A stretch of 64,000 bases of DNA from a virus, in the IMG/VR virus record IMGVR_UViG_3300027816_000057. One strand, written 5' to 3'. This document shows positions 1 through 64,000 of the stretch, in pieces. The notes under the pieces were generated by a model. The model saw nothing but the letters and a program-made list of their open reading frames with translations, made no database searches and was not told the DNA's origin. Within the stretch, counting starts at the first letter, position 1; each line of letters opens with the position of its first letter. Both the position numbers and the translations under genes were made by a program.

Positions 1-17
1 CGGGTCCAGAACCGGGA

Positions 18-221
18 ATGTGTAGAGGTTTAGGACATTTAGAGCCTTTTATTTTTTACGGCGTAAAAGCACAGTCTTATTGTACGCTGTGTAACGGAAG
101 CGGAGAATATAAAGAACAGACAACGCTTGTTCAACAAGAAAATGATAAAGTATCTAGTATTAAATTAAGTTCTTGGAACTCGCTAAGAATGAATGTTATT
201 GAACCGCCGGACTTAGTATAA
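18..221 (+). CDS. DnaJ-type zinc-ribbon small protein (may begin before the window)
   Basis: CRGLG and CTLCNGSG motifs; the stop codon lies inside tRNA-Trp. Confidence 0.5.
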   Translation: MCRGLGHLEPFIFYGVKAQSYCTLCNGSGEYKEQTTLVQQENDKVSSIKLSSWNSLRMNVIEPPDLV

Positions 222-277
222 TGGTAGTATAATTGATTCCAAATCAATAGGTGTAGGTTCGATTCCTCCAGTCCGGA
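207..277 (+). tRNA. tRNA-Trp(CCA), no encoded CCA end
   Basis: Acceptor CCGGACT/AGTCCGG; anticodon arm ATTGA-TTCCAAA-TCAAT; T-loop TTCGATT. Confidence 0.85.
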
Positions 278-279
278 TT

Positions 280-522
280 ATGAAAATTATTCAACTTTAT
301 GACATAGGAAAAGAAGACAGAGCTACTACCGCGTTATATATAGATTCACAATTAGTTATGTTTGGTGATTACTATCATGATAAAATACATTATAAAATTG
401 CTGGATTTACTATAGCTTTAAAATACATGAAAGTAGAATTTTCATTTAAAGAATATAAATACGAAGAAGAATCTGAAGACGGTATTCCTCCAGATGTTTT
501 ACCGGAAAAATATAATAAATAA
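280..522 (+). CDS. hypothetical protein
   Basis: ORF; ATG 2 nt after the tRNA-Trp discriminator. Confidence 0.7.
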   Translation: MKIIQLYDIGKEDRATTALYIDSQLVMFGDYYHDKIHYKIAGFTIALKYMKVEFSFKEYKYEEESEDGIPPDVLPEKYNK

Positions 523-523
523 T

Positions 524-811
524 ATGCCAAAATTCATAGAAAAACCTAAACAAGTAATTGCTCATCAATGGTTTCCGCCGGGACATGAAAAGCATGATCC
601 TTCTATATTAAGTGAATACGGATATGAAGTAGGAAAAGTATATACGTCGTGGTCTGATTTATATTGCGTTGATCTCGGTGAGGGGGAGACTGAAATTTTA
701 CCGGGATATTGGATTGTAGAGTCATACGACTATTATGAAGGTATAAATCGTTATGTTCTTTTAAGAGACGCTCAATTTAAAGAAATGTATGAACGGGTTA
801 CGGAAAAATGA
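524..811 (+). CDS. hypothetical phage protein
   Basis: ORF; start refined to MPKFIEKPK. Confidence 0.65.
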   Translation: MPKFIEKPKQVIAHQWFPPGHEKHDPSILSEYGYEVGKVYTSWSDLYCVDLGEGETEILPGYWIVESYDYYEGINRYVLLRDAQFKEMYERVTEK

Positions 812-1284
812 ATAAAGAAAAACTAAAAAACCGAGACGACGTTGTAAGAGATACTTTTAATCATATTAAAAGAGTTGGTACATTATTAATGGAGATAGTT
901 ACGGATTTACAAAAAAGAGCTATTAACCACGATACATCTAAATTTTCTGAATCAGAATTTCCTTACTTTGCCGAGGAAACCCCAAAGCTAAAGAATCTTG
1001 TATATGATTCTGACGAATATAAACAGTCCATAAAAAATCTTGGACCTGCATTAGAACATCATTATTCTTGGAACGATCATCATCCAGAGTATCATAAAAA
1101 TGGTATTAAGGATATGAATTTAATTCAATTACTAGAACTATTATCTGATTGGCGGGCGGCTAGCGAAAGACATGCGGGAGGAAGTTTAAATTCATCTATT
1201 GATAAAAACGCGGCACGCTTTGGATATGATGATAATATGATTAATCTGCTTAAAAATACCGCTAAGTATTTGGGGTGGATTTAG
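808..1284 (+). CDS. HD-like metal-binding protein (DUF5662-like)
   Basis: HDTSKF, HHYSWNDHHPE and DWRAASER motifs. Confidence 0.7.
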   Translation: MNKEKLKNRDDVVRDTFNHIKRVGTLLMEIVTDLQKRAINHDTSKFSESEFPYFAEETPKLKNLVYDSDEYKQSIKNLGPALEHHYSWNDHHPEYHKNGIKDMNLIQLLELLSDWRAASERHAGGSLNSSIDKNAARFGYDDNMINLLKNTAKYLGWI

Positions 1285-1292
1285 GATAACAA

Positions 1293-1523
1293 ATGGCAGA
1301 AATTAAACAACGTCTTATGGATATATCCGCTAACTGTAGAGCAAAAGGAATGACTCATGCAGAAAACGCAATACTTGACGGTTTAGATTATATTAGACTT
1401 TTAGAATTAATAATAATCCGTACAGACGCATTAAATAAAATTAAAGATGAATCATCGGAAGATATATTAACTCTTCCCCATCTTTGTAAATTAATTAAAG
1501 GATATAATGAAAAAGCCAAATGA
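1293..1523 (+). CDS. hypothetical protein
   Basis: ORF in a tight operon, AGGA SD. Confidence 0.6.
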   Translation: MAEIKQRLMDISANCRAKGMTHAENAILDGLDYIRLLELIIIRTDALNKIKDESSEDILTLPHLCKLIKGYNEKAK

Positions 1524-1875
1524 AGTAGATATTAATAAAAATAAAAACGAGATTCTACGATATAGATTAAATAATATAGAATATGATTTTAATTATCGTC
1601 TTAAGGAGATTTTAAAATATCCATTTGAATATTCTATCGCTCATCATAGAGATGGTACAGACTTACCAGTTATCTCTTTATTTTTAGAAAGACTAAAAGA
1701 AAACGGATGGTTCGCAAAAGAACTACGTTCATCTTATATCACTATTCTCCTAATCTCTGATAAAGAGAGTGATATCTTAGAAACTGAAACAGATAAAAAA
1801 CCAAAACCTGCTAAAAAATCATTTGTCGAAAAATGTATGGAATATTGTTTTGGACCGCACCATCATGGTTATTAA
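1507..1875 (+). CDS. hypothetical protein
   Basis: ORF overlapping the previous stop. Confidence 0.6.
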   Translation: MKKPNEVDINKNKNEILRYRLNNIEYDFNYRLKEILKYPFEYSIAHHRDGTDLPVISLFLERLKENGWFAKELRSSYITILLISDKESDILETETDKKPKPAKKSFVEKCMEYCFGPHHHGY

Positions 1876-1922
1876 CGGGAATTATTTCACCGGGGCGGTG
1901 AAACTGAGGTAAGGAGTAAATA

Positions 1923-2180
1923 ATGGCGACCGGCGACTGGTACATAGACTCACTACGAAAATCCGGTAAGAGTGAAAGTACTTATAATTTAATTGAAACA
2001 ATTCGACAAATGAATGAGTATATTATTCGCCTTGAAGTAGAGAATAAAGCTTTACGAAAGGCGTGCGAAAAAATTAGAAACGAGTGGACATCAAAGCATA
2101 TTGCAAAGACCGCTTTGGATTTTGCGGTTGTAGAAGCTATTTTAGCTCTTGGTGATTTTCCTAGTCGCGATCGCCTATAG
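1923..2180 (+). CDS. hypothetical coiled-coil protein
   Basis: TAAGGAG SD; ORF. Confidence 0.65.
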   Translation: MATGDWYIDSLRKSGKSESTYNLIETIRQMNEYIIRLEVENKALRKACEKIRNEWTSKHIAKTALDFAVVEAILALGDFPSRDRL

Positions 2181-2203
2181 AGAAACTTCATTAAGTGCCA
2201 GAT

Positions 2204-2289
2204 TTGTCACGATTCTTGTCGCGATTCATTTTTTACAACAGTTATAGGACTATAATTGCGACACTTTGTCGCGATTTCTGTCGCGATTC
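2204..2289. repeat. two tandem pairs of a 12-mer, consensus TTGTCGCGATTC
   Basis: Copies at 2204, 2216, 2266 and 2278 flanking TATAAT at 2251. Confidence 0.75.
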
Positions 2290-2319
2290 GATTTGGGAAA
2301 ATATGAAAGAAAGTTTAAT

Positions 2320-2697
2320 ATGAAATTGATCGTTGGTAAAAAATATTATTTTCAAACGGATAGTGGCCCTCCGTCTGGTAATTTACACAGCGGAATTCTC
2401 TCTGATTTTAGAAAGCTGACGAGGGGAGAAATAAATCGTTTTAAATTACCCATATACGAAACCTGTTTGCCGGGCGATATTATAATGAAATGGAAAAATA
2501 TAAAAGGTTTATTAGACAAAACCGATCCAGATATAGAAGCAAACGAGTGGTGTCACGAAGAGGACTTAATTATTTATAAATCTTTGAGTCACGCCAAGAA
2601 TAAATTAAAAAAAGAATATAAACGAGAAATAAAAGAAGCTAAGGAAGATATTGATAAACGAATTATATTATTAGACAAACTTAATTCCATAATATAG
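2320..2697 (+). CDS. hypothetical protein
   Basis: Start refined to MKLIVGKK. Confidence 0.6.
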   Translation: MKLIVGKKYYFQTDSGPPSGNLHSGILSDFRKLTRGEINRFKLPIYETCLPGDIIMKWKNIKGLLDKTDPDIEANEWCHEEDLIIYKSLSHAKNKLKKEYKREIKEAKEDIDKRIILLDKLNSII

Positions 2698-2814
2698 TTT
2701 ATTTCTATAAGTCCTCTTTTGCTTGATCCGACCCAACCCCAAAAGCCCTTTAAACCGCCCCTAATAAATTTTTAAAGTCAAACGGTGGCGTGCACGTTTT
2801 AGAGGCAAACATTT

Positions 2815-3027
2815 ATGGTAGACAAATGTAGTCAATGTCAGGGGACGGGTTGTAATCGTTCTTTGCCTCCAATGACAAAATATATGTGGCGAGCTTGTTC
2901 TAAATGTGACGGGTCGGGATTTTTACCGATATTATCAGGATGGGTTCCGGGTAAAACGTCGGCTATATATCAAAGACAAAAAGACGGATCAATTATTTGG
3001 GCGGGTAAAATCAAGGTTTATGTTTAA
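2815..3027 (+). CDS. DnaJ-type zinc-ribbon small protein
   Basis: CSQCQGTG and CSKCDGSG. Confidence 0.65.
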   Translation: MVDKCSQCQGTGCNRSLPPMTKYMWRACSKCDGSGFLPILSGWVPGKTSAIYQRQKDGSIIWAGKIKVYV

Positions 3028-3570
3028 ATTGTTCTGTAATTAAGTCCTCTAATTTTTATCGCTATCAACCTTATTTTAAAAAATACATAGAGTAAAAGAT
3101 AGAGATAGAGAGATAGTAGTTTAAGTACTCTAATTTTATAGGAGGGGTTAATGTGCGTATCAGCATCCCACCCCCGGTTTCGCACCCCGAAAGGCATTAC
3201 CGATCCACCCAACAATACCCGTACACCCTACCGAATAGTTCGTAAGTGTAGTAGTAGCAAGGGTTTACAGATTTTTTCGTCGATTCGTTCCGTTTTCTTG
3301 TTTCTTTCCTTGCATCGTTCCGATATATCGGGTAGACTTGTGTATCGGGTTGGGATTGACAAGTGAATATCAAGGAAAGGATTCGGATGCGATCCAATCG
3401 GGTACGCTCTAGAATCTTTCCGGTATACGTTTGGGCGGGTTTTCACCTTCAACCAAACGATATACAAACAACAAACGACTATCGACGTATAGGTAGAAAT
3501 ACCTATATGTCTGTTCCGAGTTTGTACCCTTCTCGATTCTAAGGGTACGGTAGTCTGTTAGGAGATTGTT

Positions 3571-4194
3571 ATGCTTCTTGAATCCTTCATCGCGTCGTTT
3601 GGTAAGAAGTCGGGATTTGATCGGGTTGTGGCCGATGCTAGTCGTCGGGCTTGTGTTCGTGCTAACATTATGCGTTCGTCGCCGATTTCGGACGAATGTC
3701 TGGAAGAAGTTATTGCTGATTGTTCGGCTGACGTTCGGCTCCGCATCGTTGAACGTTTCGACTATGATTCATCCAAGGGTTCGGGTTCTACTTGGGTCAA
3801 TGCTATCGCATGGTTTATCGGTTCGAATCTTGTTCGGGATGCGGTCGGGGAGTCAGCCTCTACCGTCCGGAATGTCCATTCCGATTCAGAATGCCGTCCG
3901 GGACAAGCTTGGGACCGATTGATTCACGATCACGGTATCAAGGATACCCGATCGGGCACCGATCCGGACATGGCGGATCGTCAGATCGATACGATCTCGG
4001 ATTCCGTCCGAGACAATCCGAGAATGTCCGAGTTTGTTCGGATCGCTCGCGAAGAGTACACCAAAGACTCTAGTGCAGGCGTCAAGGGTAGAATTGCGGA
4101 GCGTTTGGGGGTTTCCAACGCCCAAGTCAGCCACTATCTGAACGGATTGGCTGAAATGATTGATTCGACTACGCTTGCCGAATCGGTAGCGTAA
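3571..4194 (+). CDS. sigma-70 family RNA polymerase sigma factor-like protein
   Basis: Region-2-like ERFDYDSSKGSGSTWV; C-terminal HTH IAERLGVSNAQVSHYL; TAGGAG SD. Confidence 0.7.
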   Translation: MLLESFIASFGKKSGFDRVVADASRRACVRANIMRSSPISDECLEEVIADCSADVRLRIVERFDYDSSKGSGSTWVNAIAWFIGSNLVRDAVGESASTVRNVHSDSECRPGQAWDRLIHDHGIKDTRSGTDPDMADRQIDTISDSVRDNPRMSEFVRIAREEYTKDSSAGVKGRIAERLGVSNAQVSHYLNGLAEMIDSTTLAESVA

Positions 4195-4277
4195 ACAAAT
4201 AGGATAGGCTAACCGAAGGGTTAGTCTAGCCTTTCCCGTAGTTTGCAATAGGGTAGACTATGGTAGGAGTTTGGATT

Positions 4278-4634
4278 ATGAAGGATCGTTATACTAACGT
4301 CGATACCATTATCTCGGATTCCGAAACCTATAACGGTTTCAAGTATTCTGACAAGAAAGTGAAGTTTGTTAAGTCGCGATTCTTGGGGGCATCCCAAGAA
4401 GAATGTATGGATTCGGTTTATCGTCGGCTGATTCTTTCCGTACCGATCGGTGAAACCGATAAGTCTATCCGGTCAATCGGGCGAACATTAGGGTTTGTTG
4501 TGGATGGTCGCTCGTGTCGGCATGAACATGATTGTTGCGGGTGCTATTTCGGCGGACCCGCTACCATTGTCCGGAATCGTGCGGGTGATAAGGATATCGT
4601 TATCCTTGAAGAAGGTTTTTCTCGGAATGTCTAG
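4278..4634 (+). CDS. hypothetical protein with CxHxHDCCGC motif
   Basis: TAGGAG SD; start refined to MKDRY. Confidence 0.65.
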   Translation: MKDRYTNVDTIISDSETYNGFKYSDKKVKFVKSRFLGASQEECMDSVYRRLILSVPIGETDKSIRSIGRTLGFVVDGRSCRHEHDCCGCYFGGPATIVRNRAGDKDIVILEEGFSRNV

Positions 4635-4715
4635 TCTTTTCGCTATTCTTGTCCGAAGGGACGGGAATAGTTTTCAACCCCGATACAATAGGGTGTCGGC
4701 TTAGGAGTTTGTGCC

Positions 4716-4964
4716 ATGCGGGTTATTCACGTCGCGTATTATAAGGACGGACACTACGGTTTGTGGTCCGATATGAAGGTATCCATTTCCGATAATGGGG
4801 AATACCGAACCAAGTCGGCACCCGATGAAGTCTATCCTGATTTGCATCAGGCTATCCTAGTCGCCGAAGGCTACGATTCCCCTGAATGTCCGGTTATCGT
4901 CGAATTGTCCGACCCTTGCCAGATTCTTGCGTTTGGACTCGATCTTTCCGATATCAAGGAGTGA
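4716..4964 (+). CDS. hypothetical protein
   Basis: TAGGAG SD; GATACAAT upstream. Confidence 0.65.
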   Translation: MRVIHVAYYKDGHYGLWSDMKVSISDNGEYRTKSAPDEVYPDLHQAILVAEGYDSPECPVIVELSDPCQILAFGLDLSDIKE

Positions 4965-4968
4965 TGCG

Positions 4969-5121
4969 ATGCATATCAAGATTCTACCGTCTTCCGTTTG
5001 TTTCAACTCGTTCGGCGGACGTTTCCGGTTTTCGGATTTGCCCGCATCGACCCGAAAGGCAATCCGGTATTGGTATCGTACCGCAGGCTATCATCCTACT
5101 TGGTCGGTCGTTACCCTCTAA
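4969..5121 (+). CDS. hypothetical protein
   Basis: AAGGAG SD; MHIKILPSS; followed by a terminator. Confidence 0.5.
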   Translation: MHIKILPSSVCFNSFGGRFRFSDLPASTRKAIRYWYRTAGYHPTWSVVTL

Positions 5122-5130
5122 CAAATACCT

Positions 5131-5157
5131 AACCCTCGCAACGTGCGGGGGTTTTTT
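5131..5157 (+). terminator. intrinsic terminator
   Basis: CCCTCGC/GCGGGGG hairpin plus T-run. Confidence 0.75.
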
Positions 5158-5166
5158 CGTTTCTAT

Positions 5167-5310
5167 AGTCCTCATTTTTACGCTTTTTTAAGCAATAATA
5201 CGAAATTAAAATAAATAGTCAGCCGCTCTAAAAATGTGGCAATCCCCGATATAATCTTATGACCGCTTACAGCGTGAAACTACTTTAGCTACTTTGTAAA
5301 AAATATATTT
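5167..5310 (+). repeat. intergenic module AGTCCTCATTTT...AAGCAATAAT...AGTC...TAAA-GATATAAT-N5-GAC
   Basis: Related copies start at 5167, 6191, 8518, 13675 and 16211. Confidence 0.75.
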
Positions 5311-5324
5311 ATTTGCCCAACAAC

Positions 5325-5351
5325 TTAAAATAAAAAAATTGCCGATATAAT
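5325..5351 (+). promoter_or_regulatory. class I phage promoter TTAAA-N-GATATAAT (representative of about 50 copies)
   Basis: TTAAAA-N15-TATAAT with ATG 5 nt downstream; same motif before dozens of genes. Confidence 0.8.
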
Positions 5352-5356
5352 AAAGC

Positions 5357-5641
5357 ATGGAACCGCAAGTTGACGACATTATCCGAATCGCGGATCGGCC
5401 AATTTCCGAAAAACTTCTTCCGGGCGATGATTTCTCGGATAGTGGTTATCCGGGTAGTCAATTCCGGATTCTTGCAAACGGAGGATTGGGTCCGATTATA
5501 TCCGTGGCGGTCAATGTTAAGATAACCGGAAAAAAGACGGTTATGTATAACGGAGCCTGCTGGCTGCGTTGTCAAATTGAGTTTGTGGGGGATTGTGAAC
5601 CCTCTACATTCTGTCACGGTTTCATTAAACAACGATTCTAA
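5357..5641 (+). CDS. hypothetical protein (leaderless)
   Basis: GATATAAT-N5-ATG. Confidence 0.7.
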   Translation: MEPQVDDIIRIADRPISEKLLPGDDFSDSGYPGSQFRILANGGLGPIISVAVNVKITGKKTVMYNGACWLRCQIEFVGDCEPSTFCHGFIKQRF

Positions 5642-5656
5642 TAGGATAGAATAAGT

Positions 5657-6001
5657 ATGGGATATTCTTATACCGTTAAGGCTGGACATTCCTACGATTA
5701 CATGCTTTCAATCCTGCGGGCGAATGAGCCTTCCGATGGTCCGTGTAACCAATGGACGTACAAAGGGCAGAAGTATTTTGAGGAGTCTAGTCGCCGCGAA
5801 CATGCAGACGGTAGGATTACGTCAACGGTATACCGAACCGATGCTAATAATCTCTGCCAAAAGGTCGGCGGTATTCTGATTTCGGCGGATGGTACGGTAG
5901 TCCGTTGGCCGACAAGTTCTGCGGGGCTACGAAAAGCTGCTAAAGATTTCTCGGACGCTAAAACTCAACTTCATCTTCCTATGAAACGGTTTGTTGGTTA
6001 A
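5657..6001 (+). CDS. hypothetical protein (leaderless)
   Basis: GATAGAAT-N4-ATG. Confidence 0.7.
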   Translation: MGYSYTVKAGHSYDYMLSILRANEPSDGPCNQWTYKGQKYFEESSRREHADGRITSTVYRTDANNLCQKVGGILISADGTVVRWPTSSAGLRKAAKDFSDAKTQLHLPMKRFVG

Positions 6002-6029
6002 GAACTTTCTTTGTAAGATATAATAACGT

Positions 6030-6186
6030 AATGGTGGTTTCAAGGTTTAGACCATAATCGGGGACGTAGCTGCTCTACCGACAAAAACCGAAAAAAGATA
6101 GGACACAATAGGGTTCGATTCCCGTGCTGGTAGCTGAGTGTTCTATAACTTTTCGGGTGCCGCGTTCCCTGCGGTGCCCGTTTTTT
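6030..6186 (+). ncRNA. candidate small RNA
   Basis: GATATAAT at 6017; only an 8-codon ORF; GGGTTCGATTCCC T-loop-like hairpin; strong terminator at 6154-6186. Confidence 0.45.
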
Positions 6187-6407
6187 ATTTAGTCCTCATT
6201 CTTACAAATTTTAAGCAATAATAGAAAATAGTTTTTCGTAGTCAGTGGATTAAATAATACGGGCGGCAAGATATAATATAGTGACTATGGCGTGATATAA
6301 TCTATTTAACTTATTTTGTAAAATATATTTTTATTGTTGCAATGAATTAAAAAGAAACCCCGTGAGGATATAATAGAGAGTACCCAACCTCAACTCGAAA
6401 GGTTATC

Positions 6408-6578
6408 ATGGACGAATTTGATTGTACGGACGAAATTCAGTGTGAGGAATTTTACGATGATTCAACCCTTGATGATTGGGAGGACGATCGAGAGGATAGT
6501 TTTCCGGATTGGTCCGATGCTGAATTCGATGAAACCGATCCGCACGATGATTATGATCCGTCCGATGGTAACTTTTAG
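6408..6578 (+). CDS. hyperacidic 56-aa protein (not in ORF track)
   Basis: GAAAGG SD; MDEFDCTDEIQCEEFYDD...; 26 of 56 residues D/E. Confidence 0.7.
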   Translation: MDEFDCTDEIQCEEFYDDSTLDDWEDDREDSFPDWSDAEFDETDPHDDYDPSDGNF

Positions 6579-6683
6579 TGTCGTCACTTAAATTGGTCCG
6601 GAATTGGGTAAGATAGAGAAAATATAGCTGACATAAGAAAACAGCCGAAGGCTCCTCTACGCCAATTTAAGTTCATTCCTTGG

Positions 6684-6712
6684 AAATCCCGGTGTATGCC
6701 GGGATTTTCGTT
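6684..6712 (+). terminator. intrinsic terminator
   Basis: AAATCCCGG/CCGGGATTT hairpin plus T-rich tail. Confidence 0.7.
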
Positions 6713-6750
6713 TACTGATTAAATTTCTCAATCGACGGATATAATAAAGT

Positions 6751-7065
6751 ATGGAAAACTACGATGCTGTTCTGGCTGAATTCTTGATTGTTCATCAGAA
6801 AAAGATTGGCGATTACTACGCTGAACACTTTAAGAATTTGACGCCGGAAAATTTGGAAATTCGTAGCGGCAGCCGATATGATAGGATTGTGAGAGTTGGT
6901 AACGGTGCTGGAAACGGTTCAGCTTGGGCTTTTATCGACCGAACAAACGGCGATATTCTGAAGCCTGCTAGCTATAAGGCTCCCGCCAAACATGCCCGAG
7001 GAAACCTTTTTAACCGCGAATCTTGGGAAAAGATTACCGCATACGGTCCTCCATATCTAAAGTAA
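6751..7065 (+). CDS. conserved phage protein (leaderless)
   Basis: GDILKPASYKAPAKHARGN motif common in phage proteins. Confidence 0.75.
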   Translation: MENYDAVLAEFLIVHQKKIGDYYAEHFKNLTPENLEIRSGSRYDRIVRVGNGAGNGSAWAFIDRTNGDILKPASYKAPAKHARGNLFNRESWEKITAYGPPYLK

Positions 7066-7068
7066 TTT

Positions 7069-7090
7069 AAGGGGTTTAATCCCCTTTTTT
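7069..7090 (+). terminator. intrinsic terminator
   Basis: AAGGGG/CCCCTT plus T-run. Confidence 0.75.
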
Positions 7091-7166
7091 ATTTGCATAA
7101 TCTAATCAAATATATTTTATCGTTCCAATGAATTAAAAAATAACATACATAAGGATAGAATATAGC

Positions 7167-7403
7167 ATGTTTATTATCTTTCGCAAAGTTACTAGCGTTA
7201 AAGATCACTATTCTAGATCAATTAACGTTGGTCCCTGTAGTATCGAATTTAAGAAAATGATTTACACTGTCAAAGATAATAATTTGGCAGTCGGTATTTT
7301 TCCTGAAGAAACCGATCGTATGCCGATTATTGTTTTTAATCCAACTGTTGATTTTGAAATCTCAGAAACTTGTCCCGACGATATCGGTTTGGTTAATTTC
7401 TAG
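7167..7403 (+). CDS. hypothetical protein (leaderless)
   Basis: GATAGAAT-N5-ATG. Confidence 0.65.
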   Translation: MFIIFRKVTSVKDHYSRSINVGPCSIEFKKMIYTVKDNNLAVGIFPEETDRMPIIVFNPTVDFEISETCPDDIGLVNF

Positions 7404-7425
7404 GCATCCAAGGATATAATAGGAC

Positions 7426-7602
7426 ATGGAAAAGATCAAAACTCAAGAAGAAATTATCCAAGAAGGATATCAGGCTTTCGTGGATGCTTTGAATATTGAT
7501 GATTGTCCGTATAAAACTAATGAAAATATGTCGGCTTGGAAAAAGGGTTATACCGAAGCCGAAAATGATTATTTCGATGCTTTGGACCAAGATTACGCTT
7601 AA
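7426..7602 (+). CDS. RMF/CrpP-fold-like 58-aa protein (not in ORF track)
   Basis: EGYQAF-x7-CPY-x7-AWKKGYTEA matches the RMF pattern GYQA...CPY...W..G; GATATAAT-N5-ATG. Confidence 0.6.
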   Translation: MEKIKTQEEIIQEGYQAFVDALNIDDCPYKTNENMSAWKKGYTEAENDYFDALDQDYA

Positions 7603-7630
7603 ATATGCCATAGGCAGGATATAATAGACT

Positions 7631-7846
7631 ATGCCAAAAGCACTTGAATTGAAGCCGGGAACGAAGTTTCGACTTAAGATGCCCGGTATTAGGGATGTTG
7701 TTTACATCCGCCCGGAAGTAGTTTCTGATGGTCCGGTATTGTGGGTGGATAATGGAAAACTTTACTGTTCTTGTATGGGCAACTTTCAGACATACTTTTC
7801 CGACAATCCCGAAGTGATTGTAACCGACGAAAAAATCACGATCTAG
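7631..7846 (+). CDS. hypothetical protein (leaderless)
   Basis: GATATAAT-N5-ATG. Confidence 0.7.
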   Translation: MPKALELKPGTKFRLKMPGIRDVVYIRPEVVSDGPVLWVDNGKLYCSCMGNFQTYFSDNPEVIVTDEKITI

Positions 7847-7861
7847 ACGATACAATAATGT

Positions 7862-8002
7862 AGTACCGGGTCTGCATCCTGAACAAAATAAAGGAAACCA
7901 AAACCCGACTGAATAGTTATTGGCGGTTTTCTCTGGTCCGCCGTTATATCACCAAAACCGGGAATCCATGTCTGCTCGGTATGAAAATACCGGGCGGATT
8001 TT
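7862..8002 (+). ncRNA. candidate small RNA
   Basis: GATACAAT at 7849; no credible ORF; terminator-like hairpin at 7971-8002. Confidence 0.4.
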
Positions 8003-8055
8003 AGACGGTCGCCCAATACGTCGTAAAAATCTACCATCTAAGGATACAATAAACC

Positions 8056-8328
8056 ATGCCAAAGAATCCCCAACCATCCGCAATTATTATCTACAAATCT
8101 AGTGAAGTGTTTGAGGATGCTCATTCTTCTGATATGGACTTGGAGAATCCACACAACATTTTTGGTCAATTAAATAGGGACGGAGGATATAATTGGGGAG
8201 GGAATGATAAAACTCTTGTGGCTGTGCATTGGGTAGAAAATTACATTAACGCGAATGATCTTTCAACGAACGATCGGCAGCGTTTGCGTAGTTTGCCAGA
8301 ATCGGCCTACATTGATCTTGAAAATTAG
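8056..8328 (+). CDS. hypothetical protein (leaderless)
   Basis: GATACAAT-N5-ATG. Confidence 0.7.
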   Translation: MPKNPQPSAIIIYKSSEVFEDAHSSDMDLENPHNIFGQLNRDGGYNWGGNDKTLVAVHWVENYINANDLSTNDRQRLRSLPESAYIDLEN

Positions 8329-8351
8329 CCTACGGCAGGATATAATAGATT

Positions 8352-8501
8352 ATGAAAGTTATTATCTATACATTCTTTGGTAAGGTTCTAAAGGAATTCC
8401 CCGTTCCTGATAATCAAACGCACCATGCAACATTTGAGGAAGCTAGAGAGTGGGCACTTTCTAATTTAGATTTCAATAAGTGGTGGATTCGAGTAGACTG
8501 A
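8352..8501 (+). CDS. 49-aa hypothetical protein (leaderless, not in ORF track)
   Basis: GATATAAT-N5-ATG; MKVIIYTFFG... Confidence 0.6.
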   Translation: MKVIIYTFFGKVLKEFPVPDNQTHHATFEEAREWALSNLDFNKWWIRVD

Positions 8502-8665
8502 GGGGCTTTAATTCCAAAGTCCTCATTTTTGCATTTTTTAGCATAAATTAGTAATTACTTTTTGACAGTCGGCAACTTAAATAATTGCGGCGGCGGATAT
8601 AATATATTGACTGTTGTTGTAAAAAACAAAGCAAAATAAAAAGCGTATCGCTACGCCTTTGTTTT

Positions 8666-8833
8666 TTAAGTAACTTCTTTCACCGAGAGAACTTTAATCA
8701 AATTTGGATCACAACGCAACATAAAGAAAATTTGATAAAAAGCACGCTTGCTGAATAATTCGGCATTACTAGACATTCCCTCCACATCGTAAACTTTGCG
8801 GCCTTTTTGAACTTGTGCGATGAATTTCTTCAT
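8666..8833 (-). CDS. 55-aa hypothetical protein (leaderless, not in ORF track)
   Basis: Minus-strand GATATAAT-N5-ATG; MKKFIAQVQK...; bidirectional hairpin at about 8638-8660. Confidence 0.6.
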   Translation of the reverse strand: MKKFIAQVQKGRKVYDVEGMSSNAELFSKRAFYQIFFMLRCDPNLIKVLSVKEVT

Positions 8834-8926
8834 ACGCGATTATATCGCAAGCAATCGGTAATTTTATTAGACTGTCTTTTCTTTCCTATTGAATAAAACT
8901 GTGCCGTAGGCACGATATAATGATCT

Positions 8927-9265
8927 ATGAAAGAAACCTTCACTATCGAACGAAATGGTTTCCGAATCACTGGCGAAATTAAGCCCGCTCGGAATAGTTA
9001 TATTCGCACCCATGTAACGATTCTTGATGATCGTTATGGAAACAATTCAAATTCGGCGTGGGCGGATGCCTGCGATGAAGTTTACAAGATTTACGGTGCA
9101 AGTGTAACCGAAGATAACACTGTCGGTCAAATTGTGCAAACGTCCGGTAATGCCAATCAATACGCTAATACTCCTGTTCGTGGTCGATCATTCCAAATGT
9201 CGTGTAACCTGTGGGGAAAGAAGGTACGCGAATTGCATAAGCGTATCACCGATGCTATCAAGTGA
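8927..9265 (+). CDS. hypothetical protein (leaderless)
   Basis: GATATAAT-N5-ATG; terminator at 9269-9292. Confidence 0.7.
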   Translation: MKETFTIERNGFRITGEIKPARNSYIRTHVTILDDRYGNNSNSAWADACDEVYKIYGASVTEDNTVGQIVQTSGNANQYANTPVRGRSFQMSCNLWGKKVRELHKRITDAIK

Positions 9266-9371
9266 CTTAAAGGGGATTTAATCCCCCTTTTTATTATTTT
9301 AATTTTCCTTGCTACTGGCGTCACCCGTCATTGTATTCTATCATTGTTGCGGGATAATTTTCCCGCTTTTC

Positions 9372-9473
9372 TTATCGCTTAACGTGGCCTTTTCCGTTAC
9401 AATGTTTACAAGTTTGAACGCCGTGAGGATAATAATACTTTCGTCCAATACCTTTGCAATGTTGGCATTTCAT
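9372..9473 (-). CDS. 33-aa DnaJ-type zinc-ribbon microprotein (not in ORF track)
   Basis: MKCQHCKGIG...CKHCNGKG; minus-strand GATATAAT-N5-ATG. Confidence 0.65.
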   Translation of the reverse strand: MKCQHCKGIGRKYYYPHGVQTCKHCNGKGHVKR

Positions 9474-9622
9474 GGATGATTATATCATCCAAATAGAGTT
9501 TTTAACTATGTAATATTCTTAAATCTCAGCCGGTAGGCGATATAATATATGACTAGCTACTTATCTAATAGTAATATTTATTGAAACAAATTAAAAACTA
9601 ACCATAAGCCGATAGAATAGGC

Positions 9623-9838
9623 ATGAACGAAAAGATTAACACCAAAAACGATGGCGACTTGGGATATTTAGCGTTCTATACTAAAAAGGGAAAACGAGGC
9701 GAAGTTTGGGCAAAAACATCGGCGGATGCTCAAAAAATTGCGGCGGCTTTTTGGAAGGTTAAAAAGTCCTACGAAGTTAGTGTCTATCTTTGTGTGCGAT
9801 CTGAGGGATCGGAAGTCGTCCATACGTCGGTGGATTAA
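9623..9838 (+). CDS. hypothetical protein (leaderless)
   Basis: GATAGAAT-N4-ATG. Confidence 0.7.
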   Translation: MNEKINTKNDGDLGYLAFYTKKGKRGEVWAKTSADAQKIAAAFWKVKKSYEVSVYLCVRSEGSEVVHTSVD

Positions 9839-9943
9839 CTTGACGGTGCCTGATATTATCTAAACAATAATAATTCTATTTAAATCAACTTAAAAAATCC
9901 GCTGGCAACGATATAATGTTGTGTAACCACAAGGAATTAACCG

Positions 9944-10123
9944 ATGCGAATTGATCCCGACGAATTTTTTAATGTTCTTTCTCGTTATATTGAAGAAGTT
10001 GCAAAGGATAAGATTCGAGATAAATTTAATGAGAATCACGGATATAGTAACTACGGCACCCGCGACAACCTTCATGAATCTGAAAGAGAATTGAAGGCTA
10101 TGATTGAAAATATGATGCGTTAA
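9944..10123 (+). CDS. 59-aa hypothetical protein (not in ORF track)
   Basis: Promoter at 9910; AAGGA SD; MRIDPDEFF... Confidence 0.6.
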   Translation: MRIDPDEFFNVLSRYIEEVAKDKIRDKFNENHGYSNYGTRDNLHESERELKAMIENMMR

Positions 10124-10137
10124 GGATAGAATCGGCA

Positions 10138-10446
10138 CTGCCGATTTGTTGTAGGGTTTACCCTACCGTCAATACTGAGGCTGTTACCCGACGTTAAACG
10201 TAACCAGCCTTCCTTTCGGCGGACGCTGAATAAAGGATAGACTAATCCTTGATAAAATAAAAAGTAGCCTATGGCATGTCGAAAGATTGCCAACGGCTTT
10301 AACAATATAGTCTAGAAAACCGTTAAGGGTTAGTATAGGCTACCGATTGGTGCCTCTTAACAGGCTCGCTAAAATAACCAAAAGGGACCGTTATTCTCCG
10401 GTTAGGGCTTTGACCCAACAGCCAAGAGAAATCTTGGATAATCGGA
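10138..10446 (+). ncRNA. candidate structured ncRNA of about 310 nt
   Basis: GATAGAAT at 10125; closing stem CCGATT/AATCGG; several internal stems; no credible + ORF. Confidence 0.55.
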
Positions 10447-10553
10447 AATAACACTATTTCTATGATATAATATAATGACGGTAACTTTGTAAAAGTAACA
10501 TAAAAAATTTTGCCATGTAATAAAATAATCCCATAGGGATGATATAATACATT

Positions 10554-10736
10554 GTGAAACACCTAGACAAACTTATTCAAGAATACGGCACGGATGGTAT
10601 TTCTTACCTTCTTGAATCCGTTATCCATAAAATTCCCGATGAGGATAAAAACAAAAACGGTTGGGAAAAAGAATTAAAAAAGGTGTCGGATGATCTTAAA
10701 CTCTCACTAAAGGAATACCGTGAGTCACAAGGTTAA
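10554..10736 (+). CDS. hypothetical protein (leaderless GTG)
   Basis: GATATAAT-N5-GTG. Confidence 0.6.
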   Translation: MKHLDKLIQEYGTDGISYLLESVIHKIPDEDKNKNGWEKELKKVSDDLKLSLKEYRESQG

Positions 10737-10959
10737 ATTTTACGCAATTGATAGCGGCGAACCTTCGGCGGGCATCCTTCCTTCTTTCGAGGAAATCGAA
10801 ATTAATTTTGTCCATAGTGGTCCTATGGATTTTGAGAAGGAAGATTTGGAAAACATCGCTAGTTTTTTTAGCGATTTCTACAATGGTGCCCGAATTTTGT
10901 CGGAAAAGCAATATAATGATATGATCGAAGCGGAAAATAATTTGCCCGAGTTGGATTAA
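10720..10959 (+). CDS. acidic hypothetical protein
   Basis: AAGGA SD. Confidence 0.6.
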   Translation: MSHKVKFYAIDSGEPSAGILPSFEEIEINFVHSGPMDFEKEDLENIASFFSDFYNGARILSEKQYNDMIEAENNLPELD

Positions 10960-10987
10960 AACGCCATAGGCGAGGATATAATAGAGT

Positions 10988-11218
10988 ATGAACATCGAAA
11001 TCGTCCCGATTATCCGAAAGCTTAACGAATGCCGATATGGAGATATTGTAAAGTTTGTGCCTTCAGATGGTAAAACTCATACTTGTTTGGTAATGTATCA
11101 AGGCATGGTATCTTTTAATGATCCCGAATCTACTTGGACTTATTCTTCGCAAGGCGAAGAAAATATAGTCGGAAATTATGAAGTCGAATTGGTCGGACAA
11201 CTTAAACTTTCATCGTAA
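10988..11218 (+). CDS. small beta-rich paralog family member
   Basis: MNIEI...GDIVKF...YEVELVGQL; leaderless. Confidence 0.7.
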   Translation: MNIEIVPIIRKLNECRYGDIVKFVPSDGKTHTCLVMYQGMVSFNDPESTWTYSSQGEENIVGNYEVELVGQLKLSS

Positions 11219-11296
11219 CACGATAGAATAGAGCGTAGCAACTAAGCTACAAACCTACCGGTGGTTTACCGGGGAATTCCTAAAAAGGAATTAAAC

Positions 11297-11515
11297 ATGC
11301 AGAAGCGTTTTGTTCGTAAGATGGTTTTTGTTGGCGGGCAGTATCGCGGTTGGGGCGTTATGGATACTCGATGCTGGAATACGCCGCATTGGGTTCGGGA
11401 TGTGTACGGTAATATCATCGCGGTCGAGGACGAGGATAACGCGGCGATGGTCGCAGATAATCTTAACTACGATTTTCGACTGGATTTGAATCGTGATTTG
11501 ATGCCGATTATGTAA
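11297..11515 (+). CDS. hypothetical protein
   Basis: AAGGA SD; start refined to MQKRF. Confidence 0.6.
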   Translation: MQKRFVRKMVFVGGQYRGWGVMDTRCWNTPHWVRDVYGNIIAVEDEDNAAMVADNLNYDFRLDLNRDLMPIM

Positions 11516-11533
11516 TTTCTACGAAAGATAAAA

Positions 11534-11767
11534 ATGTTTAAGATTGAATCTCGTTTTCCGGAACAATTAACTTTGGGTCAGGCTGTTAAGAGGGGAGGAA
11601 GTTTTATTTTTAAAGATAGCGAAAAAGAGGATGCTCTTGCTATCTTTGAAAACGGAAACGTCGTAGCTATTTTTAATGACGGGACTTTTACTACCGATAT
11701 CTCTATTCTTCGCCACCGAGACTTCTATCCGTGTTCGGTTGAAATTAAGGCTCTTTTGACAAATTAA
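11534..11767 (+). CDS. small beta-rich paralog family member
   Basis: MFKIE...RDFYPCSVEI. Confidence 0.65.
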   Translation: MFKIESRFPEQLTLGQAVKRGGSFIFKDSEKEDALAIFENGNVVAIFNDGTFTTDISILRHRDFYPCSVEIKALLTN

Positions 11768-11786
11768 TGAAAGTGGCTAGAAAGTG

Positions 11787-11815
11787 GCTAGGTAGAAATA
11801 CCTAGCTTCTTATTT
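11787..11815 (+). terminator. terminator with GTA-GAAA-TAC hairpin
   Basis: GCTAGGTAGAAATACCTAGC plus T-rich tail. Confidence 0.7.
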
Positions 11816-11871
11816 TGCACTAATCAAATTAGCCTGCTTTAAAAACGCCGTAGGCGGGGATATAATATCTT

Positions 11872-12153
11872 ATGATTATCCAAGACAGCCGAACGCCGGA
11901 AGAAAAGAAAAACACCATCGGTTATGTTGTGGGAACGGATAAATTTTTGTCGGGTTGGGGATCAGCCCGAGGAGGATCATCGTTTTTTGCAGTCTCTATC
12001 ACGAATCACGAGCATTTAGATAGCGTTATGAAAAAGATGAATAATCATAGCGATTTTAAAAACGTTCGATTTAATTTGCGTTCGTGGCGTCCAAAGGGTG
12101 AAGGACACACTCACATTGTTGGACCAACTAAATCAAATTGCTGGTACAAGTGA
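11872..12153 (+). CDS. conserved phage hypothetical protein (leaderless)
   Basis: TDKFLSGWGSA motif; GATATAAT-N5-ATG. Confidence 0.7.
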   Translation: MIIQDSRTPEEKKNTIGYVVGTDKFLSGWGSARGGSSFFAVSITNHEHLDSVMKKMNNHSDFKNVRFNLRSWRPKGEGHTHIVGPTKSNCWYK

Positions 12154-12164
12154 TATAATAGCCT

Positions 12165-12602
12165 ATGGCATATAAGAATAAATCTTTGATTGCAGCCTGT
12201 CTACTTTTTATTCCATCGCTCGGTGCGGGAACCGCTGGCTTCGATTGGGATAGATTCCTTGCGGCTTTGCAAAAAGTTGAATCCGGCGGGGTAAAAAATC
12301 CCGATACTGCTGTAGGCGATAACGGAAAGGCTTTAGGTCGCTATCAATTGCACCAAAACTACGTTTTGGATGCAAAGGCATACGACGGGACTTTGGTAGG
12401 CTCTTATAGGGATATAGCTACCCATCCGGTAGACTCAGGTAGGGCAGTGACAGCCTATCTAACACGGTACGGACGTGCCGATATTGAGGCGGGAAATATC
12501 GAGAATCTAGCTAAAAAGCACAATGGAGGACCGACCGGCCATAAGAAAAAGGCAACAGAAAAGTATTGGAAGAAGTTTAAAAGCATCTATGATGCGATAT
12601 AA
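12165..12602 (+). CDS. secreted lysozyme-like / lytic transglycosylase-fold protein
   Basis: Signal-peptide-like N-terminus; VESGG, GDNGKALGRYQ and HNGGP motifs. Confidence 0.75.
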   Translation: MAYKNKSLIAACLLFIPSLGAGTAGFDWDRFLAALQKVESGGVKNPDTAVGDNGKALGRYQLHQNYVLDAKAYDGTLVGSYRDIATHPVDSGRAVTAYLTRYGRADIEAGNIENLAKKHNGGPTGHKKKATEKYWKKFKSIYDAI

Positions 12603-12608
12603 TCAGTT

Positions 12609-12773
12609 ATGAAAAAGATCGATCACGAAAATGATGACAAACTTTTTCTGAAAAATTCCACGGATCGGAGAATCCATTGGACAAATTGTTATCCGAAGCG
12701 TGGGCAGAGATATAAGAAGGTTGGTTGGGCTTTTGAGTGGCGGAATAACGGAATTCGCCGACCGAATAATTAA
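12609..12773 (+). CDS. 54-aa hypothetical protein (leaderless, not in ORF track)
   Basis: GATATAAT-N5-ATG. Confidence 0.55.
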   Translation: MKKIDHENDDKLFLKNSTDRRIHWTNCYPKRGQRYKKVGWAFEWRNNGIRRPNN

Positions 12774-12775
12774 AG

Positions 12776-12847
12776 TTTGCTGTCGTCTAATGGTCGGACG
12801 CCGTAGCGGAACCTACGGAAATGTAAGTTCGAATCTTACCGGCAACA
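12776..12847 (+). tRNA. tRNA-like RNA with aberrant anticodon arm (identity undetermined)
   Basis: Gln-like D arm GTCTAATGGTCGGAC; canonical T arm GTAAG-TTCGAAT-CTTAC; anticodon arm CCGTAG-CGGAAC-CTACGG. Confidence 0.65.
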
Positions 12848-12867
12848 TTTAACAGAAAGGATATCGA

Positions 12868-13134
12868 ATGAAGATTTCTGCATCAGAGGTTAATCAGAAT
12901 AACGGTTTTTCGTGGACGGACGCCACTGTACGTGGAGGCAGTTATGTTTTCTTTCGTACTATAATGAACGAAAAGGTTCTTTCCATTGGACATTTTGAAA
13001 AAGGGGTTCGGGCGTGGTTTATCAGTCAGAATGAACCGTCCTACGGTATCGGTCTTGTTAGTGCTAACGATTCATCCTACCGCGATCTTCGCTTCTTCCC
13101 GATTCAGGAAATGAATGTTACTTATAGTAAATAA
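12868..13134 (+). CDS. small beta-rich paralog family member
   Basis: MKISA...LRFFPIQEMNV; AAAGGA SD; terminator at 13161-13190. Confidence 0.7.
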   Translation: MKISASEVNQNNGFSWTDATVRGGSYVFFRTIMNEKVLSIGHFEKGVRAWFISQNEPSYGIGLVSANDSSYRDLRFFPIQEMNVTYSK

Positions 13135-13330
13135 CCAAGTTTGATTAACTTGGCGTAAAGAAGCCTCTCCCAAAGGGGCTTTTTTTATTTTTAATCTGCC
13201 TTAATAAGTGCCGCTTGCAGGATATAATATAGTGACAGCCTACAGCGTAAAATTATTTAACTTATTTTTAAAAAATATTTTTTCTTTCCTCTAGCAATTA
13301 AATCCTAACCCCGTAGGGATATAATAGGGT

Positions 13331-13672
13331 GTAAGCGGTTGTGCTAGCCAATTGACTTACTAGCGTGCGGCGGCTTCGATCACGACGTAACGCGAATCCA
13401 TGTATCGAATAGTGGTCTTTCGTCGATGTTTACCACGATAAAAAATAATCCGAGAGTGAAAGAGTTGGAGAACTCTGACCGTACTCTGACGTAAAGTTAA
13501 ACTCATGCCGCAACGTAGCAACGGCTAAAAATAAGGGCGACGGCTTAGGGATTAGTGTAGGCTCCTAAGTTTGTATTGATAATCCGATCTAATCAATCGG
13601 GCGATAAGATTGTGTGATTAACAATTTTATAACGCACTTGGACAGCACTCCCCGAGGGTGCTGTCTGTTTTT
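13331..13672 (+). ncRNA. candidate structured ncRNA of about 340 nt
   Basis: GATATAAT at 13318; no ORF; many stems; terminator GACAGCAC/GTGCTGTC at 13641-13672. Confidence 0.6.
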
Positions 13673-13780
13673 ATAGTCCTCATTTTACCGCGTTTATTTA
13701 AGCAATAATTATAAATAAATTTCGATCAGTCAAAAAGAATAAAGTGAATTAAATACGCCGTAGGCAAGATATAATATCTT

Positions 13781-13987
13781 ATGTACCATTATTATGAACC
13801 CCGATTTTCTGTCGATCAACTTCATAATATGTATAAAGAAACGGGTGAAAAGTTCGTAGGATTTATTCATACTCAAAACAGTAATAAAGAAACTGTCAAG
13901 GTTTCTGATTTAATTACTGAAATTCGCCGTATGTATAAAGAGATTGCCGTTTATAAGGAAAGAGATCAAAAAACTGCCGTAGGCTGA
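13781..13987 (+). CDS. hypothetical protein (leaderless)
   Basis: GATATAAT-N5-ATG. Confidence 0.65.
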   Translation: MYHYYEPRFSVDQLHNMYKETGEKFVGFIHTQNSNKETVKVSDLITEIRRMYKEIAVYKERDQKTAVG

Positions 13988-13998
13988 TATAATACATT

Positions 13999-14232
13999 AT
14001 GAAAATCACATTTACCAAAAATCCTAAGAATATTCCCATTCGCCATTTGGAGCCGGGCACTATTATTAAAGTGAATTGCGGTGCGGTTTATATTGTGCCA
14101 GAAGAGAGTTATATGTTTGCTCTAATTCTAGAAAACGGATGTATTGTCGGCACCGTTTATAATATGGAAAATTTCCTATTCATTGACGATCGTGATTACG
14201 AAATTCTTGGTAAAGTTTCGGTAGTGATGTGA
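13999..14232 (+). CDS. small beta-rich paralog family member
   Basis: MKITF...LEPGTIIK...YEILGKV; leaderless. Confidence 0.7.
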   Translation: MKITFTKNPKNIPIRHLEPGTIIKVNCGAVYIVPEESYMFALILENGCIVGTVYNMENFLFIDDRDYEILGKVSVVM

Positions 14233-14259
14233 TATAATTGCTATCGCAAATAAAATAGA

Positions 14260-14332
14260 GCGTCTGTAACTCAGTTGGCAGAGTAGAGGACTTTTAATCC
14301 TTTTGTCGTAGGTTCGATCCCTACCAGACGCA
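14260..14332 (+). tRNA. tRNA-Lys(TTT)
   Basis: GCGTCTG/CAGACGC; anticodon loop CTTTTAA; canonical arms. Confidence 0.95.
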
Positions 14333-14334
14333 TT

Positions 14335-14583
14335 ATGATTAAAATTAACAGACCGAGACTTCGTATGTTTGTTCCTTTTGATGAAGCAATTGGCAGAGAT
14401 GCTTACGTTTTTCTAGAGTGTGAAAAATATCCTTCCAATGTTTATCTCTGGAATGCAGGTAATCGAATTTTAATTGAATTTGGACACGGCGTTGCTGCTA
14501 TGAACGAAATTCAGTCTATTCCTTATCGTGAATTAAATTACCGAAAAATTGAGCGTCCAGAAATTGTTATCAATTGTAAGTAA
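14335..14583 (+). CDS. small beta-rich paralog family member
   Basis: ATG 2 nt after tRNA-Lys. Confidence 0.7.
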   Translation: MIKINRPRLRMFVPFDEAIGRDAYVFLECEKYPSNVYLWNAGNRILIEFGHGVAAMNEIQSIPYRELNYRKIERPEIVINCK

Positions 14584-14772
14584 TTTTGCGTAGCAAAAAT
14601 CTATGTTGTCGGTTAAAAGATTTAAAGAGACGGATATCTAGAAAAGCAATTTTGTAGGCTGGAGCATCCTGCTAGTAGAAATACTGGCGGGATTTTATTT
14701 TTTGATCTTTCTTAATTACTACCGTAGGCTCGATATGATATAGTGACTGTTACTTTTAAAAAAAGTAACACA

Positions 14773-14913
14773 AAAAAGAAAACGGATATTTTACTATCCG
14801 TTTCTGCCTATACTCCATATGTATACCGTCCTTATAGGCTTAAGGGATATACCGACTTTAATTTTAATTCGCAGTCGAGCGAATACCGAGCCGATTTTAC
14901 TCTCCCGGTGCGA
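14773..14913 (-). ncRNA. candidate minus-strand small RNA
   Basis: Minus-strand TTAAAA-N16-TATAAT (-10 at 14919-14926); stems; terminator at 14773-14803. Confidence 0.5.
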
Positions 14914-15014
14914 AGTATATTATATCTTGCCACAAACGAATTTTAACCAATCACCAAATTTTATTCCGCACATTATCTAATTAAATTTTCACCCCGTAGG
15001 GATATAATAGATCA

Positions 15015-15266
15015 ATGCAAGAGATTAAAAAAGTTCTAGACTACGAAAATTCTTTGAAAACCGGCGATAAAGTTATTGTAAAATGGACGAATAGTTTTAA
15101 TATCTATTCGGCACCAGCTATTGTTTCTAAGATTAATTCTAAAAGTTTTAGAGTTAAACTGACTGGTGGAATTAAGGGACTTTACCCTGTTGGGCAAGAA
15201 TTTCCTGTTCCTCGATTTTTGGGTTCTGGTTGGTCGGATAACAATAGGGTGTTTCCTCTAGGTTAG
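15015..15266 (+). CDS. SH3-like hypothetical protein (leaderless)
   Basis: GATATAAT-N6-ATG; LKTGDKVIV motif. Confidence 0.65.
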   Translation: MQEIKKVLDYENSLKTGDKVIVKWTNSFNIYSAPAIVSKINSKSFRVKLTGGIKGLYPVGQEFPVPRFLGSGWSDNNRVFPLG

Positions 15267-15401
15267 AAAGATTCGCAAAAAAGTTTCAAACGTTAAAAAG
15301 ACAACGAAGGCTGGATAGAATAGGGTGTGGCGAGCGACGATAAGGGTGTTCCGAATCCTAGCCGCCGAAATGGGGAATGTTTCCCCGAAAGGATTTGAGT
15401 T

Positions 15402-15713
15402 ATGCGTATTGTTGAGAATTTTCCGTCGATCGTTCGTGCAGGTGCAGGTGGCAAGGGCCGTGTTGCTGGTCCGGTAACGCAGGGGCTTCGTACCCTTCAG
15501 CCGGGTCAGACCGCTCAGTTTGTTCTTGGGGAGTCGCCGTTTGATAACGTCTCGGATTTTGAGACTATGGCCGCTAAGGTTCGTCAGGCTGCGAATGTTA
15601 AGAATCTCGGATTCCCGGTGGCTACTCGCGTGATCGCATCGGAGCAGTCGGTGTATGTTCGGCGAAAGCTGGATAACGAAGTTCCCGATCTCGCGGTCGT
15701 CCCCGCTCGGTAA
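15402..15713 (+). CDS. hypothetical protein, possibly DNA-binding, with GC-rich codons
   Basis: GATAGAAT promoter; structured leader; AAAGGA SD; terminator at 15740-15768. Confidence 0.7.
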   Translation: MRIVENFPSIVRAGAGGKGRVAGPVTQGLRTLQPGQTAQFVLGESPFDNVSDFETMAAKVRQAANVKNLGFPVATRVIASEQSVYVRRKLDNEVPDLAVVPAR

Positions 15714-15783
15714 AAATACCGAACGTCACACTCAATAATTCCCGGTAGAAATATCGGGATTTTATTTTATCTACGGAGTAAAC

Positions 15784-16158
15784 ATGGCGACAAGAATTGT
15801 TTATCGTGTAGAAAACAAGAAAACTGGTAAAGGTCCGTATACTTGGATGCATAAAGATAGTTCAGAATGTTTTGTAAAACCTAGCGATCATACTAAAACT
15901 ATTTTTGGTACTACGTCACTTAAAAATATTATTTATTGGATCGATGAGCATATGAGGGAAGAAACAACTCTAAAAGGTTGTCATGTTGCTGCCTATCGCG
16001 TAAAACGTGCTAAAATGCTGCTGCAACCTCGATTGAAGTTGCCGCGAAAAGAATATGAAAAAATTTCTCGATATGAATTTCGGGAATGTGTTTTCGATAT
16101 TTCTGCGGCGGAAAAAATCAGCGGAATGTCATTTAAAAAAGCACGACAATTAGCTTAA
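15784..16158 (+). CDS. hypothetical protein
   Basis: GGAG SD; VYRVE..GKGPY motif. Confidence 0.65.
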   Translation: MATRIVYRVENKKTGKGPYTWMHKDSSECFVKPSDHTKTIFGTTSLKNIIYWIDEHMREETTLKGCHVAAYRVKRAKMLLQPRLKLPRKEYEKISRYEFRECVFDISAAEKISGMSFKKARQLA

Positions 16159-16304
16159 AAAATTTACCCGGTATCATCCGGGTTTTATCATTTGTTAATC
16201 ATTATTCTAAAGTCCTCATTTTAGCAAAATTTAAGCAATAATTAGAAACAAAAAATAAATAGTCGGCAGTCTAAAAAATTACCACAAATAGGATATAATA
16301 TCAC

Positions 16305-16550
16305 ATGAAATATACCGTTAAGAGTAATCGTTGTAAAGGTTGGACTCGTGATCAGCTTGTTAGCGGTCTTTATGTCGCCAAGCTAAATAGTAATCGTAGT
16401 TTGGCTGAGCATCTTGTTATGTATAGCGGAGGTAAATTTGCTATTTACAATTCTGTAAGTTCACAAATCGATACTATCGGCGGAACAACTTTTAACGAGG
16501 ACTATCGTTTCTTTCCTGTTGTGTCTTTGAATGTTGAAATTGAGGAGTAA
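16305..16550 (+). CDS. small beta-rich paralog family member
   Basis: ...DYRFFPVVSLNVEI; leaderless. Confidence 0.7.
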   Translation: MKYTVKSNRCKGWTRDQLVSGLYVAKLNSNRSLAEHLVMYSGGKFAIYNSVSSQIDTIGGTTFNEDYRFFPVVSLNVEIEE

Positions 16551-16701
16551 TTTAGATAATCGCCTACCGGCGATTTTTTTTGTTTTTCAATTAAAATATG
16601 TCGCGTAACATGATATAATATAATGACGACGCCTATTATAAAATAATAAAAATTATTTTTTACCGTTGATTAAAAACACCGTAGGTACGATATAATAAGA
16701 T

Positions 16702-17202
16702 ATGAACCAACTCTCTATTAATATTTATCCAGCTCCATCGGTCCAGCCGGTTTATGAGTCTCTTGATTATACTAGTAAGCGTGGTATTTATAAAATTGAG
16801 GGTGATGCTGAATATCCTTATTATGTTTTTCTAGGTAACTCTACTTATCATGTCGCACAGCGTAATAATCTGCACCATTCTCAGAATATGGAAGGTCTGA
16901 ATAAGGGAGGTTTTAAATATACCTTTATTACCGATGAATATTCGGTGAAGGATAATAAAATCTCGTTTGAGATTCCCCAAAGTAAACCGCTAAATTTGAA
17001 AGATAATCCCCCAAGTCCGGGAACGATGATTCAGGTAAACATAAGTGGTGATTACAATACTGATATTTTTATTGTTCCTAATTTTAAAACCGACCATCCT
17101 GCAGTAGTTCGTGGTAATAGAATTGTTTATTCTGTTTGTACGTTCGAAGAGTGGATGAGTGCAGCATATGAATATCGAATTGTTGGTAAAAATTCCAATT
17201 AA
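16702..17202 (+). CDS. two-domain member of the small paralog family
   Basis: GIYK...YTF domain plus PGTMIQV...YRIVGK domain; leaderless. Confidence 0.7.
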   Translation: MNQLSINIYPAPSVQPVYESLDYTSKRGIYKIEGDAEYPYYVFLGNSTYHVAQRNNLHHSQNMEGLNKGGFKYTFITDEYSVKDNKISFEIPQSKPLNLKDNPPSPGTMIQVNISGDYNTDIFIVPNFKTDHPAVVRGNRIVYSVCTFEEWMSAAYEYRIVGKNSN

Positions 17203-17218
17203 TTAGATATAATACTAC

Positions 17219-17461
17219 ATGGAAATTAACCCTGTAGATTATCAAGAACATATTGATATTGGTTATGATGTTATTTCGTGGCATATTGCCGCGTATAATG
17301 ATAATCCAGAATCTATCGCTAGGCCGGGTAAAATTACCGGTCTAGTTGATATGCTGATGGATACTTTGTCGGACGGTGTAGAAAATCGTAATGATGTTCG
17401 TCAGTATTTTATTGAAATGTTTACAAATCGCCTAAAGGAACGCGGATATATTTTTGTTTAA
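17219..17461 (+). CDS. hypothetical protein (leaderless)
   Basis: GATATAAT-N5-ATG. Confidence 0.65.
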   Translation: MEINPVDYQEHIDIGYDVISWHIAAYNDNPESIARPGKITGLVDMLMDTLSDGVENRNDVRQYFIEMFTNRLKERGYIFV

Positions 17462-17484
17462 AAATATCCAAATAAGGATTGATA

Positions 17485-17727
17485 ATGGAAATTAAAGTTA
17501 AAAAAATATCTCTTAAAAAAGTTGATGATACCAAGTTTGTTGTTGGGCAAATTGTAAGATTGTTTTTTAATAATAACAGCTACTACGCTATTATTCCGTA
17601 TGTATTGGATGATACATTGTCTATTTATGATCCAAGAAGTAAAGAATGGAGATGTGAAACTTGGACAATGATTAGAAAACACTATCTCTATGAGATTATA
17701 GACACTCTTACGTTTGTAGAAGAGTAA
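17485..17727 (+). CDS. small beta-rich paralog family member
   Basis: MEIKV...GQIVRL...YEII. Confidence 0.65.
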   Translation: MEIKVKKISLKKVDDTKFVVGQIVRLFFNNNSYYAIIPYVLDDTLSIYDPRSKEWRCETWTMIRKHYLYEIIDTLTFVEE

Positions 17728-17784
17728 TTTATTTATTGCGGGTCGGTATAAATACCGAAGTCTTGCGTACTTAAAGGAGTTAGT

Positions 17785-17910
17785 ATGTCCTCAGAATCCG
17801 ATAATTTAGACAACGATTCTCTATCTAGTATCCTCTACGATCCTTCCTTCTATCTTGGCTGTATCTGTGGCTTTGTTGTTTCTTTTCTTTTTATTGTGGT
17901 TTTCTTCTAA
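17785..17910 (+). CDS. 41-aa membrane microprotein (not in ORF track)
   Basis: AAGGAG SD; hydrophobic C-terminus. Confidence 0.5.
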   Translation: MSSESDNLDNDSLSSILYDPSFYLGCICGFVVSFLFIVVFF

Positions 17911-17958
17911 TAAAAATATACTCATAACTGTAGTAAAAAATATACTCAAAGGATACAT

Positions 17959-18426
17959 ATGTCAAGTGTTACGTTAGAGCAAACAAATAATTCAAAAAAA
18001 GTTATTCCTCATTTAGAAGTGTCTAAGACTGACGGTATTTATATTGGATTTGATAATAATAGGTATTTATCTATTGGTGGTAATATTTTTACTTTAGATG
18101 AGGATAATAAAATTAATTCATCTCAAAGTGGTAGACAAGGATCGTGTTTCCATACTCTTTTAACTACTGAGTTTACTATTGAAAATGGTATTGCTGTTTA
18201 TATTGAAAATCAAACTAGTTTTAAACCTTATACTATTTATGAATTAATTGGCGGCGACAAATTTGGTGCTGTTTTTATTACCGGAAATACCATACATCAT
18301 CTAGTATTTTATATATTTAGTTCCTTTGGTGGCGATAAATATTCATTTGATCAAATAAATAAATACTATTGTAAACAGCTTGGTTATTCTATTAAAGAAT
18401 TAGGTTCTATTAAATATACGCCGTAA
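17959..18426 (+). CDS. hypothetical protein (paralog of 16702)
   Basis: AAGGA SD; DGIYI motif. Confidence 0.65.
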   Translation: MSSVTLEQTNNSKKVIPHLEVSKTDGIYIGFDNNRYLSIGGNIFTLDEDNKINSSQSGRQGSCFHTLLTTEFTIENGIAVYIENQTSFKPYTIYELIGGDKFGAVFITGNTIHHLVFYIFSSFGGDKYSFDQINKYYCKQLGYSIKELGSIKYTP

Positions 18427-18442
18427 AGTGATATAATATATT

Positions 18443-18712
18443 ATGGGAACATACGATTGTTTTAACGTGGTTGATTATACCGGTAAATATCCTTATAAGT
18501 CTTTTACTAATATGGAGGAATGGCGTAATCATAACGTCTATATTGATGTTGAGGATATTTATGGTATTAAGATTAGTATAGGCGATCCCGCTCCTATTAA
18601 TCGCCGCGAATTGTCTTTTGCTGAGTCCTTTTGTCTTTGGGCGGATTTGATTAGTTATATTCTGGCGGTTAGTGCTATTCTTTTGTTTTGTGTTATCTTG
18701 GCGACTATTTAA
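18443..18712 (+). CDS. membrane-anchored hypothetical protein (leaderless)
   Basis: C-terminal transmembrane segment. Confidence 0.6.
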   Translation: MGTYDCFNVVDYTGKYPYKSFTNMEEWRNHNVYIDVEDIYGIKISIGDPAPINRRELSFAESFCLWADLISYILAVSAILLFCVILATI

Positions 18713-18747
18713 TAGTCCTCAAAAATACACTCCATTAACTACTCTAA

Positions 18748-18936
18748 ATGCAACCAAAAAAGAAACAGTCAGATAAAAAAGAAAAACATGGAACTAAGTA
18801 TATATATAACTTAGGATGCCGATGTAAACCTTGTTTAGAGTGGCGTAAAAAGCGTCACGCTAAATATTCTGCTAAGCAAAAATTTAGATTATACTACTTA
18901 TCGGATATAAACAAAAAAGACGAGAAGAGTAGTTAA
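18748..18936 (+). CDS. small basic zinc-binding protein
   Basis: HGT..Y..GCRCKPC phage motif. Confidence 0.65.
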   Translation: MQPKKKQSDKKEKHGTKYIYNLGCRCKPCLEWRKKRHAKYSAKQKFRLYYLSDINKKDEKSS

Positions 18937-19004
18937 TATATAATACTTTGCCTTAAATTTGTTCCACGTTGGATACAATGTATCTAAGGTAGATATAATA
19001 AAAA

Positions 19005-19418
19005 ATGAAAAAAATAATTAAATATGAAGCGTTTAATGGTAAATTATTTGACAATGAAAACGATTGTCATAATTATGAATATATAACAAAAGCAATTACA
19101 GAACTTAAAGAATCTTCTGGCTTGTACAATATTGATTCTAGTGGCTATATTCCTAATTCTGGTAAATGGTATACTCTCGCTTATCGTTTAGGTATTGATA
19201 TTTTGAGTACATATTATAAAGACAAAACTGATTGGATAGAAATGTGGAAGAATAATCCGTCTGGTATAATTGGAAGATTTTTGGAAGATTCAAGCAATCC
19301 AGTATCCACTTTGTATAGTTTTATTATTTGTTTTGATAAATATGGAAATCTTTGGCGTCAGCCTTATTACGCAAATCTGTCTGATACTAAAGGTATCGAA
19401 TATGCCTCTAAAAATTGA
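19005..19418 (+). CDS. hypothetical protein (leaderless)
   Basis: YEAFNGKLFD..C..YE motif. Confidence 0.7.
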   Translation: MKKIIKYEAFNGKLFDNENDCHNYEYITKAITELKESSGLYNIDSSGYIPNSGKWYTLAYRLGIDILSTYYKDKTDWIEMWKNNPSGIIGRFLEDSSNPVSTLYSFIICFDKYGNLWRQPYYANLSDTKGIEYASKN

Positions 19419-19441
19419 AGAGTTGTGGGATATAATAATTT

Positions 19442-19681
19442 ATGATTCAAGAAATTAAAATAACTTTTCAGCCTCTTCCGGCTAACAAACTTCTTCCCGG
19501 AACCGCTGTAAAATTCCATGAAGATGGAAAAATTTTCGTTATCCCTAACCAAAAAGGTTTTAGGGGTGTTTGGATTGAAGAAGATGGATCATTGGTTGGT
19601 TCTGATTATTTATGGATCGAGTCGCCTCATTATAATAAAACAGAATATGCTATTGTTGGTTATATTAATGTTCAAATTTAA
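19442..19681 (+). CDS. small beta-rich paralog family member
   Basis: LLPGTAVKF...YAIVGYI. Confidence 0.7.
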   Translation: MIQEIKITFQPLPANKLLPGTAVKFHEDGKIFVIPNQKGFRGVWIEEDGSLVGSDYLWIESPHYNKTEYAIVGYINVQI

Positions 19682-19690
19682 GGAGTCGTT

Positions 19691-19927
19691 ATGAAGATCA
19701 GTGTTCTACCCCATAGTTGTAAAAAAGAAGCTCGATATCTGCCTCCAAATACTATTGTAAAGTTTCCAAATAACGCGGCTTATTTCGTTGTACCTAGCGG
19801 GGATGATTTGCCGGGTGTATGGCTGTCTGACGGAACTACTCATGGTGCAATTGACGTTTGGGGTGATTCTAGATATTACGACGATACCAATTATACCATT
19901 GTTGGTATGCTAAAGATTGAAATTTAA
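19691..19927 (+). CDS. small beta-rich paralog family member
   Basis: LPPNTIVKF...YTIVGML; AAGGAG SD. Confidence 0.7.
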   Translation: MKISVLPHSCKKEARYLPPNTIVKFPNNAAYFVVPSGDDLPGVWLSDGTTHGAIDVWGDSRYYDDTNYTIVGMLKIEI

Positions 19928-19947
19928 GATAAGTCTTTAGTAGAACT

Positions 19948-20020
19948 GGACATATATGCTAATTGGATAGGCAAGCTCCCTTTCAAGGAGTTGGTCCGGG
20001 TTCGAGTCCCGGTATGTTCA
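19948..20020 (+). tRNA. tRNA-Glu(TTC)
   Basis: GGACATA/TATGTTC; anticodon loop CTTTCAA; T arm CCGGG-TTCGAGT-CCCGG. Confidence 0.9.
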
Positions 20021-20022
20021 TT

Positions 20023-20265
20023 ATGAAAATTAAAATTAAAAAAATTATTGATCGTGATATCAACGACTTAACTTTTAAACAAGCTATTAAGAAAGATGGT
20101 GTTTATTATATTCGAGGATACCACAATGAAAGATTGATTGTTTTAAACGGTCAAGCTATTAATTGGAGGATTTTTGACGTGTGTGTAGACGGCAAGCATT
20201 TAAATTCTGTCTCATATTCTTTTTTCCCATCGGAAGAAAAAATAGAAATGATATTTGACGAATGA
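20023..20265 (+). CDS. small beta-rich paralog family member
   Basis: MKIKI...DGVYY...YSFFP; ATG 2 nt after tRNA-Glu. Confidence 0.7.
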   Translation: MKIKIKKIIDRDINDLTFKQAIKKDGVYYIRGYHNERLIVLNGQAINWRIFDVCVDGKHLNSVSYSFFPSEEKIEMIFDE

Positions 20266-20474
20266 ATAGTTTTAAATATAATCCTGAATTAGATACTTAT
20301 CTTTGGGGTGATCTCAATAATGGTATTGGTTTATATTTTGACAAACTTACGTCAAAATGGATAGCAAATGCTGTTGTTAACAACGATATTCATTGTATTG
20401 GTGATTTTGATTCGTATTGTTTGGCAGAAAATGCCGCTATAAACGCATATAAGGAATTAAAAGATGGAAATTAA
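20262..20474 (+). CDS. hypothetical protein
   Basis: Coupled ORF. Confidence 0.6.
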   Translation: MNSFKYNPELDTYLWGDLNNGIGLYFDKLTSKWIANAVVNNDIHCIGDFDSYCLAENAAINAYKELKDGN

Positions 20475-20712
20475 TATTGTAAAGAATCCGCCTTCTAAAA
20501 AGTGTAAAGACCTGCCTCCCGGTACTATTGTAAGGATTAAAGCAGGTTATCATTGGCTTGCTATTATTCCTAGTTGTTCTTCTAGTTTTTATGCTATTAT
20601 TAATGAGGGATGTTCAGGCAATATTACAGGTTCAAATTGTATTTTTAATCATTCAAGTTTTTATCACGAAGTTCCTTATGAAATTGTTGGTCAAATTTCT
20701 TTGAAAATTTGA
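20464..20712 (+). CDS. small beta-rich paralog family member
   Basis: LPPGTIVRI...YEIVGQI. Confidence 0.7.
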   Translation: MEINIVKNPPSKKCKDLPPGTIVRIKAGYHWLAIIPSCSSSFYAIINEGCSGNITGSNCIFNHSSFYHEVPYEIVGQISLKI

Positions 20713-20768
20713 TAATTGAAATTCTCTAAAGCGGGCTAAAAAACCAAACAATAGGGATATAATAGAGT

Positions 20769-21041
20769 ATGAGACTTGAATTATGCGGTCCTAATACTCA
20801 TAAATATTATTATCGCACAGATAATGGTAAAAAGGTTTTAGAATATTATCCTGATGCTTGGTCTGATCTTCCGTTTAAGAGTAAATACTGTGATTTAGTG
20901 TCTACTTATTTTGATTTAGATTGGACCCCTCAGTCTAAATATCAAAGCAATCTTGTTTGTAAAAGAATGAATAAAGAAAACGGTAATGTATTTTTTGTTT
21001 GTAATGGTCATCTTGTTAGAGAAAATGTAGAATTCGCTTAA
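20769..21041 (+). CDS. hypothetical protein (leaderless)
   Basis: GATATAAT-N5-ATG. Confidence 0.65.
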   Translation: MRLELCGPNTHKYYYRTDNGKKVLEYYPDAWSDLPFKSKYCDLVSTYFDLDWTPQSKYQSNLVCKRMNKENGNVFFVCNGHLVRENVEFA

Positions 21042-21073
21042 AAAATACGCAAGGTTGATATAATAGAATGTAC

Positions 21074-21146
21074 CGGCTTATAGCTCAGTGGTTAGAGCAA
21101 TCCCCTTATAAGGGATAGGTCGATGGTTCGAGTCCATCTAGGCCGA
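21074..21146 (+). tRNA. tRNA-Ile(TAT)
   Basis: CGGCTTA/TAGGCCG; anticodon arm ATCCC-CTTATAA-GGGAT; own promoter at 21057. Confidence 0.9.
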
Positions 21147-21148
21147 TT

Positions 21149-21337
21149 ATGAAATCCAATATTTTAAATATTTTGCTTGTCGCCGCGTATTCTGTGATTG
21201 TAACGGGCCTTATTGTTTTCTCTGGATTTTCTGTGCTTTCGACACCTATCTATATTTGTTGTTTAATTCTATTTTTTATTCTAGGTTACAATTTTGACAC
21301 TTTGTTTTGGAATCCTTTGTGTAGCTTGACCAAATAA
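21149..21337 (+). CDS. small membrane protein
   Basis: Two hydrophobic segments; ATG 2 nt after tRNA-Ile. Confidence 0.65.
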   Translation: MKSNILNILLVAAYSVIVTGLIVFSGFSVLSTPIYICCLILFFILGYNFDTLFWNPLCSLTK

Positions 21338-21387
21338 TATTCCAATCTATCTATGATAGAATGTAATCTATTGAAAGGATTTTTAAT

Positions 21388-21576
21388 ATGACTGTAAAAG
21401 AATTTATTCAATTTATTATAAATAACCATAAAGGTTTTGATTCAAAACTAAAATTTGATATGATTTATAATGGTCATTCTGATTTTATGGAAACGTTTAA
21501 AGCGTCTGAAATCTCTGTTGAAAAAGACGTAGACGGTAAAGAATATATTCTTTTAAATCATCCGAAAGAAAGTTAA
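21388..21576 (+). CDS. hypothetical protein
   Basis: AAAGGA SD. Confidence 0.6.
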   Translation: MTVKEFIQFIINNHKGFDSKLKFDMIYNGHSDFMETFKASEISVEKDVDGKEYILLNHPKES

Positions 21577-21578
21577 TT

Positions 21579-21964
21579 ATGACACGCCCAACTAAACGCC
21601 CAGATAAGCCTTATACAAATAAAGAAATTCTAGAAAGAGTGCATCAACACTTTATTGTTGAAAAGAACCCGAAGTCAGTACTTGTACTTAGCGACGGCAT
21701 AAATAAATGCGTTTACGGAAAAACCGGTTGTGCAGTGGGCTGTCTTATGACTCTGGAAGATGCTCACTATTAGATCATGTTAATGGTTTTGATTGGGGTT
21801 CAAGTATTAAAACTGTAAAGACAGACAACAACAATATTTACCAAATTTATTTTGGGGATGGTTCGCTTGAATTGCTACAATATCTTCAAAATGCTCATGA
21901 TTATAGTTTTGATATTTTTGAAGTTCAATTCAACAATATTAAAGAATCTTTTAATATTACTTAA
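21579..21964 (+). pseudogene. frameshifted paralog of 22613-23002
   Basis: N-half (21579-21773) and the -1 frame C-half both align to 22613 (CVYG.TGCAVGCLMT ... LQ..HD). Confidence 0.65.
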
Positions 21965-21997
21965 AATATTGAATTGAGATGATATAATATATTATAA

Positions 21998-22071
21998 GAC
22001 TCCGTAGCTTAGCTGGATAGAGCGGTCGGTTTCTACCCGACAGGTCGGGGGTTCGAATCCCTCCGGGGTTG
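21998..22071 (+). tRNA. tRNA-Arg(TCT)
   Basis: GACTCCG/CGGGGTT; anticodon arm GTCGG-TTTCTAC-CCGAC. Confidence 0.92.
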
Positions 22072-22078
22072 TTTTATT

Positions 22079-22384
22079 ATGGATATTTCCTTTCACCTTT
22101 TTCAAACATGGATTGAATCATTACCAGATGATACGGTCTTTGATTATGGTAGCCCCGTATTTTCTTTAGAAGCTCGTTTTCTGGCTTCATTAGTCGGAAA
22201 GAATATGAGTGTTTATATTCCTCCGATTGGTAGGGGGCTGGTTCATTCTGGTCATGTAGATATTGTCTGGCCTGACGATCATTGGTTTTCTCAATTGGCC
22301 CGTTTTTCATACGGTAATAGAGTTAAGACTTTAGCACAGGCTAAGGGTTTTTTAGGATTTGCTGCTAGAAAGGATATTAGATAA
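22079..22384 (+). CDS. hypothetical protein
   Basis: ORF 7 nt after tRNA-Arg. Confidence 0.6.
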   Translation: MDISFHLFQTWIESLPDDTVFDYGSPVFSLEARFLASLVGKNMSVYIPPIGRGLVHSGHVDIVWPDDHWFSQLARFSYGNRVKTLAQAKGFLGFAARKDIR

Positions 22385-22385
22385 A

Positions 22386-22604
22386 ATGGGAAATAATAAA
22401 AATAAAACTCCGCTGTTTCCTCATGTTAAAGTAAGTCTCGTTGGAAAAGAGGGTAATGCTTTTTCTATTCTTGGAGCAGTTAAGAAAGAGATGAAGAAAA
22501 ATCAAGTTCCACAGGAAGATATAGATAATTTCTTTAATGAGGCTATGAGCGGTGATTATGATAATGTTTTGCGTACAGTTATGAAATACGTTAATGTCAA
22601 CTAG
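22386..22604 (+). CDS. conserved hypothetical phage protein
   Basis: LVGKEGNAFSILG...EAMSGDYD motif. Confidence 0.75.
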   Translation: MGNNKNKTPLFPHVKVSLVGKEGNAFSILGAVKKEMKKNQVPQEDIDNFFNEAMSGDYDNVLRTVMKYVNVN

Positions 22605-22612
22605 GAATAATT

Positions 22613-23002
22613 ATGTCTAGACCAATGAATCGTCCAGAAAAGCCTTATACTCGCCAAGAGATTTTAGATAGAATAAAACAGCATTTTATTATTGAAAAAA
22701 ATCCAAGATGTACAAATAAAGGCGAGTGTGTTTATGGTCTAACCGGTTGTGCTGTTGGATGTTTAATGACTGATGAAGACGCGAATAGATGGGATAATAT
22801 CTATAGAAAAAGTGATTCTGATATTACTACTATGTCTGAAAAATCGTATATTTATGATTTTTATTTTAATAAAAATGATATTGCTTTTCTTAGAGAACTA
22901 CAACGTATTCATGATAATTTAGATGAATTTAATGATCTAGAAAATAATTTGATTGAACTGACGGAAGAATACAAGTTAAATTATACTAGATATACGATAT
23001 AA
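22613..23002 (+). CDS. hypothetical protein (C..GCAVGCL...LQ..HD family)
   Basis: ORF; AGGA SD. Confidence 0.7.
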   Translation: MSRPMNRPEKPYTRQEILDRIKQHFIIEKNPRCTNKGECVYGLTGCAVGCLMTDEDANRWDNIYRKSDSDITTMSEKSYIYDFYFNKNDIAFLRELQRIHDNLDEFNDLENNLIELTEEYKLNYTRYTI

Positions 23003-23008
23003 TAATCT

Positions 23009-23239
23009 ATGAATAAGAATCGCAAGCCCGCAACAAGCTTTTCGGCGGATTTTATCAGTCGTATTAATGTAATTGAAAACGCTGTCGCTATTAGCGATGA
23101 TGATCTTTTATCGCTGGTTGGATGGTATGATACTATGGTACAGTATTATACTAATCGTAAAGATTCTACTATGCGTTTTGACGCCTATATGAAGTATGAT
23201 CGATATCACGCTATGATGATTCGTAGAATGGAGAAGTAA
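23009..23239 (+). CDS. hypothetical protein (leaderless)
   Basis: GATATAAT-N5-ATG. Confidence 0.65.
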   Translation: MNKNRKPATSFSADFISRINVIENAVAISDDDLLSLVGWYDTMVQYYTNRKDSTMRFDAYMKYDRYHAMMIRRMEK

Positions 23240-23454
23240 TGACTATTTATAATCCAAAAGCAAAAACTCATAACGTAACTATTTCAGCACAAGAAGTTAT
23301 TAATCTTTTGCAAAAATGTATTAATGAGTCAAGAGATTGTGATGTAAGAATCTGTGTTCCTTATGCGGATGGAATAGGATTCCAATTGCTTCCTATTGTT
23401 GATATTCATGCCTGTGAGGGAAGAATTGATATTGTTACTACAAAGTTTGAGTAA
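23239..23454 (+). CDS. hypothetical protein
   Basis: TAATG coupling. Confidence 0.6.
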   Translation: MTIYNPKAKTHNVTISAQEVINLLQKCINESRDCDVRICVPYADGIGFQLLPIVDIHACEGRIDIVTTKFE

Positions 23455-23521
23455 AATTTTAATTATCTAGATATTAAGAATACCGTCGAGTTTATCATTG
23501 GTAAGATTAAGGAATTTTCAA

Positions 23522-23782
23522 ATGAAAATTGAACATACAGATTTTGGTAACAGAAAATATTTAACGGCTTTGACGATTAGAGAAAAACGACAGAAATTTT
23601 ATAAATATTATAATAAAAAGAGTGTAAACGATCCATCAGCAAAAGAGATGGGGTTCTGTGTAGTTGATAGTAGTGGAAATATTTTAGATGTAAATTCTGA
23701 TTTTGAAAATATTAGTATTGATATTTGGAAAGAGTATGTTTTTACAGAATTTCACGGAAAACTTATCATCCAAACGGATTAA
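23522..23782 (+). CDS. small beta-rich paralog family member
   Basis: MKIEH...FTEFHGKLII; AAGGA SD. Confidence 0.65.
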   Translation: MKIEHTDFGNRKYLTALTIREKRQKFYKYYNKKSVNDPSAKEMGFCVVDSSGNILDVNSDFENISIDIWKEYVFTEFHGKLIIQTD

Positions 23783-23817
23783 AAAATAGAACGAGACGGA
23801 TATAATAGATTGTAAAC

Positions 23818-23904
23818 CCCCGTGTGGTGAAATTGGCAAACACTGCGGACTTAAAATCCGCCGCCGTTAATAGCGGCTTGTCGGTTCGACTCCGACCACG
23901 GGGA
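23818..23904 (+). tRNA. tRNA-Leu(TAA)
   Basis: CCCCGTG/CACGGGG; anticodon loop CTTAAAA; long variable arm. Confidence 0.95.
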
Positions 23905-23921
23905 CTTTGAAAGGAAAATAT

Positions 23922-24167
23922 ATGGATCGTCTAGCTAATATTGGATGTGTCGGTATTTTGTTTGTCTATGGTGTTTATTTTACAGTCGTAGGAGCTTTGA
24001 TTAGTCTTCTAGCTTTTTGGACGCAGAATAATCTTGCTTTTTGGGTAAGTCATTCTAAGGGTACTCCAACAGACGTTCCTTATTGGCTAGCTTGGGTAGC
24101 TTCAATTCCAGTACCGTTTACTTTTATTGCTAATATTGTTTCACAAATTGCTCGTTTGTTTGTATAG
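23922..24167 (+). CDS. small membrane protein
   Basis: Hydrophobic; AAAGGA SD. Confidence 0.65.
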   Translation: MDRLANIGCVGILFVYGVYFTVVGALISLLAFWTQNNLAFWVSHSKGTPTDVPYWLAWVASIPVPFTFIANIVSQIARLFV

Positions 24168-24263
24168 TATGAAAGGTTATAACAAAGCTACGGCGGCACG
24201 CCCAAACGCCGTAAGTGAGACTAGAGAGATCGGGCTTAAGGGTTCTCGTTTTCATACTATACA
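24161..24263 (+). ncRNA. candidate structured RNA closed by a perfect 14-bp stem
   Basis: TGTATAGTATGAAA/TTTCATACTATACA enclosing hairpins. Confidence 0.55.
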
Positions 24264-24271
24264 TTAAATAT

Positions 24272-24393
24272 AACACAGATGCCTAATAATAGGCGGTTAA
24301 AACTATCTTGCGGTTTTCTCCCGTAAGCTAAGGCACCTTTCCCTGTTGATAGTTACCCGAACGGAAATCTTGGTGAAAAACCAAGCTGTGTTT
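24272..24393 (+). ncRNA. tRNA-mimic RNA (acceptor stem plus T-arm geometry)
   Basis: AACACAG/CTGTGTT 7 bp; adjacent CTTGG-TGAAAAA-CCAAG arm; followed by TT-ATG. Confidence 0.55.
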
Positions 24394-24395
24394 TT

Positions 24396-24638
24396 ATGAA
24401 TATTGAAATTAAAGAAAAACAACTTCTACCATATCGTCCTTTTAACGATATTTCTTATCGCTATAATCAATGGTTTTACTATTCAAAGTGCGGTAAAGAA
24501 GATCACGGTCTTTGTTATGTTACAGAAAAAGGTGTTTTTTCTGTTGATGTTCTAGGAATTAGTTTGATTAACGATAGAACATGGCAAGATTTTAAATTTC
24601 GTTCTTTTAATGGTGAGATTACTATTAAGGTGAATTAA
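24396..24638 (+). CDS. small beta-rich paralog family member
   Basis: MNIEI...FRSFNGEITI. Confidence 0.7.
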   Translation: MNIEIKEKQLLPYRPFNDISYRYNQWFYYSKCGKEDHGLCYVTEKGVFSVDVLGISLINDRTWQDFKFRSFNGEITIKVN

Positions 24639-24640
24639 AT

Positions 24641-25084
24641 ATGCTGCCTGTAGATAAAATCTTAGATTATCATCTCAAAGAGCATAGAGAAGAAATGTCT
24701 CTGCTGGCGGCGTTACTTGGTAACGATAAAGAAGATTTAGCTGGTATGTGTGCTATTTCTACATTGGAATTAGGTAAAATTTTTGAATCATATGGATATA
24801 ATCCGTTATATTGCACTACGGGTAATCATTGTTTTTTAATTGTAGATGATTTTATAGTAGATGCTACGGCGTCTCAATTTGGTTTTGACGATTGCTTATT
24901 TGACCTTCCGGATGAAGAATTTGGTTATGAATTTTTTCATGCAGATTCTAAATATTTTGAATCGCAAGAAAAGTTTATTCACGCTTTATATCAGTGGCCT
25001 ACAACTCAGCATCCTATTAATTATAAAGAGTGTTTGAAATCGAAAAGTTCCCGAATAAATCAGGATTCTATGATCGGCGTATAG
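24641..25084 (+). CDS. papain/transglutaminase-like fold protein
   Basis: GMCAI, HCFL and DATASQF give a possible C-H-D triad. Confidence 0.5.
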   Translation: MLPVDKILDYHLKEHREEMSLLAALLGNDKEDLAGMCAISTLELGKIFESYGYNPLYCTTGNHCFLIVDDFIVDATASQFGFDDCLFDLPDEEFGYEFFHADSKYFESQEKFIHALYQWPTTQHPINYKECLKSKSSRINQDSMIGV

Positions 25085-25231
25085 CTGAGATTATTCATAT
25101 CGCTACCCAGCGAAATATAGAACGCGGCACATATGAATACGGATATGAATTTGACGTGGGTTTATATTGTACCGACAACGAAATCTCGGAAATTGCATTA
25201 ATTTCTTCCCGTGCTAGGATAGAATTAGCTA

Positions 25232-25831
25232 ATGAAAATCATCTCTCCGTTTAAAGATTATTATGATAATGCCTCCAGTCGCAAGATTGATGATGGTATT
25301 AAGTATTATCGTAAAACTACTACTGATACTATTAATGATAAAAATATTCCCCGTAGTTCTACTCGAAATGGATATTGGTCTAATGGATTTGATTTGAATT
25401 TTATTGGTTTTGCGGGAGTTGTTTTTCCTTATCTTTCTTTTTATGAAAATGATAAAGTGATTCGGATTGATTTTGATCGGGATCGTATCCTTAATAATTA
25501 TAATTACAAAACTTGGGAAAACAAATCCTTTGTTGACAGGCTTCATAAATTTATCGATGATACTTCTTTGTTTGAAAAATATGGTGCTATTTTTGAAATA
25601 CGTTCCGAACCTTATCATTATTCATGGACTCATCAGCTTACTATTAATGGTAAACTTCCATTTGGTTTTGTAAAAGTCCTTGGTCCTACCGAGGCAAATG
25701 AAATGCTTTTTAAATATCTTTGTAATAAAAGTTCTAGCGGTCCAAATATTCCCGAAATGAAAAACGATGATAAGATTGTACTGGCGGGATTTAATACAAA
25801 GTACTCATTTAGAAAAGAAAAGCAAAATTGA
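25232..25831 (+). CDS. conserved hypothetical phage protein
   Basis: MKIISPFKDYYD...KI..AGF..KYSFRK; leaderless. Confidence 0.75.
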   Translation: MKIISPFKDYYDNASSRKIDDGIKYYRKTTTDTINDKNIPRSSTRNGYWSNGFDLNFIGFAGVVFPYLSFYENDKVIRIDFDRDRILNNYNYKTWENKSFVDRLHKFIDDTSLFEKYGAIFEIRSEPYHYSWTHQLTINGKLPFGFVKVLGPTEANEMLFKYLCNKSSSGPNIPEMKNDDKIVLAGFNTKYSFRKEKQN

Positions 25832-25869
25832 TCTATCTAAAAAATCTAGCTTATAGGATATAATAGCAT

Positions 25870-26118
25870 ATGAAAAATAATTCTTGGCTTGAATGTTTTA
25901 CGGCGATTCGAGAAAATATGGCGGTTAATTTGTTCGCTGCTTTATTTCTCCTTTGGTGTAATCACCAAATTGGTGTGTGGGCAGTAACTATTGTCTCATC
26001 CTTCATTCTATTTAACACTGTTGCTAGTATTGTTTATAAAATTGAAATTGGTTACTATAAATTTTTGCTGGCCGGTTTTGCTGCGACGTGGTATCTCCAT
26101 CTTTTTGGCGTGATCTAA
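25870..26118 (+). CDS. membrane protein (leaderless)
   Basis: Hydrophobic segments. Confidence 0.6.
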   Translation: MKNNSWLECFTAIRENMAVNLFAALFLLWCNHQIGVWAVTIVSSFILFNTVASIVYKIEIGYYKFLLAGFAATWYLHLFGVI

Positions 26119-26148
26119 ATTTTTGCTGCAAATTATTGAAAGAATAAA

Positions 26149-26715
26149 ATGATTAATACTCATAAGTTAAGTGAAATTTATAGCTTTGTTCGATACGTTC
26201 ACGGTAATCAATTTAGAGATGACGACAGTTATTATCTAAATCATCTCACTTGGGTAGCAGATAGTTCTTCTCAATTTATGGGTGTTCATAATAAATATTA
26301 CTCTTTTGAGCAATATCTTTACGCTTCCGCTGTGGGTTATCTCCATGATTTTTTTGAAGACTGCCCTCATCATTTGCTTCAGCATATTGAATTAGATGAT
26401 TTTATCTTGGAAAATATGAGGATTTTAACTAACGATAAACACAAATCGCTAGAAGAGAGAACTTTAGAGTTTGGGCGGATCGCGGTTGTTGTAAAGGTTT
26501 TTGACCGTATACATAATCTTCAATCCTGCGTAGGAGTTTGGAAGCCGTCTCGTATCAGAAAGTATCTAGACAAATCCTATAGCTTCCTAGAGGCTTTAAA
26601 GAAACGGAATCAAGACTTTTTTCCCGAACAAGAGTTGCTTCTTCTTTTTCAATGGCAGCTAGATGTTGCTGAATTAGCCTTGGCTAAAATTAATTTAGAA
26701 AATTCTGTAAAATAG
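26149..26715 (+). CDS. HD-domain (p)ppGpp hydrolase-like protein (SpoT/Mesh1-type small alarmone hydrolase)
   Basis: HGNQFRDD..YLNH, LHDFFED and VKVFDRIHNL motifs. Confidence 0.8.
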   Translation: MINTHKLSEIYSFVRYVHGNQFRDDDSYYLNHLTWVADSSSQFMGVHNKYYSFEQYLYASAVGYLHDFFEDCPHHLLQHIELDDFILENMRILTNDKHKSLEERTLEFGRIAVVVKVFDRIHNLQSCVGVWKPSRIRKYLDKSYSFLEALKKRNQDFFPEQELLLLFQWQLDVAELALAKINLENSVK

Positions 26716-26921
26716 TCAAATTATTATAAGATATATAGACTACTGATTTAGAAAACGATTATCAAGGCAAAAGACATTTATCAATATAAGTTTATTATAT
26801 AATTGTTAATTAAATAGTATGAATATACTAAATAATTACTAATAATATACAAATACATTTATATCTGTTCCGTCTAACGGAACACAGATTAAAAATTCCT
26901 AAGTCTTAGATATAATTTCTT

Positions 26922-27212
26922 ATGGAAAAGAAGTACAGAATAAATACTGATATTTCCATTACTTATGAATTAGTTAATGGTGATATGATAGAATTGAATA
27001 TACCTATAATTGGTAATATCTATATTGATCAAGGAAGTTGGGATGATCCGCCGGAAAGCGAAGTGGAAGTAGTATATAATGGGACAGTAGAAGAATTAAA
27101 CGATCTTATTTCCTCTGAAATTGATAACGTTGGTCAGGAAGTAAGTATTGATAAAATTAATCAAATTATCCATGATTATGTTTGTGAAAATTGGGAAGAT
27201 GTAATTGAATAA
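26922..27212 (+). CDS. acidic hypothetical protein (leaderless)
   Basis: GATATAAT-N5-ATG. Confidence 0.65.
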   Translation: MEKKYRINTDISITYELVNGDMIELNIPIIGNIYIDQGSWDDPPESEVEVVYNGTVEELNDLISSEIDNVGQEVSIDKINQIIHDYVCENWEDVIE

Positions 27213-27491
27213 TTGCAGTAACCATAAACTAGTTTCTGCAGGAGAAGATATAGAAATAAAGGTTCTATGTCAAAAAACCACTCATGAATGTATAGTAACT
27301 TTTATTTATAAAGATTATACTATAATCAAAAAAATTAAATACGATTTATATATGTTCTATTCTGAAATAGTTGATGTAAAAATCACAACAAAAATTACAT
27401 ATAAAGAATGCCCGTCAGAATATTCATCTGAAAAAGATGTAGAGACGATTAACAGAATTATTTCCGATATAATTAATAACTATTACACTCC

Positions 27492-28040
27492 ATGATTTAC
27501 CAAGAAACAAAAAATAATAGCGTCCTTACGATTGATTTTGATAAGAATCCATTACATCCAAGAAAAGATCAAGATAATATTGGCGTAATTTATCAAATTG
27601 GATTAGATAGATACAACATTGGTGATAAAAAGATAACTTCCGAAGAGATGGAAGAAATAGCCAATAATCCAGATAATTATAGACTTCCGATATATTGCTA
27701 TATTCATAGTGGTATCACTATCTCTCACCGCCCTTTTAATGATAATTGGGATAGCGGAATGCTTGGATACATTGTTATCTCAAAAGAAATTTGCGAAAAA
27801 GAGGGTATTCCGTTTTCTGATAAGGATAGACTCGGAAAAATATGCTTAAATGAAATTAAAGAATATAATGCTTATTTAATCGGTATGGTATATCAATGGA
27901 CAATTAAAGACAATAACGACTGGATTGATAGTTGTGGAAGTTATACTTTCGAAGGTGACGCTATAACAGAAGGTGCCGATAGTTTTAATCGTTATCTAGA
28001 AGATAAAAGAGATGAAATTCTAGGCTATAAAGCAAATTAA
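27492..28040 (+). CDS. conserved hypothetical phage protein
   Basis: LPIYCYIHSGITIS..WDSG..G motif. Confidence 0.75.
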   Translation: MIYQETKNNSVLTIDFDKNPLHPRKDQDNIGVIYQIGLDRYNIGDKKITSEEMEEIANNPDNYRLPIYCYIHSGITISHRPFNDNWDSGMLGYIVISKEICEKEGIPFSDKDRLGKICLNEIKEYNAYLIGMVYQWTIKDNNDWIDSCGSYTFEGDAITEGADSFNRYLEDKRDEILGYKAN

Positions 28041-28069
28041 AAAATCAAATTGTGTCGATATAATACGAC

Positions 28070-28477
28070 ATGAACAACAATATGATTAACATTGTGTCTC
28101 ATGGCGGCATTCGTTTTAGCGATCGGTTTTTTGATATCCGTCGTTTTGCAGATACTTTCAATAATCTAAAGGAAGTATCGGGTCCGAAATCTACCGAAAA
28201 TTCTCCGGAATATATTTACTTTTGGTATCTTCGAAATTCTGGTATTGTTAATTTTCTTGAAGACGGAACTCTTTTTTTTAACTTTAATGTTAATAGCGGT
28301 GCTTTTACCGGTGATTCTCTTATGAATACGGTTAAGTATCTGAGCCGTTTTTGCAAGGAAAATTGTTTCCATGAAATGACGGTCGCCGGTTTGTCTGGTT
28401 CTCTTATGAAGGAAAATCGTATTCGTATTACCTTTGATCCGAATTCAAAGAAGTCCGGATATATTATTAAGAGGTAA
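28070..28477 (+). CDS. hypothetical protein (leaderless)
   Basis: GATATAAT-N5-ATG. Confidence 0.65.
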   Translation: MNNNMINIVSHGGIRFSDRFFDIRRFADTFNNLKEVSGPKSTENSPEYIYFWYLRNSGIVNFLEDGTLFFNFNVNSGAFTGDSLMNTVKYLSRFCKENCFHEMTVAGLSGSLMKENRIRITFDPNSKKSGYIIKR

Positions 28478-28633
28478 ATTTTTTATGCGTCCAATTAATG
28501 ATCCAGTTACTGTAGAAGAACTAAGAAAATACAAAGAAGAAGTTCGTGACGCTATTAAATTTCTTACAAAAGCAATGATTCTTTTAGCTGAAAAGGTTGA
28601 ATATTTAGAGTCCATTACGGGAGCAGATAGATA

Positions 28634-29137
28634 ATGCTAGTACCTATTCCAATCGAAGTACACCCAAAGGTTAGACCTTATTCTGATCTTAAAGATATCT
28701 TTACTCCAGAAGAATACCAACAAGAAATAAAAGAATCTTTTACTTCAAATCCTATAGATGGTTATACTGGCTATTATTGGGATAATATGTCTTATCAGAA
28801 TCGTGACGATTTAGAATATTTTGGTTTTTTGAATTTTTCTATAAAAGACCCTGAAAAACGGAATTCTCATTTTAATTTCTTTGGTAAATTAGGACGCGGT
28901 TACGGCTCCGTAGATTCTATCGAACAATTTGATAAAAAGTTTCGAAATATTTTAGAAAAATCAGATCGTAAACTTATTGTTACATTCAGAGAAATAGATA
29001 AAAAAGAAGATGGTTACTATCGTTTCCATAAAAACGGTCCTTATCTTGGCGATTGTATTCGTGAAGAATGGGAATATCTTAAAGACGAACCAAATCTAGG
29101 TAATATATTCCAATTTAATATTTATATAGTAAAATGA
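28634..29137 (+). CDS. hypothetical protein
   Basis: YRFHKNGPYLG motif. Confidence 0.7.
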   Translation: MLVPIPIEVHPKVRPYSDLKDIFTPEEYQQEIKESFTSNPIDGYTGYYWDNMSYQNRDDLEYFGFLNFSIKDPEKRNSHFNFFGKLGRGYGSVDSIEQFDKKFRNILEKSDRKLIVTFREIDKKEDGYYRFHKNGPYLGDCIREEWEYLKDEPNLGNIFQFNIYIVK

Positions 29138-29266
29138 GTAGAACAAATAAAAACTCCTCAAATAGAGACGAATACTGGTCGCCTAGACCAAATAAATATT
29201 TCTCTAAGCCGGGAAAGAAAACTAAAAAATACACACATAAAATAGAACGAAGAAAAGGTAAAATTA

Positions 29267-29494
29267 ATGATAAATCCAATTACGATTAATAATAAATCCA
29301 CCGATCATGATTTTATCAGATACGGATATTTTGACGCTATTTTAGGATTAGGTCAGGCCACGGTTGAAAAACTTCGTTTTAATCCTACAAATAGACAGCG
29401 TAAAGCTTATACATTAGGATATCTTCAAGCGGATACTATGATTACCGGTTTAGTATCGAAAATAGGACTAGAGTTAGTTAACAATGAAGACTAA
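29267..29494 (+). CDS. hypothetical protein
   Basis: GYFDA..G...AYTLGY, weakly RMF-like. Confidence 0.55.
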   Translation: MINPITINNKSTDHDFIRYGYFDAILGLGQATVEKLRFNPTNRQRKAYTLGYLQADTMITGLVSKIGLELVNNED

Positions 29495-29700
29495 TATCGA
29501 AAAAGCTGTTTGGTATTATACCTATTGGATTATAGATTCATATTTAGCTGATATAACTATTGAAGTTATTTCTATTGAAAATGAATTAAAAGTGGGAGAT
29601 AAGATAACTCTCTCTAGAGGCGAACGCTTTATTCGTAAAATTATTTACGATGACGATAATCATCCGCCGATTGTAGTTACTAAATTTAAGGATACTAAAA

Positions 29701-30033
29701 ATGGGTTATAATAGTCTTGTTTTAATTCAAAATGATTATGTCCACCAGCTTTCCCATTCTGCGGAAGATTTTGTGGATAGACTTCAAGTGAAATTAAGCG
29801 GCGGTTTTAATTACGAGTCCCAAAATCAAGTATGCCAAGGTGTTTATGTAGTCCATTGCGATCATATGGATATGCATAAAGCATACATTGTTGGGTCAAA
29901 TGATTGTGTAGGTATTCCGGGCGGTCTGATGCATGTAGGAAGAACTAGTAAAACTGATGAAGAGTTAAATATTGAAATGCTAAAATCAATGGCAGACGCG
30001 ATAGGATATCGAATTGTAAAAAAGAGCAAGTAA
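29701..30033 (+). CDS. hypothetical protein
   Basis: AAGGA SD. Confidence 0.65.
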   Translation: MGYNSLVLIQNDYVHQLSHSAEDFVDRLQVKLSGGFNYESQNQVCQGVYVVHCDHMDMHKAYIVGSNDCVGIPGGLMHVGRTSKTDEELNIEMLKSMADAIGYRIVKKSK

Positions 30034-30261
30034 TTACTATGTCAATTCTAATTGATTATCATAAGAACGGCGTTTATACTGCTTTTGACGATAGATCAAA
30101 AAAATATGAAGTTGTTTCAAGTAATTTATATGAAATACCTAAAATTTTACGCCAAAAAGGATATAATAGCATAGAGTATTCTCCGTTAGTAATTGAATTA
30201 CTCTTTGGTGAATGGCAATTTATAAAAGGAAAAAGAGTTTTAATAGATCAGGAGTTAAACC

Positions 30262-30453
30262 ATGTTTGAAAAAGATCGTGATTATAACGCAGACTATGAT
30301 GATAGTATTCCAGATCCGCTTGAAGAAGAAAATCCCATAGAAGATGATGATTACGATGATGATCTAGACGAAGATTATGATGATTACTTAGAAGATTACG
30401 AAGATGACGATTATGATGATGAAGATGACGACGAAGAACTAGAAACAAAATAA
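30262..30453 (+). CDS. hyperacidic 63-aa protein
   Basis: AGGAG SD; D/E/Y-rich low complexity. Confidence 0.7.
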   Translation: MFEKDRDYNADYDDSIPDPLEEENPIEDDDYDDDLDEDYDDYLEDYEDDDYDDEDDDEELETK

Positions 30454-30630
30454 ATAATATGCACTTATTTTTATCGTTTTTATTTGCGTTTTTTGCTTTT
30501 ATTTGTCACGTTTTTTGTAAAAAAACAGAAAATGATAATGACTATTTAACTGCGGTTCCATATGTATTTTGTTGGTGGTTTAGATTTGGCTTTGCGGTTC
30601 TGTCGATTATAGCTTTAGGAGTAGTTCTTT

Positions 30631-30900
30631 TTGGAACGTAATAAAATCACAAAACCTTGTTTTGCATTAGCTATGAAAATCTTTGAACTAAGATTTATCG
30701 AAGCATTTAATAAACACGGTTTTGATACTCATGTTTCTTTTCATGAGACTCTAGGTGATCTTACAGAAGAATATCATGAATTCGTGGAAGCTGTTAAAGG
30801 TAAAAGCGAAAGAGATAAGATTTATGAGTTAGCCGATGTTGCTATTGCTGCCATTTGGGGCATAGCAAGTGCTTATCAAAATATAGAAGATCAAGAATAA
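30631..30900 (+). CDS. MazG-like all-alpha NTP pyrophosphatase
   Basis: EEYHEF...ELADV motif. Confidence 0.6.
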   Translation: MERNKITKPCFALAMKIFELRFIEAFNKHGFDTHVSFHETLGDLTEEYHEFVEAVKGKSERDKIYELADVAIAAIWGIASAYQNIEDQE

Positions 30901-30915
30901 CGTTTTAACAAAATT

Positions 30916-30988
30916 TGCGGGAGGCTAGGCCGGGTGGTCTGGTGAGTCTCATAAACTTGCAACTTGGGTTCGAGTCCCAATCCCGCTA
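30916..30988 (+). tRNA. tRNA-Met/Ile2(CAT)
   Basis: GCGGGA/TCCCGC; anticodon loop CTCATAA; T arm TTGGG-TTCGAGT-CCCAA; atypical D arm. Confidence 0.8.
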
Positions 30989-30990
30989 TT

Positions 30991-31269
30991 ATGGATATTA
31001 ATGTAAAAATAGAACCAAGTGAAGGTGTAAAAAAATATTCTTTTGAAGATATTCTTAAAGAACCCGGTATTTACCAACAAATAGTTTTTGCAGGATCTGC
31101 TGGAATTTTTATTAATGCTGGCAACTGCATATATTATACTGATAGCTGTAAAAACAAATTTTACTCTATTGATGGCAGAAGCTATATGAAAGAGATTTGG
31201 GATAAACCGGATATATTTTTTGAGAAATTAAATTCAAAAACACTCACGGTCACTTTTAAATTCGATTAA
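30991..31269 (+). CDS. small beta-rich paralog family member
   Basis: MDINV...PGIY...FFEKL; ATG 2 nt after the tRNA. Confidence 0.7.
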   Translation: MDINVKIEPSEGVKKYSFEDILKEPGIYQQIVFAGSAGIFINAGNCIYYTDSCKNKFYSIDGRSYMKEIWDKPDIFFEKLNSKTLTVTFKFD

Positions 31270-31314
31270 AAAACCAATCGACGGCGATATAATATATTAT
31301 CAAGGAGATATTAC

Positions 31315-32316
31315 ATGGCTCACGGAATTGAATACTTTGATAAAGTGGTATCGCGTCACGGGACAGAATGGCACGGTAAAGCTATCCATGTTAACGAAGA
31401 TATGGATGTGCATCGTGCCGCTAAGGAAATTAGGCTTGATCAGTGGTCTATTCTAGAAGAACCTATTGAATATAAAGGTAAGAAAGTTGATGGACATAAA
31501 CTTCTAGTCTGCTCAGATAATAATCATGTTATTTCTGTTGTAGGTGCAAAGTATCGCCCCGTTCAGCCTAAAGAAATTATTGATTTCATTAGTGATTTGA
31601 CTGTGGATAAAAATGTCGCTAAGGTTACTTCGGCTGGTACTTTTTGGAATCGTGAGGACGTTGTTTTTAGCGTCGAAATTCCCCGTGAATATAGGGTTAA
31701 TAATGACGAAATGCGTCCTTATCTTTTGGTTTCAAACAATAATGCTGCGAAGCGTAAGTTTGTTGTAGGTTTTACCGCTACTCGTGTAATCTGTAATAAT
31801 ACTCACAAGATTGCTCTGAGAGAACTGAAGGGTAGCAGGTATTATTCTATGAAGCATACTGAGGGTCTTGGTAGTCGAATTCAGGACGTTCGATTGGCTT
31901 TGGAACTTGGTATTAAGGCTTTTGATAACATGGATGAAGAAATGCATAAGATGATTTCCGTCGTCGATCCTACGGTAATCAAATCTTATTATGATGAAGT
32001 GGTTCCCCTGCCAAATAAGCCAGCTAATGCTAGCGGAACTAGTTTAAAGAGATGGGAAACCAAAGTGGAAAAGGCTCGTGAATCACGAGTTAAAATGAAT
32101 CAACGAATGATGTACGAAAGCGATACTCTAAAGCAGAAGCCTAATCTTTGGCTTGCGTATAACAGTGTAAATTGGTACAACGAGAATCATTCTCGTATTA
32201 ATCAAGAAGATGATTACAGTCTCAATCGTCCGTTTAGTATTGCTCTTGGTCGTATTGGCGAACTTAATATCGATGCTTATGATGCTGCGTATGACATGAT
32301 GTTAGCTAACGCTTAA
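31315..32316 (+). CDS. DUF932 / TIGR03299-like phage-plasmid protein
   Basis: WHG, VG.KY.PVQ and TRVICNNT motifs; AAGGAG SD; terminator at 32321-32352. Confidence 0.8.
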   Translation: MAHGIEYFDKVVSRHGTEWHGKAIHVNEDMDVHRAAKEIRLDQWSILEEPIEYKGKKVDGHKLLVCSDNNHVISVVGAKYRPVQPKEIIDFISDLTVDKNVAKVTSAGTFWNREDVVFSVEIPREYRVNNDEMRPYLLVSNNNAAKRKFVVGFTATRVICNNTHKIALRELKGSRYYSMKHTEGLGSRIQDVRLALELGIKAFDNMDEEMHKMISVVDPTVIKSYYDEVVPLPNKPANASGTSLKRWETKVEKARESRVKMNQRMMYESDTLKQKPNLWLAYNSVNWYNENHSRINQEDDYSLNRPFSIALGRIGELNIDAYDAAYDMMLANA

Positions 32317-32588
32317 ACCGATAGTCTAGATAGAAATATCTAGACTATTTTTATGCAATATCCAACTCTAGATGAAGTAAACAATGCTTCTCATGAACAA
32401 ATTTGTAGATTGTATAGATTTTTACCAACCCCAGCGTTTTATTCGCAAGAATCTTTCGATATACTAACTAGAGTTTGCGAAAGGCTTAAAGAATTTGGTG
32501 GTTTTACTCCCGAAATTTCTAAGAAAATTGGATTTCAATTATGAATTGATAATTGCCTTAAAAAATTACAATCTTAGATATAATATTT

Positions 32589-33206
32589 ATGAGCCGCAGT
32601 CTATACTATTTTGAAACTCTCGTTAAAACTAAATCATCTGCTGATTGGCTAGCGTGGGGACTTTTCCCTAATGCTAAAGAAATCACAGAATCTTTAGGCT
32701 GTTTTGAGGCCGTTGCTCAAAATATTGATGAAGATTTTAATAATGACAAAGTTAATTTGGTAGTCATTGGCGACGGTAGCACCCCTAGAACCGCCGCTGT
32801 ATTTGCTACTAGAACAAAGTGGAATTGTTATAGTGTTGATCCTGAAATGAGGGATCGACCTTGGGATTCTATGATCGGTCGTCTTAAAACGTTTAAATCA
32901 AAGATACAGGATGTTCCTCTAGATTTAAACGGTCCTACTATCTTAGTGTTTCCTCATAGCCATGTTAAAATTAATGACGCTATTAAAAATTTGAAAGTTA
33001 ATGGTCCATTGCATATAATGGCTATGCCGTGTTGTCTGCCTTTATATCTAAAAGGCTTTCCACACCATATCGAATATAACGATAATATGATTTGGTCCGA
33101 GAAGAATCTTATTAAAATTTGGAAGAATCTCAGCTTACAAGAAATAAAGGAAAAGAAACATGAAATTAACCCAAAAAGCAAGAAAGTTTCTAAGGCAGTG
33201 GATTAA
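32589..33206 (+). CDS. SAM-dependent methyltransferase-like protein (leaderless)
   Basis: VVIGDGSTPRTA, SVDP and PCC motifs. Confidence 0.55.
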   Translation: MSRSLYYFETLVKTKSSADWLAWGLFPNAKEITESLGCFEAVAQNIDEDFNNDKVNLVVIGDGSTPRTAAVFATRTKWNCYSVDPEMRDRPWDSMIGRLKTFKSKIQDVPLDLNGPTILVFPHSHVKINDAIKNLKVNGPLHIMAMPCCLPLYLKGFPHHIEYNDNMIWSEKNLIKIWKNLSLQEIKEKKHEINPKSKKVSKAVD

Positions 33207-33543
33207 AGATTTAGAGAGTGGCAATTTTAGACAGGCAAGATGTAAACTTAAAGATCAAAGAAATAAAGGTTATAATTATTGTTGTATTGGTGTAGCTGAA
33301 GTTTCGGCTAAAAAATGTGATCTAGTTAATGATGTTACTCATAATGTGAGCGGTGATTTACTTTCAGTACTTGCTGAAGAACCAGACGGTTATGATATCG
33401 TAAAGCATTTTTTGAATACTAAAAATCCAGAAATATCTATCAATAATATTGATACAAATTGTATTTCAGCTAATGATAGATATCTTTGCAATTTCAAGCA
33501 AATAGCACAAGGTTTGCGGGATAAATACAATGTTCGAGGTTAA
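33160..33543 (+). CDS. hypothetical protein (family with 54180 and 54533)
   Basis: W..DLESG.F.Q...L...YCCIG...ND..F..IA. Confidence 0.7.
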   Translation: MKLTQKARKFLRQWIKDLESGNFRQARCKLKDQRNKGYNYCCIGVAEVSAKKCDLVNDVTHNVSGDLLSVLAEEPDGYDIVKHFLNTKNPEISINNIDTNCISANDRYLCNFKQIAQGLRDKYNVRG

Positions 33544-34549
33544 AAACTATCGTCTGCGGCTAGTAGAACCATTAGTTAATTCAGACTTTCTTGATATAGC
33601 GTGGGTTAATGATTGGCCCTGCGTCGTAAAACGATCGCAGTATAAAACTGGTGATCTTGTTACTTATATTCCCTCCGATTCTATAGTTCCGGATGAATTG
33701 CTGGAACAAATTGGTCTTAAAGGGAAATTAAGTGGTAGCCGTAAAAACCGGGTAAAAGCTGTTAGACTAAGAGGCCAGTTTAGCTGCGGTTTGATTGTAG
33801 ATGTTCCTAACGGAACAGAAGAAGGCCAAGACGTAGCCGAGATTTTAGGTATTACAAAATACGAAGAACCTATTCCTGCTCAGCTTAGAGGAGTAGCAAG
33901 AAAACATCCTCCGTATTGGTTACATTATGATATCGAAAATATTAGAATGTATAATAGCTGGTTTGAAGAAGGTGAAAGCGTTGTTATAACTGAAAAAGTT
34001 CACGGATGTAATTGCTCGTTCTCTATTCATCTTTCAGATGAAAATGAAATCGTTTTTAGTGTATCATCTAGAAATATAACCTTAGAAGAATCTGATTCGA
34101 ATACATATTGGTCTGTTGCTAGAAAATATAACATTAAAGATTTCATGATGAAATCGTTTTCGCACCTTTTAAATAAAGGAGACGCGATATATTTGTATTG
34201 CGAAATTCTTAATACTCAGGATTTAAAGTATGGAATTCCAAATGGCGAGTTTGAAATCAGGTTCTTTGATCTCCGATTTAATTATAATTGGAGGTCTTTC
34301 TATGATCTTGCTTCATTTCTTGGAAATGATTATAAAACGGTTCCTGTTCTCTACGAAGGGCCGTTCTCAAAAGAAAAAGTATTAGAATATACTAATGGCA
34401 CTGAATTGATTAGCGGGCAACAACTTCATATCCGAGAAGGCTGTGTGGTTCGTCCGGTATTAGAAAGATATTGTGGACGCAATAGAGTCATAGCTAAATC
34501 AATTAGCGAGGACTATCTAACCAGACAAAATGGTACGGAGATGCATTAA
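33530..34549 (+). CDS. RNA ligase, DRB0094/Rnl2-type
   Basis: N-terminal OB-like domain (LRGQFSCGL); TEKVHG; REGCVVRP; KSISEDYL. Confidence 0.85.
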   Translation: MFEVKNYRLRLVEPLVNSDFLDIAWVNDWPCVVKRSQYKTGDLVTYIPSDSIVPDELLEQIGLKGKLSGSRKNRVKAVRLRGQFSCGLIVDVPNGTEEGQDVAEILGITKYEEPIPAQLRGVARKHPPYWLHYDIENIRMYNSWFEEGESVVITEKVHGCNCSFSIHLSDENEIVFSVSSRNITLEESDSNTYWSVARKYNIKDFMMKSFSHLLNKGDAIYLYCEILNTQDLKYGIPNGEFEIRFFDLRFNYNWRSFYDLASFLGNDYKTVPVLYEGPFSKEKVLEYTNGTELISGQQLHIREGCVVRPVLERYCGRNRVIAKSISEDYLTRQNGTEMH

Positions 34550-35037
34550 TGGGATTTCTCGTAGATATAGATGATGATCTAGGAATAGAGCTTCGTAGAA
34601 CATCTGTTATAATAAGTGATCTTTTTGATGAGTTAGAGGATAATCGCACTGCTAATATTTTTGCTTTTAGTAAATATAAAGTCGAAAATATAAATTCTCA
34701 AACAGTAGAAATAGGGGCATCAACTCTACTAAAATTAGTAGAGTATTTTTCTCTTGATATAAACTTGCAAGATTTAAAAAAGCGTGCAGAAAGAGATAGA
34801 ATTGAAACAAAAAATAACTCTAAAACAAATTAAATCTAATTTAGGATGGATTAAAAGAAAAGCGGAATTACACGAAATTAGATTTAAAGAAGAAGTAGAA
34901 AATTTAAACAATATTGTGAAAAATTCAGGTGCTAAGCCTATTAATTTAGATATGAATATTCGCCATATTTGTGCGTTATATAATAATTATCATGCATTAC
35001 TAGCGTCTGCTGCTATAATAGAAGGGAAAATGCTTTA

Positions 35038-35373
35038 ATGTATATTAACGAATCAAAATTAAAAAAGATTGGGGAAGTAGGAGTTGATGCAGGTTGTGTT
35101 TGGATTGGCGATCCTTGTTATGTTCTTCATAAAGACGAACCTTATCCAGCAATAGGTAAAAACTGGTCTGATTTTTGTGAAATTCTTGACAAGGATAATT
35201 TTTATAATAAAGGTTATTTATCTTTTGGTAATTTAGGTGCGTGTATCAGCACTGCATATGGAGATGGATCATACCCGATTTATATTCAATTTAATAGGGA
35301 TGGTAGACCTAGCAAAATTGTAATTGATTTTGAACCAACAGACGAAGATGAGGAAATCTATGACAGCAGATAA
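35038..35373 (+). CDS. DUF4241-like protein
   Basis: GVDAG..IGDPCY and TAYGDGSYP. Confidence 0.65.
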   Translation: MYINESKLKKIGEVGVDAGCVWIGDPCYVLHKDEPYPAIGKNWSDFCEILDKDNFYNKGYLSFGNLGACISTAYGDGSYPIYIQFNRDGRPSKIVIDFEPTDEDEEIYDSR

Positions 35374-36328
35374 AAAATTAATAAGCGATTTATCGTCTAT
35401 AGTAAGTAACGTAAACAGAGTCCAAGATCATATAGATGATTTAATGAAGCAAAATACAGCACTTAGATTTCCTAAGTCTATAATTAAATTAGAACTGTAT
35501 GAGGACGTAAAATATCCAGAACGTCGCTACGATAGTTATAATAGAACATATTATGATGATTTTACAACAGTAGAATTATGCGATAATATGATAACAAAAC
35601 TTGGCGAAAATCACGCCATTATGTTAGAAAGAAAAGACAAAAACGCGGCGGCTATTAAAAATAATCTAGAAGTTCTAGATAATGCTGTTAAATTTATGAC
35701 ATCATTAGGTTTAACTACAACTTATGGCGAATATAAAGGTTCCGGTAATCGTAGAAAATATGTCAGTTTAACATCTCCTTGGTATTCCTCTATACTTCAA
35801 CAAATTCCAACTGTTGATGGTTGGTATAGCTATGAATCAGCATATAAAATTAGAATGAAAGATATGCAAGATAAAAAAGAAAATATTATAAAGCAACAAA
35901 AAGAAAAAGAAGAAAAAGAAAAACGCGAAAAAGACACAAAAGAAAAAGAATTTGAATTAGCTAAATTAAAAGTAAAATATAATTTAGATGCGGAGGCGAA
36001 TGCTGATGATTTGTTAGATTCTATTTTATCTAAAAATAAATATCTATGTCTAGCTCATTATTTAGAGCTTAATAGAGAAGATTGGAATGACGGCTATGAT
36101 TATGCTCAAATGGGTATAGATAATTTTACAATTGATTCTGATTTAGATCAAAAAATATACAATAATATAACCTCTTATTTTGATGATTTTAGCGATGGTC
36201 GCGTTTTTAGAGATTGTGAATATAACTATAGTTTCTTGTATGGAATAGTAAAAGAACAAAATCAAGAATTGTATAATGATTATAAAACAGCTTTTGAACT
36301 TTTAAATTTTTTCAATCCGAGGTATTAA
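35360..36328 (+). CDS. hypothetical coiled-coil protein
   Basis: Long ORF; C-terminal DGRVFRDC motif. Confidence 0.75.
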   Translation: MTADKKLISDLSSIVSNVNRVQDHIDDLMKQNTALRFPKSIIKLELYEDVKYPERRYDSYNRTYYDDFTTVELCDNMITKLGENHAIMLERKDKNAAAIKNNLEVLDNAVKFMTSLGLTTTYGEYKGSGNRRKYVSLTSPWYSSILQQIPTVDGWYSYESAYKIRMKDMQDKKENIIKQQKEKEEKEKREKDTKEKEFELAKLKVKYNLDAEANADDLLDSILSKNKYLCLAHYLELNREDWNDGYDYAQMGIDNFTIDSDLDQKIYNNITSYFDDFSDGRVFRDCEYNYSFLYGIVKEQNQELYNDYKTAFELLNFFNPRY

Positions 36329-36958
36329 ATGGCAGGAAAAGGTGATACATATAGACCTGTAAACAAAAAAGTCTATAACGAAAACTACGATCATATATTT
36401 CGTAAAACTACTCTTTTAGTTACCGAAGCTAATGTGGATGCTATTTTAAAATTTTTGAAAATTAATTTTAATTATACCACAATAGTTCGTTATAACGATA
36501 AGGATCAAATAGAAGCGGGGATAGAAAGACCAGATAAATCATTAGTTGTAGGATACGGTATATCAACTAAAGAAAAAACGGGCACAAAAATTTTAATTGA
36601 ATCATGTCAAAACGCCGTAAATGAATTAGGATTAAAAGATGAGGAATCTTGAACTTGCTGTTTTGATATTCGAAAAATATAAAATAAATCAATACCTGTC
36701 AAGATGGAACGGGATAGATTTAGTAATGAAAGACAGTAAATATTATTTTGGTTTTGATAAACAATTTCTATTACCTATTCCTTATGAAACCGCCGAAGCC
36801 TATAGCACCGGTATGCTAACCGGCGAATTAATAGGAAGAGGATATCATTCATTTGAATGGGATTATGATTTCAATAGAGAGCTATTATTTTTAGATTTAT
36901 ACTCAAAAAAAAATAGTCGGACGTAATATGACAGAATGTTTATGTAGGGCAATTATAT

Positions 36959-37216
36959 ATGATGAAAGAAAAAATAAAACAACTTAAAAACGGCAAAATT
37001 TTTGGCTGCTCTTTTGTAAAACGTTCGGACGGAACTATCCGAAAAGGATCATTTAGATTTGGTGTTCATTCTTATCTTCATGGTGGTGGTCTAAAATACG
37101 ATCCCGAATCTAATAATCTTATTTCCGTATTCGATATGAATAAACTTGGATATAGAATGATTCCGGTTGATTCTATTGTAGAGATTAATTATAAAGGACA
37201 AAAATGGAAAGATTAA
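36959..37216 (+). CDS. SH3/WYL-like beta-barrel protein
   Basis: FVKRSDGTIR...VFDM..GYRMIP. Confidence 0.6.
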   Translation: MMKEKIKQLKNGKIFGCSFVKRSDGTIRKGSFRFGVHSYLHGGGLKYDPESNNLISVFDMNKLGYRMIPVDSIVEINYKGQKWKD

Positions 37217-37620
37217 TCACTAAGGGAACTATTCGATTTTCCAGAGTAACAACAAATAAAGACCCTGGTTTTTATTTTATTGTTGAAATTGATGATGAAA
37301 CAAGTGGATGTAGGCTAGCTTCTGTTTCTATTCCTCCGGATCAAATAGGACATTTTTTTGGTAATATGTTGGCGACTGCAGAAATTGAAACATATAATAA
37401 TCAACATAAACTAGGTAAAAAACTAGTTGATGAAGATATTCTAGTTGACCTATCTAAATTTAAAAAATATTCTTATCAAGAAGAGCCTAAACTAAAAACA
37501 GATATTATAAACTATCTTAAAAAAGAGTATCCTGAGTGGGAGCCTTTCGGAATTGATCCTAACAATTACAAAAAAATAGACAACGATCAATTAAGAGTTA
37601 CATTAAGAAAATGGATTTAA
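37204..37620 (+). CDS. hypothetical protein
   Basis: Coupled ORF. Confidence 0.65.
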   Translation: MERLITKGTIRFSRVTTNKDPGFYFIVEIDDETSGCRLASVSIPPDQIGHFFGNMLATAEIETYNNQHKLGKKLVDEDILVDLSKFKKYSYQEEPKLKTDIINYLKKEYPEWEPFGIDPNNYKKIDNDQLRVTLRKWI

Positions 37621-38183
37621 ATATGGAACTTCGATACTGTGAAAAGTGGACCGGTCAATATAAAGGTTTTTATTTTGAGATTTCTTGTCACGAAATAAGA
37701 GATTGTTTATCTGACGATAAAAATAAAAAAAAGAAATGCTGGTGTTATTATCTATATATAAATGAAAAACAGGTACCAGACGAGCTTAAATCTAACTTTA
37801 TATTAGTTCCTGATCTTACTAAAGATTATTCTAGATATAATTATTATGACGATATTTGTGCATTAGCAAAAATAAAATGGCACGGCGGTATAACATTCTA
37901 TAATTTAGAAAACGGATGCGTCAAAGCTGGTTGCGATTTTTCCCATATTTGGGACGACGGAGTTTTCTATAATTTAGAATATGTGACGTTTGAATGTCAA
38001 AGAACTATTGATGATCTTATAAGTAAATATCCTAATTTAAAAATTAGATGTCAGTATAACGGAAAATATTACGATCAATCAGTTATGAAACCTTATGGAG
38101 ATAGTTATATTTCCCAAGAAGGCGAAAAAGAAAAAGGCTTGCATTTGTCAAACATGATTAAAAATGATCTCAAACAGATATAA
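37611..38183 (+). CDS. hypothetical protein
   Basis: WHGGITF..GCDFSH motif. Confidence 0.7.
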   Translation: MDLNMELRYCEKWTGQYKGFYFEISCHEIRDCLSDDKNKKKKCWCYYLYINEKQVPDELKSNFILVPDLTKDYSRYNYYDDICALAKIKWHGGITFYNLENGCVKAGCDFSHIWDDGVFYNLEYVTFECQRTIDDLISKYPNLKIRCQYNGKYYDQSVMKPYGDSYISQEGEKEKGLHLSNMIKNDLKQI

Positions 38184-38189
38184 TAGCGT

Positions 38190-38579
38190 ATGCTGAAAAA
38201 CGCTGACGAATATCTGAATATCGCCATGTCTTTGATTGGTGATATTGACTGCACCAATAAGCATATCAGTTTTATTATTCAGCGAAACCGCATCCTCTCA
38301 ATTGGTACTAACAGTTCTAAGACTCACCCCTTGGCAGTTCGCAAAGGATATCCGCTAGAGCAAATGCATTCTGAGTTAACTGCGGTTATTCGAGCGGGGC
38401 GTAATGTGGAATTAAAAAAGTGTCGTCTTGTAAATGTCCGTCTTAGTTCTACATCTTTGGTAGTCGATAGACCCATTCTTAGATTGTCTAAGCCTTGTAA
38501 AATTTGTTCTTCTTGGTGTCTAGGTCTTTTTAAAGAAATTTATTACACAGACGAAAACGGATTTGTTAAGTATGAGTAG
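38190..38579 (+). CDS. cytidine deaminase-like protein (leaderless)
   Basis: HSE...SKPCKIC zinc motif. Confidence 0.75.
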   Translation: MLKNADEYLNIAMSLIGDIDCTNKHISFIIQRNRILSIGTNSSKTHPLAVRKGYPLEQMHSELTAVIRAGRNVELKKCRLVNVRLSSTSLVVDRPILRLSKPCKICSSWCLGLFKEIYYTDENGFVKYE

Positions 38580-38955
38580 AAAATCATTTACAATTATTTC
38601 GCTGTTTTTTATATTAGCTGTTAATTTAGCGGATATATATTTAACGTGGGAATTTTATCATACAGGATTAATGACTGAATTAAATCCATTAGTCTTGTCG
38701 TTTTTAAATCACTCGGTTTTAGCTACTTTTATATATAAAGTTTTTTGCACATTACCAATATGTTTTTTAATAATTCACTTGCAAAACAAAAAATATTATA
38801 AAACAGTCAACGCTATAGCTTTAAGTATTTGTTTTTTCCTCTCTTTATGGTGGGTACAATATCTTGAAAACGAAGTAAAATTTTATCTTGAAAGCGATAT
38901 AAATTATATACTAAAGCTGGAAGAGTATCGTAAACTTTATCCAGATAATTACTAG
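38572..38955 (+). CDS. DUF5658-like membrane protein
   Basis: D..LT...ELNPLV plus transmembrane helices. Confidence 0.6.
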   Translation: MSRKSFTIISLFFILAVNLADIYLTWEFYHTGLMTELNPLVLSFLNHSVLATFIYKVFCTLPICFLIIHLQNKKYYKTVNAIALSICFFLSLWWVQYLENEVKFYLESDINYILKLEEYRKLYPDNY

Positions 38956-39325
38956 GAGATTTTATGAAGCAGAGCGGTTTTGTCGGTAGCGGTTGTACAA
39001 TTTCAGTATTTGGTTTGCCGGTTCATAATCCCGAACCTTCTACTGATCGTGGTCGTCGTCGTCTAGCTAAGCTGAACAATCAGCAGCAGGAGAATCGGCG
39101 TAAATCTTGGAATAAAAATAGGACTAATCGCCAAAGTCGGTATCAGAAAATGATCGGAAGTCTAGGTCTAACACGAGGAGTATAATATGGATCATAAACT
39201 ATACAAACAAATACGTCAGTTTATTAACGAGCTTTCCCAAGCCCGAGAAGTCGATCCTGTTTGGCTAAAAAACAAATCGCGTGAAATTATGTATTCTATT
39301 GACAGTTATGAGGAATCTTTTAAAA

Positions 39326-39892
39326 ATGAAAAATCGGATAATGACGGCGGTTTCGGCCTTAGTAATTACTAATTGTAATGCTTCTGTTTATACAGGAAAT
39401 AATCAGTATTATAATTACAATATAAATACAGGTAATCTGTTTTCTAGTGTCCAGCTAAATAATAATAAGTTTAAATTTTTAGCTAATGGATATAATATTG
39501 TTCAAAACAGTCCCGGATTTAATTTTATTCAGGATACTTCATTTATTAATCTAATTGGTAATAATTATACTTTTACTAATTTAGTAATTACAGTTAAAGG
39601 TAAAGCTAAAGTTTATAATGGAGGATATATACCGACTTTATCAACAAACTTTAATACTTTTGACTCTTATCAAAACAATACTGAAAATTTTTCTTTAGCT
39701 CGATCTCTTAATTTTAATAATTCGATAATCAGCATATCTATGGGCACTTCTCTGTTTCTTTATAATCTAGATTATCAGGTTATGTCGGTAGCTATTGAAC
39801 AAATGGAAGTCGAGGTTTACGGTAATCCTATACCGACTTATTCTACATCTTTACCTTTATTTTTAATGATAGCATCTAGACGTAAACGCTAA
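39326..39892 (+). CDS. secreted protein with PEP-CTERM-like sorting tail
   Basis: Signal-peptide-like start; C-terminus IPTYSTSLPLFLMIASRRKR. Confidence 0.6.
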   Translation: MKNRIMTAVSALVITNCNASVYTGNNQYYNYNINTGNLFSSVQLNNNKFKFLANGYNIVQNSPGFNFIQDTSFINLIGNNYTFTNLVITVKGKAKVYNGGYIPTLSTNFNTFDSYQNNTENFSLARSLNFNNSIISISMGTSLFLYNLDYQVMSVAIEQMEVEVYGNPIPTYSTSLPLFLMIASRRKR

Positions 39893-41460
39893 AGGGTATT
39901 TAACGCACGGTTAGCTTTTAAAGCTTTTAGAGTCAAATTGTTTGGATCTGCACTGGTAATAAAAGTTGGATTTTCGCCGTATCCCGCTATAAATAAATTA
40001 AAAGCGTCTTGTGTATCCGTTGATACTGATAAAAACATATTTATACCGCTGTTATCCACGAATGGATTATTAATTCCGCTTATATCAGCGTAAGCCGCGT
40101 TAAGATAATTATTAAATCCTTGCTGTTGTTCAACATATCTATTCCAAAAATAAGATGTGTTATCGTTATTATAATCTAGCGACTGTCCGCTTCCATACAG
40201 ATAACCTCCGGTAAATAAATTGGTAGTGTATCCGCCGACCGATGGACTACCAAAAGATAATACGGTTCTATTACCACATTCTGGTGGTTTGAAAAATCCA
40301 CTTATATTTCCCGATGATGCGGTATTTATAACTATAAATCTTTTAGCCGCATTATCCCAAGAAAAATTGACTGGACCCAACAGCCAAGGACAAAGATAAG
40401 TATTAGTTTGATTAATACCAGTATTTACGGTAAAAAGACTTGTATGATTTTGTATTCCTGTATTAATTACACCAGCTACTTGATTCATATTAGTACAAGA
40501 AGTAAAATTTAATCCAGTAACATTTACAGGTATATTAGATATAGTTATTCTAAATCCACCGTTATTTATAGTATTCCAAGCAGAAACATCGCCTAAATTA
40601 ACCGATGGGCTGAAAAAATATCTAAATCCTGCTATATATGAGGCTGAATCCCATAATATCATTCCGTGCCCATATCTTCTACTTCCGCTTAAATTTATAT
40701 TAATTAATTCCCAACTCTTAATTTTTCCAATCCAAGCTGTACTAGGATGAAACCAGTAGTTAGTAAAAGTATAAATTTCTTTATCGGCTCCAAAATTACC
40801 ACTAACCAAAGCTAGACTCTCGTTTACAAAATTATAATATCGAGTAGCGTCTGAGTTACCGTAATAACTAAAAGTTGGTATCACAAAAATATCATTATAT
40901 TGATTAAGAGGTCTGTCTGTATATCCTCCGTCACCGTCATATCTTTTATTTAATCTAGTAAAAGCGTTTACCCAATTATTATAATTTGTTAAATTATTCA
41001 AATTTCCCGTAGGACCAAAATAATTTCTTATCGCACCTAAAGCCCAAAAAGAAACTTTTAAACCGGAATTAATAGCTTTAGTTCTATTATATAGAGACTC
41101 AAATTCATTTAAATAAGCATCAACAGTAAGTTCTGAATGATTAGTTATGTCAGTTTTAAAAGCAGATAATTCTAAATCATAGCATATATAATCTTGATTT
41201 CTTGATAATGCTTCATTAATAGCAAAAACAAGCTCTTCGTCAGTTATTCTACTAGCTACAATATCTCTTGATCCAACAACATTGACCGATTCATTTAATC
41301 GAAAAGAAGATATACCCGATCCAAAAAAAAGTCCCGACTGAGTTCCTTGAAACCCCTGCATATCTTCTAAAAATTTAAATTTAGTATTATCTAAATAAGT
41401 TTTTCCTAAATTGATAAAGTCCCCTGTAGGCTGAAGTAGATTATATCTTTTATAATTCAT
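39889..41460 (-). CDS. glycoside-hydrolase-like TIM barrel with tail-sheath-like (DUF3383-like) segment
   Basis: CYDLE and GMILWD shared with 61411; GGFRITI..GLNFTS..QVAGVIN segment; GTGTATAAT promoter. Confidence 0.5.
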   Translation of the reverse strand: MNYKRYNLLQPTGDFINLGKTYLDNTKFKFLEDMQGFQGTQSGLFFGSGISSFRLNESVNVVGSRDIVASRITDEELVFAINEALSRNQDYICYDLELSAFKTDITNHSELTVDAYLNEFESLYNRTKAINSGLKVSFWALGAIRNYFGPTGNLNNLTNYNNWVNAFTRLNKRYDGDGGYTDRPLNQYNDIFVIPTFSYYGNSDATRYYNFVNESLALVSGNFGADKEIYTFTNYWFHPSTAWIGKIKSWELININLSGSRRYGHGMILWDSASYIAGFRYFFSPSVNLGDVSAWNTINNGGFRITISNIPVNVTGLNFTSCTNMNQVAGVINTGIQNHTSLFTVNTGINQTNTYLCPWLLGPVNFSWDNAAKRFIVINTASSGNISGFFKPPECGNRTVLSFGSPSVGGYTTNLFTGGYLYGSGQSLDYNNDNTSYFWNRYVEQQQGFNNYLNAAYADISGINNPFVDNSGINMFLSVSTDTQDAFNLFIAGYGENPTFITSADPNNLTLKALKANRALNTL

Positions 41461-41465
41461 AATTG

Positions 41466-41474
41466 ATTATACAC
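41466..41474 (-). promoter_or_regulatory. class II promoter GTGTATAAT
   Basis: 5 nt before the ATG; also at 47147 and 61394. Confidence 0.55.
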
Positions 41475-41508
41475 CCTAAAAATGCATATTAAATTGATAT
41501 AATAGACT

Positions 41509-41760
41509 ATGGTATTAATGCCGGAAAGACATATCGTTTTAGCTAAATTTAAAAGAATTTGGAACGAATCTTTTGTCGGCGATATAATCGATAATGCGTT
41601 TTTAATTAATAATGTAGTTAACAAATTAGCGGATCAAACAAAAAACGAAGTAGAAATAGGTTCTTGGTGTACTTTAATTATTGAGGGTACTTTATTTACA
41701 AAAGACGAGTGTATATCTATTTTAGACGGAAAGATTAAGGAAAGGAAAAAATATGCTTGA
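41509..41760 (+). CDS. hypothetical protein (leaderless)
   Basis: GATATAAT-N5-ATG, divergent from 41460. Confidence 0.65.
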   Translation: MVLMPERHIVLAKFKRIWNESFVGDIIDNAFLINNVVNKLADQTKNEVEIGSWCTLIIEGTLFTKDECISILDGKIKERKKYA

Positions 41761-42107
41761 TGCTATTGATAAAGAGGCTATTCGAGAAGGTATTGCTATG
41801 ATTAAAATGTGTGGTTATCGAGGTAAAGTACCTAAGCGTAGAAGCACTATTCGTTTAAGTAAAGAGGGTTTAGCTAATGCTGTTGATAAATCAGCATTTA
41901 GAGGACTTTCAAGAAAGGTTGTTAAGAAATGATTTGGTTTATCCTAGGAGTTTTATTGTCTTTATTTGTTGTCTTTTGGTTTGCTCGTAAAAATACGCAA
42001 ACTCTAAATAATTTTTCTGAATCTTTTGTAAAATTTTGGAAAAATTTATATTCAAAAATCAAACGACGATAAATTAAAAAGAGTTTTCCGTATGATATAA
42101 TAAGCAT

Positions 42108-42602
42108 ATGGAAACTTCTAAGAAAACATATCGGAATAAAAGCGAAGAGAATTTCTTTGGGGTTTTGATTGAAAACCCAAAAGTTCCGCAAAATTCATCT
42201 ATCGTTTTTAGAACGGCGGTAGGTTTAGGAAATGTAGATTTTATCGGAACCGTTGGCACTAAATATCACGACTGTCATTCAAATGTAGTTAAAGCACAAA
42301 GAATTCTACCGTGCTGGAATTTTCCTGATTTTAAGACATTTCATGGACAACTACCTATGAATTGTGTTATTGTTGGTGCTGAAATTGATGAACGATCGGT
42401 ACCTATTGAAAATTTTGTATGGCCGGATCGATGTGTTCTTTTGCTTGGAAATGAAAAAGATGGTCTATCTAAAGAAGCTCGTAGCGGTTGTCATAAACTA
42501 GTTAAACTTCCAAATCCTAGAGAGTTGTCTTTTAATTTAGCTATGGCAGGTTCTATGCTTATGTATGATCGATATTGTAAACGTATTAAAGCGGGGTTGT
42601 AG
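42108..42602 (+). CDS. TrmH/SpoU family RNA 2'-O-methyltransferase
   Basis: PQN...RTA, LLLGNEKDGL and SFNLAMAG SPOUT motifs. Confidence 0.85.
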   Translation: METSKKTYRNKSEENFFGVLIENPKVPQNSSIVFRTAVGLGNVDFIGTVGTKYHDCHSNVVKAQRILPCWNFPDFKTFHGQLPMNCVIVGAEIDERSVPIENFVWPDRCVLLLGNEKDGLSKEARSGCHKLVKLPNPRELSFNLAMAGSMLMYDRYCKRIKAGL

Positions 42603-42664
42603 CTCATCGGTAGAGCGGAAAACTGTTAATTTTCTGGTAGTAGGTTCAATTCCTACCTACCCCT
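42593..42664 (+). tRNA. tRNA-Asn(GTT)
   Basis: GGGGTTG/CTACCCC; anticodon arm GAAAA-CTGTTAA-TTTTC. Confidence 0.88.
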
Positions 42665-42668
42665 TTAG

Positions 42669-42757
42669 GCGGGATGTTCCATGAATCCGACTGTAAATCG
42701 GATGAGTGTTATATATTCATGGTGGATGCTCGGAAAGTTCAATTCTTTCATCCCGCA
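42669..42757 (+). tRNA. non-canonical tRNA-Tyr(GTA)-like RNA lacking a D arm
   Basis: GCGGGAT/ATCCCGC; TCCGA-CTGTAAA-TCGGA; T arm GAAAG-TTCAATT-CTTTC; about 30-nt variable region. Confidence 0.7.
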
Positions 42758-42789
42758 TTTAAAAATATCATTAAATCGGAGTATTTATA

Positions 42790-42969
42790 ATGAGAGTATG
42801 GGAATTAATAGAAAAACTATCTAAATACGATCAAAATATGCCTGTTAAAATTTCTGCATATGAATCTTTTATTACAGATGCTGGAACAGATCTAGGAGAT
42901 TTTATCGAAAAAGATATTGATGATATATATGATCTTGAAAGTAGATTAGTAATAAGGGGCGAATATTAA
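42790..42969 (+). CDS. 59-aa hypothetical protein (not in ORF track)
   Basis: MRVWELIEKLSKYD, similar to 21388. Confidence 0.55.
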   Translation: MRVWELIEKLSKYDQNMPVKISAYESFITDAGTDLGDFIEKDIDDIYDLESRLVIRGEY

Positions 42970-43021
42970 ACATTGAATTTTCAAACCGCTTAAATTTTTA
43001 AAAAAGGAGATATAATAGAGT

Positions 43022-43339
43022 ATGAATACAAACATTTATCGTCGTTATGTTCGTCGTCGCAGGCGTGGTCAGGATGTTCCCGTAGGTCTTTTGGTTGCGG
43101 AACGTTTTTCCGAAACTGTGTTTAAACTCGGCTATAGTATTTGCCATAGTACCGACCAGTTTAATCGAAAAGAAGCTTTTGCCGTCGCTACCGAGCGACT
43201 AGTTAACGAACCTATTATTGTTGATCTTAGAGACAGAGATGATATCGAATTAGCTTTAACCAGACTTCCGCATTCGTTTGTTCGTCTCGCAGACAATTTT
43301 CTTACTCTGCAACGTGGTCGTATGCGTACAAGTCTTTAA
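43022..43339 (+). CDS. hypothetical protein (leaderless)
   Basis: GYSICH..DQFNRKEA motif. Confidence 0.7.
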   Translation: MNTNIYRRYVRRRRRGQDVPVGLLVAERFSETVFKLGYSICHSTDQFNRKEAFAVATERLVNEPIIVDLRDRDDIELALTRLPHSFVRLADNFLTLQRGRMRTSL

Positions 43340-43380
43340 TTCACTAAATGTGGCATCTTTAGCGAGGTGCCATTATTTTT

Positions 43381-44565
43381 ATGCCTGATATTGCCAATCA
43401 ATCTATCCGTCCAAAAAGTCTTGATGAAATTATCGGTCTTGAAGAAATTAAAACTTCGATTAATTACGATCTTAAAGGTGCTAAGATTAGAGGATGTGAT
43501 TATCCTCACTATATTTTGTCTGCGGCACCGGGGCAAGGTAAAACTACCTTAGCTGATATTATTGCATCACTCACCGAGGGTAATATTCATAAGGTGTTAG
43601 GAAACGATCTTAAATCATCAGATGATATTTACACCATTCTACAACAGGCAAAAGACGGAGATGTAGTCTTTGTAGAAGAAGCACATGGAATTAATAAGAA
43701 AGTTGATACCGTACTTTTACCTATCCTTGAAGAAGGTGAAGTAATAGGCGGTGCTAATTGGGGCTTGCTTAAAGCACCAAAAGTTGTTTTTATCTTTGCT
43801 ACTACTAATGCTGGTAGACTTTCTCAGGCACTTAGAAACAGATGTAAAGTATTGCAGCTACGATTCTATTCAGTAGATGAATTATGTTTAATTTTGAAGC
43901 GAGCTGCGACTATTCTAGGCTATCAGTTTGAAAATGCCGAAGCTCTTCGTTTACTTGCTCAGTCCAGCCGTGGTACACCTAGAACTGCGGTAGAACAAAG
44001 ACTAGAAGCGGTATTAAATGTTATGGCGGTAGATAGTCTGCCGTTTAGTATTGATACAGTAAAAAAGTCTCTAGAATTAAACGGTGTTAACGAGTGGGGT
44101 CTAGAACGTAACGATCTCAATTATTGTGAAACTCTATACAGAATCCAAACTGATAACGGTAATCGTCCTGTATCTCTAAAAATTATCAGTCAAACACTTA
44201 ATCTATCCGATGATGTAATCGAAATTATTGAACAGTATCTAAATCAAATTGGTGTTATTGTTATTACGTCGCGAGGACGAATACTTTCTGCTTTAGGATA
44301 CAATATTATCGGAAAAGAAAGATTACCGGAAAACCTAGAGATTAAAGGGGCGATTGATTTTATACCTAACATCAGTCCTAACATTAAAGCCCTTGCTGAG
44401 TCCTCTGACTTTGAAACAAGATTAAAGGGAGGCGAGTTTAAAACCATACGAGATATTTGTGTCGCATATGGTTTACGTTATGGTATCGATAATGATATTG
44501 TTAAAATTGAATTAGCTAAATACGGTTATAAATCATCTCAGCGTAGCGGCATCAGAAGTAATTAA
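43381..44565 (+). CDS. ruvB: RuvB-like Holliday junction AAA+ ATPase with C-terminal extension
   Basis: RPKSLDEIIG, PGQGKTTLA, ATT..G.LS.ALRNR, SRGTPR and TSRGR. Confidence 0.85.
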   Translation: MPDIANQSIRPKSLDEIIGLEEIKTSINYDLKGAKIRGCDYPHYILSAAPGQGKTTLADIIASLTEGNIHKVLGNDLKSSDDIYTILQQAKDGDVVFVEEAHGINKKVDTVLLPILEEGEVIGGANWGLLKAPKVVFIFATTNAGRLSQALRNRCKVLQLRFYSVDELCLILKRAATILGYQFENAEALRLLAQSSRGTPRTAVEQRLEAVLNVMAVDSLPFSIDTVKKSLELNGVNEWGLERNDLNYCETLYRIQTDNGNRPVSLKIISQTLNLSDDVIEIIEQYLNQIGVIVITSRGRILSALGYNIIGKERLPENLEIKGAIDFIPNISPNIKALAESSDFETRLKGGEFKTIRDICVAYGLRYGIDNDIVKIELAKYGYKSSQRSGIRSN

Positions 44566-44567
44566 TT

Positions 44568-45029
44568 ATGATACTTACTGTTAACACAAAAGAAAATACA
44601 AAAAATTATGACTTTTCTTGCGAAAATTGCGGTCTAACCGTAGGAAAAAGAACTAAAGAATGGTGTGACTATGCAGGTTATTCAGATCAAAAATGGAAAC
44701 CTAAATTTATAGTCAGATGTGATCGTTGCCATCAGATTCATTTTACTCATTTAATGAGAGAAATAGATAAGGAGTTTTACAGAAAAATGGAAGAAAGTAC
44801 TCAAAATAACGTTAGTCAACCAGTCGAACAGTCGGTAAATATTAATTGGTCAGAAATTGACACTCTTATTTCTGACAGAAAACTAAAACTTGCTGACTAC
44901 GCTAAAACCCTAAATATGGCGGTAAACGAATTTAGGCAAGCCGTAGTTGATCATTACGGCAGTCGAGTAGTCTTTAGACGCGGTAGAGGCGGCGGTGTTA
45001 TGTTTAACGATCAAGCCTCAAATGAATAA
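44568..45029 (+). CDS. zinc-ribbon plus small DNA-binding domain protein
   Basis: CENC...CDRC; RRGRGGG. Confidence 0.65.
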   Translation: MILTVNTKENTKNYDFSCENCGLTVGKRTKEWCDYAGYSDQKWKPKFIVRCDRCHQIHFTHLMREIDKEFYRKMEESTQNNVSQPVEQSVNINWSEIDTLISDRKLKLADYAKTLNMAVNEFRQAVVDHYGSRVVFRRGRGGGVMFNDQASNE

Positions 45030-45318
45030 AAAAATAGAATTTATATTTAACAATAAAGAGAAACCGGAAATAGTATTTTCCGGTTCTTTTTCTTATTCAG
45101 ATTTTGCAAATATACTTTTATATTTTAGCAACGGTAATCCTTCTGATGTTATTTGCGATAAATTAGAATCTACTTTATCTCCTCTAGCTATAGAAAAAAT
45201 ACTTTCTAAGTATATGGGAAGTTTATCTAAATTAACAAAGAATACAAATCATCAAAATATAATTTCAGAATTAATCGAGGCTCAAAGACCGGCGATCAGC
45301 CCCAATAAAGAATAATAT

Positions 45319-45951
45319 ATGTTACACAACAACACGGTACAATTAATAGGGCATTACGGAAGTGATGAAATACATGCGTTATCGGCATGGACTTCAACAT
45401 CTAGAGAGTTATCAGACAGTAAAGTAGAGAGGATACCTGCGTTACTAAATATGCTAGCTAAAGAAGGTCATCATACACCTTTCGAAAAATCTTGTTTTCA
45501 TTTTTTAGTAACAACAGATGTAGCAAGCCATATACATTTAATAAAACATAGAATTAACGTTTCGGTAAATGCTGAGTCGGCAAGATATAAAGAATTAAAA
45601 GAAGATAAATATTACATCCCCTATGATTGGCCTGATAATTGGAAAAATAAACTAGAAGAATATACTGCACAAGGAAATAAACTATATCATGAAGCTATAG
45701 AGGATTTGACTAAGCAATACGGTTTCGACAGAAAAAGAGCGAAAGAATCAGCTAGATTCTTTAAAACTTACAATTCTCAAATTACATCAGATGTAATGTT
45801 TAATTTTAGAAGTTTTAATCATTTTCTTAGTTTAAGAAAAACAGAACATGCTCAAAAAGAAATTTTTTATGTAGCCTCAGATATGTTAAATCTAGTTAAA
45901 AATATACCTTCTAATCCGTTCAAATTTACTCTTGCAGCTTTTGGATATTAA
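45319..45951 (+). CDS. thyX: flavin-dependent thymidylate synthase
   Basis: HHTPFE, KHR..S..ESARY and LR..HAQKEI. Confidence 0.92.
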   Translation: MLHNNTVQLIGHYGSDEIHALSAWTSTSRELSDSKVERIPALLNMLAKEGHHTPFEKSCFHFLVTTDVASHIHLIKHRINVSVNAESARYKELKEDKYYIPYDWPDNWKNKLEEYTAQGNKLYHEAIEDLTKQYGFDRKRAKESARFFKTYNSQITSDVMFNFRSFNHFLSLRKTEHAQKEIFYVASDMLNLVKNIPSNPFKFTLAAFGY

Positions 45952-45953
45952 TT

Positions 45954-46487
45954 ATGTTCTTTGACAAAGACCCGGAAATTGTTTTTACGCATGTAGCTTG
46001 TCCCGTATGTCACGAAAAAACTGGACCAGATACAATCTGTTTTAACGATAAAGTAAAGCCTCAAACTATTAAAACCATAGATGGTACTTCTTTTACAGCT
46101 AGAAGCCCGTCGTGTCATTTTAGACAAAATAAACAAATTAGAGCTGAAACAAACTATACTGTTTCTAAAGCTTTAATAGATTATTTATCTGACAACACTT
46201 TAAATATTTCGTATATATCCGCACTGACTCCTTATTCTTTTGTTTTTTTTCCTGCAAATTTAGTACCGGAAGATTCTGTTAAAAATGAGATAGCTAATAA
46301 TTATCGTTCATTTATAAAACGACTGAATAGTCTAGAATCGGATTTAGTAGAAGATAAAAAAATTAATGTTGAAATAACGATAAATGGTAAAACTAAATCT
46401 TATAGTTTATTTAAAAGTTTGACGAACGAAATAGAGTCAATAAAAAATATAATTCCATTTGCCGAGATTAAAATAAATGATAAATAA
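45954..46487 (+). CDS. hypothetical protein
   Basis: ORF in operon. Confidence 0.65.
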   Translation: MFFDKDPEIVFTHVACPVCHEKTGPDTICFNDKVKPQTIKTIDGTSFTARSPSCHFRQNKQIRAETNYTVSKALIDYLSDNTLNISYISALTPYSFVFFPANLVPEDSVKNEIANNYRSFIKRLNSLESDLVEDKKINVEITINGKTKSYSLFKSLTNEIESIKNIIPFAEIKINDK

Positions 46488-47154
46488 ATACACTGAATGT
46501 TATCTAGGCGAATGCTTTGATTCTATGTTGATAGAAAAATTAGTTAAAGTTATATTAGATAACGGATATAAAGGAATAAGTCTTAGTCCATCAATTATAG
46601 ATATTGTTGGCGAATATACAAATTATCCAAATCTATATCTAAATCTAGATCATCCTTTTTCTTTTCATACGTCAGATATACGATTATTAGTACTAAAAGA
46701 ATATATTAAAAAATATAGCGAACTGATCAAAGGTATTAATTTAAGTCCGGTTTACTCGTTTTTAAATAATTGGTCAATTGAAAAAATAAGAGAAGATTTT
46801 GACATTATAGCAAAAATTTGTAATAAATCTAAAATAGAAACAAGAATGTTTTTAGATATAAGTTATTACTCAAATGATGTTATTTATAGAATAAGTGATC
46901 TAGCTAATCAGTCTGGAATAAACAGAGTAGTATTAGGATGTTTCAATAAAAAATATTTTAATCTACAAGATACTTTAATTCATATAGATAAGATCAAAAA
47001 GTTCTCTAATATTAAAACAGGTATATTTGGAGCGTTTGATTTAGATGAAACAAATGATTATAAGTACTTTTCAGAGTCAAATTTAAAGACAGGTAACGAC
47101 ATAATTTTTTTAAAACCTAAAAAAATATTATCAAATTTTAACGATAGTGTATAA
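46477..47154 (+). CDS. degenerate DeoC-like TIM-barrel protein
   Basis: Overall pattern (DHPF, IRED) resembles the aldolase fold; catalytic motifs unclear. Confidence 0.4.
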   Translation: MINKYTECYLGECFDSMLIEKLVKVILDNGYKGISLSPSIIDIVGEYTNYPNLYLNLDHPFSFHTSDIRLLVLKEYIKKYSELIKGINLSPVYSFLNNWSIEKIREDFDIIAKICNKSKIETRMFLDISYYSNDVIYRISDLANQSGINRVVLGCFNKKYFNLQDTLIHIDKIKKFSNIKTGIFGAFDLDETNDYKYFSESNLKTGNDIIFLKPKKILSNFNDSV

Positions 47155-47160
47155 TGTATT

Positions 47161-47697
47161 ATGGCAGAAAGAACAATAACAAACGGTCAATCTCAAAATA
47201 ATCCTGTAGGATCGCTGAAATTTTCAGGGTCTGAAATACGATCAGAAATGTTTAATACTGTTAATTTAGGTAGTACTAGCGAAGCTAATACTTTAGTCGC
47301 TACCGGTGCTTTAGTTGGAATTCGATTTATTACTACTTCTGTAGGAATACCCGCTGTAACCGGAGAGATTAATCTTATTAATCATCCTTTGGGTGATCCC
47401 GGCAGACCAAGATTAAGCCAAGGTCTAAATATGCAAAACGTAAATCAAGTAGGCTTAATAGCTGGAGGCGGTCATGCCTCTGCAACTTTTGAATTTACCA
47501 GAGATCGACATGGTAGACTTTTCAGTATTGTTTCTAATACAGAGAGTAACGAAAACGATATGACGACCAACGTACAAGACGCTGATAGATTATCCACAGT
47601 TAATAATGATAATTCAGTATCAGCTAGAGGTTATTCAGCATCTGGCGTTGTTCAATACAGAAATGGTAATTCGATTACAAACTACAATATAGTATAA
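47161..47697 (+). CDS. putative virion/structural protein
   Basis: G/S/T/N-rich; paralog of 47707; GTGTATAAT-N5-ATG. Confidence 0.6.
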   Translation: MAERTITNGQSQNNPVGSLKFSGSEIRSEMFNTVNLGSTSEANTLVATGALVGIRFITTSVGIPAVTGEINLINHPLGDPGRPRLSQGLNMQNVNQVGLIAGGGHASATFEFTRDRHGRLFSIVSNTESNENDMTTNVQDADRLSTVNNDNSVSARGYSASGVVQYRNGNSITNYNIV

Positions 47698-47706
47698 AGG
47701 TTAAAA

Positions 47707-48207
47707 ATGTCAAATCAATTAATTAATAATTCTTTACCAAGAAACAATTTTATCGGTGTTACAAGATCAGCCGGTAGTTTAGATTCTAATCGTCAGGCAG
47801 GCGTTTCTGTTCTAGGTAGTAACTTAAGTGGCGATTTACCATTTCCTACAGGCGAGGGATTCTCTTTTATTTCCGGTGCCAGCGTTAGCGGTATAGAACA
47901 AACAGTTACTCTAATTAATAGAAATTTAGGCGATCCTAATAAGACTGGTCCTAAAGGCCAAGTTTCTAATAGAGTCGAGCCTATTGATATTGGCTACGGA
48001 TCAACTTCCGCTGCTTTCGTTAGAGATATTCACGGTAATATCGTTTCACAATCTGACGGTACTTTAGTTAGCAATACAGGTTTAAATCCTTATGTAGCTT
48101 TGTCCGCGACGGGTACGGATAATCAATCATTGATCGGCTACAATCAATCGGGCGTTTATAATTATAATAACGGTGCTAATGTAATTAATCTTAATATGAG
48201 GGAATAA
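47707..48207 (+). CDS. putative virion/structural protein
   Basis: Shares LIN..LGDP, SA.F.RD.HG and GY..SGV..Y.NG with 47161. Confidence 0.6.
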   Translation: MSNQLINNSLPRNNFIGVTRSAGSLDSNRQAGVSVLGSNLSGDLPFPTGEGFSFISGASVSGIEQTVTLINRNLGDPNKTGPKGQVSNRVEPIDIGYGSTSAAFVRDIHGNIVSQSDGTLVSNTGLNPYVALSATGTDNQSLIGYNQSGVYNYNNGANVINLNMRE

Positions 48208-48459
48208 TGTTTTATAGTTCTGAAAAAAAGTTAAGATTCGCCGATTTAAATGTCGGCGATTTTTTTGTAATGGAATATGAAGATAATGATAAATCGGAAT
48301 ATTGTCCTGTTTTAGAAAAAATATCTGATACATCATATAATATAGCTAGATGCGTACATCAACTTAAAAGAGATAATAGAGTATCTAAATACGGAAAACG
48401 TATTCTTAAATTAAGTGGTTCGTGCAGCAATAGTATTATTGTAAAATTTGTAGATAAAA

Positions 48460-48900
48460 ATGAAGTTTAAACTTATAGCCAAGCCGGGTTATATATCTAA
48501 AAAAAATAGAGAAATTCTAGACAAGCTAGATAAAGAATGCTTTAAATACGATCCTTTATATGAAAAAGAAGATTGTTATTGGTGGCTTTTATTTGATAAA
48601 AATCAGCCGGTAGGTTTTGCTGGTTTAAAAATAATCAAAGAAGAGAAATGTGCTTTTTTGTGTCGCGTCGGTATTTCTGAAAAGTATCGAGGAAAAGGGT
48701 ATCAAAAAAGATTTATTAAAATTCGCGAAAGACAATGTAAAAAATTAGGAATATACGATATAATAACCTATACTTATTATAAGACATTAAATTCTGCTAA
48801 TTCACTGATAAGTAGCGGTTATAAGTTATATGAACCGGAAAAACATTGGGCTTCTTTACCAAGAAAAGAAACCTTGTACTTTAAAAAAACTTTACTATGA
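48460..48900 (+). CDS. GNAT acetyltransferase
   Basis: PVGFAG, RVGISEKYRGKG and SANSLI. Confidence 0.85.
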   Translation: MKFKLIAKPGYISKKNREILDKLDKECFKYDPLYEKEDCYWWLLFDKNQPVGFAGLKIIKEEKCAFLCRVGISEKYRGKGYQKRFIKIRERQCKKLGIYDIITYTYYKTLNSANSLISSGYKLYEPEKHWASLPRKETLYFKKTLL

Positions 48901-49532
48901 AATTAATTGTAACAAGCGATCTTCATGGCAATTTACCAGAAATTAGCCAAGATCATGATATCACTATTATTAATGGGGATATTTATCCTGATAAATATTG
49001 GGATTATTATAGAAATCTTGCAATACAAGAAGAATGGCATTATAAGAAATTTGTTCCTTGGCTTAAAAATTTAAAATCAAATCAAATTTTTATTTCGGCT
49101 GGCAACCATGATAATTTTATAGCACATAATATATGTTATCAAAATTGTTTGCCTGATAAATGTATTTATTTTGAAACTTCTGGAATTGAAGTTGACGGTA
49201 AGAAATTTTGGTTTAGTCCTTGGTGTCCCGATATTCCGGGTAGAAATTTTCCTTTTACTAATAGAAAAGAAATATTAGACGCTAACGCTAATTTAATACC
49301 AAAAGATGTTCATATTTTAGTTACACATTGTCCACAGTCTCATGTTTTAGATTTTTGTCCTATACAACAAAGACATTTTGGCTCTACCTCATTAACTGAA
49401 ATAATACCTTCTTTATCGGAATTACAGTTGCATCTTGTAGGGCATATTCACGGAATACAAGAATATATTGTTCACAATGGCAGATTCACAACGATTAATT
49501 CTGCTGAAAGAGTAATAGAATATATACTATAA
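48897..49532 (+). CDS. metallophosphoesterase
   Basis: SDLH, GD, GNHD, THCP and GHIH. Confidence 0.88.
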   Translation: MKLIVTSDLHGNLPEISQDHDITIINGDIYPDKYWDYYRNLAIQEEWHYKKFVPWLKNLKSNQIFISAGNHDNFIAHNICYQNCLPDKCIYFETSGIEVDGKKFWFSPWCPDIPGRNFPFTNRKEILDANANLIPKDVHILVTHCPQSHVLDFCPIQQRHFGSTSLTEIIPSLSELQLHLVGHIHGIQEYIVHNGRFTTINSAERVIEYIL

Positions 49533-49803
49533 GGAATATATATGAATAATGATAATGAAAAAATAGCACAAGAAGTACAAGATTTAGGTAAAAAAATAGA
49601 AAATTTTGCTTTTTTAAGCACGGAAGAAATCCTTGGTCGATTAGAAAAAATTAGAAAAAAACTAAAGATAAAAGATTCACTAGAATCTTTATACCATGTT
49701 TATAGAGATCAACAGACTATATTAACCGAATTTGTAATTCAAGGTATGAATGTATCTAATAATCAAGTGGCTAATCATCAAGAGGAAGGATTTGAGGTAA
49801 CAG

Positions 49804-50235
49804 ATGAATAAAATAAAAATTAAATTAAATCATGCGGACGCGGTAATACCAGTAAAAGCTAACGAGGATGACGCCGGATATGATTTATTTGCAGCAACCG
49901 ATCCAGTATTTAATGGTCAATATTTAGAATATGATACCGGAATTTCTATCGAGCCTCCTTCGGGTTATTATACCGAAGTTGTTCCAAGAAGTAGTATTTC
50001 TAAATATGATCTATTACTATGTAATAGCGTTGGCATAATTGATCCATCGTATAGAGGTAATATTAAACTTCGATTTAAAGTTACTCAGCCTTATGAAAAC
50101 GCTCTAATATACAAAAAGGGTGATAGAATAGGTCAATTAATTCTTAGATCATTGTTGACAAGCGAGTTTGAGTTAGTATCTGATTTAACTGAAACATCAA
50201 GAGGAAGCGGCGGATTTGGATCAACTGGAAGATAA
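49804..50235 (+). CDS. dut: dUTPase
   Basis: AGYDL, PRSS, GIID..YRG and RGSGGFGSTG. Confidence 0.95.
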   Translation: MNKIKIKLNHADAVIPVKANEDDAGYDLFAATDPVFNGQYLEYDTGISIEPPSGYYTEVVPRSSISKYDLLLCNSVGIIDPSYRGNIKLRFKVTQPYENALIYKKGDRIGQLILRSLLTSEFELVSDLTETSRGSGGFGSTGR

Positions 50236-50236
50236 T

Positions 50237-50638
50237 ATGCTTATTTCTTTAAAAGAAACAAAAGAAGTTCAAAAAACAATTAGTCATGTAACTATTCAAT
50301 ATCAATCTAGATATGATGATACCGCACCCGCCTACAAGGAAGATGCGATTGTTACTTTAAAAATTTCCCCTCATGGAAAAATTTTACAATCATCGTATCC
50401 AATTGAAGATGAAGTAAATATATTTGAAAAAGTTGTAGATTGCGGAACATACAGTATTAATTTTGGCAAATACGATTCTTTTATTATTGAGAATAATTAT
50501 GTACCATCTTGGATTCCCGGAAAATATGGTGATTATATTAATTTAGAAATTAAAAATGGTGTAATTACTAATTGGCTGCGATATTTTACAGAACAACATA
50601 TTAGAGAATCGTATGAGTCTCAAAACAATGATTTTTAA
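50237..50638 (+). CDS. hypothetical protein
   Basis: YVP..IPG.YGDYI.L.I motif. Confidence 0.65.
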   Translation: MLISLKETKEVQKTISHVTIQYQSRYDDTAPAYKEDAIVTLKISPHGKILQSSYPIEDEVNIFEKVVDCGTYSINFGKYDSFIIENNYVPSWIPGKYGDYINLEIKNGVITNWLRYFTEQHIRESYESQNNDF

Positions 50639-51329
50639 TAGTATATTATTTTGGTCTTTATTTATAAGCGGATGCAATTTACATCCGCCGGTTGAAGATA
50701 ATGGTAATATTAAATATTTTTTTATTGATGTAACAGTTGAAAGAACAGAACATGAAGTATATCAAATTCCTTTTAAAGAACCTTTTAATGTAAGATTATC
50801 AAAAAAAGAAGAAGATTTTATTGCTTGGATAGCTAAAGTAAATGACAAATTTGAAGATTCTGGAATACAATTTTATTTAAGAAATTTTAAAGAGATTCCG
50901 CCTCAAAAAATTGAAAATAAAAACTTTTTTTTGATGTTAAAAGAATATGGATTAAATAACGAAGCTATTCAGATTTATTATTATTGCAACCCATCAGTTT
51001 TAGCTGGTATATCATCGTTTCCTTGGGAAAAAAATAATAATTTTATTTATTTAACTTGGCAACACAATGATTCAGATAACAGCTATACTCTGTCACATGA
51101 ATTAGGTCATTACTTTGGAATAAGACATATATTTGATCCTAAAAATGATATACCCGATGTTCGGTTTTATGAAAAAAATGATCCCGCTGGTTTTGATTAT
51201 CCAAATATAATGAATTATACATTATATAATATTGATTATCTAAGTTTTACCGCAGGACAACTTGAAAGAATACGATACAACGCCTTGTTTTATCGAAAGG
51301 ATATGATAGCGTTTGAAATCGATCCATGA
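50628..51329 (+). CDS. metzincin (M43-like) zinc metalloprotease, lipoprotein-like
   Basis: HELGHYFGIRH; NIMNY Met-turn; ISGC lipobox-like. Confidence 0.8.
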   Translation: MIFNSILFWSLFISGCNLHPPVEDNGNIKYFFIDVTVERTEHEVYQIPFKEPFNVRLSKKEEDFIAWIAKVNDKFEDSGIQFYLRNFKEIPPQKIENKNFFLMLKEYGLNNEAIQIYYYCNPSVLAGISSFPWEKNNNFIYLTWQHNDSDNSYTLSHELGHYFGIRHIFDPKNDIPDVRFYEKNDPAGFDYPNIMNYTLYNIDYLSFTAGQLERIRYNALFYRKDMIAFEIDP

Positions 51330-51816
51330 TTATGAATCTATCGGAATTTTTTCCGATAATAGATTTGTCGCAAAAAATGAAAGATTATCGTGGGATGAGT
51401 ATTTTCTTAATATCGCTTTTCTTGTTGCGGAAAGATCGCACGATTCACAAACAAAACACGGCTGCGTTTTTGTAAAAAATAATCAAATAATAAGTACCGG
51501 TTATAATGGTTTTCCCGGTGGTTCACCCGATGACATTATACCAAATGTAAGACCATATAAATATGATTTTATACATCACGCAGAAGATAATGCTATTTTT
51601 CAAGCAGCTAAATTAGGATTAACTTTAGATGGTTGTGTAGCATATATTACCGGTATGCCGTGTTGCAGATGTTTACCTAAATTAATTAGTGTTGGTATTA
51701 AAAAAATACACATTGGCGATAGAATACATCAACAAACCGAAAAAGATAAATTGTTGCAAGATTTTTGGATTTCTCAGTTTAAATTGGAGATAATAAAAAA
51801 TGGAATTAACCGATAA
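51313..51816 (+). CDS. dCMP deaminase
   Basis: WDEYFL, TGYNG, HAEDNA and PCCRC. Confidence 0.92.
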   Translation: MKSIHDYESIGIFSDNRFVAKNERLSWDEYFLNIAFLVAERSHDSQTKHGCVFVKNNQIISTGYNGFPGGSPDDIIPNVRPYKYDFIHHAEDNAIFQAAKLGLTLDGCVAYITGMPCCRCLPKLISVGIKKIHIGDRIHQQTEKDKLLQDFWISQFKLEIIKNGINR

Positions 51817-53173
51817 TATACTTTTACAGTCAGATAGTTATAAATATTCAATGCATAATCAGTACCCTTCGGGCACTGAATATGTTTATGAATATATGGA
51901 AAGTCGGAAAAACTCGGAATATCCCGATACGGTATTTTTTGGACTTCAATATTATTTAATGAGATATTTAAGTAAACCTGTTACCAAAAAAGAGGTTGAA
52001 TACGCTAGAGATTTTTTCGCACAACACTTCGGTAAAGAGGTATTTAATTATGACGGTTGGATGTATATTGTAGAAAAACACGGCGGATATCTACCTGTTA
52101 CTATTCGATCGGTTGACGAAGGATCGGTTATTCCAATTGACAATGTTCTAATGACGATAGAAAATACCGACCCTAATTGTTTTTGGCTAACTACCTTTCT
52201 AGAGACATTGCTTCTTAAAGTTTGGTATCCTTCAACCGTCGCCACCATTAGTTATTTCAATAAACAAGAGATTCTTAATAATCTAATAGCAACCGGAGAT
52301 CCTTCTTTAATTGATTTTAAGCTGCATGATTTTGGATTCCGAGGAGTTTCATCCTGTGAATCAGCCGCCCTTGGTGGTGCCGGGCATCTAATAAACTTTA
52401 AAGGAACCGATACGGTATTGGCTCTAGAATTAATACGTCAATATTACGACATTGATATGGTCGGTTTTTCTATTCCGGCTATGGAACATTCTACTGTTAC
52501 ATCTTGGGGAGAGAAAAATGAGTCCGCTGCATACGCTAATATGTTGAATAAATATCCAGACGGATTAGTAGCTTGTGTTAGCGATAGTTATGATATCTTT
52601 AACGCTTGCGAAAATATCTTTGGCGAAGAATTAAAAGATTTAGTTGTCAACAGAAAAGGATGTTTGGTCATTAGACCAGATTCTGGTGAACCTACATTAG
52701 TTTTGATGAAGATTCTTCCTAAATTAGAGGCTAAATTTGGCTCTACAATAAATAGTAAAGGATACAAGGTATTACCTCCTTATGTTAGGATTATTTGGGG
52801 CGACGGTATTGATTCTAAGTCTATCCCTTTTATTTTACGAAATCTGAAAGATTTAGGATGGTCCGGCGATAATCTAGCTTTTGGTTCTGGAGGCGGATTA
52901 TTGCAAAAACTAAATAGAGATACACAATCATTTGCTATTAAGTGTTCATCTATTACTGTATTAGGTAATCAAATTAATGTATATAAAAATCCAGTTACTC
53001 AATCTTCTAAACAAAGCAAGAGAGGTAGACTAGATTTAGATTTAATCGCGGGTAAATATATTACCGTGCCAGAAGGTACAGCTATTAATAGTCAGCTAAA
53101 AACTCGATTCCATAATGGAAAACTATTTAATTTAATTTCGTTTAACCAAATAAGGAAAAACGCGAGCAAATGA
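51800..53173 (+). CDS. nadV: nicotinamide phosphoribosyltransferase
   Basis: DSYK, HDFGFRG, EHS, VSDSYD, RPDSG and GSGGGLLQ. Confidence 0.95.
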   Translation: MELTDNILLQSDSYKYSMHNQYPSGTEYVYEYMESRKNSEYPDTVFFGLQYYLMRYLSKPVTKKEVEYARDFFAQHFGKEVFNYDGWMYIVEKHGGYLPVTIRSVDEGSVIPIDNVLMTIENTDPNCFWLTTFLETLLLKVWYPSTVATISYFNKQEILNNLIATGDPSLIDFKLHDFGFRGVSSCESAALGGAGHLINFKGTDTVLALELIRQYYDIDMVGFSIPAMEHSTVTSWGEKNESAAYANMLNKYPDGLVACVSDSYDIFNACENIFGEELKDLVVNRKGCLVIRPDSGEPTLVLMKILPKLEAKFGSTINSKGYKVLPPYVRIIWGDGIDSKSIPFILRNLKDLGWSGDNLAFGSGGGLLQKLNRDTQSFAIKCSSITVLGNQINVYKNPVTQSSKQSKRGRLDLDLIAGKYITVPEGTAINSQLKTRFHNGKLFNLISFNQIRKNASK

Positions 53174-53811
53174 TCCACTTTACTTGTTGCACTCATTTTT
53201 TTGATGATAGACTAGAGTTACTAGGTAGACCATTTTCTTCAGTAGAGGAAATGAACAGTCATATCGTTGAAAACTGGAATAAAAAAGTTAAACCAGATGA
53301 TGAGGTTTACCATCTTGGGGACGCTATAAAATTTGATAGATTTGATATTGAAGATGATGCGAATGGTTATCCTCTAAAAATATCGGATGAAAATTTAGAA
53401 AAAATTTCTATATTAGGTCGTTTGAATGGTAAAAAACACCTTATATTAGGAAATTATGATCCGTCTTTAGATAAAACCAATTTTTATTTTCAAGAATATT
53501 CAAAATACTTTCTATCGATTTCTAATAACTTCTCATTAGATGTTAACGAACGAGATTTAACCTTTAAGTTATTTTTAACTCATAAACCGATTCATGCGGT
53601 AAAAGACAGATTTAATATCGTCGGACATATTCATGGTGCTTGGAAAATACAACGTAATATGTTAAATGTTTGTCAAGACGCACATCATTATTATCCGGTA
53701 TCTTTTGACAAAATATTATTTTATTATCAAGGTATATCAAAAGGATACTTTGATGAAAATGTTTTTTGTCAAGAATCAGCAGCAAACAAAACAACCGCCC
53801 GAATTATCTAA
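53170..53811 (+). CDS. calcineurin-like phosphoesterase
   Basis: THF, HLGD, LGNYD and GHIH. Confidence 0.8.
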   Translation: MIHFTCCTHFFDDRLELLGRPFSSVEEMNSHIVENWNKKVKPDDEVYHLGDAIKFDRFDIEDDANGYPLKISDENLEKISILGRLNGKKHLILGNYDPSLDKTNFYFQEYSKYFLSISNNFSLDVNERDLTFKLFLTHKPIHAVKDRFNIVGHIHGAWKIQRNMLNVCQDAHHYYPVSFDKILFYYQGISKGYFDENVFCQESAANKTTARII

Positions 53812-53839
53812 AATTTTTGAAAAACAGGATATAATAATT

Positions 53840-54097
53840 ATGAAAATTACAGTAAAAGAATCATCAGAACAAATATTTAATTTTACTTTAAATGATATTA
53901 AAAAATGTGATGGAATTTATCAAGCAAGATGGAGAGATGATTCTTATCAAGAAGTGTGTTATGTTTTAGTTATAAATTCTACTCCTTATACATGCTGTAA
54001 TGCAGAAACTTTTGGATTTAATCAGAATACTATTTTTTCTAATCCAAACTATAGATTTAGAAAATTAGATAACGCGGAAGTAACGCTTAAATTTTAA
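53840..54097 (+). CDS. small beta-rich paralog family member (leaderless)
   Basis: MKITV...DGIY...YRFRKL. Confidence 0.7.
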   Translation: MKITVKESSEQIFNFTLNDIKKCDGIYQARWRDDSYQEVCYVLVINSTPYTCCNAETFGFNQNTIFSNPNYRFRKLDNAEVTLKF

Positions 54098-54102
54098 TTT
54101 AT

Positions 54103-54177
54103 TGGGTTTTGGTGTCATTCGGCTTAGCACTTCTGGTTGTGATCCAGAGAGACAGGGTTCGATGCCCTGAAACCCTA
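54103..54177 (+). tRNA. tRNA-His(GTG)
   Basis: GGGTTT/AAACCC; anticodon arm TCTGG-TTGTGAT-CCAGA; T arm CAGGG-TTCGATG-CCCTG. Confidence 0.85.
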
Positions 54178-54179
54178 TT

Positions 54180-54524
54180 ATGAAAAAGAAATATAAAGAT
54201 GCTTGGATCAAAGCTTTACGTTCTGGACGCTATAAACAATGCCGCGAGCAATTACGCGACGGAGAGGGATACTGTTGTTTGGGTGTTTTAGCAAGAATTA
54301 ACGGATCATCTAAAAAAGATTTGGAAAGTCAAGCATCTGATTTAGATGATGGAGTCTGTATTACAGATTTAAACCTAAGTATTATACTTCATGGACAACT
54401 TTCTGATTCTTTCTTAAAGAAGGTTGGTATAAAAACAACTGAACAATCACGATTGATTAAATTAAATGATGATCTTAGTTACGATTTTATTGGTATCGCA
54501 GATTATATAGAAGATAATTTATAA
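54180..54524 (+). CDS. hypothetical protein (WxKALRSG family)
   Basis: Tandem paralog of 54533; ATG 2 nt after tRNA-His. Confidence 0.75.
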   Translation: MKKKYKDAWIKALRSGRYKQCREQLRDGEGYCCLGVLARINGSSKKDLESQASDLDDGVCITDLNLSIILHGQLSDSFLKKVGIKTTEQSRLIKLNDDLSYDFIGIADYIEDNL

Positions 54525-54532
54525 AGGAAAAT

Positions 54533-54853
54533 ATGAATAAAATAATTAAAAATAAATGGGTTAAAGCGTTACGGTCTGGTAGATATAAGCAGTGCCAAGA
54601 TTATCTTTGTAATGGTGCTGGCTATTGTTGTCTTGGTATTTTGGCAAGAATTAGCGGATGTTCTAAACATAAACTAGTAGAAGACACTATTAATACGGAC
54701 TATCGAAAAGATCAAAACGGTGATCAACTTTTATCATCTAAATTTCTTAGAGAAGTAGGGATGAAAAAAGAAACCCAACTTAATCTAGCTTTAATGAATG
54801 ATGAGCAAAAATCTTTTGAGGAAATCGCCGACTATATTGAAAAGAGACTATAA
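54533..54853 (+). CDS. hypothetical protein (WxKALRSG family)
   Basis: WVKALRSGRYKQC...GYCCLG. Confidence 0.75.
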   Translation: MNKIIKNKWVKALRSGRYKQCQDYLCNGAGYCCLGILARISGCSKHKLVEDTINTDYRKDQNGDQLLSSKFLREVGMKKETQLNLALMNDEQKSFEEIADYIEKRL

Positions 54854-54854
54854 T

Positions 54855-55085
54855 ATGAAAATTAATTTTAATATAAATGATGATTCAAAATACAATCTAT
54901 CTTTAAGAGATATTCAAAAGAAAAATGGCGTATATTCTACCAGCCTCCCCACAGAGAATAAGCATAAAAGTTATGCGTTTGTTTTAAATGGTCTAGTTTA
55001 TACAGAAAACGGTGATGATTTTTTGAATGGTTTATATAAATTTAAATATATACCAAACGGATCAATAACTATTAATTTTGATTGA
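54855..55085 (+). CDS. small beta-rich paralog family member
   Basis: MKINF...NGVY...YKFKY. Confidence 0.65.
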   Translation: MKINFNINDDSKYNLSLRDIQKKNGVYSTSLPTENKHKSYAFVLNGLVYTENGDDFLNGLYKFKYIPNGSITINFD

Positions 55086-55102
55086 TTTTTAAGAGAGAAA
55101 AT

Positions 55103-55579
55103 ATGGATAAAATACAACAATTAGTCACATCATATAAAAAACAAAAAATTACTTTTATCCTTATGGGTGGTGGTGCCGAGTTAGCTGGTATTATAAAGTA
55201 TCCCGGTGCGTCCGCTTTGATAAATAATATTTTTATTCCTTATAATTCGCCAGATTTTTTATCGGCGTATGATATAGAATATAATAAAATTGTTTCACAA
55301 GAAACAAATAATCGTATTATTGAAGCTTTTAGAGATAATAATGATATTACTGTTGTAGTAAACGCTTCGTTAACCACAAATAGAATTCGTAAAGGTGTAA
55401 ACGAGGCTTTTATCTCAATTGATATACCGGGAAAATCTACTATCCATAAACATTTGATTTTTGACAAATTTACAGAAGAACAAAGTTATCAAATATTTTT
55501 TGCTAAACGTTCACAAGAAGATTCAGAGATTTTTGATTTTGTTATTAACACACTAAAGGAATACAATGAAACCAATTAA
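55103..55579 (+). CDS. CinA/PncC-like domain protein
   Basis: GGGA....PGAS...IPY, ASL.T...KG...A.I and R..ED motifs. Confidence 0.55.
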   Translation: MDKIQQLVTSYKKQKITFILMGGGAELAGIIKYPGASALINNIFIPYNSPDFLSAYDIEYNKIVSQETNNRIIEAFRDNNDITVVVNASLTTNRIRKGVNEAFISIDIPGKSTIHKHLIFDKFTEEQSYQIFFAKRSQEDSEIFDFVINTLKEYNETN

Positions 55580-55922
55580 TGTCAATCGAAAGAATTTAGT
55601 TAGTAAATTAATCGCTAATAGAGAATTGCATATCTCAAATTACAAAAGAGCGATTACAGGATATTATAAAGAACGTAATTGTATAATTAAAGAAATGTTC
55701 GATAAAGTTATGAATAATGTGGATTTTTCTCATAACGAGATGTTGGCCGAATTAGATAAACCTTCTTCGCACGAAAAAGATTATGACGCATATATTGAAA
55801 TGTACTCAAATTCCGTCGATGAAACGATAGAATTAGCTGAGCAAGAATTCAAAATGCTATTCCTAGATCAATGGAATTGGCATCAAAGATTTAATGATAG
55901 CGTGACAAAATATGTCAAGTAA
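55566..55922 (+). CDS. conserved hypothetical phage protein
   Basis: P.SH.KDYD..I.M...DQWNW motif. Confidence 0.7.
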   Translation: MKPINVNRKNLVSKLIANRELHISNYKRAITGYYKERNCIIKEMFDKVMNNVDFSHNEMLAELDKPSSHEKDYDAYIEMYSNSVDETIELAEQEFKMLFLDQWNWHQRFNDSVTKYVK

Positions 55923-56511
55923 TTTTAAAGATAAAGTCAATCAAGGCTTAATTATCCATGAGGATGGTAAAGAAGAATTACTATCTTCTTATTTACAGCA
56001 AACTTCAGTACTTCATATATATAGCGGATCATTTAATCCGTTGCATGATGGACACAGAGAAATATTTGACTCTATATCAGATAATACTCCATTAGCACGA
56101 AAAATATTTGAAATATCTACATTGAGAGTTGGAAAAGAAGATTTAACTGAATTTGAAGTTATTGAAAGAACAAAACAATTTGATTATTATGCCAAACTGC
56201 TTGTAACAGATCAATCTTTGTTTATTGATAAATTAAAAGTAATTAAGAATCAAAACAGCGATTGCTCTGTAATTTTCCATATTGGAGACGACACTTTTAT
56301 TAGGCTTGCACAACATCATACACAGAAAGAATTATCAAAATTTGATTGTAAATTCGTAGTCTATCCTAGATCAAGAGAAAAACTACTAGAATATAGACAG
56401 TTGTGCAGATATCAAGAATTTTTTGGTAATTTTTACTGTGATAATTTTATGTTTAATCTTCAAAATAGAAGATATTACAATCTTTCGTCTACCGAAATTA
56501 GAAATAGATAA
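55912..56511 (+). CDS. NadD-like HxGH nucleotidyltransferase (putative NMN/NaMN adenylyltransferase)
   Basis: SGSFNPLHDGH, IGDDT and LSSTEIR. Confidence 0.8.
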   Translation: MSSNFKDKVNQGLIIHEDGKEELLSSYLQQTSVLHIYSGSFNPLHDGHREIFDSISDNTPLARKIFEISTLRVGKEDLTEFEVIERTKQFDYYAKLLVTDQSLFIDKLKVIKNQNSDCSVIFHIGDDTFIRLAQHHTQKELSKFDCKFVVYPRSREKLLEYRQLCRYQEFFGNFYCDNFMFNLQNRRYYNLSSTEIRNR

Positions 56512-56517
56512 ATATTT

Positions 56518-56600
56518 GCCGTCGTGTACCGAATTGGTATGGTACCGGTTTTGTAAACCGGCGAGGAAACTCATTGCAGGTTCAAGTCCTGTCGGCGGCT
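56518..56600 (+). tRNA. tRNA-Thr(TGT) with long variable arm
   Basis: GCCGTCG/CGGCGGC; anticodon arm CCGGT-TTTGTAA-ACCGG; V-arm GAG-GAAA-CTC. Confidence 0.85.
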
Positions 56601-56878
56601 TTATATTGAGATTTAATTAATGAGTAAGAAAAAGTATCCAACAATTTTGACTGGCAACGATTATGCTATATCTAAAGAATTAAAAACAAGAAAACATAAA
56701 TTTGAAATTAAAAAAGCGAATATAGGATATATTTATGGTAAAAATTGTGGATATAAAAAATTGATACTTTTATATCGAGATTCTTTCCCTTCTAAACTAT
56801 CAATACAAAGATTAATTAAAAATAGAAATTTACCTTGGCCTGATTCAAAAATGTTAATCAACACGATAGAATATAAAT

Positions 56879-57982
56879 ATGAATCCAGCAGAAATAGTTA
56901 ATCAGTTCGACTCGATTAAAATTCTTTTACAAGAATTAGATAAATTAGTAGCTGATGGCTATATTTATGAATCCAAAAAGGGTTCACTATCACTATTCAA
57001 TTATTCTGATAAATGCTGTTTTGAAAAACTCTGGAATCCGGTTACTCGTTTAGCACGCGGTCTTATTATTGATCGTGAAAGCGAGCAAATTATATGCTGG
57101 CCTATTCCTAAGTTTTTTAACTATCTTGAAAATATTAATGACAAAATTCCCGATCTCTCATTTGAAATACAAGAAAAAATAGACGGTTCTTGTATATTTT
57201 TATGGATGTATCAAGGTGAATGGTTTTGTTCTACGCGGGGTTCTTTTAATAGCGACCAAGCGGCTTGGGCACAAGACTATATTAATTCTATTTTACATAA
57301 TCTTAATTTATACGCCGACACAACTTATATATTTGAGGTTGTTTATCCCGGTAATAAAATAGTAGTAAATTATAATGGCTACGCCGGATTGTATTCTTTG
57401 ACAGGCTATCAAAATGGAATTGAGGTTGATAAACTATTTTTAGACGATACTTTTCAATATGCTAATTCTCAGAATTCTGATACTATTCGTTTTCCTAAGA
57501 TGTATTCTTACGAAAATATAGAATCTTTAGTTGAAATATGTAAGACTCTTCCGAAAGACGAAGAAGGTTTTGTCGTTCGCTGGAATAATGGTTTTCGTTT
57601 AAAATTCAAAGGTGCGGAATATTTACGAGTTCATAAACTCATTAGTCAAGTTACTCCACTTGGCATTTGGGATATTCTGTGTAATAATGATAATGTTGAT
57701 AATGTAAAACAACAATTACCTGAAGAATTCTGGAATGATTTTGATAGCATAGCCGAAAAACTTAAATTTAAATTTCAACATATAAAATCTCATAATATTC
57801 TTTGGGTTTTAGCTGAAGAAAAAATGAATAATTTAGATAGAAAGACATTTGCGAAGCAGGCTATAGAATCATCTAAAAATGATCCTATTTTAAATACCGC
57901 TTTGTTATTTAAAATATATGACGGAAAAGATATAGATGATATGATTTGGAAAATGATTCGGCCAACGGGTAATGTATTATGA
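56879..57982 (+). CDS. T4 Rnl1-like RNA ligase
   Basis: ARGLI, KFFN, EKIDGS, STRGSF, EGFVV and KFK..EY. Confidence 0.88.
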   Translation: MNPAEIVNQFDSIKILLQELDKLVADGYIYESKKGSLSLFNYSDKCCFEKLWNPVTRLARGLIIDRESEQIICWPIPKFFNYLENINDKIPDLSFEIQEKIDGSCIFLWMYQGEWFCSTRGSFNSDQAAWAQDYINSILHNLNLYADTTYIFEVVYPGNKIVVNYNGYAGLYSLTGYQNGIEVDKLFLDDTFQYANSQNSDTIRFPKMYSYENIESLVEICKTLPKDEEGFVVRWNNGFRLKFKGAEYLRVHKLISQVTPLGIWDILCNNDNVDNVKQQLPEEFWNDFDSIAEKLKFKFQHIKSHNILWVLAEEKMNNLDRKTFAKQAIESSKNDPILNTALLFKIYDGKDIDDMIWKMIRPTGNVL

Positions 57983-58437
57983 ATATTCTAATATCACTTT
58001 TTTGTATTGTCTTTATTGTTTTTATAGTGTCGCTATTAATTATAGACGCCATTATGTGTAATATATGTCCTGATTGCAGCAAAAAAGAATGGAAGTACAT
58101 GACTGAGAAATGGAACGATCTTCCGTTTCCAGATAAAGAAATTCGAGAGTGTGTAAACTGCGGTTGTCGTCAGTGGTATAATGACGGTTACGGTAATTGT
58201 GATGGAGCTTGGTCGTCTTATGAGAATAACAATAATTAGCTGTACAAGCAAATATAAAAGTAGTAGACAAAATCACGACGTTGTTTATTATGCCGTTGTG
58301 ACTGAAGTAGAAACGGGTTGTCCTTTTTTATTGGGTGAAAATATATATAGAACAATTACCGGTTTATCAGTTGTTCCACAAAAATATTCCACAGAAGCGG
58401 TAGTCCATCCAGATAGTTATGATTTTTGGGAGAGAAT

Positions 58438-58806
58438 ATGAATAATGAAATCTTTGTTTTTGGTTCCAATCTGGCTGGCAGGCACGGCAAAGGATCGGCC
58501 CTAGAAGCCCGTTTAAACCACGGAGCCAAATACGGATGCGGGGTTGGTCGCCAAGGTCAATCCTACGCCATACCCACCAAAGACAAAAATCTAGTGGTTC
58601 TAGATTTAAACGTAATTGAAAAATATGTGGATGAATTTGTGTCTTACGCGATACTGAATCCCGATTTAGTTTTTAATGTAGTTAAAGTCGGATGCGGATT
58701 AGCTGGCTACAAAGATGAAGAAATGGCACCATTATTTAAAAATGTGCCAAACAATGTAAAATTACATCCCGATTGGGATAGAATATTAGGAAGAAATTAT
58801 GAATAA
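58438..58806 (+). CDS. conserved phage protein, macrodomain-like (IFVFGSN family)
   Basis: IFVFGSNLAGRHGKG, SYAIPTK and VGCGLAG. Confidence 0.75.
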   Translation: MNNEIFVFGSNLAGRHGKGSALEARLNHGAKYGCGVGRQGQSYAIPTKDKNLVVLDLNVIEKYVDEFVSYAILNPDLVFNVVKVGCGLAGYKDEEMAPLFKNVPNNVKLHPDWDRILGRNYE

Positions 58807-59356
58807 CTGTATTTGCTATTTTACTAATACCGCGTTTCCGAAATCCGATTATCATAATATTGCAGTTGCTGAATTAGTTTTATCTGCTGATGGAAGCACT
58901 GTAATTAAAAATAGATTTGGACCGACAGGAAGAATAGTTGCTAATGATGAAAAATCTGAAAAGGCCGAACTTCAAAGATTGATTACAAAATATTTAATCG
59001 AGAATTAAAAATGACCGAACAAGAAGAAATAAGTTATATTGATAAGCATAAAAGCATCAACTATTTAGTTATTGATTTTGGCGTAATTTCTTTACAGGAC
59101 TTTATTGATAAAGTGCTTGATTTAGGCACGGAACAAGACTTATCTAAGATTATGATTCGTTTTGATGCTGGTTATGAAACGGTTACTCTTGATACGATAA
59201 AAGAAAAAAGTCAAAAAGAACTAGATCAAGAGATAGAAGCTATCAAACTAAAATACCGAAAAGAAGAAGAAAAAAAAGAAAACGCGAAAAAAGCAAGACA
59301 AAAAATTAAACAATTAGAAGAAGAAATTTGGCAACTAAAAATGAAACTATAAATTT

Positions 59357-59977
59357 ATGATATCATCTAAATATAACGAATATACTTTTTTAACTAGCGA
59401 TAATCATTTTCAACATGAAAATATAATTAAATATTCCAATAGACCATTTTCTTCTGTTAAAGAAATGAATGAATGTATGGTTGAAAATTGGAATAACTCG
59501 GTGACTTCTGATGAATATATTGTATATGATTTAGGCGATGTCTGCCTAGGTTACAAAGAAACAATGAGAGATATTGTTTCTAGACTTAACGGAAGAATCC
59601 GTCTTCTAAAAGGCAATCATGAAGGCGTTTTAAATGTTGCAAAAGACAGATTTGAATGGGTAAAAGATTACCATGAAGAAAGTTTTGAAATCAACGGGAA
59701 TTCTCAAAAAATTGTAATGTGTCATTATCCAATCGAGGACTGGAATTGTAAAAATAAAAAATCTTGGATGATACACGGTCATTCCCACGGAATTTTACCT
59801 AATAAAATCCCATTTCGATTTGATGTAGGCGTTGATAGCGTAGCTTCATATCTAACTCAAAAAGATAGAGATTCAGGATTGTGGAATAGTATTAAGAATA
59901 ATCCTAAACATTATAGACCGATTTCTCTAATAGAACTAGCTGAAATATTTGAGGACGATTATGCAAAATCAGGATAA
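59357..59977 (+). CDS. calcineurin-like phosphoesterase
   Basis: SDNHF, LGD, GNHE, HYP and HGHSH. Confidence 0.88.
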   Translation: MISSKYNEYTFLTSDNHFQHENIIKYSNRPFSSVKEMNECMVENWNNSVTSDEYIVYDLGDVCLGYKETMRDIVSRLNGRIRLLKGNHEGVLNVAKDRFEWVKDYHEESFEINGNSQKIVMCHYPIEDWNCKNKKSWMIHGHSHGILPNKIPFRFDVGVDSVASYLTQKDRDSGLWNSIKNNPKHYRPISLIELAEIFEDDYAKSG

Positions 59978-60515
59978 GCCTTATCTAATATTGATTGGCG
60001 GGCCAAGCGGGAGTGGCAAATCTACTCTTGCTAGAACTATTATAAATAGTTTTCATCCTCTACCATTCTATATGTTTGAGGCTGATGATTATTTTAACAA
60101 AAATAGTGAATATAATTTTAATCCTAAAGGATTGGGACAGGCCCACAAAGAATGCTGGAATAATGTTTTATATAATATAAAACACGGCTATAACACAATT
60201 GTTTCTAATACTTTTACTACTCACAAAGAAACCGAAAGATATTTAAATTTAAATAATTGTCAAGTTTACTACACCTTTCCTAATCGTATTAGGCATATGG
60301 ATATAGAAGATTTTTGTAAATCCTCAATTCATAAAGTCCCCAAAGAAACTATTAAAAAACAATACGATAGGTGGTTTGATTATGTGAATAATAATATGGA
60401 TTTAAGTCATTATCTAATTAGCGAAGAAGATTTGTTAGAAAAATTAGAAAAAGAGAGAGAAAAATATGTTGAGTCTAGAAATACTGTACTACATGGAGAA
60501 CCGAAGTCAAGATAA
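59961..60515 (+). CDS. P-loop polynucleotide kinase-like protein
   Basis: GPSGSGKSTLA, EADDYF, AH..C, VSNTF and H.VP. Confidence 0.8.
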   Translation: MQNQDKPYLILIGGPSGSGKSTLARTIINSFHPLPFYMFEADDYFNKNSEYNFNPKGLGQAHKECWNNVLYNIKHGYNTIVSNTFTTHKETERYLNLNNCQVYYTFPNRIRHMDIEDFCKSSIHKVPKETIKKQYDRWFDYVNNNMDLSHYLISEEDLLEKLEKEREKYVESRNTVLHGEPKSR

Positions 60516-60897
60516 GAATAAGACTATAGATGAAACAGTATATTTAGGAATTAACGATAAAAGAGAATATTATTATGGATATGAAACAAACAATCTTTAT
60601 AAGTCAGGTATTAAAGCTAGTGACGATCAACAGTACGGCCCCTATACTAAAAATGAAGTTTTAGAGATCGCTAAGAAACGCGATAATTTAACCAATGATT
60701 CTACAAAACAATGGTATTTATTGTGGTGTGCTTTGTATGATGAAGTAATTCAAAATATTAAATAATGGATGAATTTAGAAAACATTTTTTTGAAAGATTT
60801 GTAAGATCAGGATGTCCCTGTTGCCAAGGGCCGGGTACTCAAAAATCATTCAAAAAGAAAACACGAAAGATTACTCGTAAAAGATTAAAAAATAAAG

Positions 60898-61401
60898 ATG
60901 AGAAACAAAGCCAATCAATATGATCCTAGAGGATATGTAAAAAATAAACCAATCATCTATCTAGATTTAGATGGTGTTTTGACTGATTTTCAAGGACATT
61001 TAAATAACTATAATAAATCTTCCGGTTTAAAAATTACCGCCTATGAAATAGGAACGGTTGATTACAACTGGTGGGCGACTATGCCTTGGACAAAATGGGG
61101 TAAAGATTTATATGATTACTGCAATAACCTTTGCTATACTTGTATTTTATCTTCTGCTGGTGGACACCCGGAAGCTGCTAAAGGTAAAACTATTTGGTTA
61201 GAAAAAGAAGGTATAAAAGATTACATTCTTTCTGGTTCTAAATGGGCAGTAGCTAATAATAAGACTTTGTTAATAGACGACACTCCTAAGAAAGTAGATA
61301 AATTTATCTTAGCCGGTGGTGTAGGTCTTTTATTTTCTGAAGAAAAATTAGAAGGTATTTATAAAGCTGTAAAAGAATGGGCAGATTATCATAGTGTATA
61401 A
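60898..61401 (+). CDS. HAD 5'(3')-deoxyribonucleotidase-like protein
   Basis: DLDGVLTDF, GK..WL and LIDD. Confidence 0.85.
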   Translation: MRNKANQYDPRGYVKNKPIIYLDLDGVLTDFQGHLNNYNKSSGLKITAYEIGTVDYNWWATMPWTKWGKDLYDYCNNLCYTCILSSAGGHPEAAKGKTIWLEKEGIKDYILSGSKWAVANNKTLLIDDTPKKVDKFILAGGVGLLFSEEKLEGIYKAVKEWADYHSV

Positions 61402-61410
61402 TATTAAACT

Positions 61411-62289
61411 ATGCCTAAAATCATATTTGATAATCTTAGCTACAGAGAAGGTAAAACGCCAGCAGAACAATTAGGATTTATTCCTCTTAATTTTTGTAAT
61501 AGAGGATTTTACGGATTAGTTAACGGTCAAATATCTTACGATTTTCCTCCTAATCCAAATGATACAGTAAATACAATTCAATCTATTAGACAAGATCAAG
61601 ATTTGTATTTTGATTTAGAGCCTTGGTTTTGTTTGCCCGATCACGCATCTAGTGTAGACAAGATTAAGAAAAAAGTCTATGCTTTAGATTTATTGTTTAA
61701 TTTTAAACAAACTTATCCTAATTTTAATAAATATTTAGGATGTTTTGGGATACCCGATGGTAATATACATCCTCAAAATCCTTCAGAGGCTATTGAAATT
61801 TGGAAAAATAAAAACCGTAAATTAATGAGCGGCGAAGTTTGGAATTTGATTTATTCTAAATTAAGCTGTATGTTTCCTTGTTGTTACCCATATGATTATG
61901 GAAATGGAAACAGTGTTGAAACCAACAGACTTCAATTTATATATAATCAATTACAGCTAGATATTATAAAAGAACATAACACGAGAAATCTTCCTGTCTT
62001 TGCTTTTTGGCAACCTAGACTTAAAAAAGCAGACGGATCAAGACCTTTTATGAACTACGCTGATACTGTTACTCAATTAAATTGGCTATTATCTCGTTGC
62101 GACGGTGTAGTATTATGGGATTGGGACGGTCAAATAGACCCGCAAACCGGAGATATTGCCGTTTGGGATGATGATGCTCCTTGGTTAAAAGCCGCACAAG
62201 ATGTTTTAAAAAGTTTCAATAGACCGGCTCAATATGCGACTATAAATAAAAACAATGTTACACCTTTTAGAAGCCGTTTTTCAGGTTAA
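61411..62289 (+). CDS. glycoside-hydrolase-like TIM-barrel protein
   Basis: YFDLEPW, P..Y and DGVVLW; related to 39889-41460; GTGTATAAT promoter. Confidence 0.5.
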   Translation: MPKIIFDNLSYREGKTPAEQLGFIPLNFCNRGFYGLVNGQISYDFPPNPNDTVNTIQSIRQDQDLYFDLEPWFCLPDHASSVDKIKKKVYALDLLFNFKQTYPNFNKYLGCFGIPDGNIHPQNPSEAIEIWKNKNRKLMSGEVWNLIYSKLSCMFPCCYPYDYGNGNSVETNRLQFIYNQLQLDIIKEHNTRNLPVFAFWQPRLKKADGSRPFMNYADTVTQLNWLLSRCDGVVLWDWDGQIDPQTGDIAVWDDDAPWLKAAQDVLKSFNRPAQYATINKNNVTPFRSRFSG

Positions 62290-62318
62290 AAAAAATTCGC
62301 ATCTGATATAATATATAC

Positions 62319-63167
62319 ATGGATTATCCTAAATTTTGTGATCATCCCGATTTTCTAGCATTAACGGGGTCAAGATTATACGGTTATCATACCGAAAAAT
62401 CGGATTATGATTATCGCGGTTTTGTTGTGCCTCCCTCTAAATATCTTCTTGGTATAGAGAATTTTTTATTCCACCAAAAGAAAGATACTGACACTATAGT
62501 TTTTTCACTAAAGCATTTTATAGATATAACTCTAAAAGGAAATACTCAAACTTTTGAGATTCTTTTTTCTAATGATATACAACATAGTCAGACCGGATAT
62601 GAATTACTTTCTTTGCGTAAAAATTTCTTTAGTCAAAAGATAATACGTTCTACTTTAGGTTTTGCTTTAAGCGAGTGGAGGAAAACTCTTTCTCAGGCTT
62701 TAGTATTTGAATATCGTGATTCAAAACAAGAAGAAATACTAACTCAATTAGCCGGAACCTTTCAACTTAAAAGAGATGAAATAAAAGAAATATACGATAT
62801 AATATTTAGAGAACGAATAGACGACGATCCGCGTCGATATGTTCCTAATGATAAAATAGGCGAAAAAGCTAAACTAGATATACAGCAGTATGGATATCAA
62901 TTAAAACCTGCCTGTAATACAATACGTTTACTTTGCCAAGCAATAGAATTTGTTGAAACCGGCAAAATAACATATCCCCGTCCGGAATTATCGGTACTTA
63001 AAGATATACGATCCGGTTTACTGTCTTATGCAAATGTAAATGATTTATTTAATGAATATTATAATAAATTATCTAAAATTGATTTGTCTAGTTTACCGGT
63101 AAAACCAAATCATAATGGTGTTATGGAATGGTATCGGGACGTAGCCGAAAAGGAGATTAAAAATTGA
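62319..63167 (+). CDS. Pol-beta superfamily nucleotidyltransferase (RlaP/YcgL-like)
   Basis: GSRLYG..SDYDYRG; leaderless. Confidence 0.8.
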   Translation: MDYPKFCDHPDFLALTGSRLYGYHTEKSDYDYRGFVVPPSKYLLGIENFLFHQKKDTDTIVFSLKHFIDITLKGNTQTFEILFSNDIQHSQTGYELLSLRKNFFSQKIIRSTLGFALSEWRKTLSQALVFEYRDSKQEEILTQLAGTFQLKRDEIKEIYDIIFRERIDDDPRRYVPNDKIGEKAKLDIQQYGYQLKPACNTIRLLCQAIEFVETGKITYPRPELSVLKDIRSGLLSYANVNDLFNEYYNKLSKIDLSSLPVKPNHNGVMEWYRDVAEKEIKN

Positions 63168-63598
63168 TCGCATTTATTATTTTTATTATTGCTTTGATTT
63201 TTATAGTTAAAATTCTTTTAGAATTTAATTATAGTATGGAGGGGGTCATACTGTCTTTCGCAACTGCAGTTATAGCTACTATAGTGATATTGCTTGTTTT
63301 CGCTTCTTCACTAATACCTGCTGGCGATTTAGTGTATGAAAAAATTGATGTTAATCGTTCTATTTTTATTGATTCAGGACAAATTCTTTATTATAAAGAA
63401 AATAATATGCGTCAGCAGTCGGTCAATATAAGATATTTAACCTTTAATACTAAAGGTGAAAATTTAGTAGTTTTTTATTCAAAAGAGGAAACGATTCCTT
63501 TTTGGTTTCCAAATATAAAATCATATGATGCAAAAATACTAAAAGAAATTAGATTAGGTACAAGTGTAAAATTAGAAAGTATAAACAAGGAAGAATAA
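63164..63598 (+). CDS. membrane protein
   Basis: Two N-terminal transmembrane segments. Confidence 0.65.
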   Translation: MIAFIIFIIALIFIVKILLEFNYSMEGVILSFATAVIATIVILLVFASSLIPAGDLVYEKIDVNRSIFIDSGQILYYKENNMRQQSVNIRYLTFNTKGENLVVFYSKEETIPFWFPNIKSYDAKILKEIRLGTSVKLESINKEE

Positions 63599-64000
63599 TG
63601 CATTATCACGGCGGAAAAGCGGTATTATCAAAATATTTAGCACCTTTTATTAATGATCGACTTAATAGATTACAATCGGGCTATAAATGTTATATAGAAT
63701 CTTTTCTTGGTGGATGTAATTTTGTAGACAAAATTCAATTTGACTTTGCTGTATTAAATGATATCAATCTATCATTAATAAATATGTACCGAGCTTTGCA
63801 AAAAGATTGGATTCCTCCAACAGATTTATCAGAGGATCAGTATTATTTCTTACGCGATCAAAAAGATCCTGAAAGACCCGAAACAGCATTTGCCTCTTTT
63901 GGATGTTCTTTTGGTGGTAAAGAATGGGGAGGCTATGCTCGCGGCGTAGACAATAAAGGCAAGGCTAGAAATTACGCCATGCACGCTCATAAAAAGCTTA
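63598..64000 (+). CDS. Dam/D12-class DNA adenine methyltransferase (truncated by window end)
   Basis: MHYHGGK, YIESFLGG and LNDIN. Confidence 0.85.
   Translation, partial: MHYHGGKAVLSKYLAPFINDRLNRLQSGYKCYIESFLGGCNFVDKIQFDFAVLNDINLSLINMYRALQKDWIPPTDLSEDQYYFLRDQKDPERPETAFASFGCSFGGKEWGGYARGVDNKGKARNYAMHAHKKL

Follow-up and report, generated by a model that had tools for sequence, protein, structure and literature searches.

The window, a 64,000-nucleotide stretch of viral DNA (IMG/VR record IMGVR_UViG_3300027816_000057), was found by ARAGORN to contain 10 tRNAs, every one on the + strand; the promoters, tRNA-like elements and flush ORFs described below are likewise on this strand. Six tRNAs and one tRNA mimic directly abutted a gene, with a spacer of 2 nt, and in each of the six the discriminator A73 was followed by TT and then by ATG. 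tRNA-Trp(CCA) (207..277) ends with A73 at 277 and, without CCA, leads through TT to the ATG at 280 of an 80-codon ORF that has no SD (280..522). tRNA-Lys(UUU) (14260..14332; A73 at 14332), detected by ARAGORN and Rfam, precedes an ORF of 82 codons (14335..14583), and the TATAAT of a GATATAAT promoter lies 21 nt upstream of this tRNA (14233..14238). A TATAAT of the same promoter type is found 9 nt upstream (21059..21064) of tRNA-Ile(UAU) (21074..21146; A73 at 21146), also detected by both programs, which abuts an ORF of 62 codons (21149..21337). The other three flush pairs are tRNA-Glu(UUC) (19948..20020; A73 at 20020 in the Rfam register) with an 80-codon ORF (20023..20265), tRNA-Met(CAU) (30916..30988; A73 at 30988, the Rfam end) with a 92-codon ORF (30991..31269), and tRNA-His(GUG) (54103..54177; Rfam score, 39.7 bits; A73 at 54177) with a 114-codon ORF (54180..54524) that is a paralogue of the SD-led gene at 54533-54853. 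The mimic (24272..24393) is an acceptor/T-arm-like minihelix followed by U, UU and the AUG (24396) of an 80-codon ORF (24396..24638); a 7-bp closing stem is joined directly on its 3' strand by a 6-bp hairpin, and the predicted fold has an MFE of -34.3 kcal/mol (z, -3.07).

Discriminator positions for the six flush tRNAs were set with the Rfam tRNA model and ARAGORN. A sequence-only reading of this DNA had placed six discriminators immediately before TT-ATG; the Rfam ends coincided exactly with those positions, and both programs recovered the junctions. The Glu, Met and His tRNAs also allow a second register, in which ARAGORN ends them 1 nt later. The Rfam score of tRNA-Met (27.2 bits) was slightly below the 29-bit cutoff, and a U1.U72 mismatch was read directly from its sequence, the 5' strand being aligned differently by Rfam. 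tRNA-His has a U1.U72 mismatch in the Rfam register. None of the 10 tRNAs encoded CCA and the 2-nt spacers left no space for an SD, as had also been proposed. The same reading had described tRNA-Arg(UCU) (21998..22071) as a looser case, and this description held: it ends in G73, and a U-rich 7-nt spacer (TTTTATT) without an SD separates it from an ORF of 101 codons (22079..22384). This tRNA has its own GATATAAT promoter (TATAAT at 21983-21988). The chance of an ATG at a fixed offset behind 6 or more of the 10 tRNAs was 1e-8, falling to 4e-14 for TTATG and to 3e-17 for a TTATG that opens at least 60 codons. A chance origin of the six junctions, which would have counted against the earlier proposal, was thereby excluded (P ~1e-8 to 1e-17).

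Five tRNAs or tRNA-like elements in the window did not abut a gene, indicating that punctuation is an option in this phage and not a rule. Four of them have spacers of 17 to 32 nt, and the spacers are bimodal, being either 2 to 7 nt without an SD or 17 to 32 nt with an SD in three of four cases. tRNA-Leu(UAA) (23818..23904) is separated by 17 nt containing AAAGGA from an ATG at 23922, and a tRNA-like body (12776..12847) by 20 nt, also with AAAGGA, from an ATG at 12868. The spacer of tRNA-Thr(UGU) (56518..56600) in the window is 19 nt, and tRNA-Asn is followed by a Tyr-like element and not by a gene. Flush junctions numbered 7 among ~150 ORFs, and most genes have their own promoter or an SD. 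The mitochondrial layout, with tRNAs bordering most genes within a polycistronic transcript, was not found in the window. Punctuation would be a plausible reason for the tRNAs being scattered singly.

The coding capacity of the flush ORFs was examined by several approaches. Codon-usage log-odds scores in frame 0 ranged from 0.27 to 0.45 (the latter for the Trp-flush ORF), against a training mean of 0.33, and were negative in the other two frames; the Ile-flush ORF had the weakest signal (0.05). An independent public gene call has starts at 22079, 24396 and 30991, so that the ORFs behind tRNA-Arg and the mimic are supported by both gene call and codon usage. Alignments with orthologues or homologues began at residue 1 for the Met-flush ORF, the family of the His-flush ORF, the gene adjacent to tRNA-Arg in the relative L027 and the RNA ligase. 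In the flush ORFs, almost no structure was predicted over the initial 30 nt (median MFE, 0.0 kcal/mol; GC content, 21%). Most other genes have AAGGA or GGAG at normal spacing, which indicated that the absence of an SD is specific to the tRNA-flush genes.

Comparative evidence came from two or three relatives (L027, G002 and G004). L027 retains the tRNA-Met-TT-ATG junction before a different gene, whose homologue in the window (22386) is SD-led, and the Met-flush gene of the window is the second gene in L027, where it has a GGAG SD. Furthermore, tRNA-Arg of L027 lies 3 nt ahead of a 181-codon gene; the orthologue in the window starts by an ATGA overlap and has no tRNA. The RNA ligase of the window starts behind GATAGAAT-N6, and its ATG in G002 and G004 lies 5 nt (TTTAT) past tRNA-Thr. 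The junction thus persists while downstream genes are exchanged, and promoter-leaderless and tRNA-adjacent starts swap at the RNA ligase gene. An orthologue lacks an SD where it adjoins a tRNA; elsewhere it starts with an SD, behind a leaderless promoter or at an overlap of stop and start codons.

A second set of SD-less starts was detected in the window. About 35 genes lie behind TTAAAA-N15-GATATAAT-N5-ATG (consensus, tTAAAAA-N15-GATATAAT-AnnnT-ATG). This regulon (5346..62321) comprises 27 exact TATAAT-N5-ATG gene starts and ~8 variants; on the + strand this spacing occurred 27 times before an ORF, against 0 to 3 times for each other spacing, and 2 instances were on the - strand. Transcription start sites prefer a pyrimidine at -1 and a purine at +1, and the T conserved at -1 of these starts matches this preference. 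For the ATGs of the regulon to be used, transcription would have to start at the A or just before it. The number of such genes suggested that leaderless initiation is the normal mode in this phage. An RMF-like protein is encoded early, at 7426-7602.

The flush junctions were compared with the properties of RNase Z substrates. RNase Z of B. subtilis is said to be stimulated by a U past the discriminator (work attributed to Pellegrini et al., 2003 and 2012). CCA was absent from 10 of 10 tRNAs in the window, and a U lies just past the predicted cleavage site, with U74 in 9 of the 10 and UU after all seven flush junctions. The acceptor stem and T arm were intact by ARAGORN and Rfam, with Met slightly below the Rfam cutoff, and the mimic offers a stem with an adjoining hairpin. 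RNase Z cuts CCA-less precursors directly past the discriminator, and ends between A and U have been mapped in Streptococcus (PMC8549757). No RNase Z-type gene was detected among the 40 window proteins scanned. Leaderless initiation requires an unstructured start (PMC8459731), and the flush genes combine such an initiation region with the lack of an SD. All flush start codons are ATG, the predicted 5' end being placed by the tRNA boundary. Each added 5' nucleotide approximately halved leaderless initiation in Caulobacter reporters, 2 nt reducing it to ~0.24, and a single extra nucleotide is already inhibitory in E. coli (PMC8459731). A 5'-UUAUG end would thus be suboptimal, unless the cut is placed beyond U75 or trimming follows.

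On balance, we favor the reading that tRNA excision releases a near-leaderless mRNA for the flush gene, in the manner of mitochondria. Each tRNA and the gene that follows would share one transcript. For the Ile, Arg, Leu and Lys tRNAs this transcript would start at a dedicated GATATAAT promoter, the leader being a few nucleotides long for the first three and ~16 nt for Lys; the Trp, Glu, Met and His tRNAs would form part of operons. A putative host enzyme of the RNase Z type would cut the precursor directly past the discriminator, the most likely site since the tRNAs are CCA-less and UU comes next. One cut would leave the tRNA ready to receive CCA and would give the mRNA a 5'-P-UUAUG end, with an SD-less, unstructured and A/U-rich start. 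This mRNA would be translated by 5'-end-dependent (leaderless-type) initiation, as is proposed for the ~35 promoter-leaderless genes, whose promoters would make the A of the ATG the first transcribed nucleotide. We infer co-transcription, the site and enzyme of cleavage, and translation of the processed RNA. The predictions of tRNA punctuation drawn from sequence and from comparison all agreed with this reading, which appears partly supported.

A scan of IMG/VR detected the TT-ATG junction in several unrelated large phages. Pattern-selected junctions opened ORFs of at least 50 codons in 49 of 92 cases, compared to a baseline of 23% (P = 6e-10). Spacers of 5 nt or less were present at 28 of 439 nonselected tRNAs of those contigs but only 7 of 565 tRNAs (~1%) of an unbiased viral sample (P = 1.4e-5). 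Random positions had short spacers more often than this unbiased sample (85 of 2,320), indicating that flush genes are normally avoided. No published description of tRNA-flush start codons in phages was found in the literature. More tentatively, tRNA excision could be a general, so far undescribed route by which large phages obtain translatable leaderless mRNAs, coupling gene output to maturation of the preceding tRNA. It would then contribute to a genome-wide program of SD-independent expression that comprises the ~35 promoter-leaderless genes, the tRNA-flush genes, the mimic and possibly the RMF-like protein, which may turn ribosomes from SD-led host messages. If excision does act in this way, phage tRNA genes are also RNA-processing signals that make mRNA 5' ends and substitute for ribosome-binding sites. 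This would offer a new explanation for the dispersal of phage tRNAs between small genes, and mitochondrial punctuation would have a natural counterpart in bacteria. Gene finders that require an SD would misplace or miss tRNA-flush starts, and tRNA-UU-AUG would be a compact design rule for producing a tRNA together with a protein from a single transcript.

In mitochondria, tRNAs abut coding sequences, and once RNase P and RNase Z have excised them, the mRNAs have a very short 5' leader or none and are translated without an SD; this tRNA punctuation was reportedly described by Ojala, Montoya and Attardi in 1981. The tRNAs of this large, uncultured phage similarly abut coding sequences without an SD. 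Unlike in mitochondria, only 7 of ~150 genes are punctuated, the virus would depend on the enzymes of its bacterial host, UU would be left as a fixed spacer, many of the tRNAs have their own promoter and leaderless mRNAs would also arise by promoter placement. In an archaeal system, a tRNA-shaped element beside another RNA is removed by tRNA-processing enzymes with a defined end, and the mimic (24272-24393) resembles it; the archaeal elements are nondecoding, whereas six of the seven phage elements are genuine decoding tRNAs. CCA-less tRNAs of phage T4 are reportedly matured by RNase BN/RNase Z and the CCA-adding enzyme (Dutta and Deutscher). The present phage shares the CCA-less genes and probably the dependence on a host enzyme of the RNase Z family, but the T4 tRNAs are clustered, and no junction with start codons or production of mRNAs is described for them.

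Leaderless mRNAs and regulons are known from lambda cI and mycobacteria. They also occur in Deinococcus deserti and Caulobacter (PMC8459731). The starts observed here resemble those of leaderless regulons: the AUG is at or near the predicted 5' end, an SD is lacking, the initiation region is unstructured and the -10 box precedes the start codon by a fixed, small number of nucleotides. The known leaderless 5' ends come from transcription initiation, whereas the tRNA-flush ends would come from RNA processing and carry a 5'-P and two extra U residues. A proposal that E. coli MazF creates leaderless mRNAs is disputed. In that proposal, an endonuclease cut just upstream of the AUG makes a leadered RNA leaderless (PMC5001579). 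Both proposals involve an endonuclease cut beside an AUG; MazF is a stress toxin that cuts at ACA with ribosome remodeling, whereas the cut in this phage would be housekeeping tRNA maturation.

Among other explanations, an either/or switch appears unlikely. The trailer would be cut and trimmed back, by RNase E and exonucleases or by exonucleolytic RNase BN, and the start codon would be destroyed, so that each transcript gives a tRNA or a protein and the flush layout is a competition device. In its favor, position 76 of the tRNA is the A of the ATG, and RNase E prefers A/U-rich single strands such as the trailer UUAUGAAA. Furthermore, tRNA-Trp and tRNA-Asn each share their 5' end with an upstream ORF; excision of these tRNAs would remove the stop codons of the overlapping ORFs, indicating that processing and translation can conflict and that such a conflict is tolerated in this genome. 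A switch, however, leaves unexplained how ribosomes would start on unprocessed RNA whose SD-less AUG lies 2 nt behind a folded tRNA and why nonflush versions of the same genes use an SD, a promoter of the leaderless type or an overlap of stop and start codons.

We regard it as rather improbable that TT-ATG is a by-product of compaction or insertion, with tRNAs inserted or squeezed beside existing start codons and the genes translated poorly or by an unrelated route. tRNAs do move between relatives, tRNA-Arg lying at ~22 kb in the window and before the 27.5-kb orthologue in L027, and a LAGLIDADG endonuclease gene is located near the Met locus of L027. Nevertheless, gene gaps of 30 to 230 nt are common and compactness is not a general feature of this part of the genome, a spacer of exactly 2 nt recurs seven times, the junction survives replacement of the downstream gene, and short spacers are avoided among viral tRNAs.

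Translation of an unprocessed transcript, with the folded tRNA serving at the 5' side to stabilize the message or recruit ribosomes, seems very improbable. Structured 5' elements can stabilize bacterial mRNAs, and this general effect was the sole point in its favor. The ribosome (30S/70S) needs an unpaired stretch of RNA ahead of the P-site codon, and by this geometry a folded 73-nt tRNA at -3 would leave no room where there is also no SD; to our knowledge, moreover, tRNA precursors are processed efficiently in all bacteria. Lastly, the view that the ORFs are not genes and that ATTATG is a mere conserved trailer or processing motif draws on TTA at positions 74 to 76 in 8 of 10 tRNAs, including some without a flush ORF, and on the weak score of the Ile ORF, but is already largely refuted by ORFs of 62 to 114 codons at six of six junctions (P ~1e-12), frame-specific codon usage, concordant independent gene calls and homologues aligning from residue 1.

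The discriminator positions that the sequence-only reading had given for six dispersed tRNAs coincided with the ends of the Rfam tRNA model at 277 (Trp), 14332 (Lys), 20020 (Glu), 21146 (Ile), 30988 (Met) and 54177 (His). At all six junctions A73 was followed by TT and then by the ATG (280, 14335, 20023, 21149, 30991 and 54180) of an ORF of 62 to 114 codons, an arrangement termed flush. ARAGORN detected ten tRNAs, all on the plus strand, and the claim that CCA is not encoded was likewise borne out (0/10). The ARAGORN 3' ends for Glu, Met and His lay 1 nt beyond the Rfam ends because an alternative register is possible. The probability of six junctions among ten tRNAs ranged from 1e-8, when just an ATG was required at a set distance, to 3e-17, when TTATG had to head an ORF of 60 or more codons, indicating that they exceed chance. 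A seventh flush start (24396) was preceded by a tRNA mimic (24272-24393), which is not a cloverleaf; its 7-bp closing stem has a 3' strand continuing directly from a 6-bp hairpin, resembling the T arm running into the acceptor stem of a tRNA, and downstream are U, UU and AUG. The tRNA-His (54103-54177, plus strand), which has no G-1, had a U1.U72 mismatch atop the acceptor stem in the Rfam alignment; an apparent U1.U72 mismatch was also read by eye from the sequence of tRNA-Met (30916-30988, plus strand), which is conserved in the related contig L027.

Thirteen tRNAs or tRNA-like elements were present in the window, and seven had 2 nt between the element and the next ATG. The tRNA-Arg, described previously as a looser case, had a spacer of 7 nt and no Shine-Dalgarno (SD) sequence. 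Longer spacers, with AAAGGA or GGAG, followed tRNA-Leu (17 nt), a tRNA-like body at 12776 (20 nt) and a Tyr-like element (32 nt); that of tRNA-Thr was 19 nt, and tRNA-Asn was followed by the Tyr-like element rather than by a gene. No spacer of 8 to 16 nt was found among the 13 elements, and spacer lengths in the window are thus bimodal. At 42108-42757 (plus strand), a SpoU/TrmH-like methylase gene ends within tRNA-Asn, the stop codon being at 42600-42602 and the tRNA starting at 42593, and the Tyr-like tRNA, which lacks a D arm, lies 4 nt after tRNA-Asn. This arrangement was conserved in the relative G003 (L022). RNase P cleavage at tRNA-Asn would take off the methylase stop codon.

Every ORF was listed with its upstream 22 nt. 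Dozens of genes had GATATAAT, five nucleotides and then ATG, without an SD. For ORFs of at least 45 codons, TATAAT-N5-ATG occurred 27 times on the plus strand, with 0 to 3 occurrences at each other spacing and 2 on the minus strand. The consensus of these starts was tTAAAAA-N15-GATATAAT-A-nnn-T-ATG, the A-rich block lying near -35. Inclusion of variants (N4 or N6; TAGAAT or TACAAT) raised the number to about 35 genes between 5346 and 62321 (plus strand). With the -10 box five bases away from the start codon, the usable transcription start is confined to the A of the ATG or to the one or two positions preceding that A, so these genes should be leaderless. The T conserved at -1 fits the preference of transcription start sites for a pyrimidine at -1 and a purine at +1. 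For a phage of low GC content, such a leaderless regulon is very large. No leaderless transcripts occur in phiKZ, and the 5' untranslated regions of AR9 are 26 to 491 nt. Most remaining genes in the window carried AAGGA or GGAG at normal spacing. The phage uses both leaderless and SD-led modes, and the absence of an SD at tRNA-flush genes is specific. Promoters of the leaderless type were also located 9 to 11 nt upstream of tRNA-Ile, tRNA-Arg and tRNA-Leu and 21 nt upstream of tRNA-Lys; in these units the tRNA fills the exact slot between promoter and ATG.

Several other features were observed. A variant box, GTGTATAAT, was present at 47150 and 61397. Six GATATAAT promoters on the plus strand (6272, 8598, 9541, 10466, 13223 and 16614) lacked an ATG and had ATA(n)TGAC with AT-rich sequence in its place; these may drive short non-coding transcripts or act as decoy promoters. 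At 6019-6200 (plus strand), a GATATAAT promoter preceded an ORF-free stretch of about 170 nt with the T-arm-like GGGTTCGATTCCC, and this element may be a tRNA-like or tmRNA-like RNA uncalled by ARAGORN or Rfam. An early leaderless ORF of 58 codons (7426-7602, plus strand) scored above the curated cut-off of the Pfam family RMF (ribosome modulation factor; E = 1.5e-8, 35 bits) and also matched Escherichia coli RMF in PDB (E = 1e-3). The protein may be part of a wider Rmf/CrpP-like group, and any part that it might play in biasing translation is speculative. At 32317-32355 (plus strand), a terminator-like element, consisting of a perfect 10-bp hairpin and then ATTTTT, ended directly at the ATG of a 63-codon ORF, and a different hairpin had the same layout at the equivalent place in L027 (7083-7121).

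Gene starts were also compared in relatives. The Logan contig L027, with an 84% identical DUF932 protein, retained tRNA-Met, with every base of the junction CCCGCTATTATG unchanged, and another gene, 64 codons long, stood flush behind it. In the window, the homologue of this 64-codon gene (22386-22604) was SD-led, and the orthologue of the Met-flush gene of the window was the next gene in L027, where it had a GGAG SD. A tRNA-Arg in L027 lay 3 nt (CTT) upstream of a 181-codon gene; the window orthologue, which aligned from MIY, had no tRNA and started within an ATGA overlap shared with the gene before it. In two other relatives (G002 and G004), with an 81% identical RNA ligase, the ligase ATG was 5 nt after a tRNA-Thr, and the window ligase starts behind GATAGAAT-N6. 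Four kinds of start (tRNA-flush, promoter-leaderless, SD-led and overlap-coupled) thus interchange at the same genes, and an SD was never present in the tRNA-flush state of the compared genes. This alternation provided the strongest indirect argument that the 3' end of the tRNA would do the same job as a leaderless promoter.

Two candidates from the relatives were rejected. In G002 a truncated tRNA-His precedes a gene with its own SD, as if the tRNA had decayed and an SD been gained. This gene was the orthologue of the SD-led paralogue at 54533, and the flush paralogue at 54180 was absent; the SD belongs to that orthologue and is not a compensatory gain. Only the 3' half of this tRNA-His was present (L012 150-235), the 5' acceptor strand and D arm being deleted, and the remaining T stem had two compensatory pair changes. 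In G001, a 125-kb contig with about 40% identity, neither leaderless promoters nor flush genes were found, and TTAG-ATG after two tRNAs was a repeated trailer rather than an ORF. At 44435-45388 of this contig (L009-L011), two tRNAs had the trailer TTAGATGATTCAGCAATT in common, and long insertions, 116 to 120 nt in total, were present in two tRNA genes.

It had been proposed that tRNA excision frees near-leaderless mRNAs. Uridines that immediately follow the cut stimulate RNase Z of Bacillus subtilis, and cleavage by the metallo-beta-lactamase mechanism puts the 5' phosphate on the trailer. RNase Z cuts CCA-less precursors immediately after the discriminator, removing trailers, and the products mapped in Streptococcus have A as the last base before the cut and U as the first after it (PMC8549757). 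In the most economical reading of the junctions, one RNase Z-type cut after the discriminator would yield both a tRNA to which CCA is still to be added and an mRNA starting 5'-P-UUAUG. Over their first 30 nt, the flush-gene mRNAs were predicted to be essentially unstructured (median MFE, 0.0 kcal/mol), and leaderless initiation requires an unstructured start region (PMC8459731). The main problem with this reading is that leaderless initiation drops when nucleotides are added at the 5' end; in Caulobacter, two of them reduce it about four-fold (PMC8459731). The UU may be a compromise between the need of the nuclease and that of the ribosome. Alternatively, the real cut may be after U75, which is conceivable because the A of the AUG is tRNA position 76. 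Rivals to the one-cut reading are an either/or competition at the junction, a history of insertion, and translation of the uncut precursor. A further rival, that the flush ORFs are non-genes, was countered on four counts: codon usage was gene-like in frame 0 only (weakly for the Ile ORF); an independently made public gene call placed starts at 22079, 24396 and 30991; every member of the His ORF family opened with M-x-K-x-(I/V)-K-x-K-W; and the Met ORF aligned with its L027 orthologue from M1. The flush ORFs are therefore real genes.

No account of tRNA-flush leaderless genes in phages was found in the literature searched. A scan of IMG/VR with the pattern T-arm-N10-ATTATG matched at least 118 contigs. 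Among the matches listed, 49 of 92 pattern-selected junctions opened an ORF of at least 50 codons, compared with a TTATG baseline of 23% (P = 6e-10); the other tRNAs of these contigs had an excess of 1- to 5-nt spacers (28/439) and a second mode at about 14 to 21 nt, with an SD. Flush tRNAs numbered 5 of 7 in L076 (from a 373-kb contig), 3 of 11 in L086, 3 of 10 in L080 and 3 of 4 in L126. Common proteins placed the listed matches in at least three or four groups, one distantly related to the T4-like Flavobacterium phage immuto; in immuto, the closest cultured relative of that group, no tRNA was annotated upstream of the corresponding gene. In an unbiased sample of 565 tRNAs, drawn with a D-arm pattern, only 7 had spacers no longer than 5 nt, fewer than at random positions (85/2320) and fewer than in the selected contigs (P = 1.4e-5, among the matches listed). 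The flush arrangement is thus not shared by phage tRNAs in general but recurs in certain lineages. In L216 (IMG/VR contig 2928716645_000002), two CCA-encoding tRNAs (Cys and Gln) shared the A of the CCA end with the ATG of the next ORF; this CC-ATG has the same position-76 geometry as the TT-ATG of the window.

The window is part of a large uncultured phage with 34% G+C and nearly all genes on the plus strand. Identical protein copies were present in many samples, on metagenome contigs as long as 163 kb, and records with the window were 114 to 163 kb. No DNA relative was found among GenBank phages; a scan of metagenome contigs gave a single, distant match, an early-region protein alignment retrieved no relatives from IMG/VR, and neither did a word-indexed search with the early protein at 16702-17202 and the RMF-like protein. 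Comparisons of the early region draw on few relatives, the contigs located upstream of L027 being too short to extend them, and the tRNA survey of this phage covers the window. Genes in the window encode a clamp loader, NAMPT, ThyX, a dCMP deaminase, a cytidylyltransferase-like protein and a SpoU methylase. An RNA repair set, consisting of two RNA ligases, an AAA_33-type kinase, a metallophosphatase and an RlaP-type nucleotidyltransferase, was located near the CCA-less tRNAs at 33530-63167 (plus strand).

Follow-up and report, generated by a model that had tools for sequence, protein, structure and literature searches.

Middle and late transcripts of the Thermus phage phiYS40 are mostly leaderless (PMC3594737), a −10 motif adjoining ORFs in Deinococcus has been validated as the promoter of leaderless genes (PMC12340547), and in the group C genomes of GeneMarkS-2 a Pribnow box stands 6–8 nt from gene starts (PMC6028130). 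The 64-kb window considered here (the whole stretch of DNA that was analysed) covers the early and middle regions of a tailed phage of ∼163 kb, as yet uncultured, in which a two-box motif repeatedly abuts start codons. The analysis confirms this promoter-on-ATG pattern, which represents a variation on arrangements known from Thermus phages and from the PeSL promoter cassettes of T4-type phages. It resembles the PeSL cassettes in providing a promoter for each small gene, and differs from them in having no Shine–Dalgarno (SD) sequence.

A repeated two-box motif

The pattern GATANAAT-N4-6-ATG has 43 matches on both strands, compared to 1.81 ± 1.30 in dinucleotide-preserving shuffles, and the two-box form TAAA-N14-16-GATANAAT has 57, compared to 1.49 ± 1.23. 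All but three of the latter (54/57) are on the + strand, as are nearly all genes; their density is high at 5.2–32.6 kb and thinner on to 62.3 kb (Table 1). The sequence-only reading had listed about 39 gene starts 4–6 nt after GATA(T/G/C)AAT, and every one of them exists, 38 as ATG; the start at 10554 proved to be GTG, and those at 8352 and 9473 (− strand) open ORFs of 49 and 33 aa. Missing from that list was 56879, the start of an RNA ligase gene. A position matrix gives the upstream box as (T)TAAA(A/T), in keeping with the earlier TTAAA(A/T) rather than TTGACA, although TTAAAA with 16-nt spacing still matches TTGACA at 4/6 positions. In about a dozen copies the spacer contains a small stem-loop. 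Because four tRNA genes have the same element 9–21 nt upstream, sequence evidence supports a promoter family. Non-coding stretches and SD-led genes with 14–80-nt leaders also follow the element, which therefore appears to be a general promoter class and not one specific to leaderless genes. The earlier reading had spoken of a large leaderless regulon, a term that would imply one dedicated regulator and a special translation programme; nothing shows either.

Table 1. Putative promoters and associated features in the window; the gap separates the −10 box from the start codon or tRNA
Feature	Coordinates	Strand	ORF (aa)	Gap (nt)	Remark
Divergent sigma-70-family protein gene	3571..4194	+			SD-led; region 2 and C-terminal HTH; heads GC-rich block
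Promoter family (T)TAAA(A/T)-N14-16-GATA(T/G/C)AAT-A, whole span	5229..62321	+			57 copies, 1.5 expected; position matrix
−10 box to ATG 5357	5344..5359	+	94	5	
−10 box to ATG 5657	5645..5659	+	114	4	
−10 box to ATG 6751	6738..6753	+	104	5	
−10 box to ATG 7167	7154..7169	+	78	5	
−10 box to ATG 7426	7413..7428	+	58	5	Rmf/CrpP-family protein
−10 box to ATG 7631	7618..7633	+	71	5	Spacer stem-loop TGCC-ATA-GGCA
−10 box to ATG 8056	8043..8058	+	90	5	
−10 box to ATG 8352	8339..8354	+	49	5	
−10 box to ATG 8833	8831..8846	−	55	5	Divergent from promoter at 8914
−10 box to ATG 8927	8914..8929	+	112	5	Spacer stem-loop GTGCC-GTA-GGCAC
−10 box to ATG 9473	9471..9486	−	33	5	
−10 box to ATG 9623	9611..9625	+	71	4	
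−10 box to GTG 10554	10541..10556	+	60	5	Sole non-ATG case
−10 box to ATG 10988	10975..10990	+	76	5	
−10 box to ATG 11872	11859..11874	+	93	5	
−10 box to ATG 12165	12152..12167	+	145	5	Destabilase-like
−10 box to ATG 12609	12596..12611	+	54	5	
−10 box to ATG 13781	13768..13783	+	68	5	
−10 box to ATG 13999	13986..14001	+	77	5	
−10 box to ATG 15015	15001..15017	+	83	6	
−10 box to ATG 16305	16292..16307	+	81	5	
−10 box to ATG 16702	16689..16704	+	166	5	
−10 box to ATG 17219	17206..17221	+	80	5	
−10 box to ATG 18443	18430..18445	+	89	5	
−10 box to ATG 19005	18992..19007	+	137	5	
−10 box to ATG 19442	19429..19444	+	79	5	
−10 box to ATG 20769	20756..20771	+	90	5	
−10 box to ATG 23009	22996..23011	+	76	5	
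−10 box to ATG 25232	25218..25234	+	199	6	
−10 box to ATG 25870	25857..25872	+	82	5	
−10 box to ATG 26922	26909..26924	+	96	5	
−10 box to ATG 28070	28057..28072	+	135	5	
−10 box to ATG 32589	32577..32591	+	205	4	
−10 box to ATG 38190	38177..38192	+	129	5	
−10 box to ATG 41509	41496..41511	+	83	5	
−10 box to ATG 42108	42094..42110	+	164	6	
−10 box to ATG 43022	43009..43024	+	105	5	
−10 box to ATG 53840	53828..53842	+	85	4	Overlaps end of gene 53170-53811 via open frame
−10 box GATAGAAT to ATG 56879	56865..56881	+	367	6	RNA ligase; no TAAA box
−10 box to ATG 62319	62305..62321	+	282	6	RlaP-like nucleotidyltransferase; 5 nt in relatives L001/L002
Two-box promoter, tRNA-Lys	14211..14332	+		21	
Two-box promoter, tRNA-Ile	21039..21146	+	62	9	Then TT-ATG 21149
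Two-box promoter, tRNA-Arg	21962..22071	+		9	Then ATG 22079
Two-box promoter, tRNA-Leu	23780..23905	+		11	
Leadered two-box promoter, ATG 6408	6348..6410	+			33-nt leader with AAAGG
Further leadered two-box copies with SD	9910->9944, 15314->15402, 31286->31315, 58777->58799				Copy->gene start
Tandem upstream copy (P1)	5229..5255	+			96 nt ahead of leaderless promoter 5344; no ORF follows
More upstream copies	6270, 9539, 10464, 13221 (with 13318), 16612				Each 72–97 nt before second copy; no ORF follows
Lone promoter copy	8596				Terminator-like hairpin next; no ORF follows
Second promoter class GTGTATAAT, ATG 47161	47147..47163	+	178	5	
Second-class copy GTGTATAAT, ATG 61411	61394			8	5 nt in relative L001
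tRNA-Trp, then TT-ATG 280	207..282	+	80		
tRNA-then-ATG pattern elsewhere	14335, 20023, 21149, 30991, 54180, 22079				Lys, Glu, Ile, Met, His, Arg (7 nt)

Spacing to the start codon and predicted leaderless mRNAs

Forty copies are followed after 4–6 nt (mostly 5) by the earliest start codon of a real ORF, which is ATG in 39 and GTG in one. Of the 58 copies that have TAAA upstream, 25 place the ATG at 5 nt, four at 4 nt and three at 6 nt, so that 32/58 full copies have an ATG at offset 4–6, where composition predicts about three. The motif-linked start is the earliest possible one of its ORF in all cases but 53840, where the reading frame continues upstream without a stop into the last part of the preceding gene; at 5-nt spacing the TAA within TATAAT is itself an in-frame stop, as read directly from the sequence. 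ORFs of at least 50 aa are opened by 37/43 motif-linked ATGs, as compared to 24% of all + strand ATGs. We rejected four pattern matches as gene starts (1624 on the − strand, 6031, 37846 and 41594), with ORFs of only 3–8 codons. Family matches among the leaderless-type genes are RNA ligase, RlaP-like and Rmf/CrpP, and the 42108 product gives weak, below-cutoff matches to RlmB/TrmH-type RNA 2′-O-methyltransferases. In relatives at 86% protein identity, the 62319 orthologue keeps both the promoter and its proximity to the ATG, the spacing changing from 6 to 5 nt.

A pyrimidine occupies −1 at 34/37 leaderless ATGs, as compared to 42/85 other genes (Fisher 4e-6), and the 26 non-leaderless copies have a pyrimidine at offset 4 in 20 cases and a purine at offset 5 in 22. 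This pyrimidine–purine step at the fifth and sixth bases after TATAAT, coding or not, places the predicted +1 on the A of ATG, and ∼40 genes in the window should therefore be leaderless. The earlier proposal that transcription starts at or next to the A of AUG thus has the support of the sequence geometry. An SD was found for every copy whose next gene start is 14–80 nt downstream, and the 4–6-nt copies leave no room for one in any case, just as the absence of SDs at these starts had been described; the AGGAG SDs reported for the GC-rich block are likewise present, 6–8 nt before the ATGs at 3571, 4278, 4716 and 4970. The leaderless ORFs are no less structured in their first 36 nt than other genes, and their near-exclusive use of ATG (39/40) does not differ significantly from that of SD-led genes. 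In E. coli, transcription usually starts farther from the −10 box than a TATAAT–ATG gap of 5 nt would allow. This gap is also 1–2 nt below the 6–8 nt reported for M. tuberculosis (PMC6028130), a point against the leaderless reading, and a transcript that began at the G of ATG would lack an intact start codon.

We nonetheless consider leaderless mRNAs the best reading of the 40 promoter-abutted genes, and a probable one. One rigid two-box promoter, (T)TAAA(A/T)-N15±1-GATATAAT-A, would be deployed about 57 times in the window; bacterial RNA polymerase would open it at TATAAT and begin transcription six bases downstream, at a purine that is in 40 copies the A of the ATG that opens a real gene. 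The resulting mRNAs would have neither 5′ leader nor SD, and would most likely be translated by 70S ribosomes binding the 5′-terminal AUG directly. With G at +1, the same promoter would serve tRNA genes and non-coding stretches, and also a few genes led by an SD. The motif itself, with its statistics, geometry and association with real ORFs and tRNAs, is an observation; from it we infer promoter activity, the exact start site, leaderless translation and the sigma factor responsible. On this reading the promoter would be a general early or delayed-early class, with leaderless expression chosen gene by gene and small orphan genes, one copy each, working like PeSL cassettes.

Upstream of six leaderless genes, at 72–97 nt, there is another copy of the promoter, and leadered transcripts of these genes are therefore likely as well. 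At least seven promoters are embedded in the 3′ end of the ORF before them, leaving 6–16 nt between stop and ATG. Read-through transcripts of such genes are to be expected, and these, like the leadered ones, could be translated by re-initiation. Both arrangements would suit a model in which the adjoining ATGs are mostly translated from longer transcripts, by termination–reinitiation or 70S scanning, the leaderless transcripts being minor or untranslated. We regard this as improbable: over 20 leaderless genes are separated from the preceding gene by 100–650 nt, often with terminator-like hairpins, so that coupling is impossible there, and they have no SD. The model also gives no role to the precise 5-nt distance between −10 box and ATG, and the pyrimidine–purine step at the predicted +1 is kept.

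Host adaptation and the sigma factor

Beyond the two-box promoter, a second promoter class stands close to ATGs (Table 1), and an ATG follows within 1–7 nt after 7/10 tRNAs; we take these as independent signs of 5′-terminal AUG use. The leaderless design thus looks like a general property of this phage–host system, which points towards a leaderless-competent host, and its presence at two promoter classes and after tRNAs argues that it is not tied to one regulator. Ordinary host adaptation is accordingly a plausible account, to which we give even chances: the host would be leaderless-rich (of group C type, with Actinobacteria and Deinococcus-Thermus as examples, or from some other GC-richer lineage), and the phage would copy its gene-start architecture via the host primary sigma, which accepts the leaderless reading and removes its special status. 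The architecture is exactly that of the group C dual model, a Pribnow box at first genes and SDs for the rest (PMC6028130), and TATAAT is the primary-sigma consensus. The phage tRNA set reads the A/U-ending codons AAA, GAA, AUA, AGA, UUA and ACA; ATA, AGA and TTA are shunned in the genes at 3.5–13.7 kb (0–1%) and make up 5–13% in later genes, and GC3 drops from 0.5 to 0.2, a shift in line with an AT-rich phage whose host has a higher GC content, as for phiYS40 in Thermus. Against this, host leads are weak and conflicting (Cyanobacteriota from the sigma family, Verrucomicrobiota/Planctomycetota from a PEP-CTERM-like protein), the upstream box is TTAAA rather than TTGACA, and the sigma gene block just upstream is without this promoter.

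That block suggests another, rather doubtful, possibility, namely that recognition of the promoter class falls to the sigma-70-family protein that the phage itself encodes, in place of the host primary sigma. This protein would be made first from the SD-led, GC-rich immediate-early block, the 57 promoters forming a delayed-early/middle class. The first promoter copy comes directly after this gene, whose block has no full copy of its own, the sole upstream candidate being TTGCAT-N17-TAGACT at 3310; a box-less GATACAAT occurs at 4682, ahead of the third gene in the block. The family profile matches RpoE region 2 (E 0.004) and SigF region 4 (E 0.03–0.04), Pfam Sigma70_r2 is matched by 4/6 family members, the closest Atlas cluster bears the name sigma-70 family (score 0.97), and the top 29 and nearly all of the top 50 Foldseek hits are sigma factors, none of them significant (E ≥ 0.35). 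Sigma-28/SigD promoters have the form TAAA-N15-GCCGATAA, of which the TAAA −35 box and ∼15-nt spacer are reminiscent, as a lead, but GATATAAT and GCCGATAA do not match in register. Moreover, primary sigmas are the factors that read a perfect TATAAT, two-base flip positions included, ECF-like two-domain sigmas usually reading other −10 boxes. The genes behind the first promoters also still show host-adapted codon usage, which is what true early genes should have. We slightly favour the host primary sigma over the phage protein as the factor that reads the promoter.

Motif statistics and gene starts

The 64-kb window (30–46% GC) contains about 150 mostly small, co-oriented genes along with 10 for tRNAs. 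Its recognized products, a set typical for large lytic phages, are NAMPT, a pair of RNA ligases, an RlaP-like nucleotidyltransferase, a RuvB-like ATPase, and a DUF932 protein; the longest contig carrying window proteins is 162 761 bp. We found GATANAAT-N4-6-ATG 43 times in the window compared to 1.8 expected, and the two-box form TAAA-N14-16-GATANAAT 57 times compared to 1.5 expected, with 54 of the 57 on the gene strand; this motif search upstream of ATGs bears out what the sequence-only reading had observed, about 39 genes that start closely behind one shared element. A position matrix anchored on the 8-mer, over 58 copies found by script, shows an invariant AAA, preceded by T(T), 15±1 nt upstream of G-A-TATAAT. 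The −10 hexamer is TATAAT in 46 of these copies and TAGAAT or TACAAT in most others, and A directly follows TATAAT in 46 of 58. An ATG begins 5 nt past the −10 box in 25 copies, 4 nt past it in 4, and 6 nt past it in 3, where composition predicts about 3 in total. The upstream box had also been called TTAAA(A/T) rather than TTGACA, and this holds: the G at the third position and the C at the fifth are absent, and TTAAAA, at 16 nt, is a 4/6 match.

The linked ATGs are real gene starts. ORFs of at least 50 aa open from 37 of the 43, compared to 24% of all plus-strand ATGs; the linked ORFs have positive coding scores, with family matches at 7426, 12165, 56879, and 62319 and a weak match, below cutoff, at 42108. 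The linked ATG is the earliest possible ORF start in all cases except 53840, whose frame runs on upstream, with no stop, into the last part of the gene before it; because the 5-nt spacing puts the TAA of TATAAT in frame, N-terminal extension is impossible. All 39 start coordinates of the sequence-only reading are real, although the start at 10554 is GTG rather than ATG, and we add an RNA ligase gene to that list. ATG is the start codon in 39 of the 40 genes predicted to be leaderless. None of the 40 leaderless copies has a Shine–Dalgarno sequence (SD), the seeming AGGA being the AG-GATA of the −10 box itself; with just 4–6 nt between box and ATG, the leaderless transcripts would carry none. 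Gene calls were made with a simple ORF and coding-score script, which missed or mis-started 5357, 8352, and 53840.

Coordinates of promoters, genes, and neighboring elements in the window
Coordinates	Feature	Detail
1624(-), 6031, 37846, 41594	Pattern matches rejected as genes	Open only 3–8 codons
2195–2300	Four TTGTC(G/A)CGATT copies	On both sides of a −10-like box, GGACTATAAT, that closely precedes the 2320 ORF
3571–4194	207-aa protein	First gene of the block directly upstream of the array
5159–5187, 6183–6211, 8510–8538, 13667–13695, 16203–16231	Conserved word AGTCCTCATTTT(T)(A/G)C	Directly after intrinsic terminators; the next −10 box follows at ∼80 nt (for 13675, at 93 nt); weaker copies at 2709, 3043
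6017	Promoter copy	Followed by 8-codon ORF
6025–6150	∼120-nt stretch	Contains T-arm-like GGGTTCGATTCCC
6154–6180	Strong terminator	
6367→6408, 9910→9944, 15314→15402, 31286→31315, 58777→58799	Copy and next gene start	SD present
7426–7602	58-aa early gene, predicted leaderless; Rmf/CrpP family	Pfam RMF 35 bits, NCBIfam NF041886 32 bits, both above cutoff
8352	Short leaderless ORF	49 aa
9473(-)	Short leaderless ORF	33 aa
10125	Copy without TAAA box	Then GC-richer DNA, 10133–10450
13318	Full two-box copy	Then GC-richer DNA, 13330–13760
39326–39892	188-aa protein	Nearest Atlas clusters PEP-CTERM, Verrucomicrobiota and Planctomycetota (0.90–0.91); by structure, viral PEP-CTERM cluster, TM 0.55
47161	Second-class promoter GTGTATAAT	5 nt before ATG
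56879	RNA ligase	367 aa; predicted leaderless
61411	Second-class promoter GTGTATAAT	8 nt before ATG

Promoter identity, predicted start sites, and candidate sigma factors

The element is a promoter rather than a translation signal. It lies 9, 9, 11, and 21 nt before tRNA-Ile, tRNA-Arg, tRNA-Leu, and tRNA-Lys, and also precedes non-coding stretches. Wherever the next gene start is 14–80 nt downstream, an SD is present; leader length is thus bimodal, with SD-less gaps of 4–6 nt on one side and SD-bearing leaders of 14 nt or more on the other.

Bacterial RNA polymerase prefers a pyrimidine–purine step, Y(−1)R(+1), at the start site. A pyrimidine directly precedes the ATG at 34 of 37 leaderless starts, compared to 42 of 85 other genes (Fisher 4e-6); among the 26 copies without a following ATG, offset 4 is Y in 20 and offset 5 is R in 22, mostly G. 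As the Y–R step is kept in both sets, every copy has its predicted +1 six bases past TATAAT, and this predicted +1 is an A exactly where that base must also open AUG. We thus infer the leaderless 5′ ends from the 4–6-nt gap after TATAAT and from the Y–R step at the predicted −1/+1. That short gap, 1–2 nt shorter than the 6–8 nt of Mycobacterium tuberculosis (PMC6028130), is the main uncertainty in placing the predicted start. At the mRNA 5′ end, leaderless ORFs are not less structured than other genes.

The TATAAT hexamer argues for the host primary sigma factor as reader. Directly upstream of the array lies a GC-rich (46–52%), SD-led block whose first gene encodes a 207-aa protein, in our reading a divergent member of the sigma-70 family. 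An STW..W..N..RD region-2 signature and a C-terminal HTH stand out in the alignment of its family. The query alone has no Pfam match below E 0.01; with its family profile, region 2 of RpoE is matched at E 0.004 and region 4 of SigF at E 0.03–0.04, and four of six relatives match Sigma70_r2 (best E 5.6e-4). The Atlas places the protein beside a sigma-70 cluster, and the top Foldseek matches of its model (pLDDT 65) are almost all sigma factors, none of them significant (all E at least 0.35). A search of the block for the main promoter found no full copy, only a TTGCAT-N17-TAGACT candidate upstream. A sigma-like gene directly upstream of the array, in a block without a full promoter copy, makes it a serious, though less likely, rival reading that the promoters form a delayed-early class dependent on this phage sigma.

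A more far-reaching scheme, which we regard as improbable, would have this SD-led, host-codon-adapted sigma act as an immediate-early factor that diverts RNA polymerase to ∼60 TAAA-N15-GATATAAT promoters, which together with tRNA-punctuated ORFs would yield AUG-first mRNAs. The leaderless Rmf/CrpP-family gene 7426–7602 would then dampen SD-dependent host initiation, such that the mode of initiation would set phage translation apart from that of the host, itself not leaderless-rich. The product of that gene falls below the cutoff of the true RMF equivalog.

Promoters of sigma-28 (FliA/SigD/WhiG) have the form TAAA-N15-GCCGATAA. The array shares with them the upstream TAAA box, a spacer of ∼15 nt (14–16 here), and a GATA-containing downstream box; however, that box is GATATAAT, with a full TATAAT, rather than GCCGATAA, the preceding bases are not GCC, and with the GATA cores aligned the spacer is 3 nt too short. 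The array thus does not match the TAAA-N15-GCCGATAA consensus.

Codon usage, host, and known leaderless systems

Along the early region (3571–20000), GC3 declines from ∼0.5 to 0.2. ATA, AGA, and TTA codons together make up 0–1% in genes at 3.5–13.7 kb and 5–13% in later genes, and precisely these three are served by phage tRNAs (Ile-UAU, Arg-UCU, and Leu-UAA), within a set that decodes AAA, GAA, AUA, AGA, UUA, and ACA. This gradient suggests early expression before phage tRNAs accumulate and later expression after, in a GC-richer host. Leads to that host disagree: the relatives of NAMPT are scattered (an archaeon, Bacteroidaceae, and Leminorella), and Atlas leads conflict between Cyanobacteriota and Verrucomicrobiota/Planctomycetota. 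The PEP-CTERM-like 188-aa protein is a weak host pointer. We rejected the RMF-like match as a marker of Gammaproteobacteria, because the broader Rmf/CrpP family has phage members too.

The middle and late promoters of the Thermus thermophilus phages phiYS40 and P23-45 were reportedly treated by Sevostyanova et al. in 2007. The codon gradient here fits the same pairing of an AT-rich phage with a GC-richer host as in phiYS40 and Thermus. In phiYS40 (152 kb), leaderless phage transcripts are established (PMC3594737): like the present phage it is large and AT-rich, many of its transcripts begin with the AUG or right beside it, the start codon is immediately preceded by a −10-like box, and, alike in idea, leaderless mRNA translation belongs to the phage programme. 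The leaderless classes of phiYS40 are middle and late and lack a −35 box, whereas the promoters here have a fixed upstream box and head the early region (PMC3594737). The phiYS40 box is moreover loose compared to the rigid box here, and exact TATAAT-N4-7-ATG is not enriched in the first 50 kb of phiYS40 (4 compared to 4.1 expected). We rejected phiYS40 as a relative, because it differs in gene content and shows no enrichment of the exact motif; its annotation lists a single DNA polymerase without a 5′–3′ exonuclease domain.

Among bacteria, GeneMarkS-2 group C, of which Actinobacteria and Deinococcus-Thermus are typical, has a dual gene-start architecture (PMC6028130), and the −10 motif adjoining ORFs of Deinococcus radiodurans has been experimentally validated (PMC12340547). 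As in group C, a Pribnow-type box here lies a few bases before promoter-proximal start codons, with SDs at the remaining genes (PMC6028130), and a well-placed −35 box strengthens the promoter in group C and D. radiodurans (PMC6028130, PMC12340547), which the upstream box here resembles. Unlike group C, with its TANNNT box and 6–8-nt spacing (M. tuberculosis), the array has the rigid 8-mer GATATAAT at 4–6 nt, and it stands in phage DNA of 30–40% GC rather than in a bacterium. That the host itself is leaderless-rich, so that the array would be ordinary adaptation, seems to us an evenly balanced prospect.

The classic single leaderless phage mRNA is lambda cI from PRM (Shean and Gottesman 1992, as cited in PMC12340547). 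It is alike in starting at the A of AUG a few bases past the −10 box, as predicted here; it is one regulated gene of a temperate phage, compared to ∼40 genes here. In AR9, 5′ UTRs span 26–491 nt, and in phiKZ no leaderless transcript was detected (PMC5312081, PMC8244752). Should 5′ mapping confirm the predicted starts, about one-third of window genes would lack a ribosome-binding leader (40 promoter-linked, 7 post-tRNA, and 2 second-class), which would be among the densest leaderless gene sets in a phage. The fixed 8-mer, fixed 5-nt gap, and Y–R step would make leaderless starts callable from sequence alone, and gene callers that expect an SD would miscall or miss such small genes in related metagenomic phages.

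Array architecture, relatives, and neighboring elements

Many copies overlap the final codons of the gene before them, where stop and ATG are 6–16 nt apart, and terminator-like hairpins precede others. For six genes, leaderless or leadered, there is a further promoter copy 72–97 nt upstream, followed by an (A)TAGTGAC-type sequence and no ORF. In 12 copies at 7.6–16.7 kb, a CC(G/A)TAGG mini-palindrome with covarying outer pairs stands just before the −10 box, accounting for 12 of its 21 occurrences in the window. Spacer stems of at least 4 bp occur in 15 copies compared to 8.5 expected. We rejected N4-type hairpin promoters as an account of these stem-loops, since the loop is ∼20 nt from +1 and most copies are stemless.

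A close likeness is to the promoter-early stem-loops (PeSLs) of the T4-type phages RB49 and phi1, ∼50 near-identical strong sigma-70-like cassettes per genome (Arbiol et al. 2010, PMC2839356). As here, each PeSL immediately precedes a small orphan gene of the early region, which is plastic in the T4-type phages, and the stop codon of the previous gene falls within an AT-rich stretch (PMC2839356). The 57 copies here mostly precede 50–170-aa ORFs without family matches, with a spacer stem-loop in a subset, and the mini-palindrome of 12 copies occupies the PeSL stem-loop position. PeSLs end in an SD and ATG, whereas in the 40 leaderless copies the ATG is mostly 5 nt past the −10 box, with no SD; furthermore, the array has TTAAA as its −35 box, stems of just 4–5 bp occur in a minority of copies, and the phage is not T4-like. 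The array is best described as PeSL-like without an SD, and would join two known ideas, mobile promoter cassettes of the PeSL type and leaderless phage transcripts, in one genome.

Leaderless design extends beyond this main promoter class. A second class adjoins two further ATGs, and 7 of the 10 tRNA genes (window 207–54182) are followed within 1–7 nt by the ATG of a 62–114-aa ORF, usually after TT or T; the gap is 1–2 nt at Trp, Lys, Glu, Ile, Met, and His, and 7 nt at Arg. At such distances tRNA 3′ processing would also give near-leaderless messages, a pattern that looks like mitochondrion-style tRNA punctuation. Other genes have AAGGA(G)-type SDs or overlap the upstream neighbor.

Relatives were found for the 62319 (RlaP-like) region only, on two IMG/VR contigs (L001 and L002); IMG samples 3300045999 and 3300048580 contain relatives. 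Their 62319 orthologue is 86% identical and keeps the TTAAAAAA and GATAGAAT boxes, with an ATG gap of 5 nt compared to 6 nt here; ahead of the 61411 orthologue, the relatives place the second-class promoter 5 nt from the ATG, compared to 8 nt in the window. For the early region, searches of IMG/VR, JGI metagenomes, and GTDB genomes with proteins 25232, 3571, and 16702 and with the sigma relative P0004 (56% identical) found no relatives, and neither the sigma alignment nor the protein P0011 retrieved any. Among 50 697 phage records, neither megablast with 15 kb nor tblastn with four proteins turned up a close match; the RuvB-like matches were rejected as a sign of a close cultured phage, the genes being bacterial-type. 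We also rejected an IMG/VR scan for CCGTAGG-N2-4-GATATAAT-N4-6-ATG as a source of related arrays: 34 of its 35 contigs represent one coding stretch. These 34 unrelated viral contigs (within L007–L041) share a conserved CCGTAGG(A/C)CC(T/A)GATATAAT...ACATG, a chance promoter look-alike inside a widespread phage gene.

Several other elements lie near the array. The conserved word after intrinsic terminators may mark a third class of promoter or a site where a factor binds. The stretch behind the 6017 promoter, which runs up to the strong terminator at 6154–6180, may be a tRNA-like or other small RNA, with no call there by ARAGORN or Rfam. Copies at 13318 and 10125 are each followed by 300–430 nt of GC-richer DNA without a convincing ORF, which may be non-coding RNAs or long leaders. 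The repeats at 2195–2300 look like an operator-controlled promoter of a different type.

Follow-up and report, generated by a model that had tools for sequence, protein, structure and literature searches.

A strongly acidic Rmf/CrpP-fold protein in an early-type region of a large uncultured tailed phage: most likely not a translation switch

The window analyzed here is a stretch of 64,000 nucleotides from the virus record IMGVR_UViG_3300027816_000057 of IMG/VR. At positions 7426-7602 (+) it carries a short ORF, running from ATG to TAA, whose 58-aa product resembles ribosome modulation factor (RMF). The locus raises the question of whether this protein acts on the ribosome as RMF does, or has the RMF fold and another task. 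The initial annotation took the first view. It placed the ORF correctly, and the peptide that it quoted is present in the translation. It further proposed that the product binds the 30S subunit near the anti-SD sequence and dampens SD-led initiation while leaderless phage mRNAs are still read. Sequence and family models identify the CDS as that of an acidic Rmf/CrpP-fold protein, referred to below as P0001. The description of the gene as unannotated holds only for a reader without tools, as the public gene calls for the same contig already include the ORF together with a precomputed PF04957 match. P0001 is found on contigs of about 162.7 kb from many assemblies, and the identical protein is present in at least 24 contigs (24 contigs were read; 27 index blocks contain a contig of 50-200 kb). 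All known copies are identical in sequence. The 7426-7602 ORF is a real gene of an uncultured tailed phage of ~163 kb.

The relationship to RMF is supported by several sequence comparisons. P0001 matches the Pfam RMF model PF04957 with 35.0 bits (E = 1.5e-08; gathering score 27.9) and the NCBIfam subfamily model NF041886 (Rmf_CrpP_fam) with 32.2 bits (cut-off 28). In a phmmer search of the PDB it retrieves the RMF chains of hibernating ribosomes, 6h4n_v and 4v8g_AV, at E values of about 1e-3, and BLASTP aligns it to the annotated record of E. coli K-12 RMF with 39% identity over 41 ungapped residues. The core motifs G-Y-x-A, C-P-Y, and W-x-x-G-[WY] are in register. Across 21 relatives there is no variation at G14, A17, P28, W38, or G41 and almost none at C27; all six are intact in P0001. 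The likeness to the RMF core first noticed by eye (GYQA / CPY / W..G) therefore has statistical backing from PF04957, NF041886, phmmer, and BLASTP. The score against the RMF equivalog model NF011162 is 31.0 bits, below the curated cut-off of 40. A search with an HMM over all six-frame ORFs of at least 25 aa revealed no further RMF-like copy in the window. P0001 belongs to the Rmf/CrpP-fold superfamily, in which it is divergent and strongly acidic.

Within this superfamily, P0001 scores below the cut-offs of the CrpP, CrpP-related, and phage Rmf-like models. The CrpP proteins found on integrative conjugative elements, and the proteins related to them, share the superfamily and are borne by mobile elements, with functions that are unsettled, but P0001 is not a member of either family by score (21.8 bits vs a cut-off of 55 for NF033696 and 16.9 vs 35 for NF041856). 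The phage RMF-fold proteins collected in PHROG 28181, PHROG 13106, and NF041887 are, like P0001, small, stand-alone, and without an assigned function. Their sequences are nevertheless distant. The profile match to PHROG 28181 is borderline (E = 0.004, 18.2 bits), and the score against NF041887 (Rmf_like_phage) is 14.1 bits, with a cut-off of 40.

The AlphaFold2 model of P0001, built on 21 relatives, has a mean pLDDT of 92.9. It predicts two α-helices, residues 7-19 and 32-57, with the CPY linker between them; the second helix carries an acidic-aromatic C-terminal tail. The same helix-CPY linker-helix fold is seen in RMF (E. coli b0953; PDB 6H4N, 9IOT, and 4V8G; Vibrio 2JRM; NF011162), which at 55 aa is close to P0001 in length and has the same GYQA / CPY / W..G[WY] motifs. 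Foldseek identifies RMF structures from E. coli and Vibrio as the top three PDB matches (TM 0.67-0.75, probability 0.97-1.00). The top three VIA-align matches are also RMF, with Z scores of 8.5 (rmsd 2.6 Å over 53 residues), 7.4, and 7.4. Comparison of a predicted structure with RMF, suggested as a check in the initial annotation, thus recovers the RMF fold. In the viral structure library BFVD the same fold is found with a probability of 1.00 and TM of 0.6-0.83, and the protein-atlas neighbors of P0001 are RMF clusters, part of them viral. The conserved residues G14, Y15, A17, C27-P28-Y29, W38, G41, and Y42 make up a small aromatic core that holds the hairpin, and not an RNA-binding face. The second helix of P0001 differs from that of RMF in being longer and acidic.

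The charge of P0001 is the reverse of that of RMF. P0001 has a pI of 4.05 and a net charge of -9.5 (14 Asp/Glu and 5 Lys residues; Arg is absent), whereas E. coli RMF has a pI of 10.86 and a net charge of +6.6. In the ribosome-bound structure, helix 1 of RMF inserts between 16S helices h28 and h37/h40, and the conserved residues Arg3, Lys5, Arg8, Arg11, and Arg15 bond to the 16S phosphate backbone; Arg37, Glu10, and Gln39 contact domain 4 of S1, and the SD-anti-SD duplex is occluded (Beckert et al., bioRxiv 10.1101/382572). When the ungapped register of the phmmer and BLASTP alignments is followed, RMF residues R3, K5, R8, R11, and R15 correspond to M1, K3, T6, E9, and E13 of P0001, the first three lying just outside the HMM-aligned core and mapped by extending that register. 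Four of the five backbone contacts are lost, two of them reversed to Glu, and only the K5 position stays basic. At the S1 interface, R37 is replaced by Met and Q39 by Ala, and Glu10 alone is kept, as E8. Overall, 11 of the 12 basic positions of RMF are lost, two having turned acidic and one remaining basic, and the net charge of the N-terminal part plus helix 1 changes from +5 to -2.

It is unlikely that such a strongly negative helix enters the rRNA cleft. P0001 departs from RMF proper in features that define it: the equivalog score, the basic charge, and the rRNA contacts. The setting of the genes differs as well, RMF being a stationary-phase chromosomal gene of Gammaproteobacteria and P0001 a predicted early gene of a phage. 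Because the basic face that meets the rRNA cleft is lost, and because the second helix is longer and acidic-aromatic, P0001 is most likely without RMF action.

The promoter region agrees with the leaderless arrangement that had been read from the DNA. A TATAAT hexamer at 7415-7420 is followed, after 5 nt, by the ATG at 7426. The hexamer is part of an early promoter core, GGATATAATAG (7412-7422, +), and a -35-like TTAATT element (7393-7398, +) precedes the -10 box by 16 nt. A generic sigma-70 scan makes no call at the latter element, which matches TTGACA at three of six bases. When one mismatch is allowed, the window contains 29 copies of GGATATAATAG (28 on the + strand) against an expectation of 3.08, and none of 100 shuffles reaches 29. 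At most of these sites an ATG begins five nt after TATAAT. A TTAAA-like element recurs about 15-16 nt upstream of the GGATATAAT motifs. We note that the promoter class as a whole, TTAAA-N15/16-(G/T/A)GATATAAT with an ATG ~5 nt later, extends over 5300-62400 (+) of the window. Bacterial RNA polymerase usually initiates six to eight bases past the -10 hexamer. Given this distance and the spacing between TATAAT and ATG, the transcript should begin on or beside the AUG, and a leaderless mRNA is therefore predicted for the 7426 gene from promoter geometry.

The bases ahead of the -10 box allow two readings. The G at 7413 occupies the G position of an extended -10 (TGn), two bases before TATAAT, and AAGGA at 7410-7414 would lie 11 nt ahead of the ATG on any read-through RNA. 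The conserved GGA fits an extended -10 at least as well as an SD sequence, and it could act as a distant SD on read-through RNA. SD-type genes are common in this phage, as the initial annotation had cautioned. Among 146 + strand ORFs of the 64-kb window, defined by a simple heuristic gene call, ~38 have leaderless-type starts, ~54 are SD-like if a permissive SD pattern is applied, and 54 fit neither class.

The gene belongs to a tightly packed run of five small genes with starts at 7167, 7426, 7631, 8056, and 8352. Terminator-like hairpins are found on the + strand at 7069-7086, closing the preceding unit, and at 8502-8523, ending the run. Between them (7087-8501, +), the terminator scan finds no convincing terminator and one weak site, inside the 7167 gene, so that the five genes may be read through from upstream promoters. 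The TAG of the 7167 gene (7401-7403) sits in the promoter spacer of the RMF-fold gene. Downstream, the TAA at 7600-7602 falls inside the -35-like TTAAAT (7599-7604, +) of the next promoter, which has its -10 at 7620-7625 and its ATG at 7631. The small ORFs around the 7426 gene have no assigned function, and most possess their own copy of GGATATAATAG. A further, extremely acidic early-type microprotein is encoded at 6408-6578 (+), some 850 bp ahead of the RMF-fold gene; this 56-aa ORF is about half Asp/Glu with scattered aromatics, has no family match, and is SD-led rather than leaderless.

The window also contains ten tRNA genes and a clamp-loader subunit, for which tblastn returns only matches of about 34% identity from mixed phages. 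An RNA-repair set is present on the + strand, comprising two RNA ligases (PHROG 968 and 562) and an RlaP-family nucleotidyltransferase (PF10127), at 33530-34549, 56879-57982, and 62319-63167. A nicotinamide phosphoribosyltransferase (NAMPT) gene lies at 51800-53173 (+; PHROG 448, E = 1.6e-155), and its best genomic relatives (42-49% identity) are scattered among an archaeon, a Bacteroidaceae bin, and an enterobacterium. It overlaps by 4 nt with a 213-aa ORF (53170-53811, +) that has no Pfam match; the two may form a NAD salvage pair of the kind used against NAD-depleting defenses. The middle region also encodes a ThyX-type thymidylate synthase (45319-45951, +; PF02511) and a DUF932 protein (31315-32316, +; PF06067). 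The 6 kb around the RMF-fold gene yields no megablast match among 50,697 phage records, and the source is a large tailed phage without a close relative in that set.

Relatives of P0001 are few. In an exhaustive HMMER search of 1.84 billion representative proteins, only seven others fall below E = 1e-3, and none exceeds 58% identity. Profile searches add mostly Micrococcaceae proteins labeled 'RMF', which are near neutral in charge, and a few metagenomic ones. In tblastn searches of the phage records, P0001 gives one chance-level match (E = 1) and its relatives P0002 and P0006 give none. A pattern scan of IMG/VR with P0001 reveals no relative, and a word-indexed protein search returns P0001 itself only. 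The closest relative, P0002, has 48 residues, a net charge of -11.5, and 53-58% identity to P0001 by different measures. Its gene (L003:188-334) comes two genes before the one for a T7-type RNA polymerase, on a contig of 4 kb; in an autographivirus-like phage this position corresponds to the class I early region. P0006 (L005:218-373), also acidic, adjoins a T5-type deoxynucleotidase (dNMPase), the deoxynucleotidase of T5 being a pre-early gene. P0004 adjoins an MmeI-type restriction-modification gene. P0003 and P0005 are tandem repeats of the domain, and fused forms occur too. With the present phage included, acidic RMF-fold proteins are seen in early regions of three virulent phage types that are not related to one another.

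An association with leaderless-rich phages, which the translation-switch proposal had offered as a check, is not what these contexts show. The nearest relatives have SD sites (GAGGA, AAGGAG, and GGAAGGA) at normal spacing, on contigs of 36-60% GC; because these are ordinary SD sites in SD-type phages, the family is not tied to leaderless-rich phages. The fold is common among phages of diverse hosts: its BFVD matches come from phages of Burkholderia, Serratia, Caulobacter, Gluconobacter, Rhizobium, Xanthomonas, Pseudomonas, Delftia, and Erwinia, and each of these is uncharacterized or bears only the automatic name 'ribosome modulation factor'. Our literature search found no paper on the function of any phage RMF-fold protein.

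Two known systems help to place P0001. PA3049/BatR of P. aeruginosa, a close chromosomal homolog of RMF, is reported to have no role in ribosome hibernation, and candidate partners including the kinase SrkA have been examined by two-hybrid assay and AlphaFold3 modeling (PMC13411936). BatR is a precedent for the use of this fold in jobs other than hibernation; it is chromosomal, much nearer to RMF in sequence, and has an extra C-terminal helix of its own. The second system would be comparable to P0001 only in the way it works. T7 Ocr is a small, acidic, early phage protein with a strongly negative surface, and the gene for P0002 occupies the equivalent class I region. There is no kinship in sequence or fold between Ocr and P0001, and nucleic-acid mimicry by P0001 is conjectural.

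We favor, with moderate confidence, the reading that P0001 is expressed early from a leaderless mRNA and is an acidic hairpin that binds a basic host protein, in the service of host takeover or counter-defense. Host RNA polymerase probably transcribes the 7426 gene early from its TTAAA-N15/16-GGATATAAT promoter, and read-through from the promoter of the preceding gene may contribute. The product would fold into a stable helical hairpin, acidic overall, whose second helix is long and acidic-aromatic. By virtue of its negative charge, the hairpin would bind a positively charged, probably nucleic-acid-binding, host protein, and by analogy with many small acidic early phage proteins this binding could serve early takeover of the host or counter-defense. 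We base the binding reading on the charge of the protein, the early placement of such genes in three unrelated virulent phage types, and the modular use of the domain in repeats and fusions, with BatR as a precedent. The tandem repeats of P0003 and P0005 and the fused forms fit a generic binding module. Two points weigh on the other side: 39% core identity with E. coli RMF is high for a protein of unrelated role, and an acidic protein could dock on basic ribosomal proteins.

The same binding surface could instead be directed at the phage's own machinery, P0001 serving, for instance, a basic DNA- or RNA-binding phage protein as its chaperone or regulator. The fused and repeated forms of the domain would suit such a role. 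The neighboring genes give no hint of it, however, all being without assigned function, and the 7426 gene stands under a promoter of its own, outside any replication or morphogenesis module. We regard this possibility as unlikely.

A ribosome-directed role of a kind different from that of RMF is more doubtful. P0001 could mimic RNA on a basic or RNA-binding translation protein, such as the mRNA-binding domains of S1, or it could sequester host RMF and so wake hibernating ribosomes. S1 is needed by leadered mRNAs and not by leaderless ones, and the leaderless context of the gene is real. The charge of P0001 complements both RNA-binding surfaces and the basic RMF, and RMF itself touches S1 domain 4 through contacts of which Glu10 is preserved. 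Against this, the two other S1 contacts are changed, the relatives reside in phages without a leaderless bias, and RMF occurs only in Gammaproteobacteria (PMC13411936), a group to which the host of this phage need not belong. These considerations leave such a role decidedly improbable. A bolder form of the idea, in which P0001 is a new kind of translation factor, a negative mimic that titrates host RMF or an RNA-binding component that leadered mRNAs require, such as S1, and tilts ribosomes toward leaderless phage transcripts within the first minutes of infection, appears very unlikely.

The mechanism of the initial annotation, in which P0001 fills the 30S pocket near the anti-SD sequence like RMF, blocks SD-led initiation, and spares the leaderless phage mRNAs, is highly improbable in our judgment. 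It draws on a real homology and fold, on the roughly 38 leaderless-type starts within the 64 kb of phage sequence, and on the occlusion of the SD-anti-SD duplex by RMF (bioRxiv 10.1101/382572). The block of SD-led initiation is not supported by the protein itself, which falls below the RMF equivalog cut-off, is acidic where RMF is basic, and has Glu at two of the four lost backbone contacts. Nor does it suit the phage: many phage genes are SD-like, including downstream cistrons of the early region, and with ~54 such ORFs among 146 a general anti-SD block would harm the phage itself. The relatives, moreover, are SD-led and belong to SD-type phages. What stands of the initial interpretation is the homology, the fold, the early-type region, and the leaderless geometry; the mechanism does not. 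Finally, that the ORF is a dispensable leftover, folded but functionless or not expressed at all, is hardly credible: only identical copies are known, but all superfamily-invariant residues are intact in a confidently modeled protein, a full-consensus promoter stands directly ahead of the ATG, and the exact protein is found in at least 24 contigs.

Rather than a translation switch, P0001 is most likely one more uncharacterized member of the RMF-fold proteins of phages. If such a switch existed, it would give a phage a novel means of setting its mRNAs apart from those of its host, but the evidence points otherwise. The label 'ribosome modulation factor', which Pfam and annotation pipelines place on proteins of phages and mobile elements, does not equate to function, and P0001 is a further case. 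The acidic RMF-fold group, with its recurrence in early regions, is a reasonable target for the study of its binding partner.

Follow-up and report, generated by a model that had tools for sequence, protein, structure and literature searches.

The question raised by this locus is whether a stretch of phage DNA with the outline of a tRNA, lying immediately before the start codon of a small gene, specifies an RNA that is removed from the transcript as tRNAs are, and whether its removal would leave the gene behind it with a leaderless message. The initial annotation had proposed that the stretch is an acceptor/T-arm mimic that obeys the same punctuation rule as the tRNA genes of the phage.

The locus

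The window, meaning the whole stretch of 64,000 nt that was analysed, is part of the genome of an uncultured large phage (about 163 kb, 32 % G+C), and its sequence is unchanged in about 30 assemblies. The gene content of the phage includes two RNA ligases, an RlaP-type nucleotidyltransferase, a nicotinamide phosphoribosyltransferase and a clamp loader. The region of interest is made up of small plus-strand genes interspersed with ten tRNA genes, and contains a gene-free gap of 228 nt (24168-24395). The second half of this gap is occupied by the tRNA-shaped element, here called element B. The G+C content of the gap is 0.42, which is in the top 1.5 % of 228-nt stretches in window positions 16,001-64,000, and that of element B is 0.43 versus a background of 0.32. 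A small peptide gene in the gap was considered and rejected, as only short overlapping ORFs are present. No promoter or terminator was found between element B and the next gene, ORF80, and the approximately 30 contigs that include ORF80 show no differences across element B. The features of the region are listed in Table 1.

Upstream of element B is a second structure, element A, which is absent from the related phage described below and is without paralogs or copies elsewhere. The sequence TATACATT, which now lies within the 3′ arm of element A, is likely to be a decayed promoter. Searches with covariance models found no paralog of element B in the 64-kb window or in the loci of the related phage.

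Table 1. Features in and around element B. Positions are those of the window and those preceded by L016 are in the locus of the related phage.
Feature	Position	Strand	Evidence or remarks
GATATAAT promoter and tRNA-Leu(taa)	23799-23905	+	Head of the transcription unit comprising ORF81, A, B and ORF80
Element A, upstream structure closed by a 14-15-bp stem over the TAG stop of ORF81	24161-24263	+	z = -3.1
TATACATT	24258-24265	+	Aligns with the GATATAAT -10 box of the relative, at the same 6-nt distance from B
Element B, tRNA-shaped RNA, 122 nt including the unpaired 'discriminator' U 24393	24272-24393	+	Homolog in the relative and covariation
Acceptor-like stem, 5′ strand AACACAG	24272-24278	+	Pairs with 24386-24392; 7 bp in both phages
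D-like hairpin GCCTA-ATAA-TAGGC	24281-24294	+	2 compensatory pairs and 1 one-sided change; begins 2 nt past the acceptor strand, as in tRNA
Conserved block 1, GGTWAAAACTATC	24295-24307	+	12 of 13 positions identical in the relative
Inner anticodon-arm-like hairpin TTGCGG-TTTTCTC-CCGTAA, 7-nt loop	24308-24326	+	3 compensatory pairs
Conserved block 2, ACCTTNCCCTGTTGNTAGTTA	24335-24355	+	19 of 21 positions identical in the relative, the other two being mutually complementary in both phages (U/A, then A/U)
T-like arm CTTGG-TGAAAAA-CCAAG, 5 bp, 7-nt loop	24369-24385	+	3 of 5 pairs compensatory; strands CTTGG (24369-24373) and CCAAG (24381-24385), no gap to the acceptor 3′ strand
Acceptor-like stem, 3′ strand CTGTGTT	24386-24392	+	Covariation
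UU-AUG junction, proposed 5′ end of the downstream message	24394-24398	+	Spacing shared with six tRNAs and the relative; helix followed by T 24393, TT 24394-24395 and ATG 24396
ORF80, real gene without a Shine-Dalgarno sequence	24396-24638	+	Ortholog at L016:1187-1429, 44 % identical, aligned from Met1 to the end

Chance level of the geometry

The acceptor-like stem, the T-like arm abutting it and the T-TT-ATG sequence leading into the ATG at 24396, all of which had been described in the initial annotation, are present in the sequence, and the minimum-energy structure returned by RNAfold contains the same stems (z = -2.74). The stem-plus-hairpin geometry by itself is unremarkable and near chance. 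Using Watson-Crick pairs, a 7-bp stem with an abutting hairpin of 5 bp and a 7-nt loop is found seven times in the window versus 2.2 ± 1.4 times in shuffled sequences, and there are 199 matches to this geometry in the window when G-U pairs are permitted. When the geometry is combined with N-TTATG, there are two matches in the window, namely tRNA-Lys and element B, and none in 40 shuffles. TT before ATG is frequent in this phage, with 50 TTATG starts among ORFs of at least 50 codons, including some behind GATATAAT promoters and some behind Shine-Dalgarno (SD) sequences, and therefore only the exact spacing from helix to ATG is informative. Element B was judged to be real because of the comparison with a related phage, rather than because of the geometry.

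Homolog in a related phage

The related phage was reached by walking from the DUF932 gene to the HD gene and then to an 80-aa gene, using exact-protein look-ups and overlapping short contigs. Its DUF932 protein and HD hydrolase are 84 and 59 % identical, respectively, to those of the window phage. A covariance model made from the window's element B alone identified a homolog of 119 nt at L016:642-760 (64.4 bits, E ~4e-14). Identical copies of the relative's sequence were found in three further samples; as the four copies are one sequence, the comparison is of two distinct sequences from two lineages. The order tRNA-Leu(taa), one intervening gene, element B is the same in both phages, and in both element B lies upstream of orthologs of ORF80 (44 % identical) and ORF147 (78 % identical). 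The genes flanking element B in the relative are either replaced or only 44-78 % identical.

Covariation, the absence of which had been named beforehand as a refuting condition, was found. In the model alignment, 12 of the 30 pairs are changed on both sides and still paired, and 98.3 % of cells are paired. The two-sided changes are distributed over the terminal stem (4 of 7 pairs), the D-like hairpin (2 of 5), the inner hairpin (3 of 6) and the T-like stem (3 of 5), and those in the terminal and T-like stems indicate that the acceptor/T-arm mimic of the initial annotation is conserved. As a control, the pairing partner was slid by 1-3 columns, and this left zero or one two-sided pair. RNAalifold, applied to a plain MAFFT alignment that had not been fitted to the structure, recovered the same four helices and 12 compensatory pairs.

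Among the interior stems that had been proposed, GCCTA/TAGGC and TTGCGG/CCGTAA are supported by covariation. The third, AACTATC/GATAGTT, lacks such support, as its 5′ strand is invariant and there is a U-U mismatch in the relative. The base of this stem that is changed in the relative covaries with the sole variable base of the conserved block ACCTTNCCCTGTTG. This suggests that a small alternative hairpin (element positions 66-70 with 77-81, one compensatory change) may form there, on the strength of a single event.

Further relatives were not found in the collections searched. In phage GenBank, there was no close relative of DNA positions 23700-24700, to which tRNA-Leu was the sole match, or of the ORF147, clamp loader and DUF932 proteins. 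Similarly, IMG/VR did not contain a close relative when searched with ORF80, ORF81, ORF147, ORF199, the HD hydrolase and an exact DNA word, and ORF80 matched only itself in a search of 5.8 billion proteins. A metagenome scan and a genome scan with the HD alignment did not pick up the relative described above. Distant homologs of ORF147 are present in other phages, where element B is absent. Scans with the core motif for a third lineage, checked using covariance models and ARAGORN, returned chance matches only. A partial match to the core motif in locus L025 sits in sequence that appears, by eye, to be protein-coding.

Architecture of element B

The helices are in the same order in both phages. 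A 7-bp terminal stem is followed by a 2-nt connector, a hairpin of 4-5 bp with an NUAA loop, 13 conserved nucleotides, and a 5-6-bp hairpin with a 7-nt loop. About 42 nt, with a near-invariant block of 21 nt mid-way, then lead to the T-like arm, the 3′ strand of the terminal stem and an unpaired U. Element B thus has the helix order of a cloverleaf with two greatly expanded connectors. The statement in the initial annotation that the interior is not a cloverleaf is right only in part, as the four supported helices are in cloverleaf order.

The T-like arm has the consensus GG-U-GA-R-A-NN-CC in both phages, and is canonical at tRNA positions 52, 53, 54, 57, 58, 61 and 62, i.e. at seven of nine key positions. 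It differs at positions 55 and 56, where the loops (UGAAAAA in the window and UGAGACU in the relative) have G55 and A56 in place of U55 and C56. In tRNAs, positions 55 and 56 contact G18 and G19, and the elbow is contacted by the RNase P specificity domain. G18 and G19 are absent from the D-like loop, which is AUAA in the window and GUAA in the relative, so that an elbow of the canonical kind is not evident in element B. The first pair of the terminal stem is A-U or U-A, not G-C.

The 7-nt loop of the inner hairpin is UUUUCUC in the window versus UUGCACC in the relative. Both loops have U32, U33 and C38 but differ in the 'anticodon' (UUC in the window, GCA in the relative), and a pyrimidine is present at position 37. 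The connectors on the two sides of this hairpin are 13 and 42 nt, compared with 1 nt and 4-21 nt in tRNA. A conserved core of about 35 nt that does not covary shows that element B goes beyond a minimal cleavage signal.

Comparison with known RNA classes

Several outer features of tRNA were found in both phages, namely the 7-bp stem, the 2-nt connector, the discriminator and the stacked T arm, with seven compensatory pairs. The elbow contacts G18 G19/U55 C56 are absent from element B. In the anticodon arm, U33 is present but the connectors, the purine at position 37 and a conserved anticodon are not those of a tRNA. With an anticodon-like triplet that differs between the phages (UUC versus GCA) and a pyrimidine at position 37, element B cannot be a decoding tRNA.

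The search programs did not recognize it as one either. The tRNA model RF00005 had no match in 24100-24460, even at E ≤10, and ARAGORN with default settings reported nothing at element B. With ARAGORN relaxed to an 80 % threshold, a forced 'tRNA-Gly' with a misplaced 38-nt 'intron' was obtained over exactly 24272-24393. An intron-bearing tRNA was rejected. No significant similarity was found between element B and the tRNAs of the window. A tmRNA was also rejected (ARAGORN -m was empty even at the relaxed threshold and there was no Rfam tmRNA match), as was a YrlA-like RNA.

Element B has the architecture of a t-element, with an acceptor-like stem stacked coaxially on a T-arm-like hairpin and both embedded in a longer transcript. 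It does not have the T-arm motif GGTTCRANYCC, by which t-elements were sought in PMC1920247, the corresponding sequences being GGTGAAAAACC in the window and GGTGAGACTCC in the relative. For the T4 rnaC and rnaD RNAs, homology was not detected, with models R1 and R2 having no match in the T4 locus (L003). Across the 4227 models of Rfam, which include tRNA, tmRNA, mascRNA and riboswitch or other cis-regulatory leaders, there was no credible match. Element B defines an RNA family that is new and has no Rfam entry.

The junction with the start codon

In six of the ten tRNA genes in the window (Trp, Lys, Glu, Ile, Met and His), the discriminator A is followed by TT and then by the ATG of the next gene. 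None of the ten encodes CCA. The tRNA-Met of the relative has the same N73-TT-ATG junction. At the relative's element B, the junction is U-UU-AUG (L016:760-765), and it opens a gene for a 144-aa protein that has no counterpart in the window. Helix-U-UU-AUG is thus kept in front of two different downstream genes, ORF80 in the window and the 144-aa gene in the relative, and the proposal that element B obeys the same punctuation rule as the tRNAs is borne out to that extent.

An SD is lacking before the gene behind element B in both phages. In the relative, the ortholog of ORF80 is one gene further on, and is preceded by TAAGGAG, 5 nt and ATG. The gene behind the window's tRNA-Met is likewise without an SD, whereas in the relative the orthologous gene, shifted by one place, has GGAG. 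Conversely, a 64-aa gene behind the relative's tRNA-Met has no SD, and GAAAGGA is found upstream of the corresponding sequence in the window (22425-22598), for which the start codon is putative. Whether a gene has an SD thus goes with its position behind the element or a tRNA, and not with its identity, as predicted by the idea that leaderless messages are released.

The upstream side of element B is also similar to that of a tRNA gene. The GATATAAT -10 box in the relative ends 6 nt upstream of element B, and the -10 boxes of tRNA-Ile, tRNA-Arg and tRNA-Leu are likewise 4-11 nt upstream. At this distance the 5′ end of the relative's element B would be essentially the transcription start, and RNase P would hardly be needed there. 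Element B thus holds the slot of a tRNA gene in the expression layout of this lineage.

Proposed explanation

We consider it probable that element B is a non-decoding tRNA-shaped RNA that is handled like the phage tRNAs, and that a cut at its end yields a small RNA on one side and a leaderless message on the other. Element B would be transcribed together with the flanking early genes, internally in the tRNA-Leu-headed unit of the window, and essentially from the transcription start of the GATATAAT promoter in the relative. The stack of the 7-bp and 5-bp helices, capped by a T-like loop, would provide the substrate shape for the host enzymes that process tRNA ends. If the RNA is cut after the unpaired U 24393, for which RNase Z acting on a CCA-less substrate is the simplest candidate, the small RNA would be freed. 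The remaining message would start with UU-AUG and would be translated as a leaderless or near-leaderless mRNA, and this would account for a next gene without an SD. Such a message would be equivalent to the transcripts expected from the many GATATAAT-N5-ATG promoters of the phage. For the window's internal copy, a cut by RNase P at 24271/24272 would separate element B from the upstream message. Element A might shield the new 3′ end of that message after the cut, a role that we infer for it. The released RNA may have a function of its own via the conserved core that does not covary.

The RNase Z of B. subtilis reportedly has a preference for U after the cut site, which is not counted here as support. 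RNase Z cuts CCA-less precursors right after any discriminator, and C residues at that place block it (PMC7479834, PMC1874595). The cleavage steps, the enzymes and the fate of the products are what we infer, and the enzyme acting at the 3′ end could instead be RNase E or a different nuclease. The conserved core, and a promoter in the relative that is spent on element B rather than placed at the AUG, indicate a putative function beyond that of a cut site.

A wider version of this explanation is that tRNA 3′-end processing is a general route to leaderless messages in this lineage, as a phage equivalent of the tRNA punctuation of mitochondria, with element B being both such a mark and, by means of its conserved core, active in trans on a factor of the host or the phage. 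We put this forward only tentatively, and would rather doubt it. Targets acted on in trans could, for example, be the translation apparatus or a tRNA-targeting defence.

Alternative explanations

Element B may instead be a structured leader that acts in cis and is not cut, such as a riboswitch-like aptamer or a translational operator, with the terminal helix, as P1, gating the AUG 3 nt downstream and forming perhaps in a ligand- or protein-dependent manner. This we regard as unlikely, though it has several points in its favour. The architecture is typical of aptamers, in that helices which covary surround a junction containing unpaired but conserved nucleotides, the relative's element B runs from the promoter straight to the start codon, and the conserved core is unaccounted for by a pure cleavage signal. 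Rfam families did not match, with which an undescribed class would be compatible. However, no SD is available to be sequestered, and it is not clear how a ribosome would start at an SD-less AUG that is 121 nt from the 5′ end and at the base of a 12-bp stack. The downstream genes differ between the two phages, so that there is no common regulated function, and the 7/5-bp stack, the T-arm identities and the spacing shared with six tRNAs would all have to be coincidental.

Next in order, and improbable in our view, is that element B is a stable small RNA acting in trans, e.g. a tRNA-shaped decoy or a protein partner, that is released by RNase E, III, Y or J. The abutting AUG would then reflect genome compaction, with SD-independent initiation on a U-rich leader. 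This fits the conserved core and the relative's possession of a promoter for the element, and other SD-less genes of the phage (at 32353 and 43381) have a plain conserved hairpin upstream and a run of U before the AUG. There is a precedent in T4 rnaC and rnaD, which are stable non-tRNA RNAs from a phage tRNA region (PMC9697503), and the RNA ligases and RlaP-type nucleotidyltransferase of the phage suggest a conflict over tRNAs. What is left unexplained is the exact 3-nt spacing, shared with tRNAs and kept across gene replacement, and the loss or gain of SDs with position. This alternative also overlaps largely with the explanation that we prefer, the enzymes being the main difference.

That element B is a decayed tRNA gene or a functionless chance fold is very improbable: the geometry by itself is near chance, the relaxed ARAGORN run called a 'tRNA-Gly' on 24272-24393 and the 5′ 23 nt are weakly, but not significantly, like tRNA-Glu, but the 12 compensatory pairs and the core and junction are conserved amid diverged or replaced flanks, and pairing would not persist in a pseudogene. 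It is equally hard to credit that the T-like hairpin and its CTGTGTTTTT tail are an intrinsic terminator or attenuator before ORF80, as a scan listing a hairpin with a T-rich tail at 24369-24385 had suggested, since the stem is weak (3 G-C pairs), the relative's tail is TAGCGTATTT without a U tract, the tail serves as the 3′ strand of a long-range helix that covaries, and ORF80 has no promoter of its own behind the hairpin.

Comparison with known punctuation systems

In animal mitochondria, adjoining messages have their ends set by tRNA excision, and several of these messages are leaderless. The mark in mitochondria is a true tRNA, whereas element B is a tRNA-shaped RNA, found in a dsDNA phage of a bacterium, a system in which SDs and leaderless promoters are used as well. 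In the literature, we did not find a paper describing tRNA-type punctuation with helix-N-UU-AUG coupling in a phage.

In its proposed mode of action, element B is most like the t-elements of plant mitochondria and mascRNA. The t-elements are tRNA-like structures that guide RNase P and RNase Z to the mRNA ends at which these enzymes cut (Forner et al. 2007, PMC1920247). Like element B, they are non-decoding acceptor/T-arm mimics in a polycistronic transcript. The 3′ end of a t-element sets the 5′ end of the next message, as is proposed for element B, and once excised a t-element can remain in existence as a small RNA. However, t-elements have a canonical T arm (GGTTCRANYCC), compared with GGTGARANNCC in element B, and they leave long 5′ UTRs, whereas element B has a fixed helix-N-UU-AUG arrangement with no SD, a phage setting and an additional conserved core.

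A further precedent for tRNA-like structures that define mRNA ends is mascRNA (PMC8457004). The tRNA-like mascRNA and menRNA are excised by RNase P and RNase Z at the 3′ ends of MALAT1 and MEN-beta (PMC8457004, PMC11693755). The upstream message of mascRNA is protected by a triple helix (PMC8457004), for which the counterpart at element B is possibly element A. Both RNAs differ from element B in being eukaryotic, nuclear, about 58 nt and without a following message, and there is no sequence or family relationship.

In phages, a comparison can be made with the species 1 and 2 RNAs of T4 (rnaC and rnaD), which, like element B, are non-tRNA RNAs of approximately 120-140 nt beside phage tRNA genes. 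They are stable, as element B is presumed to be. Like element B, rnaC ends in a T arm and terminal stem, but its T loop is the canonical UUCGAAU. Neither T4 RNA has an abutting start codon, again unlike element B, and their function is still unknown (PMC9697503).

Significance

If the cut at the end of element B is real, gene expression in this phage would be organised by tRNA-type punctuation that uses a look-alike as well as real tRNAs. The next gene would acquire its translation start through the removal of a small RNA and would require no ribosome-binding site. This would join phage-encoded tRNAs, tRNA mimicry and leaderless translation, which are usually treated separately, and would provide one reason for the scattering of phage tRNA genes among small early genes.

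Conserved hairpins and element A

The hairpin behind the DUF932 gene is retained in the related phage with five compensatory pair changes and with identical loop and spacing, and the TTTT-ATG of an ORF (32353) that lacks a Shine-Dalgarno (SD) sequence comes next. This hairpin could be a minihelix-type punctuation mark, in the proposed sense of a tRNA-like structure cut to set the ends of neighbouring messages, or a terminator with a U run that extends into the start codon. The hairpin that precedes the SD-less clamp-loader gene is also found in the related phage, with one compensatory change (G-C to A-T). For element A, the structure just upstream of the conserved tRNA-shaped element B, no counterpart was found in the related phage, and no further copy was found. 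In the alignment of the two phages, the -10 box GATATAAT of the related phage stands opposite TATACATT of the window, a stretch that the 3' arm of element A overlaps.

Features in the window and in other phage sequences (L005, L006 and L020 are loci of the related phage; L028 is an unrelated phage contig)
Feature	Window	Other sequence	Remarks
12 bp hairpin, GAAA loop	32321-32355	L005:1225-1260	Directly 3' of DUF932 gene
Hairpin TGGCA...TGCCA, then TTATTTTT-ATG	43345-43383	L005:9610-9647	Precedes clamp-loader gene
Element A	24161-24263		14-15 bp closing stem over TAG stop of ORF81; z = -3.1
tRNA genes close behind -10 box	21074, 21998, 23818	L006:1583; L020:2053
tRNA-Tyr-like gene	42669-42757	L005:9146-9240	Just behind tRNA-Asn; unusual D region
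tRNA-Met(cat)	30916-30988	L006:4588-4663	ARAGORN call
tRNA, anticodon CTA (amber suppressor)		L028:2360-2434	Contig found through ORF147 homologue
ORF147	24641-25081
LAGLIDADG-type gene, 283 aa		L006:5195-6046	Directly upstream of DUF932 gene

Neighbouring protein genes

ORF147, downstream of ORF80, has no match in Pfam or PHROG. Among 1.8 billion cluster representatives, 171 sequences match it at E <= 0.001, with identities of about 24-48 %, and ORF147 is a member of an undescribed family of small phage proteins. Near the CTA-anticodon tRNA, L028 also carries an RNA ligase gene and a fragment resembling an arginyl-tRNA synthetase. As the LAGLIDADG-type gene is missing from the window, its presence in the related phage probably reflects the insertion of a homing endonuclease gene.

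tRNA genes

Several tRNA genes are preceded, at 4-11 nt, by a -10 box (GATATAAT or GATAGAAT), so that each of these tRNAs would open its transcript after a leader of just a few nt. The odd tRNA-Tyr-like gene recurs in the related phage with several bases changed. tRNA-Met(cat) is called by ARAGORN but is absent from the Rfam list at the gathering score. In both phages, its 1:72 pair is a T/T mismatch, an initiator-like trait, and TT-ATG follows the gene directly. This tRNA-Met(cat) may have a bearing on leaderless initiation.
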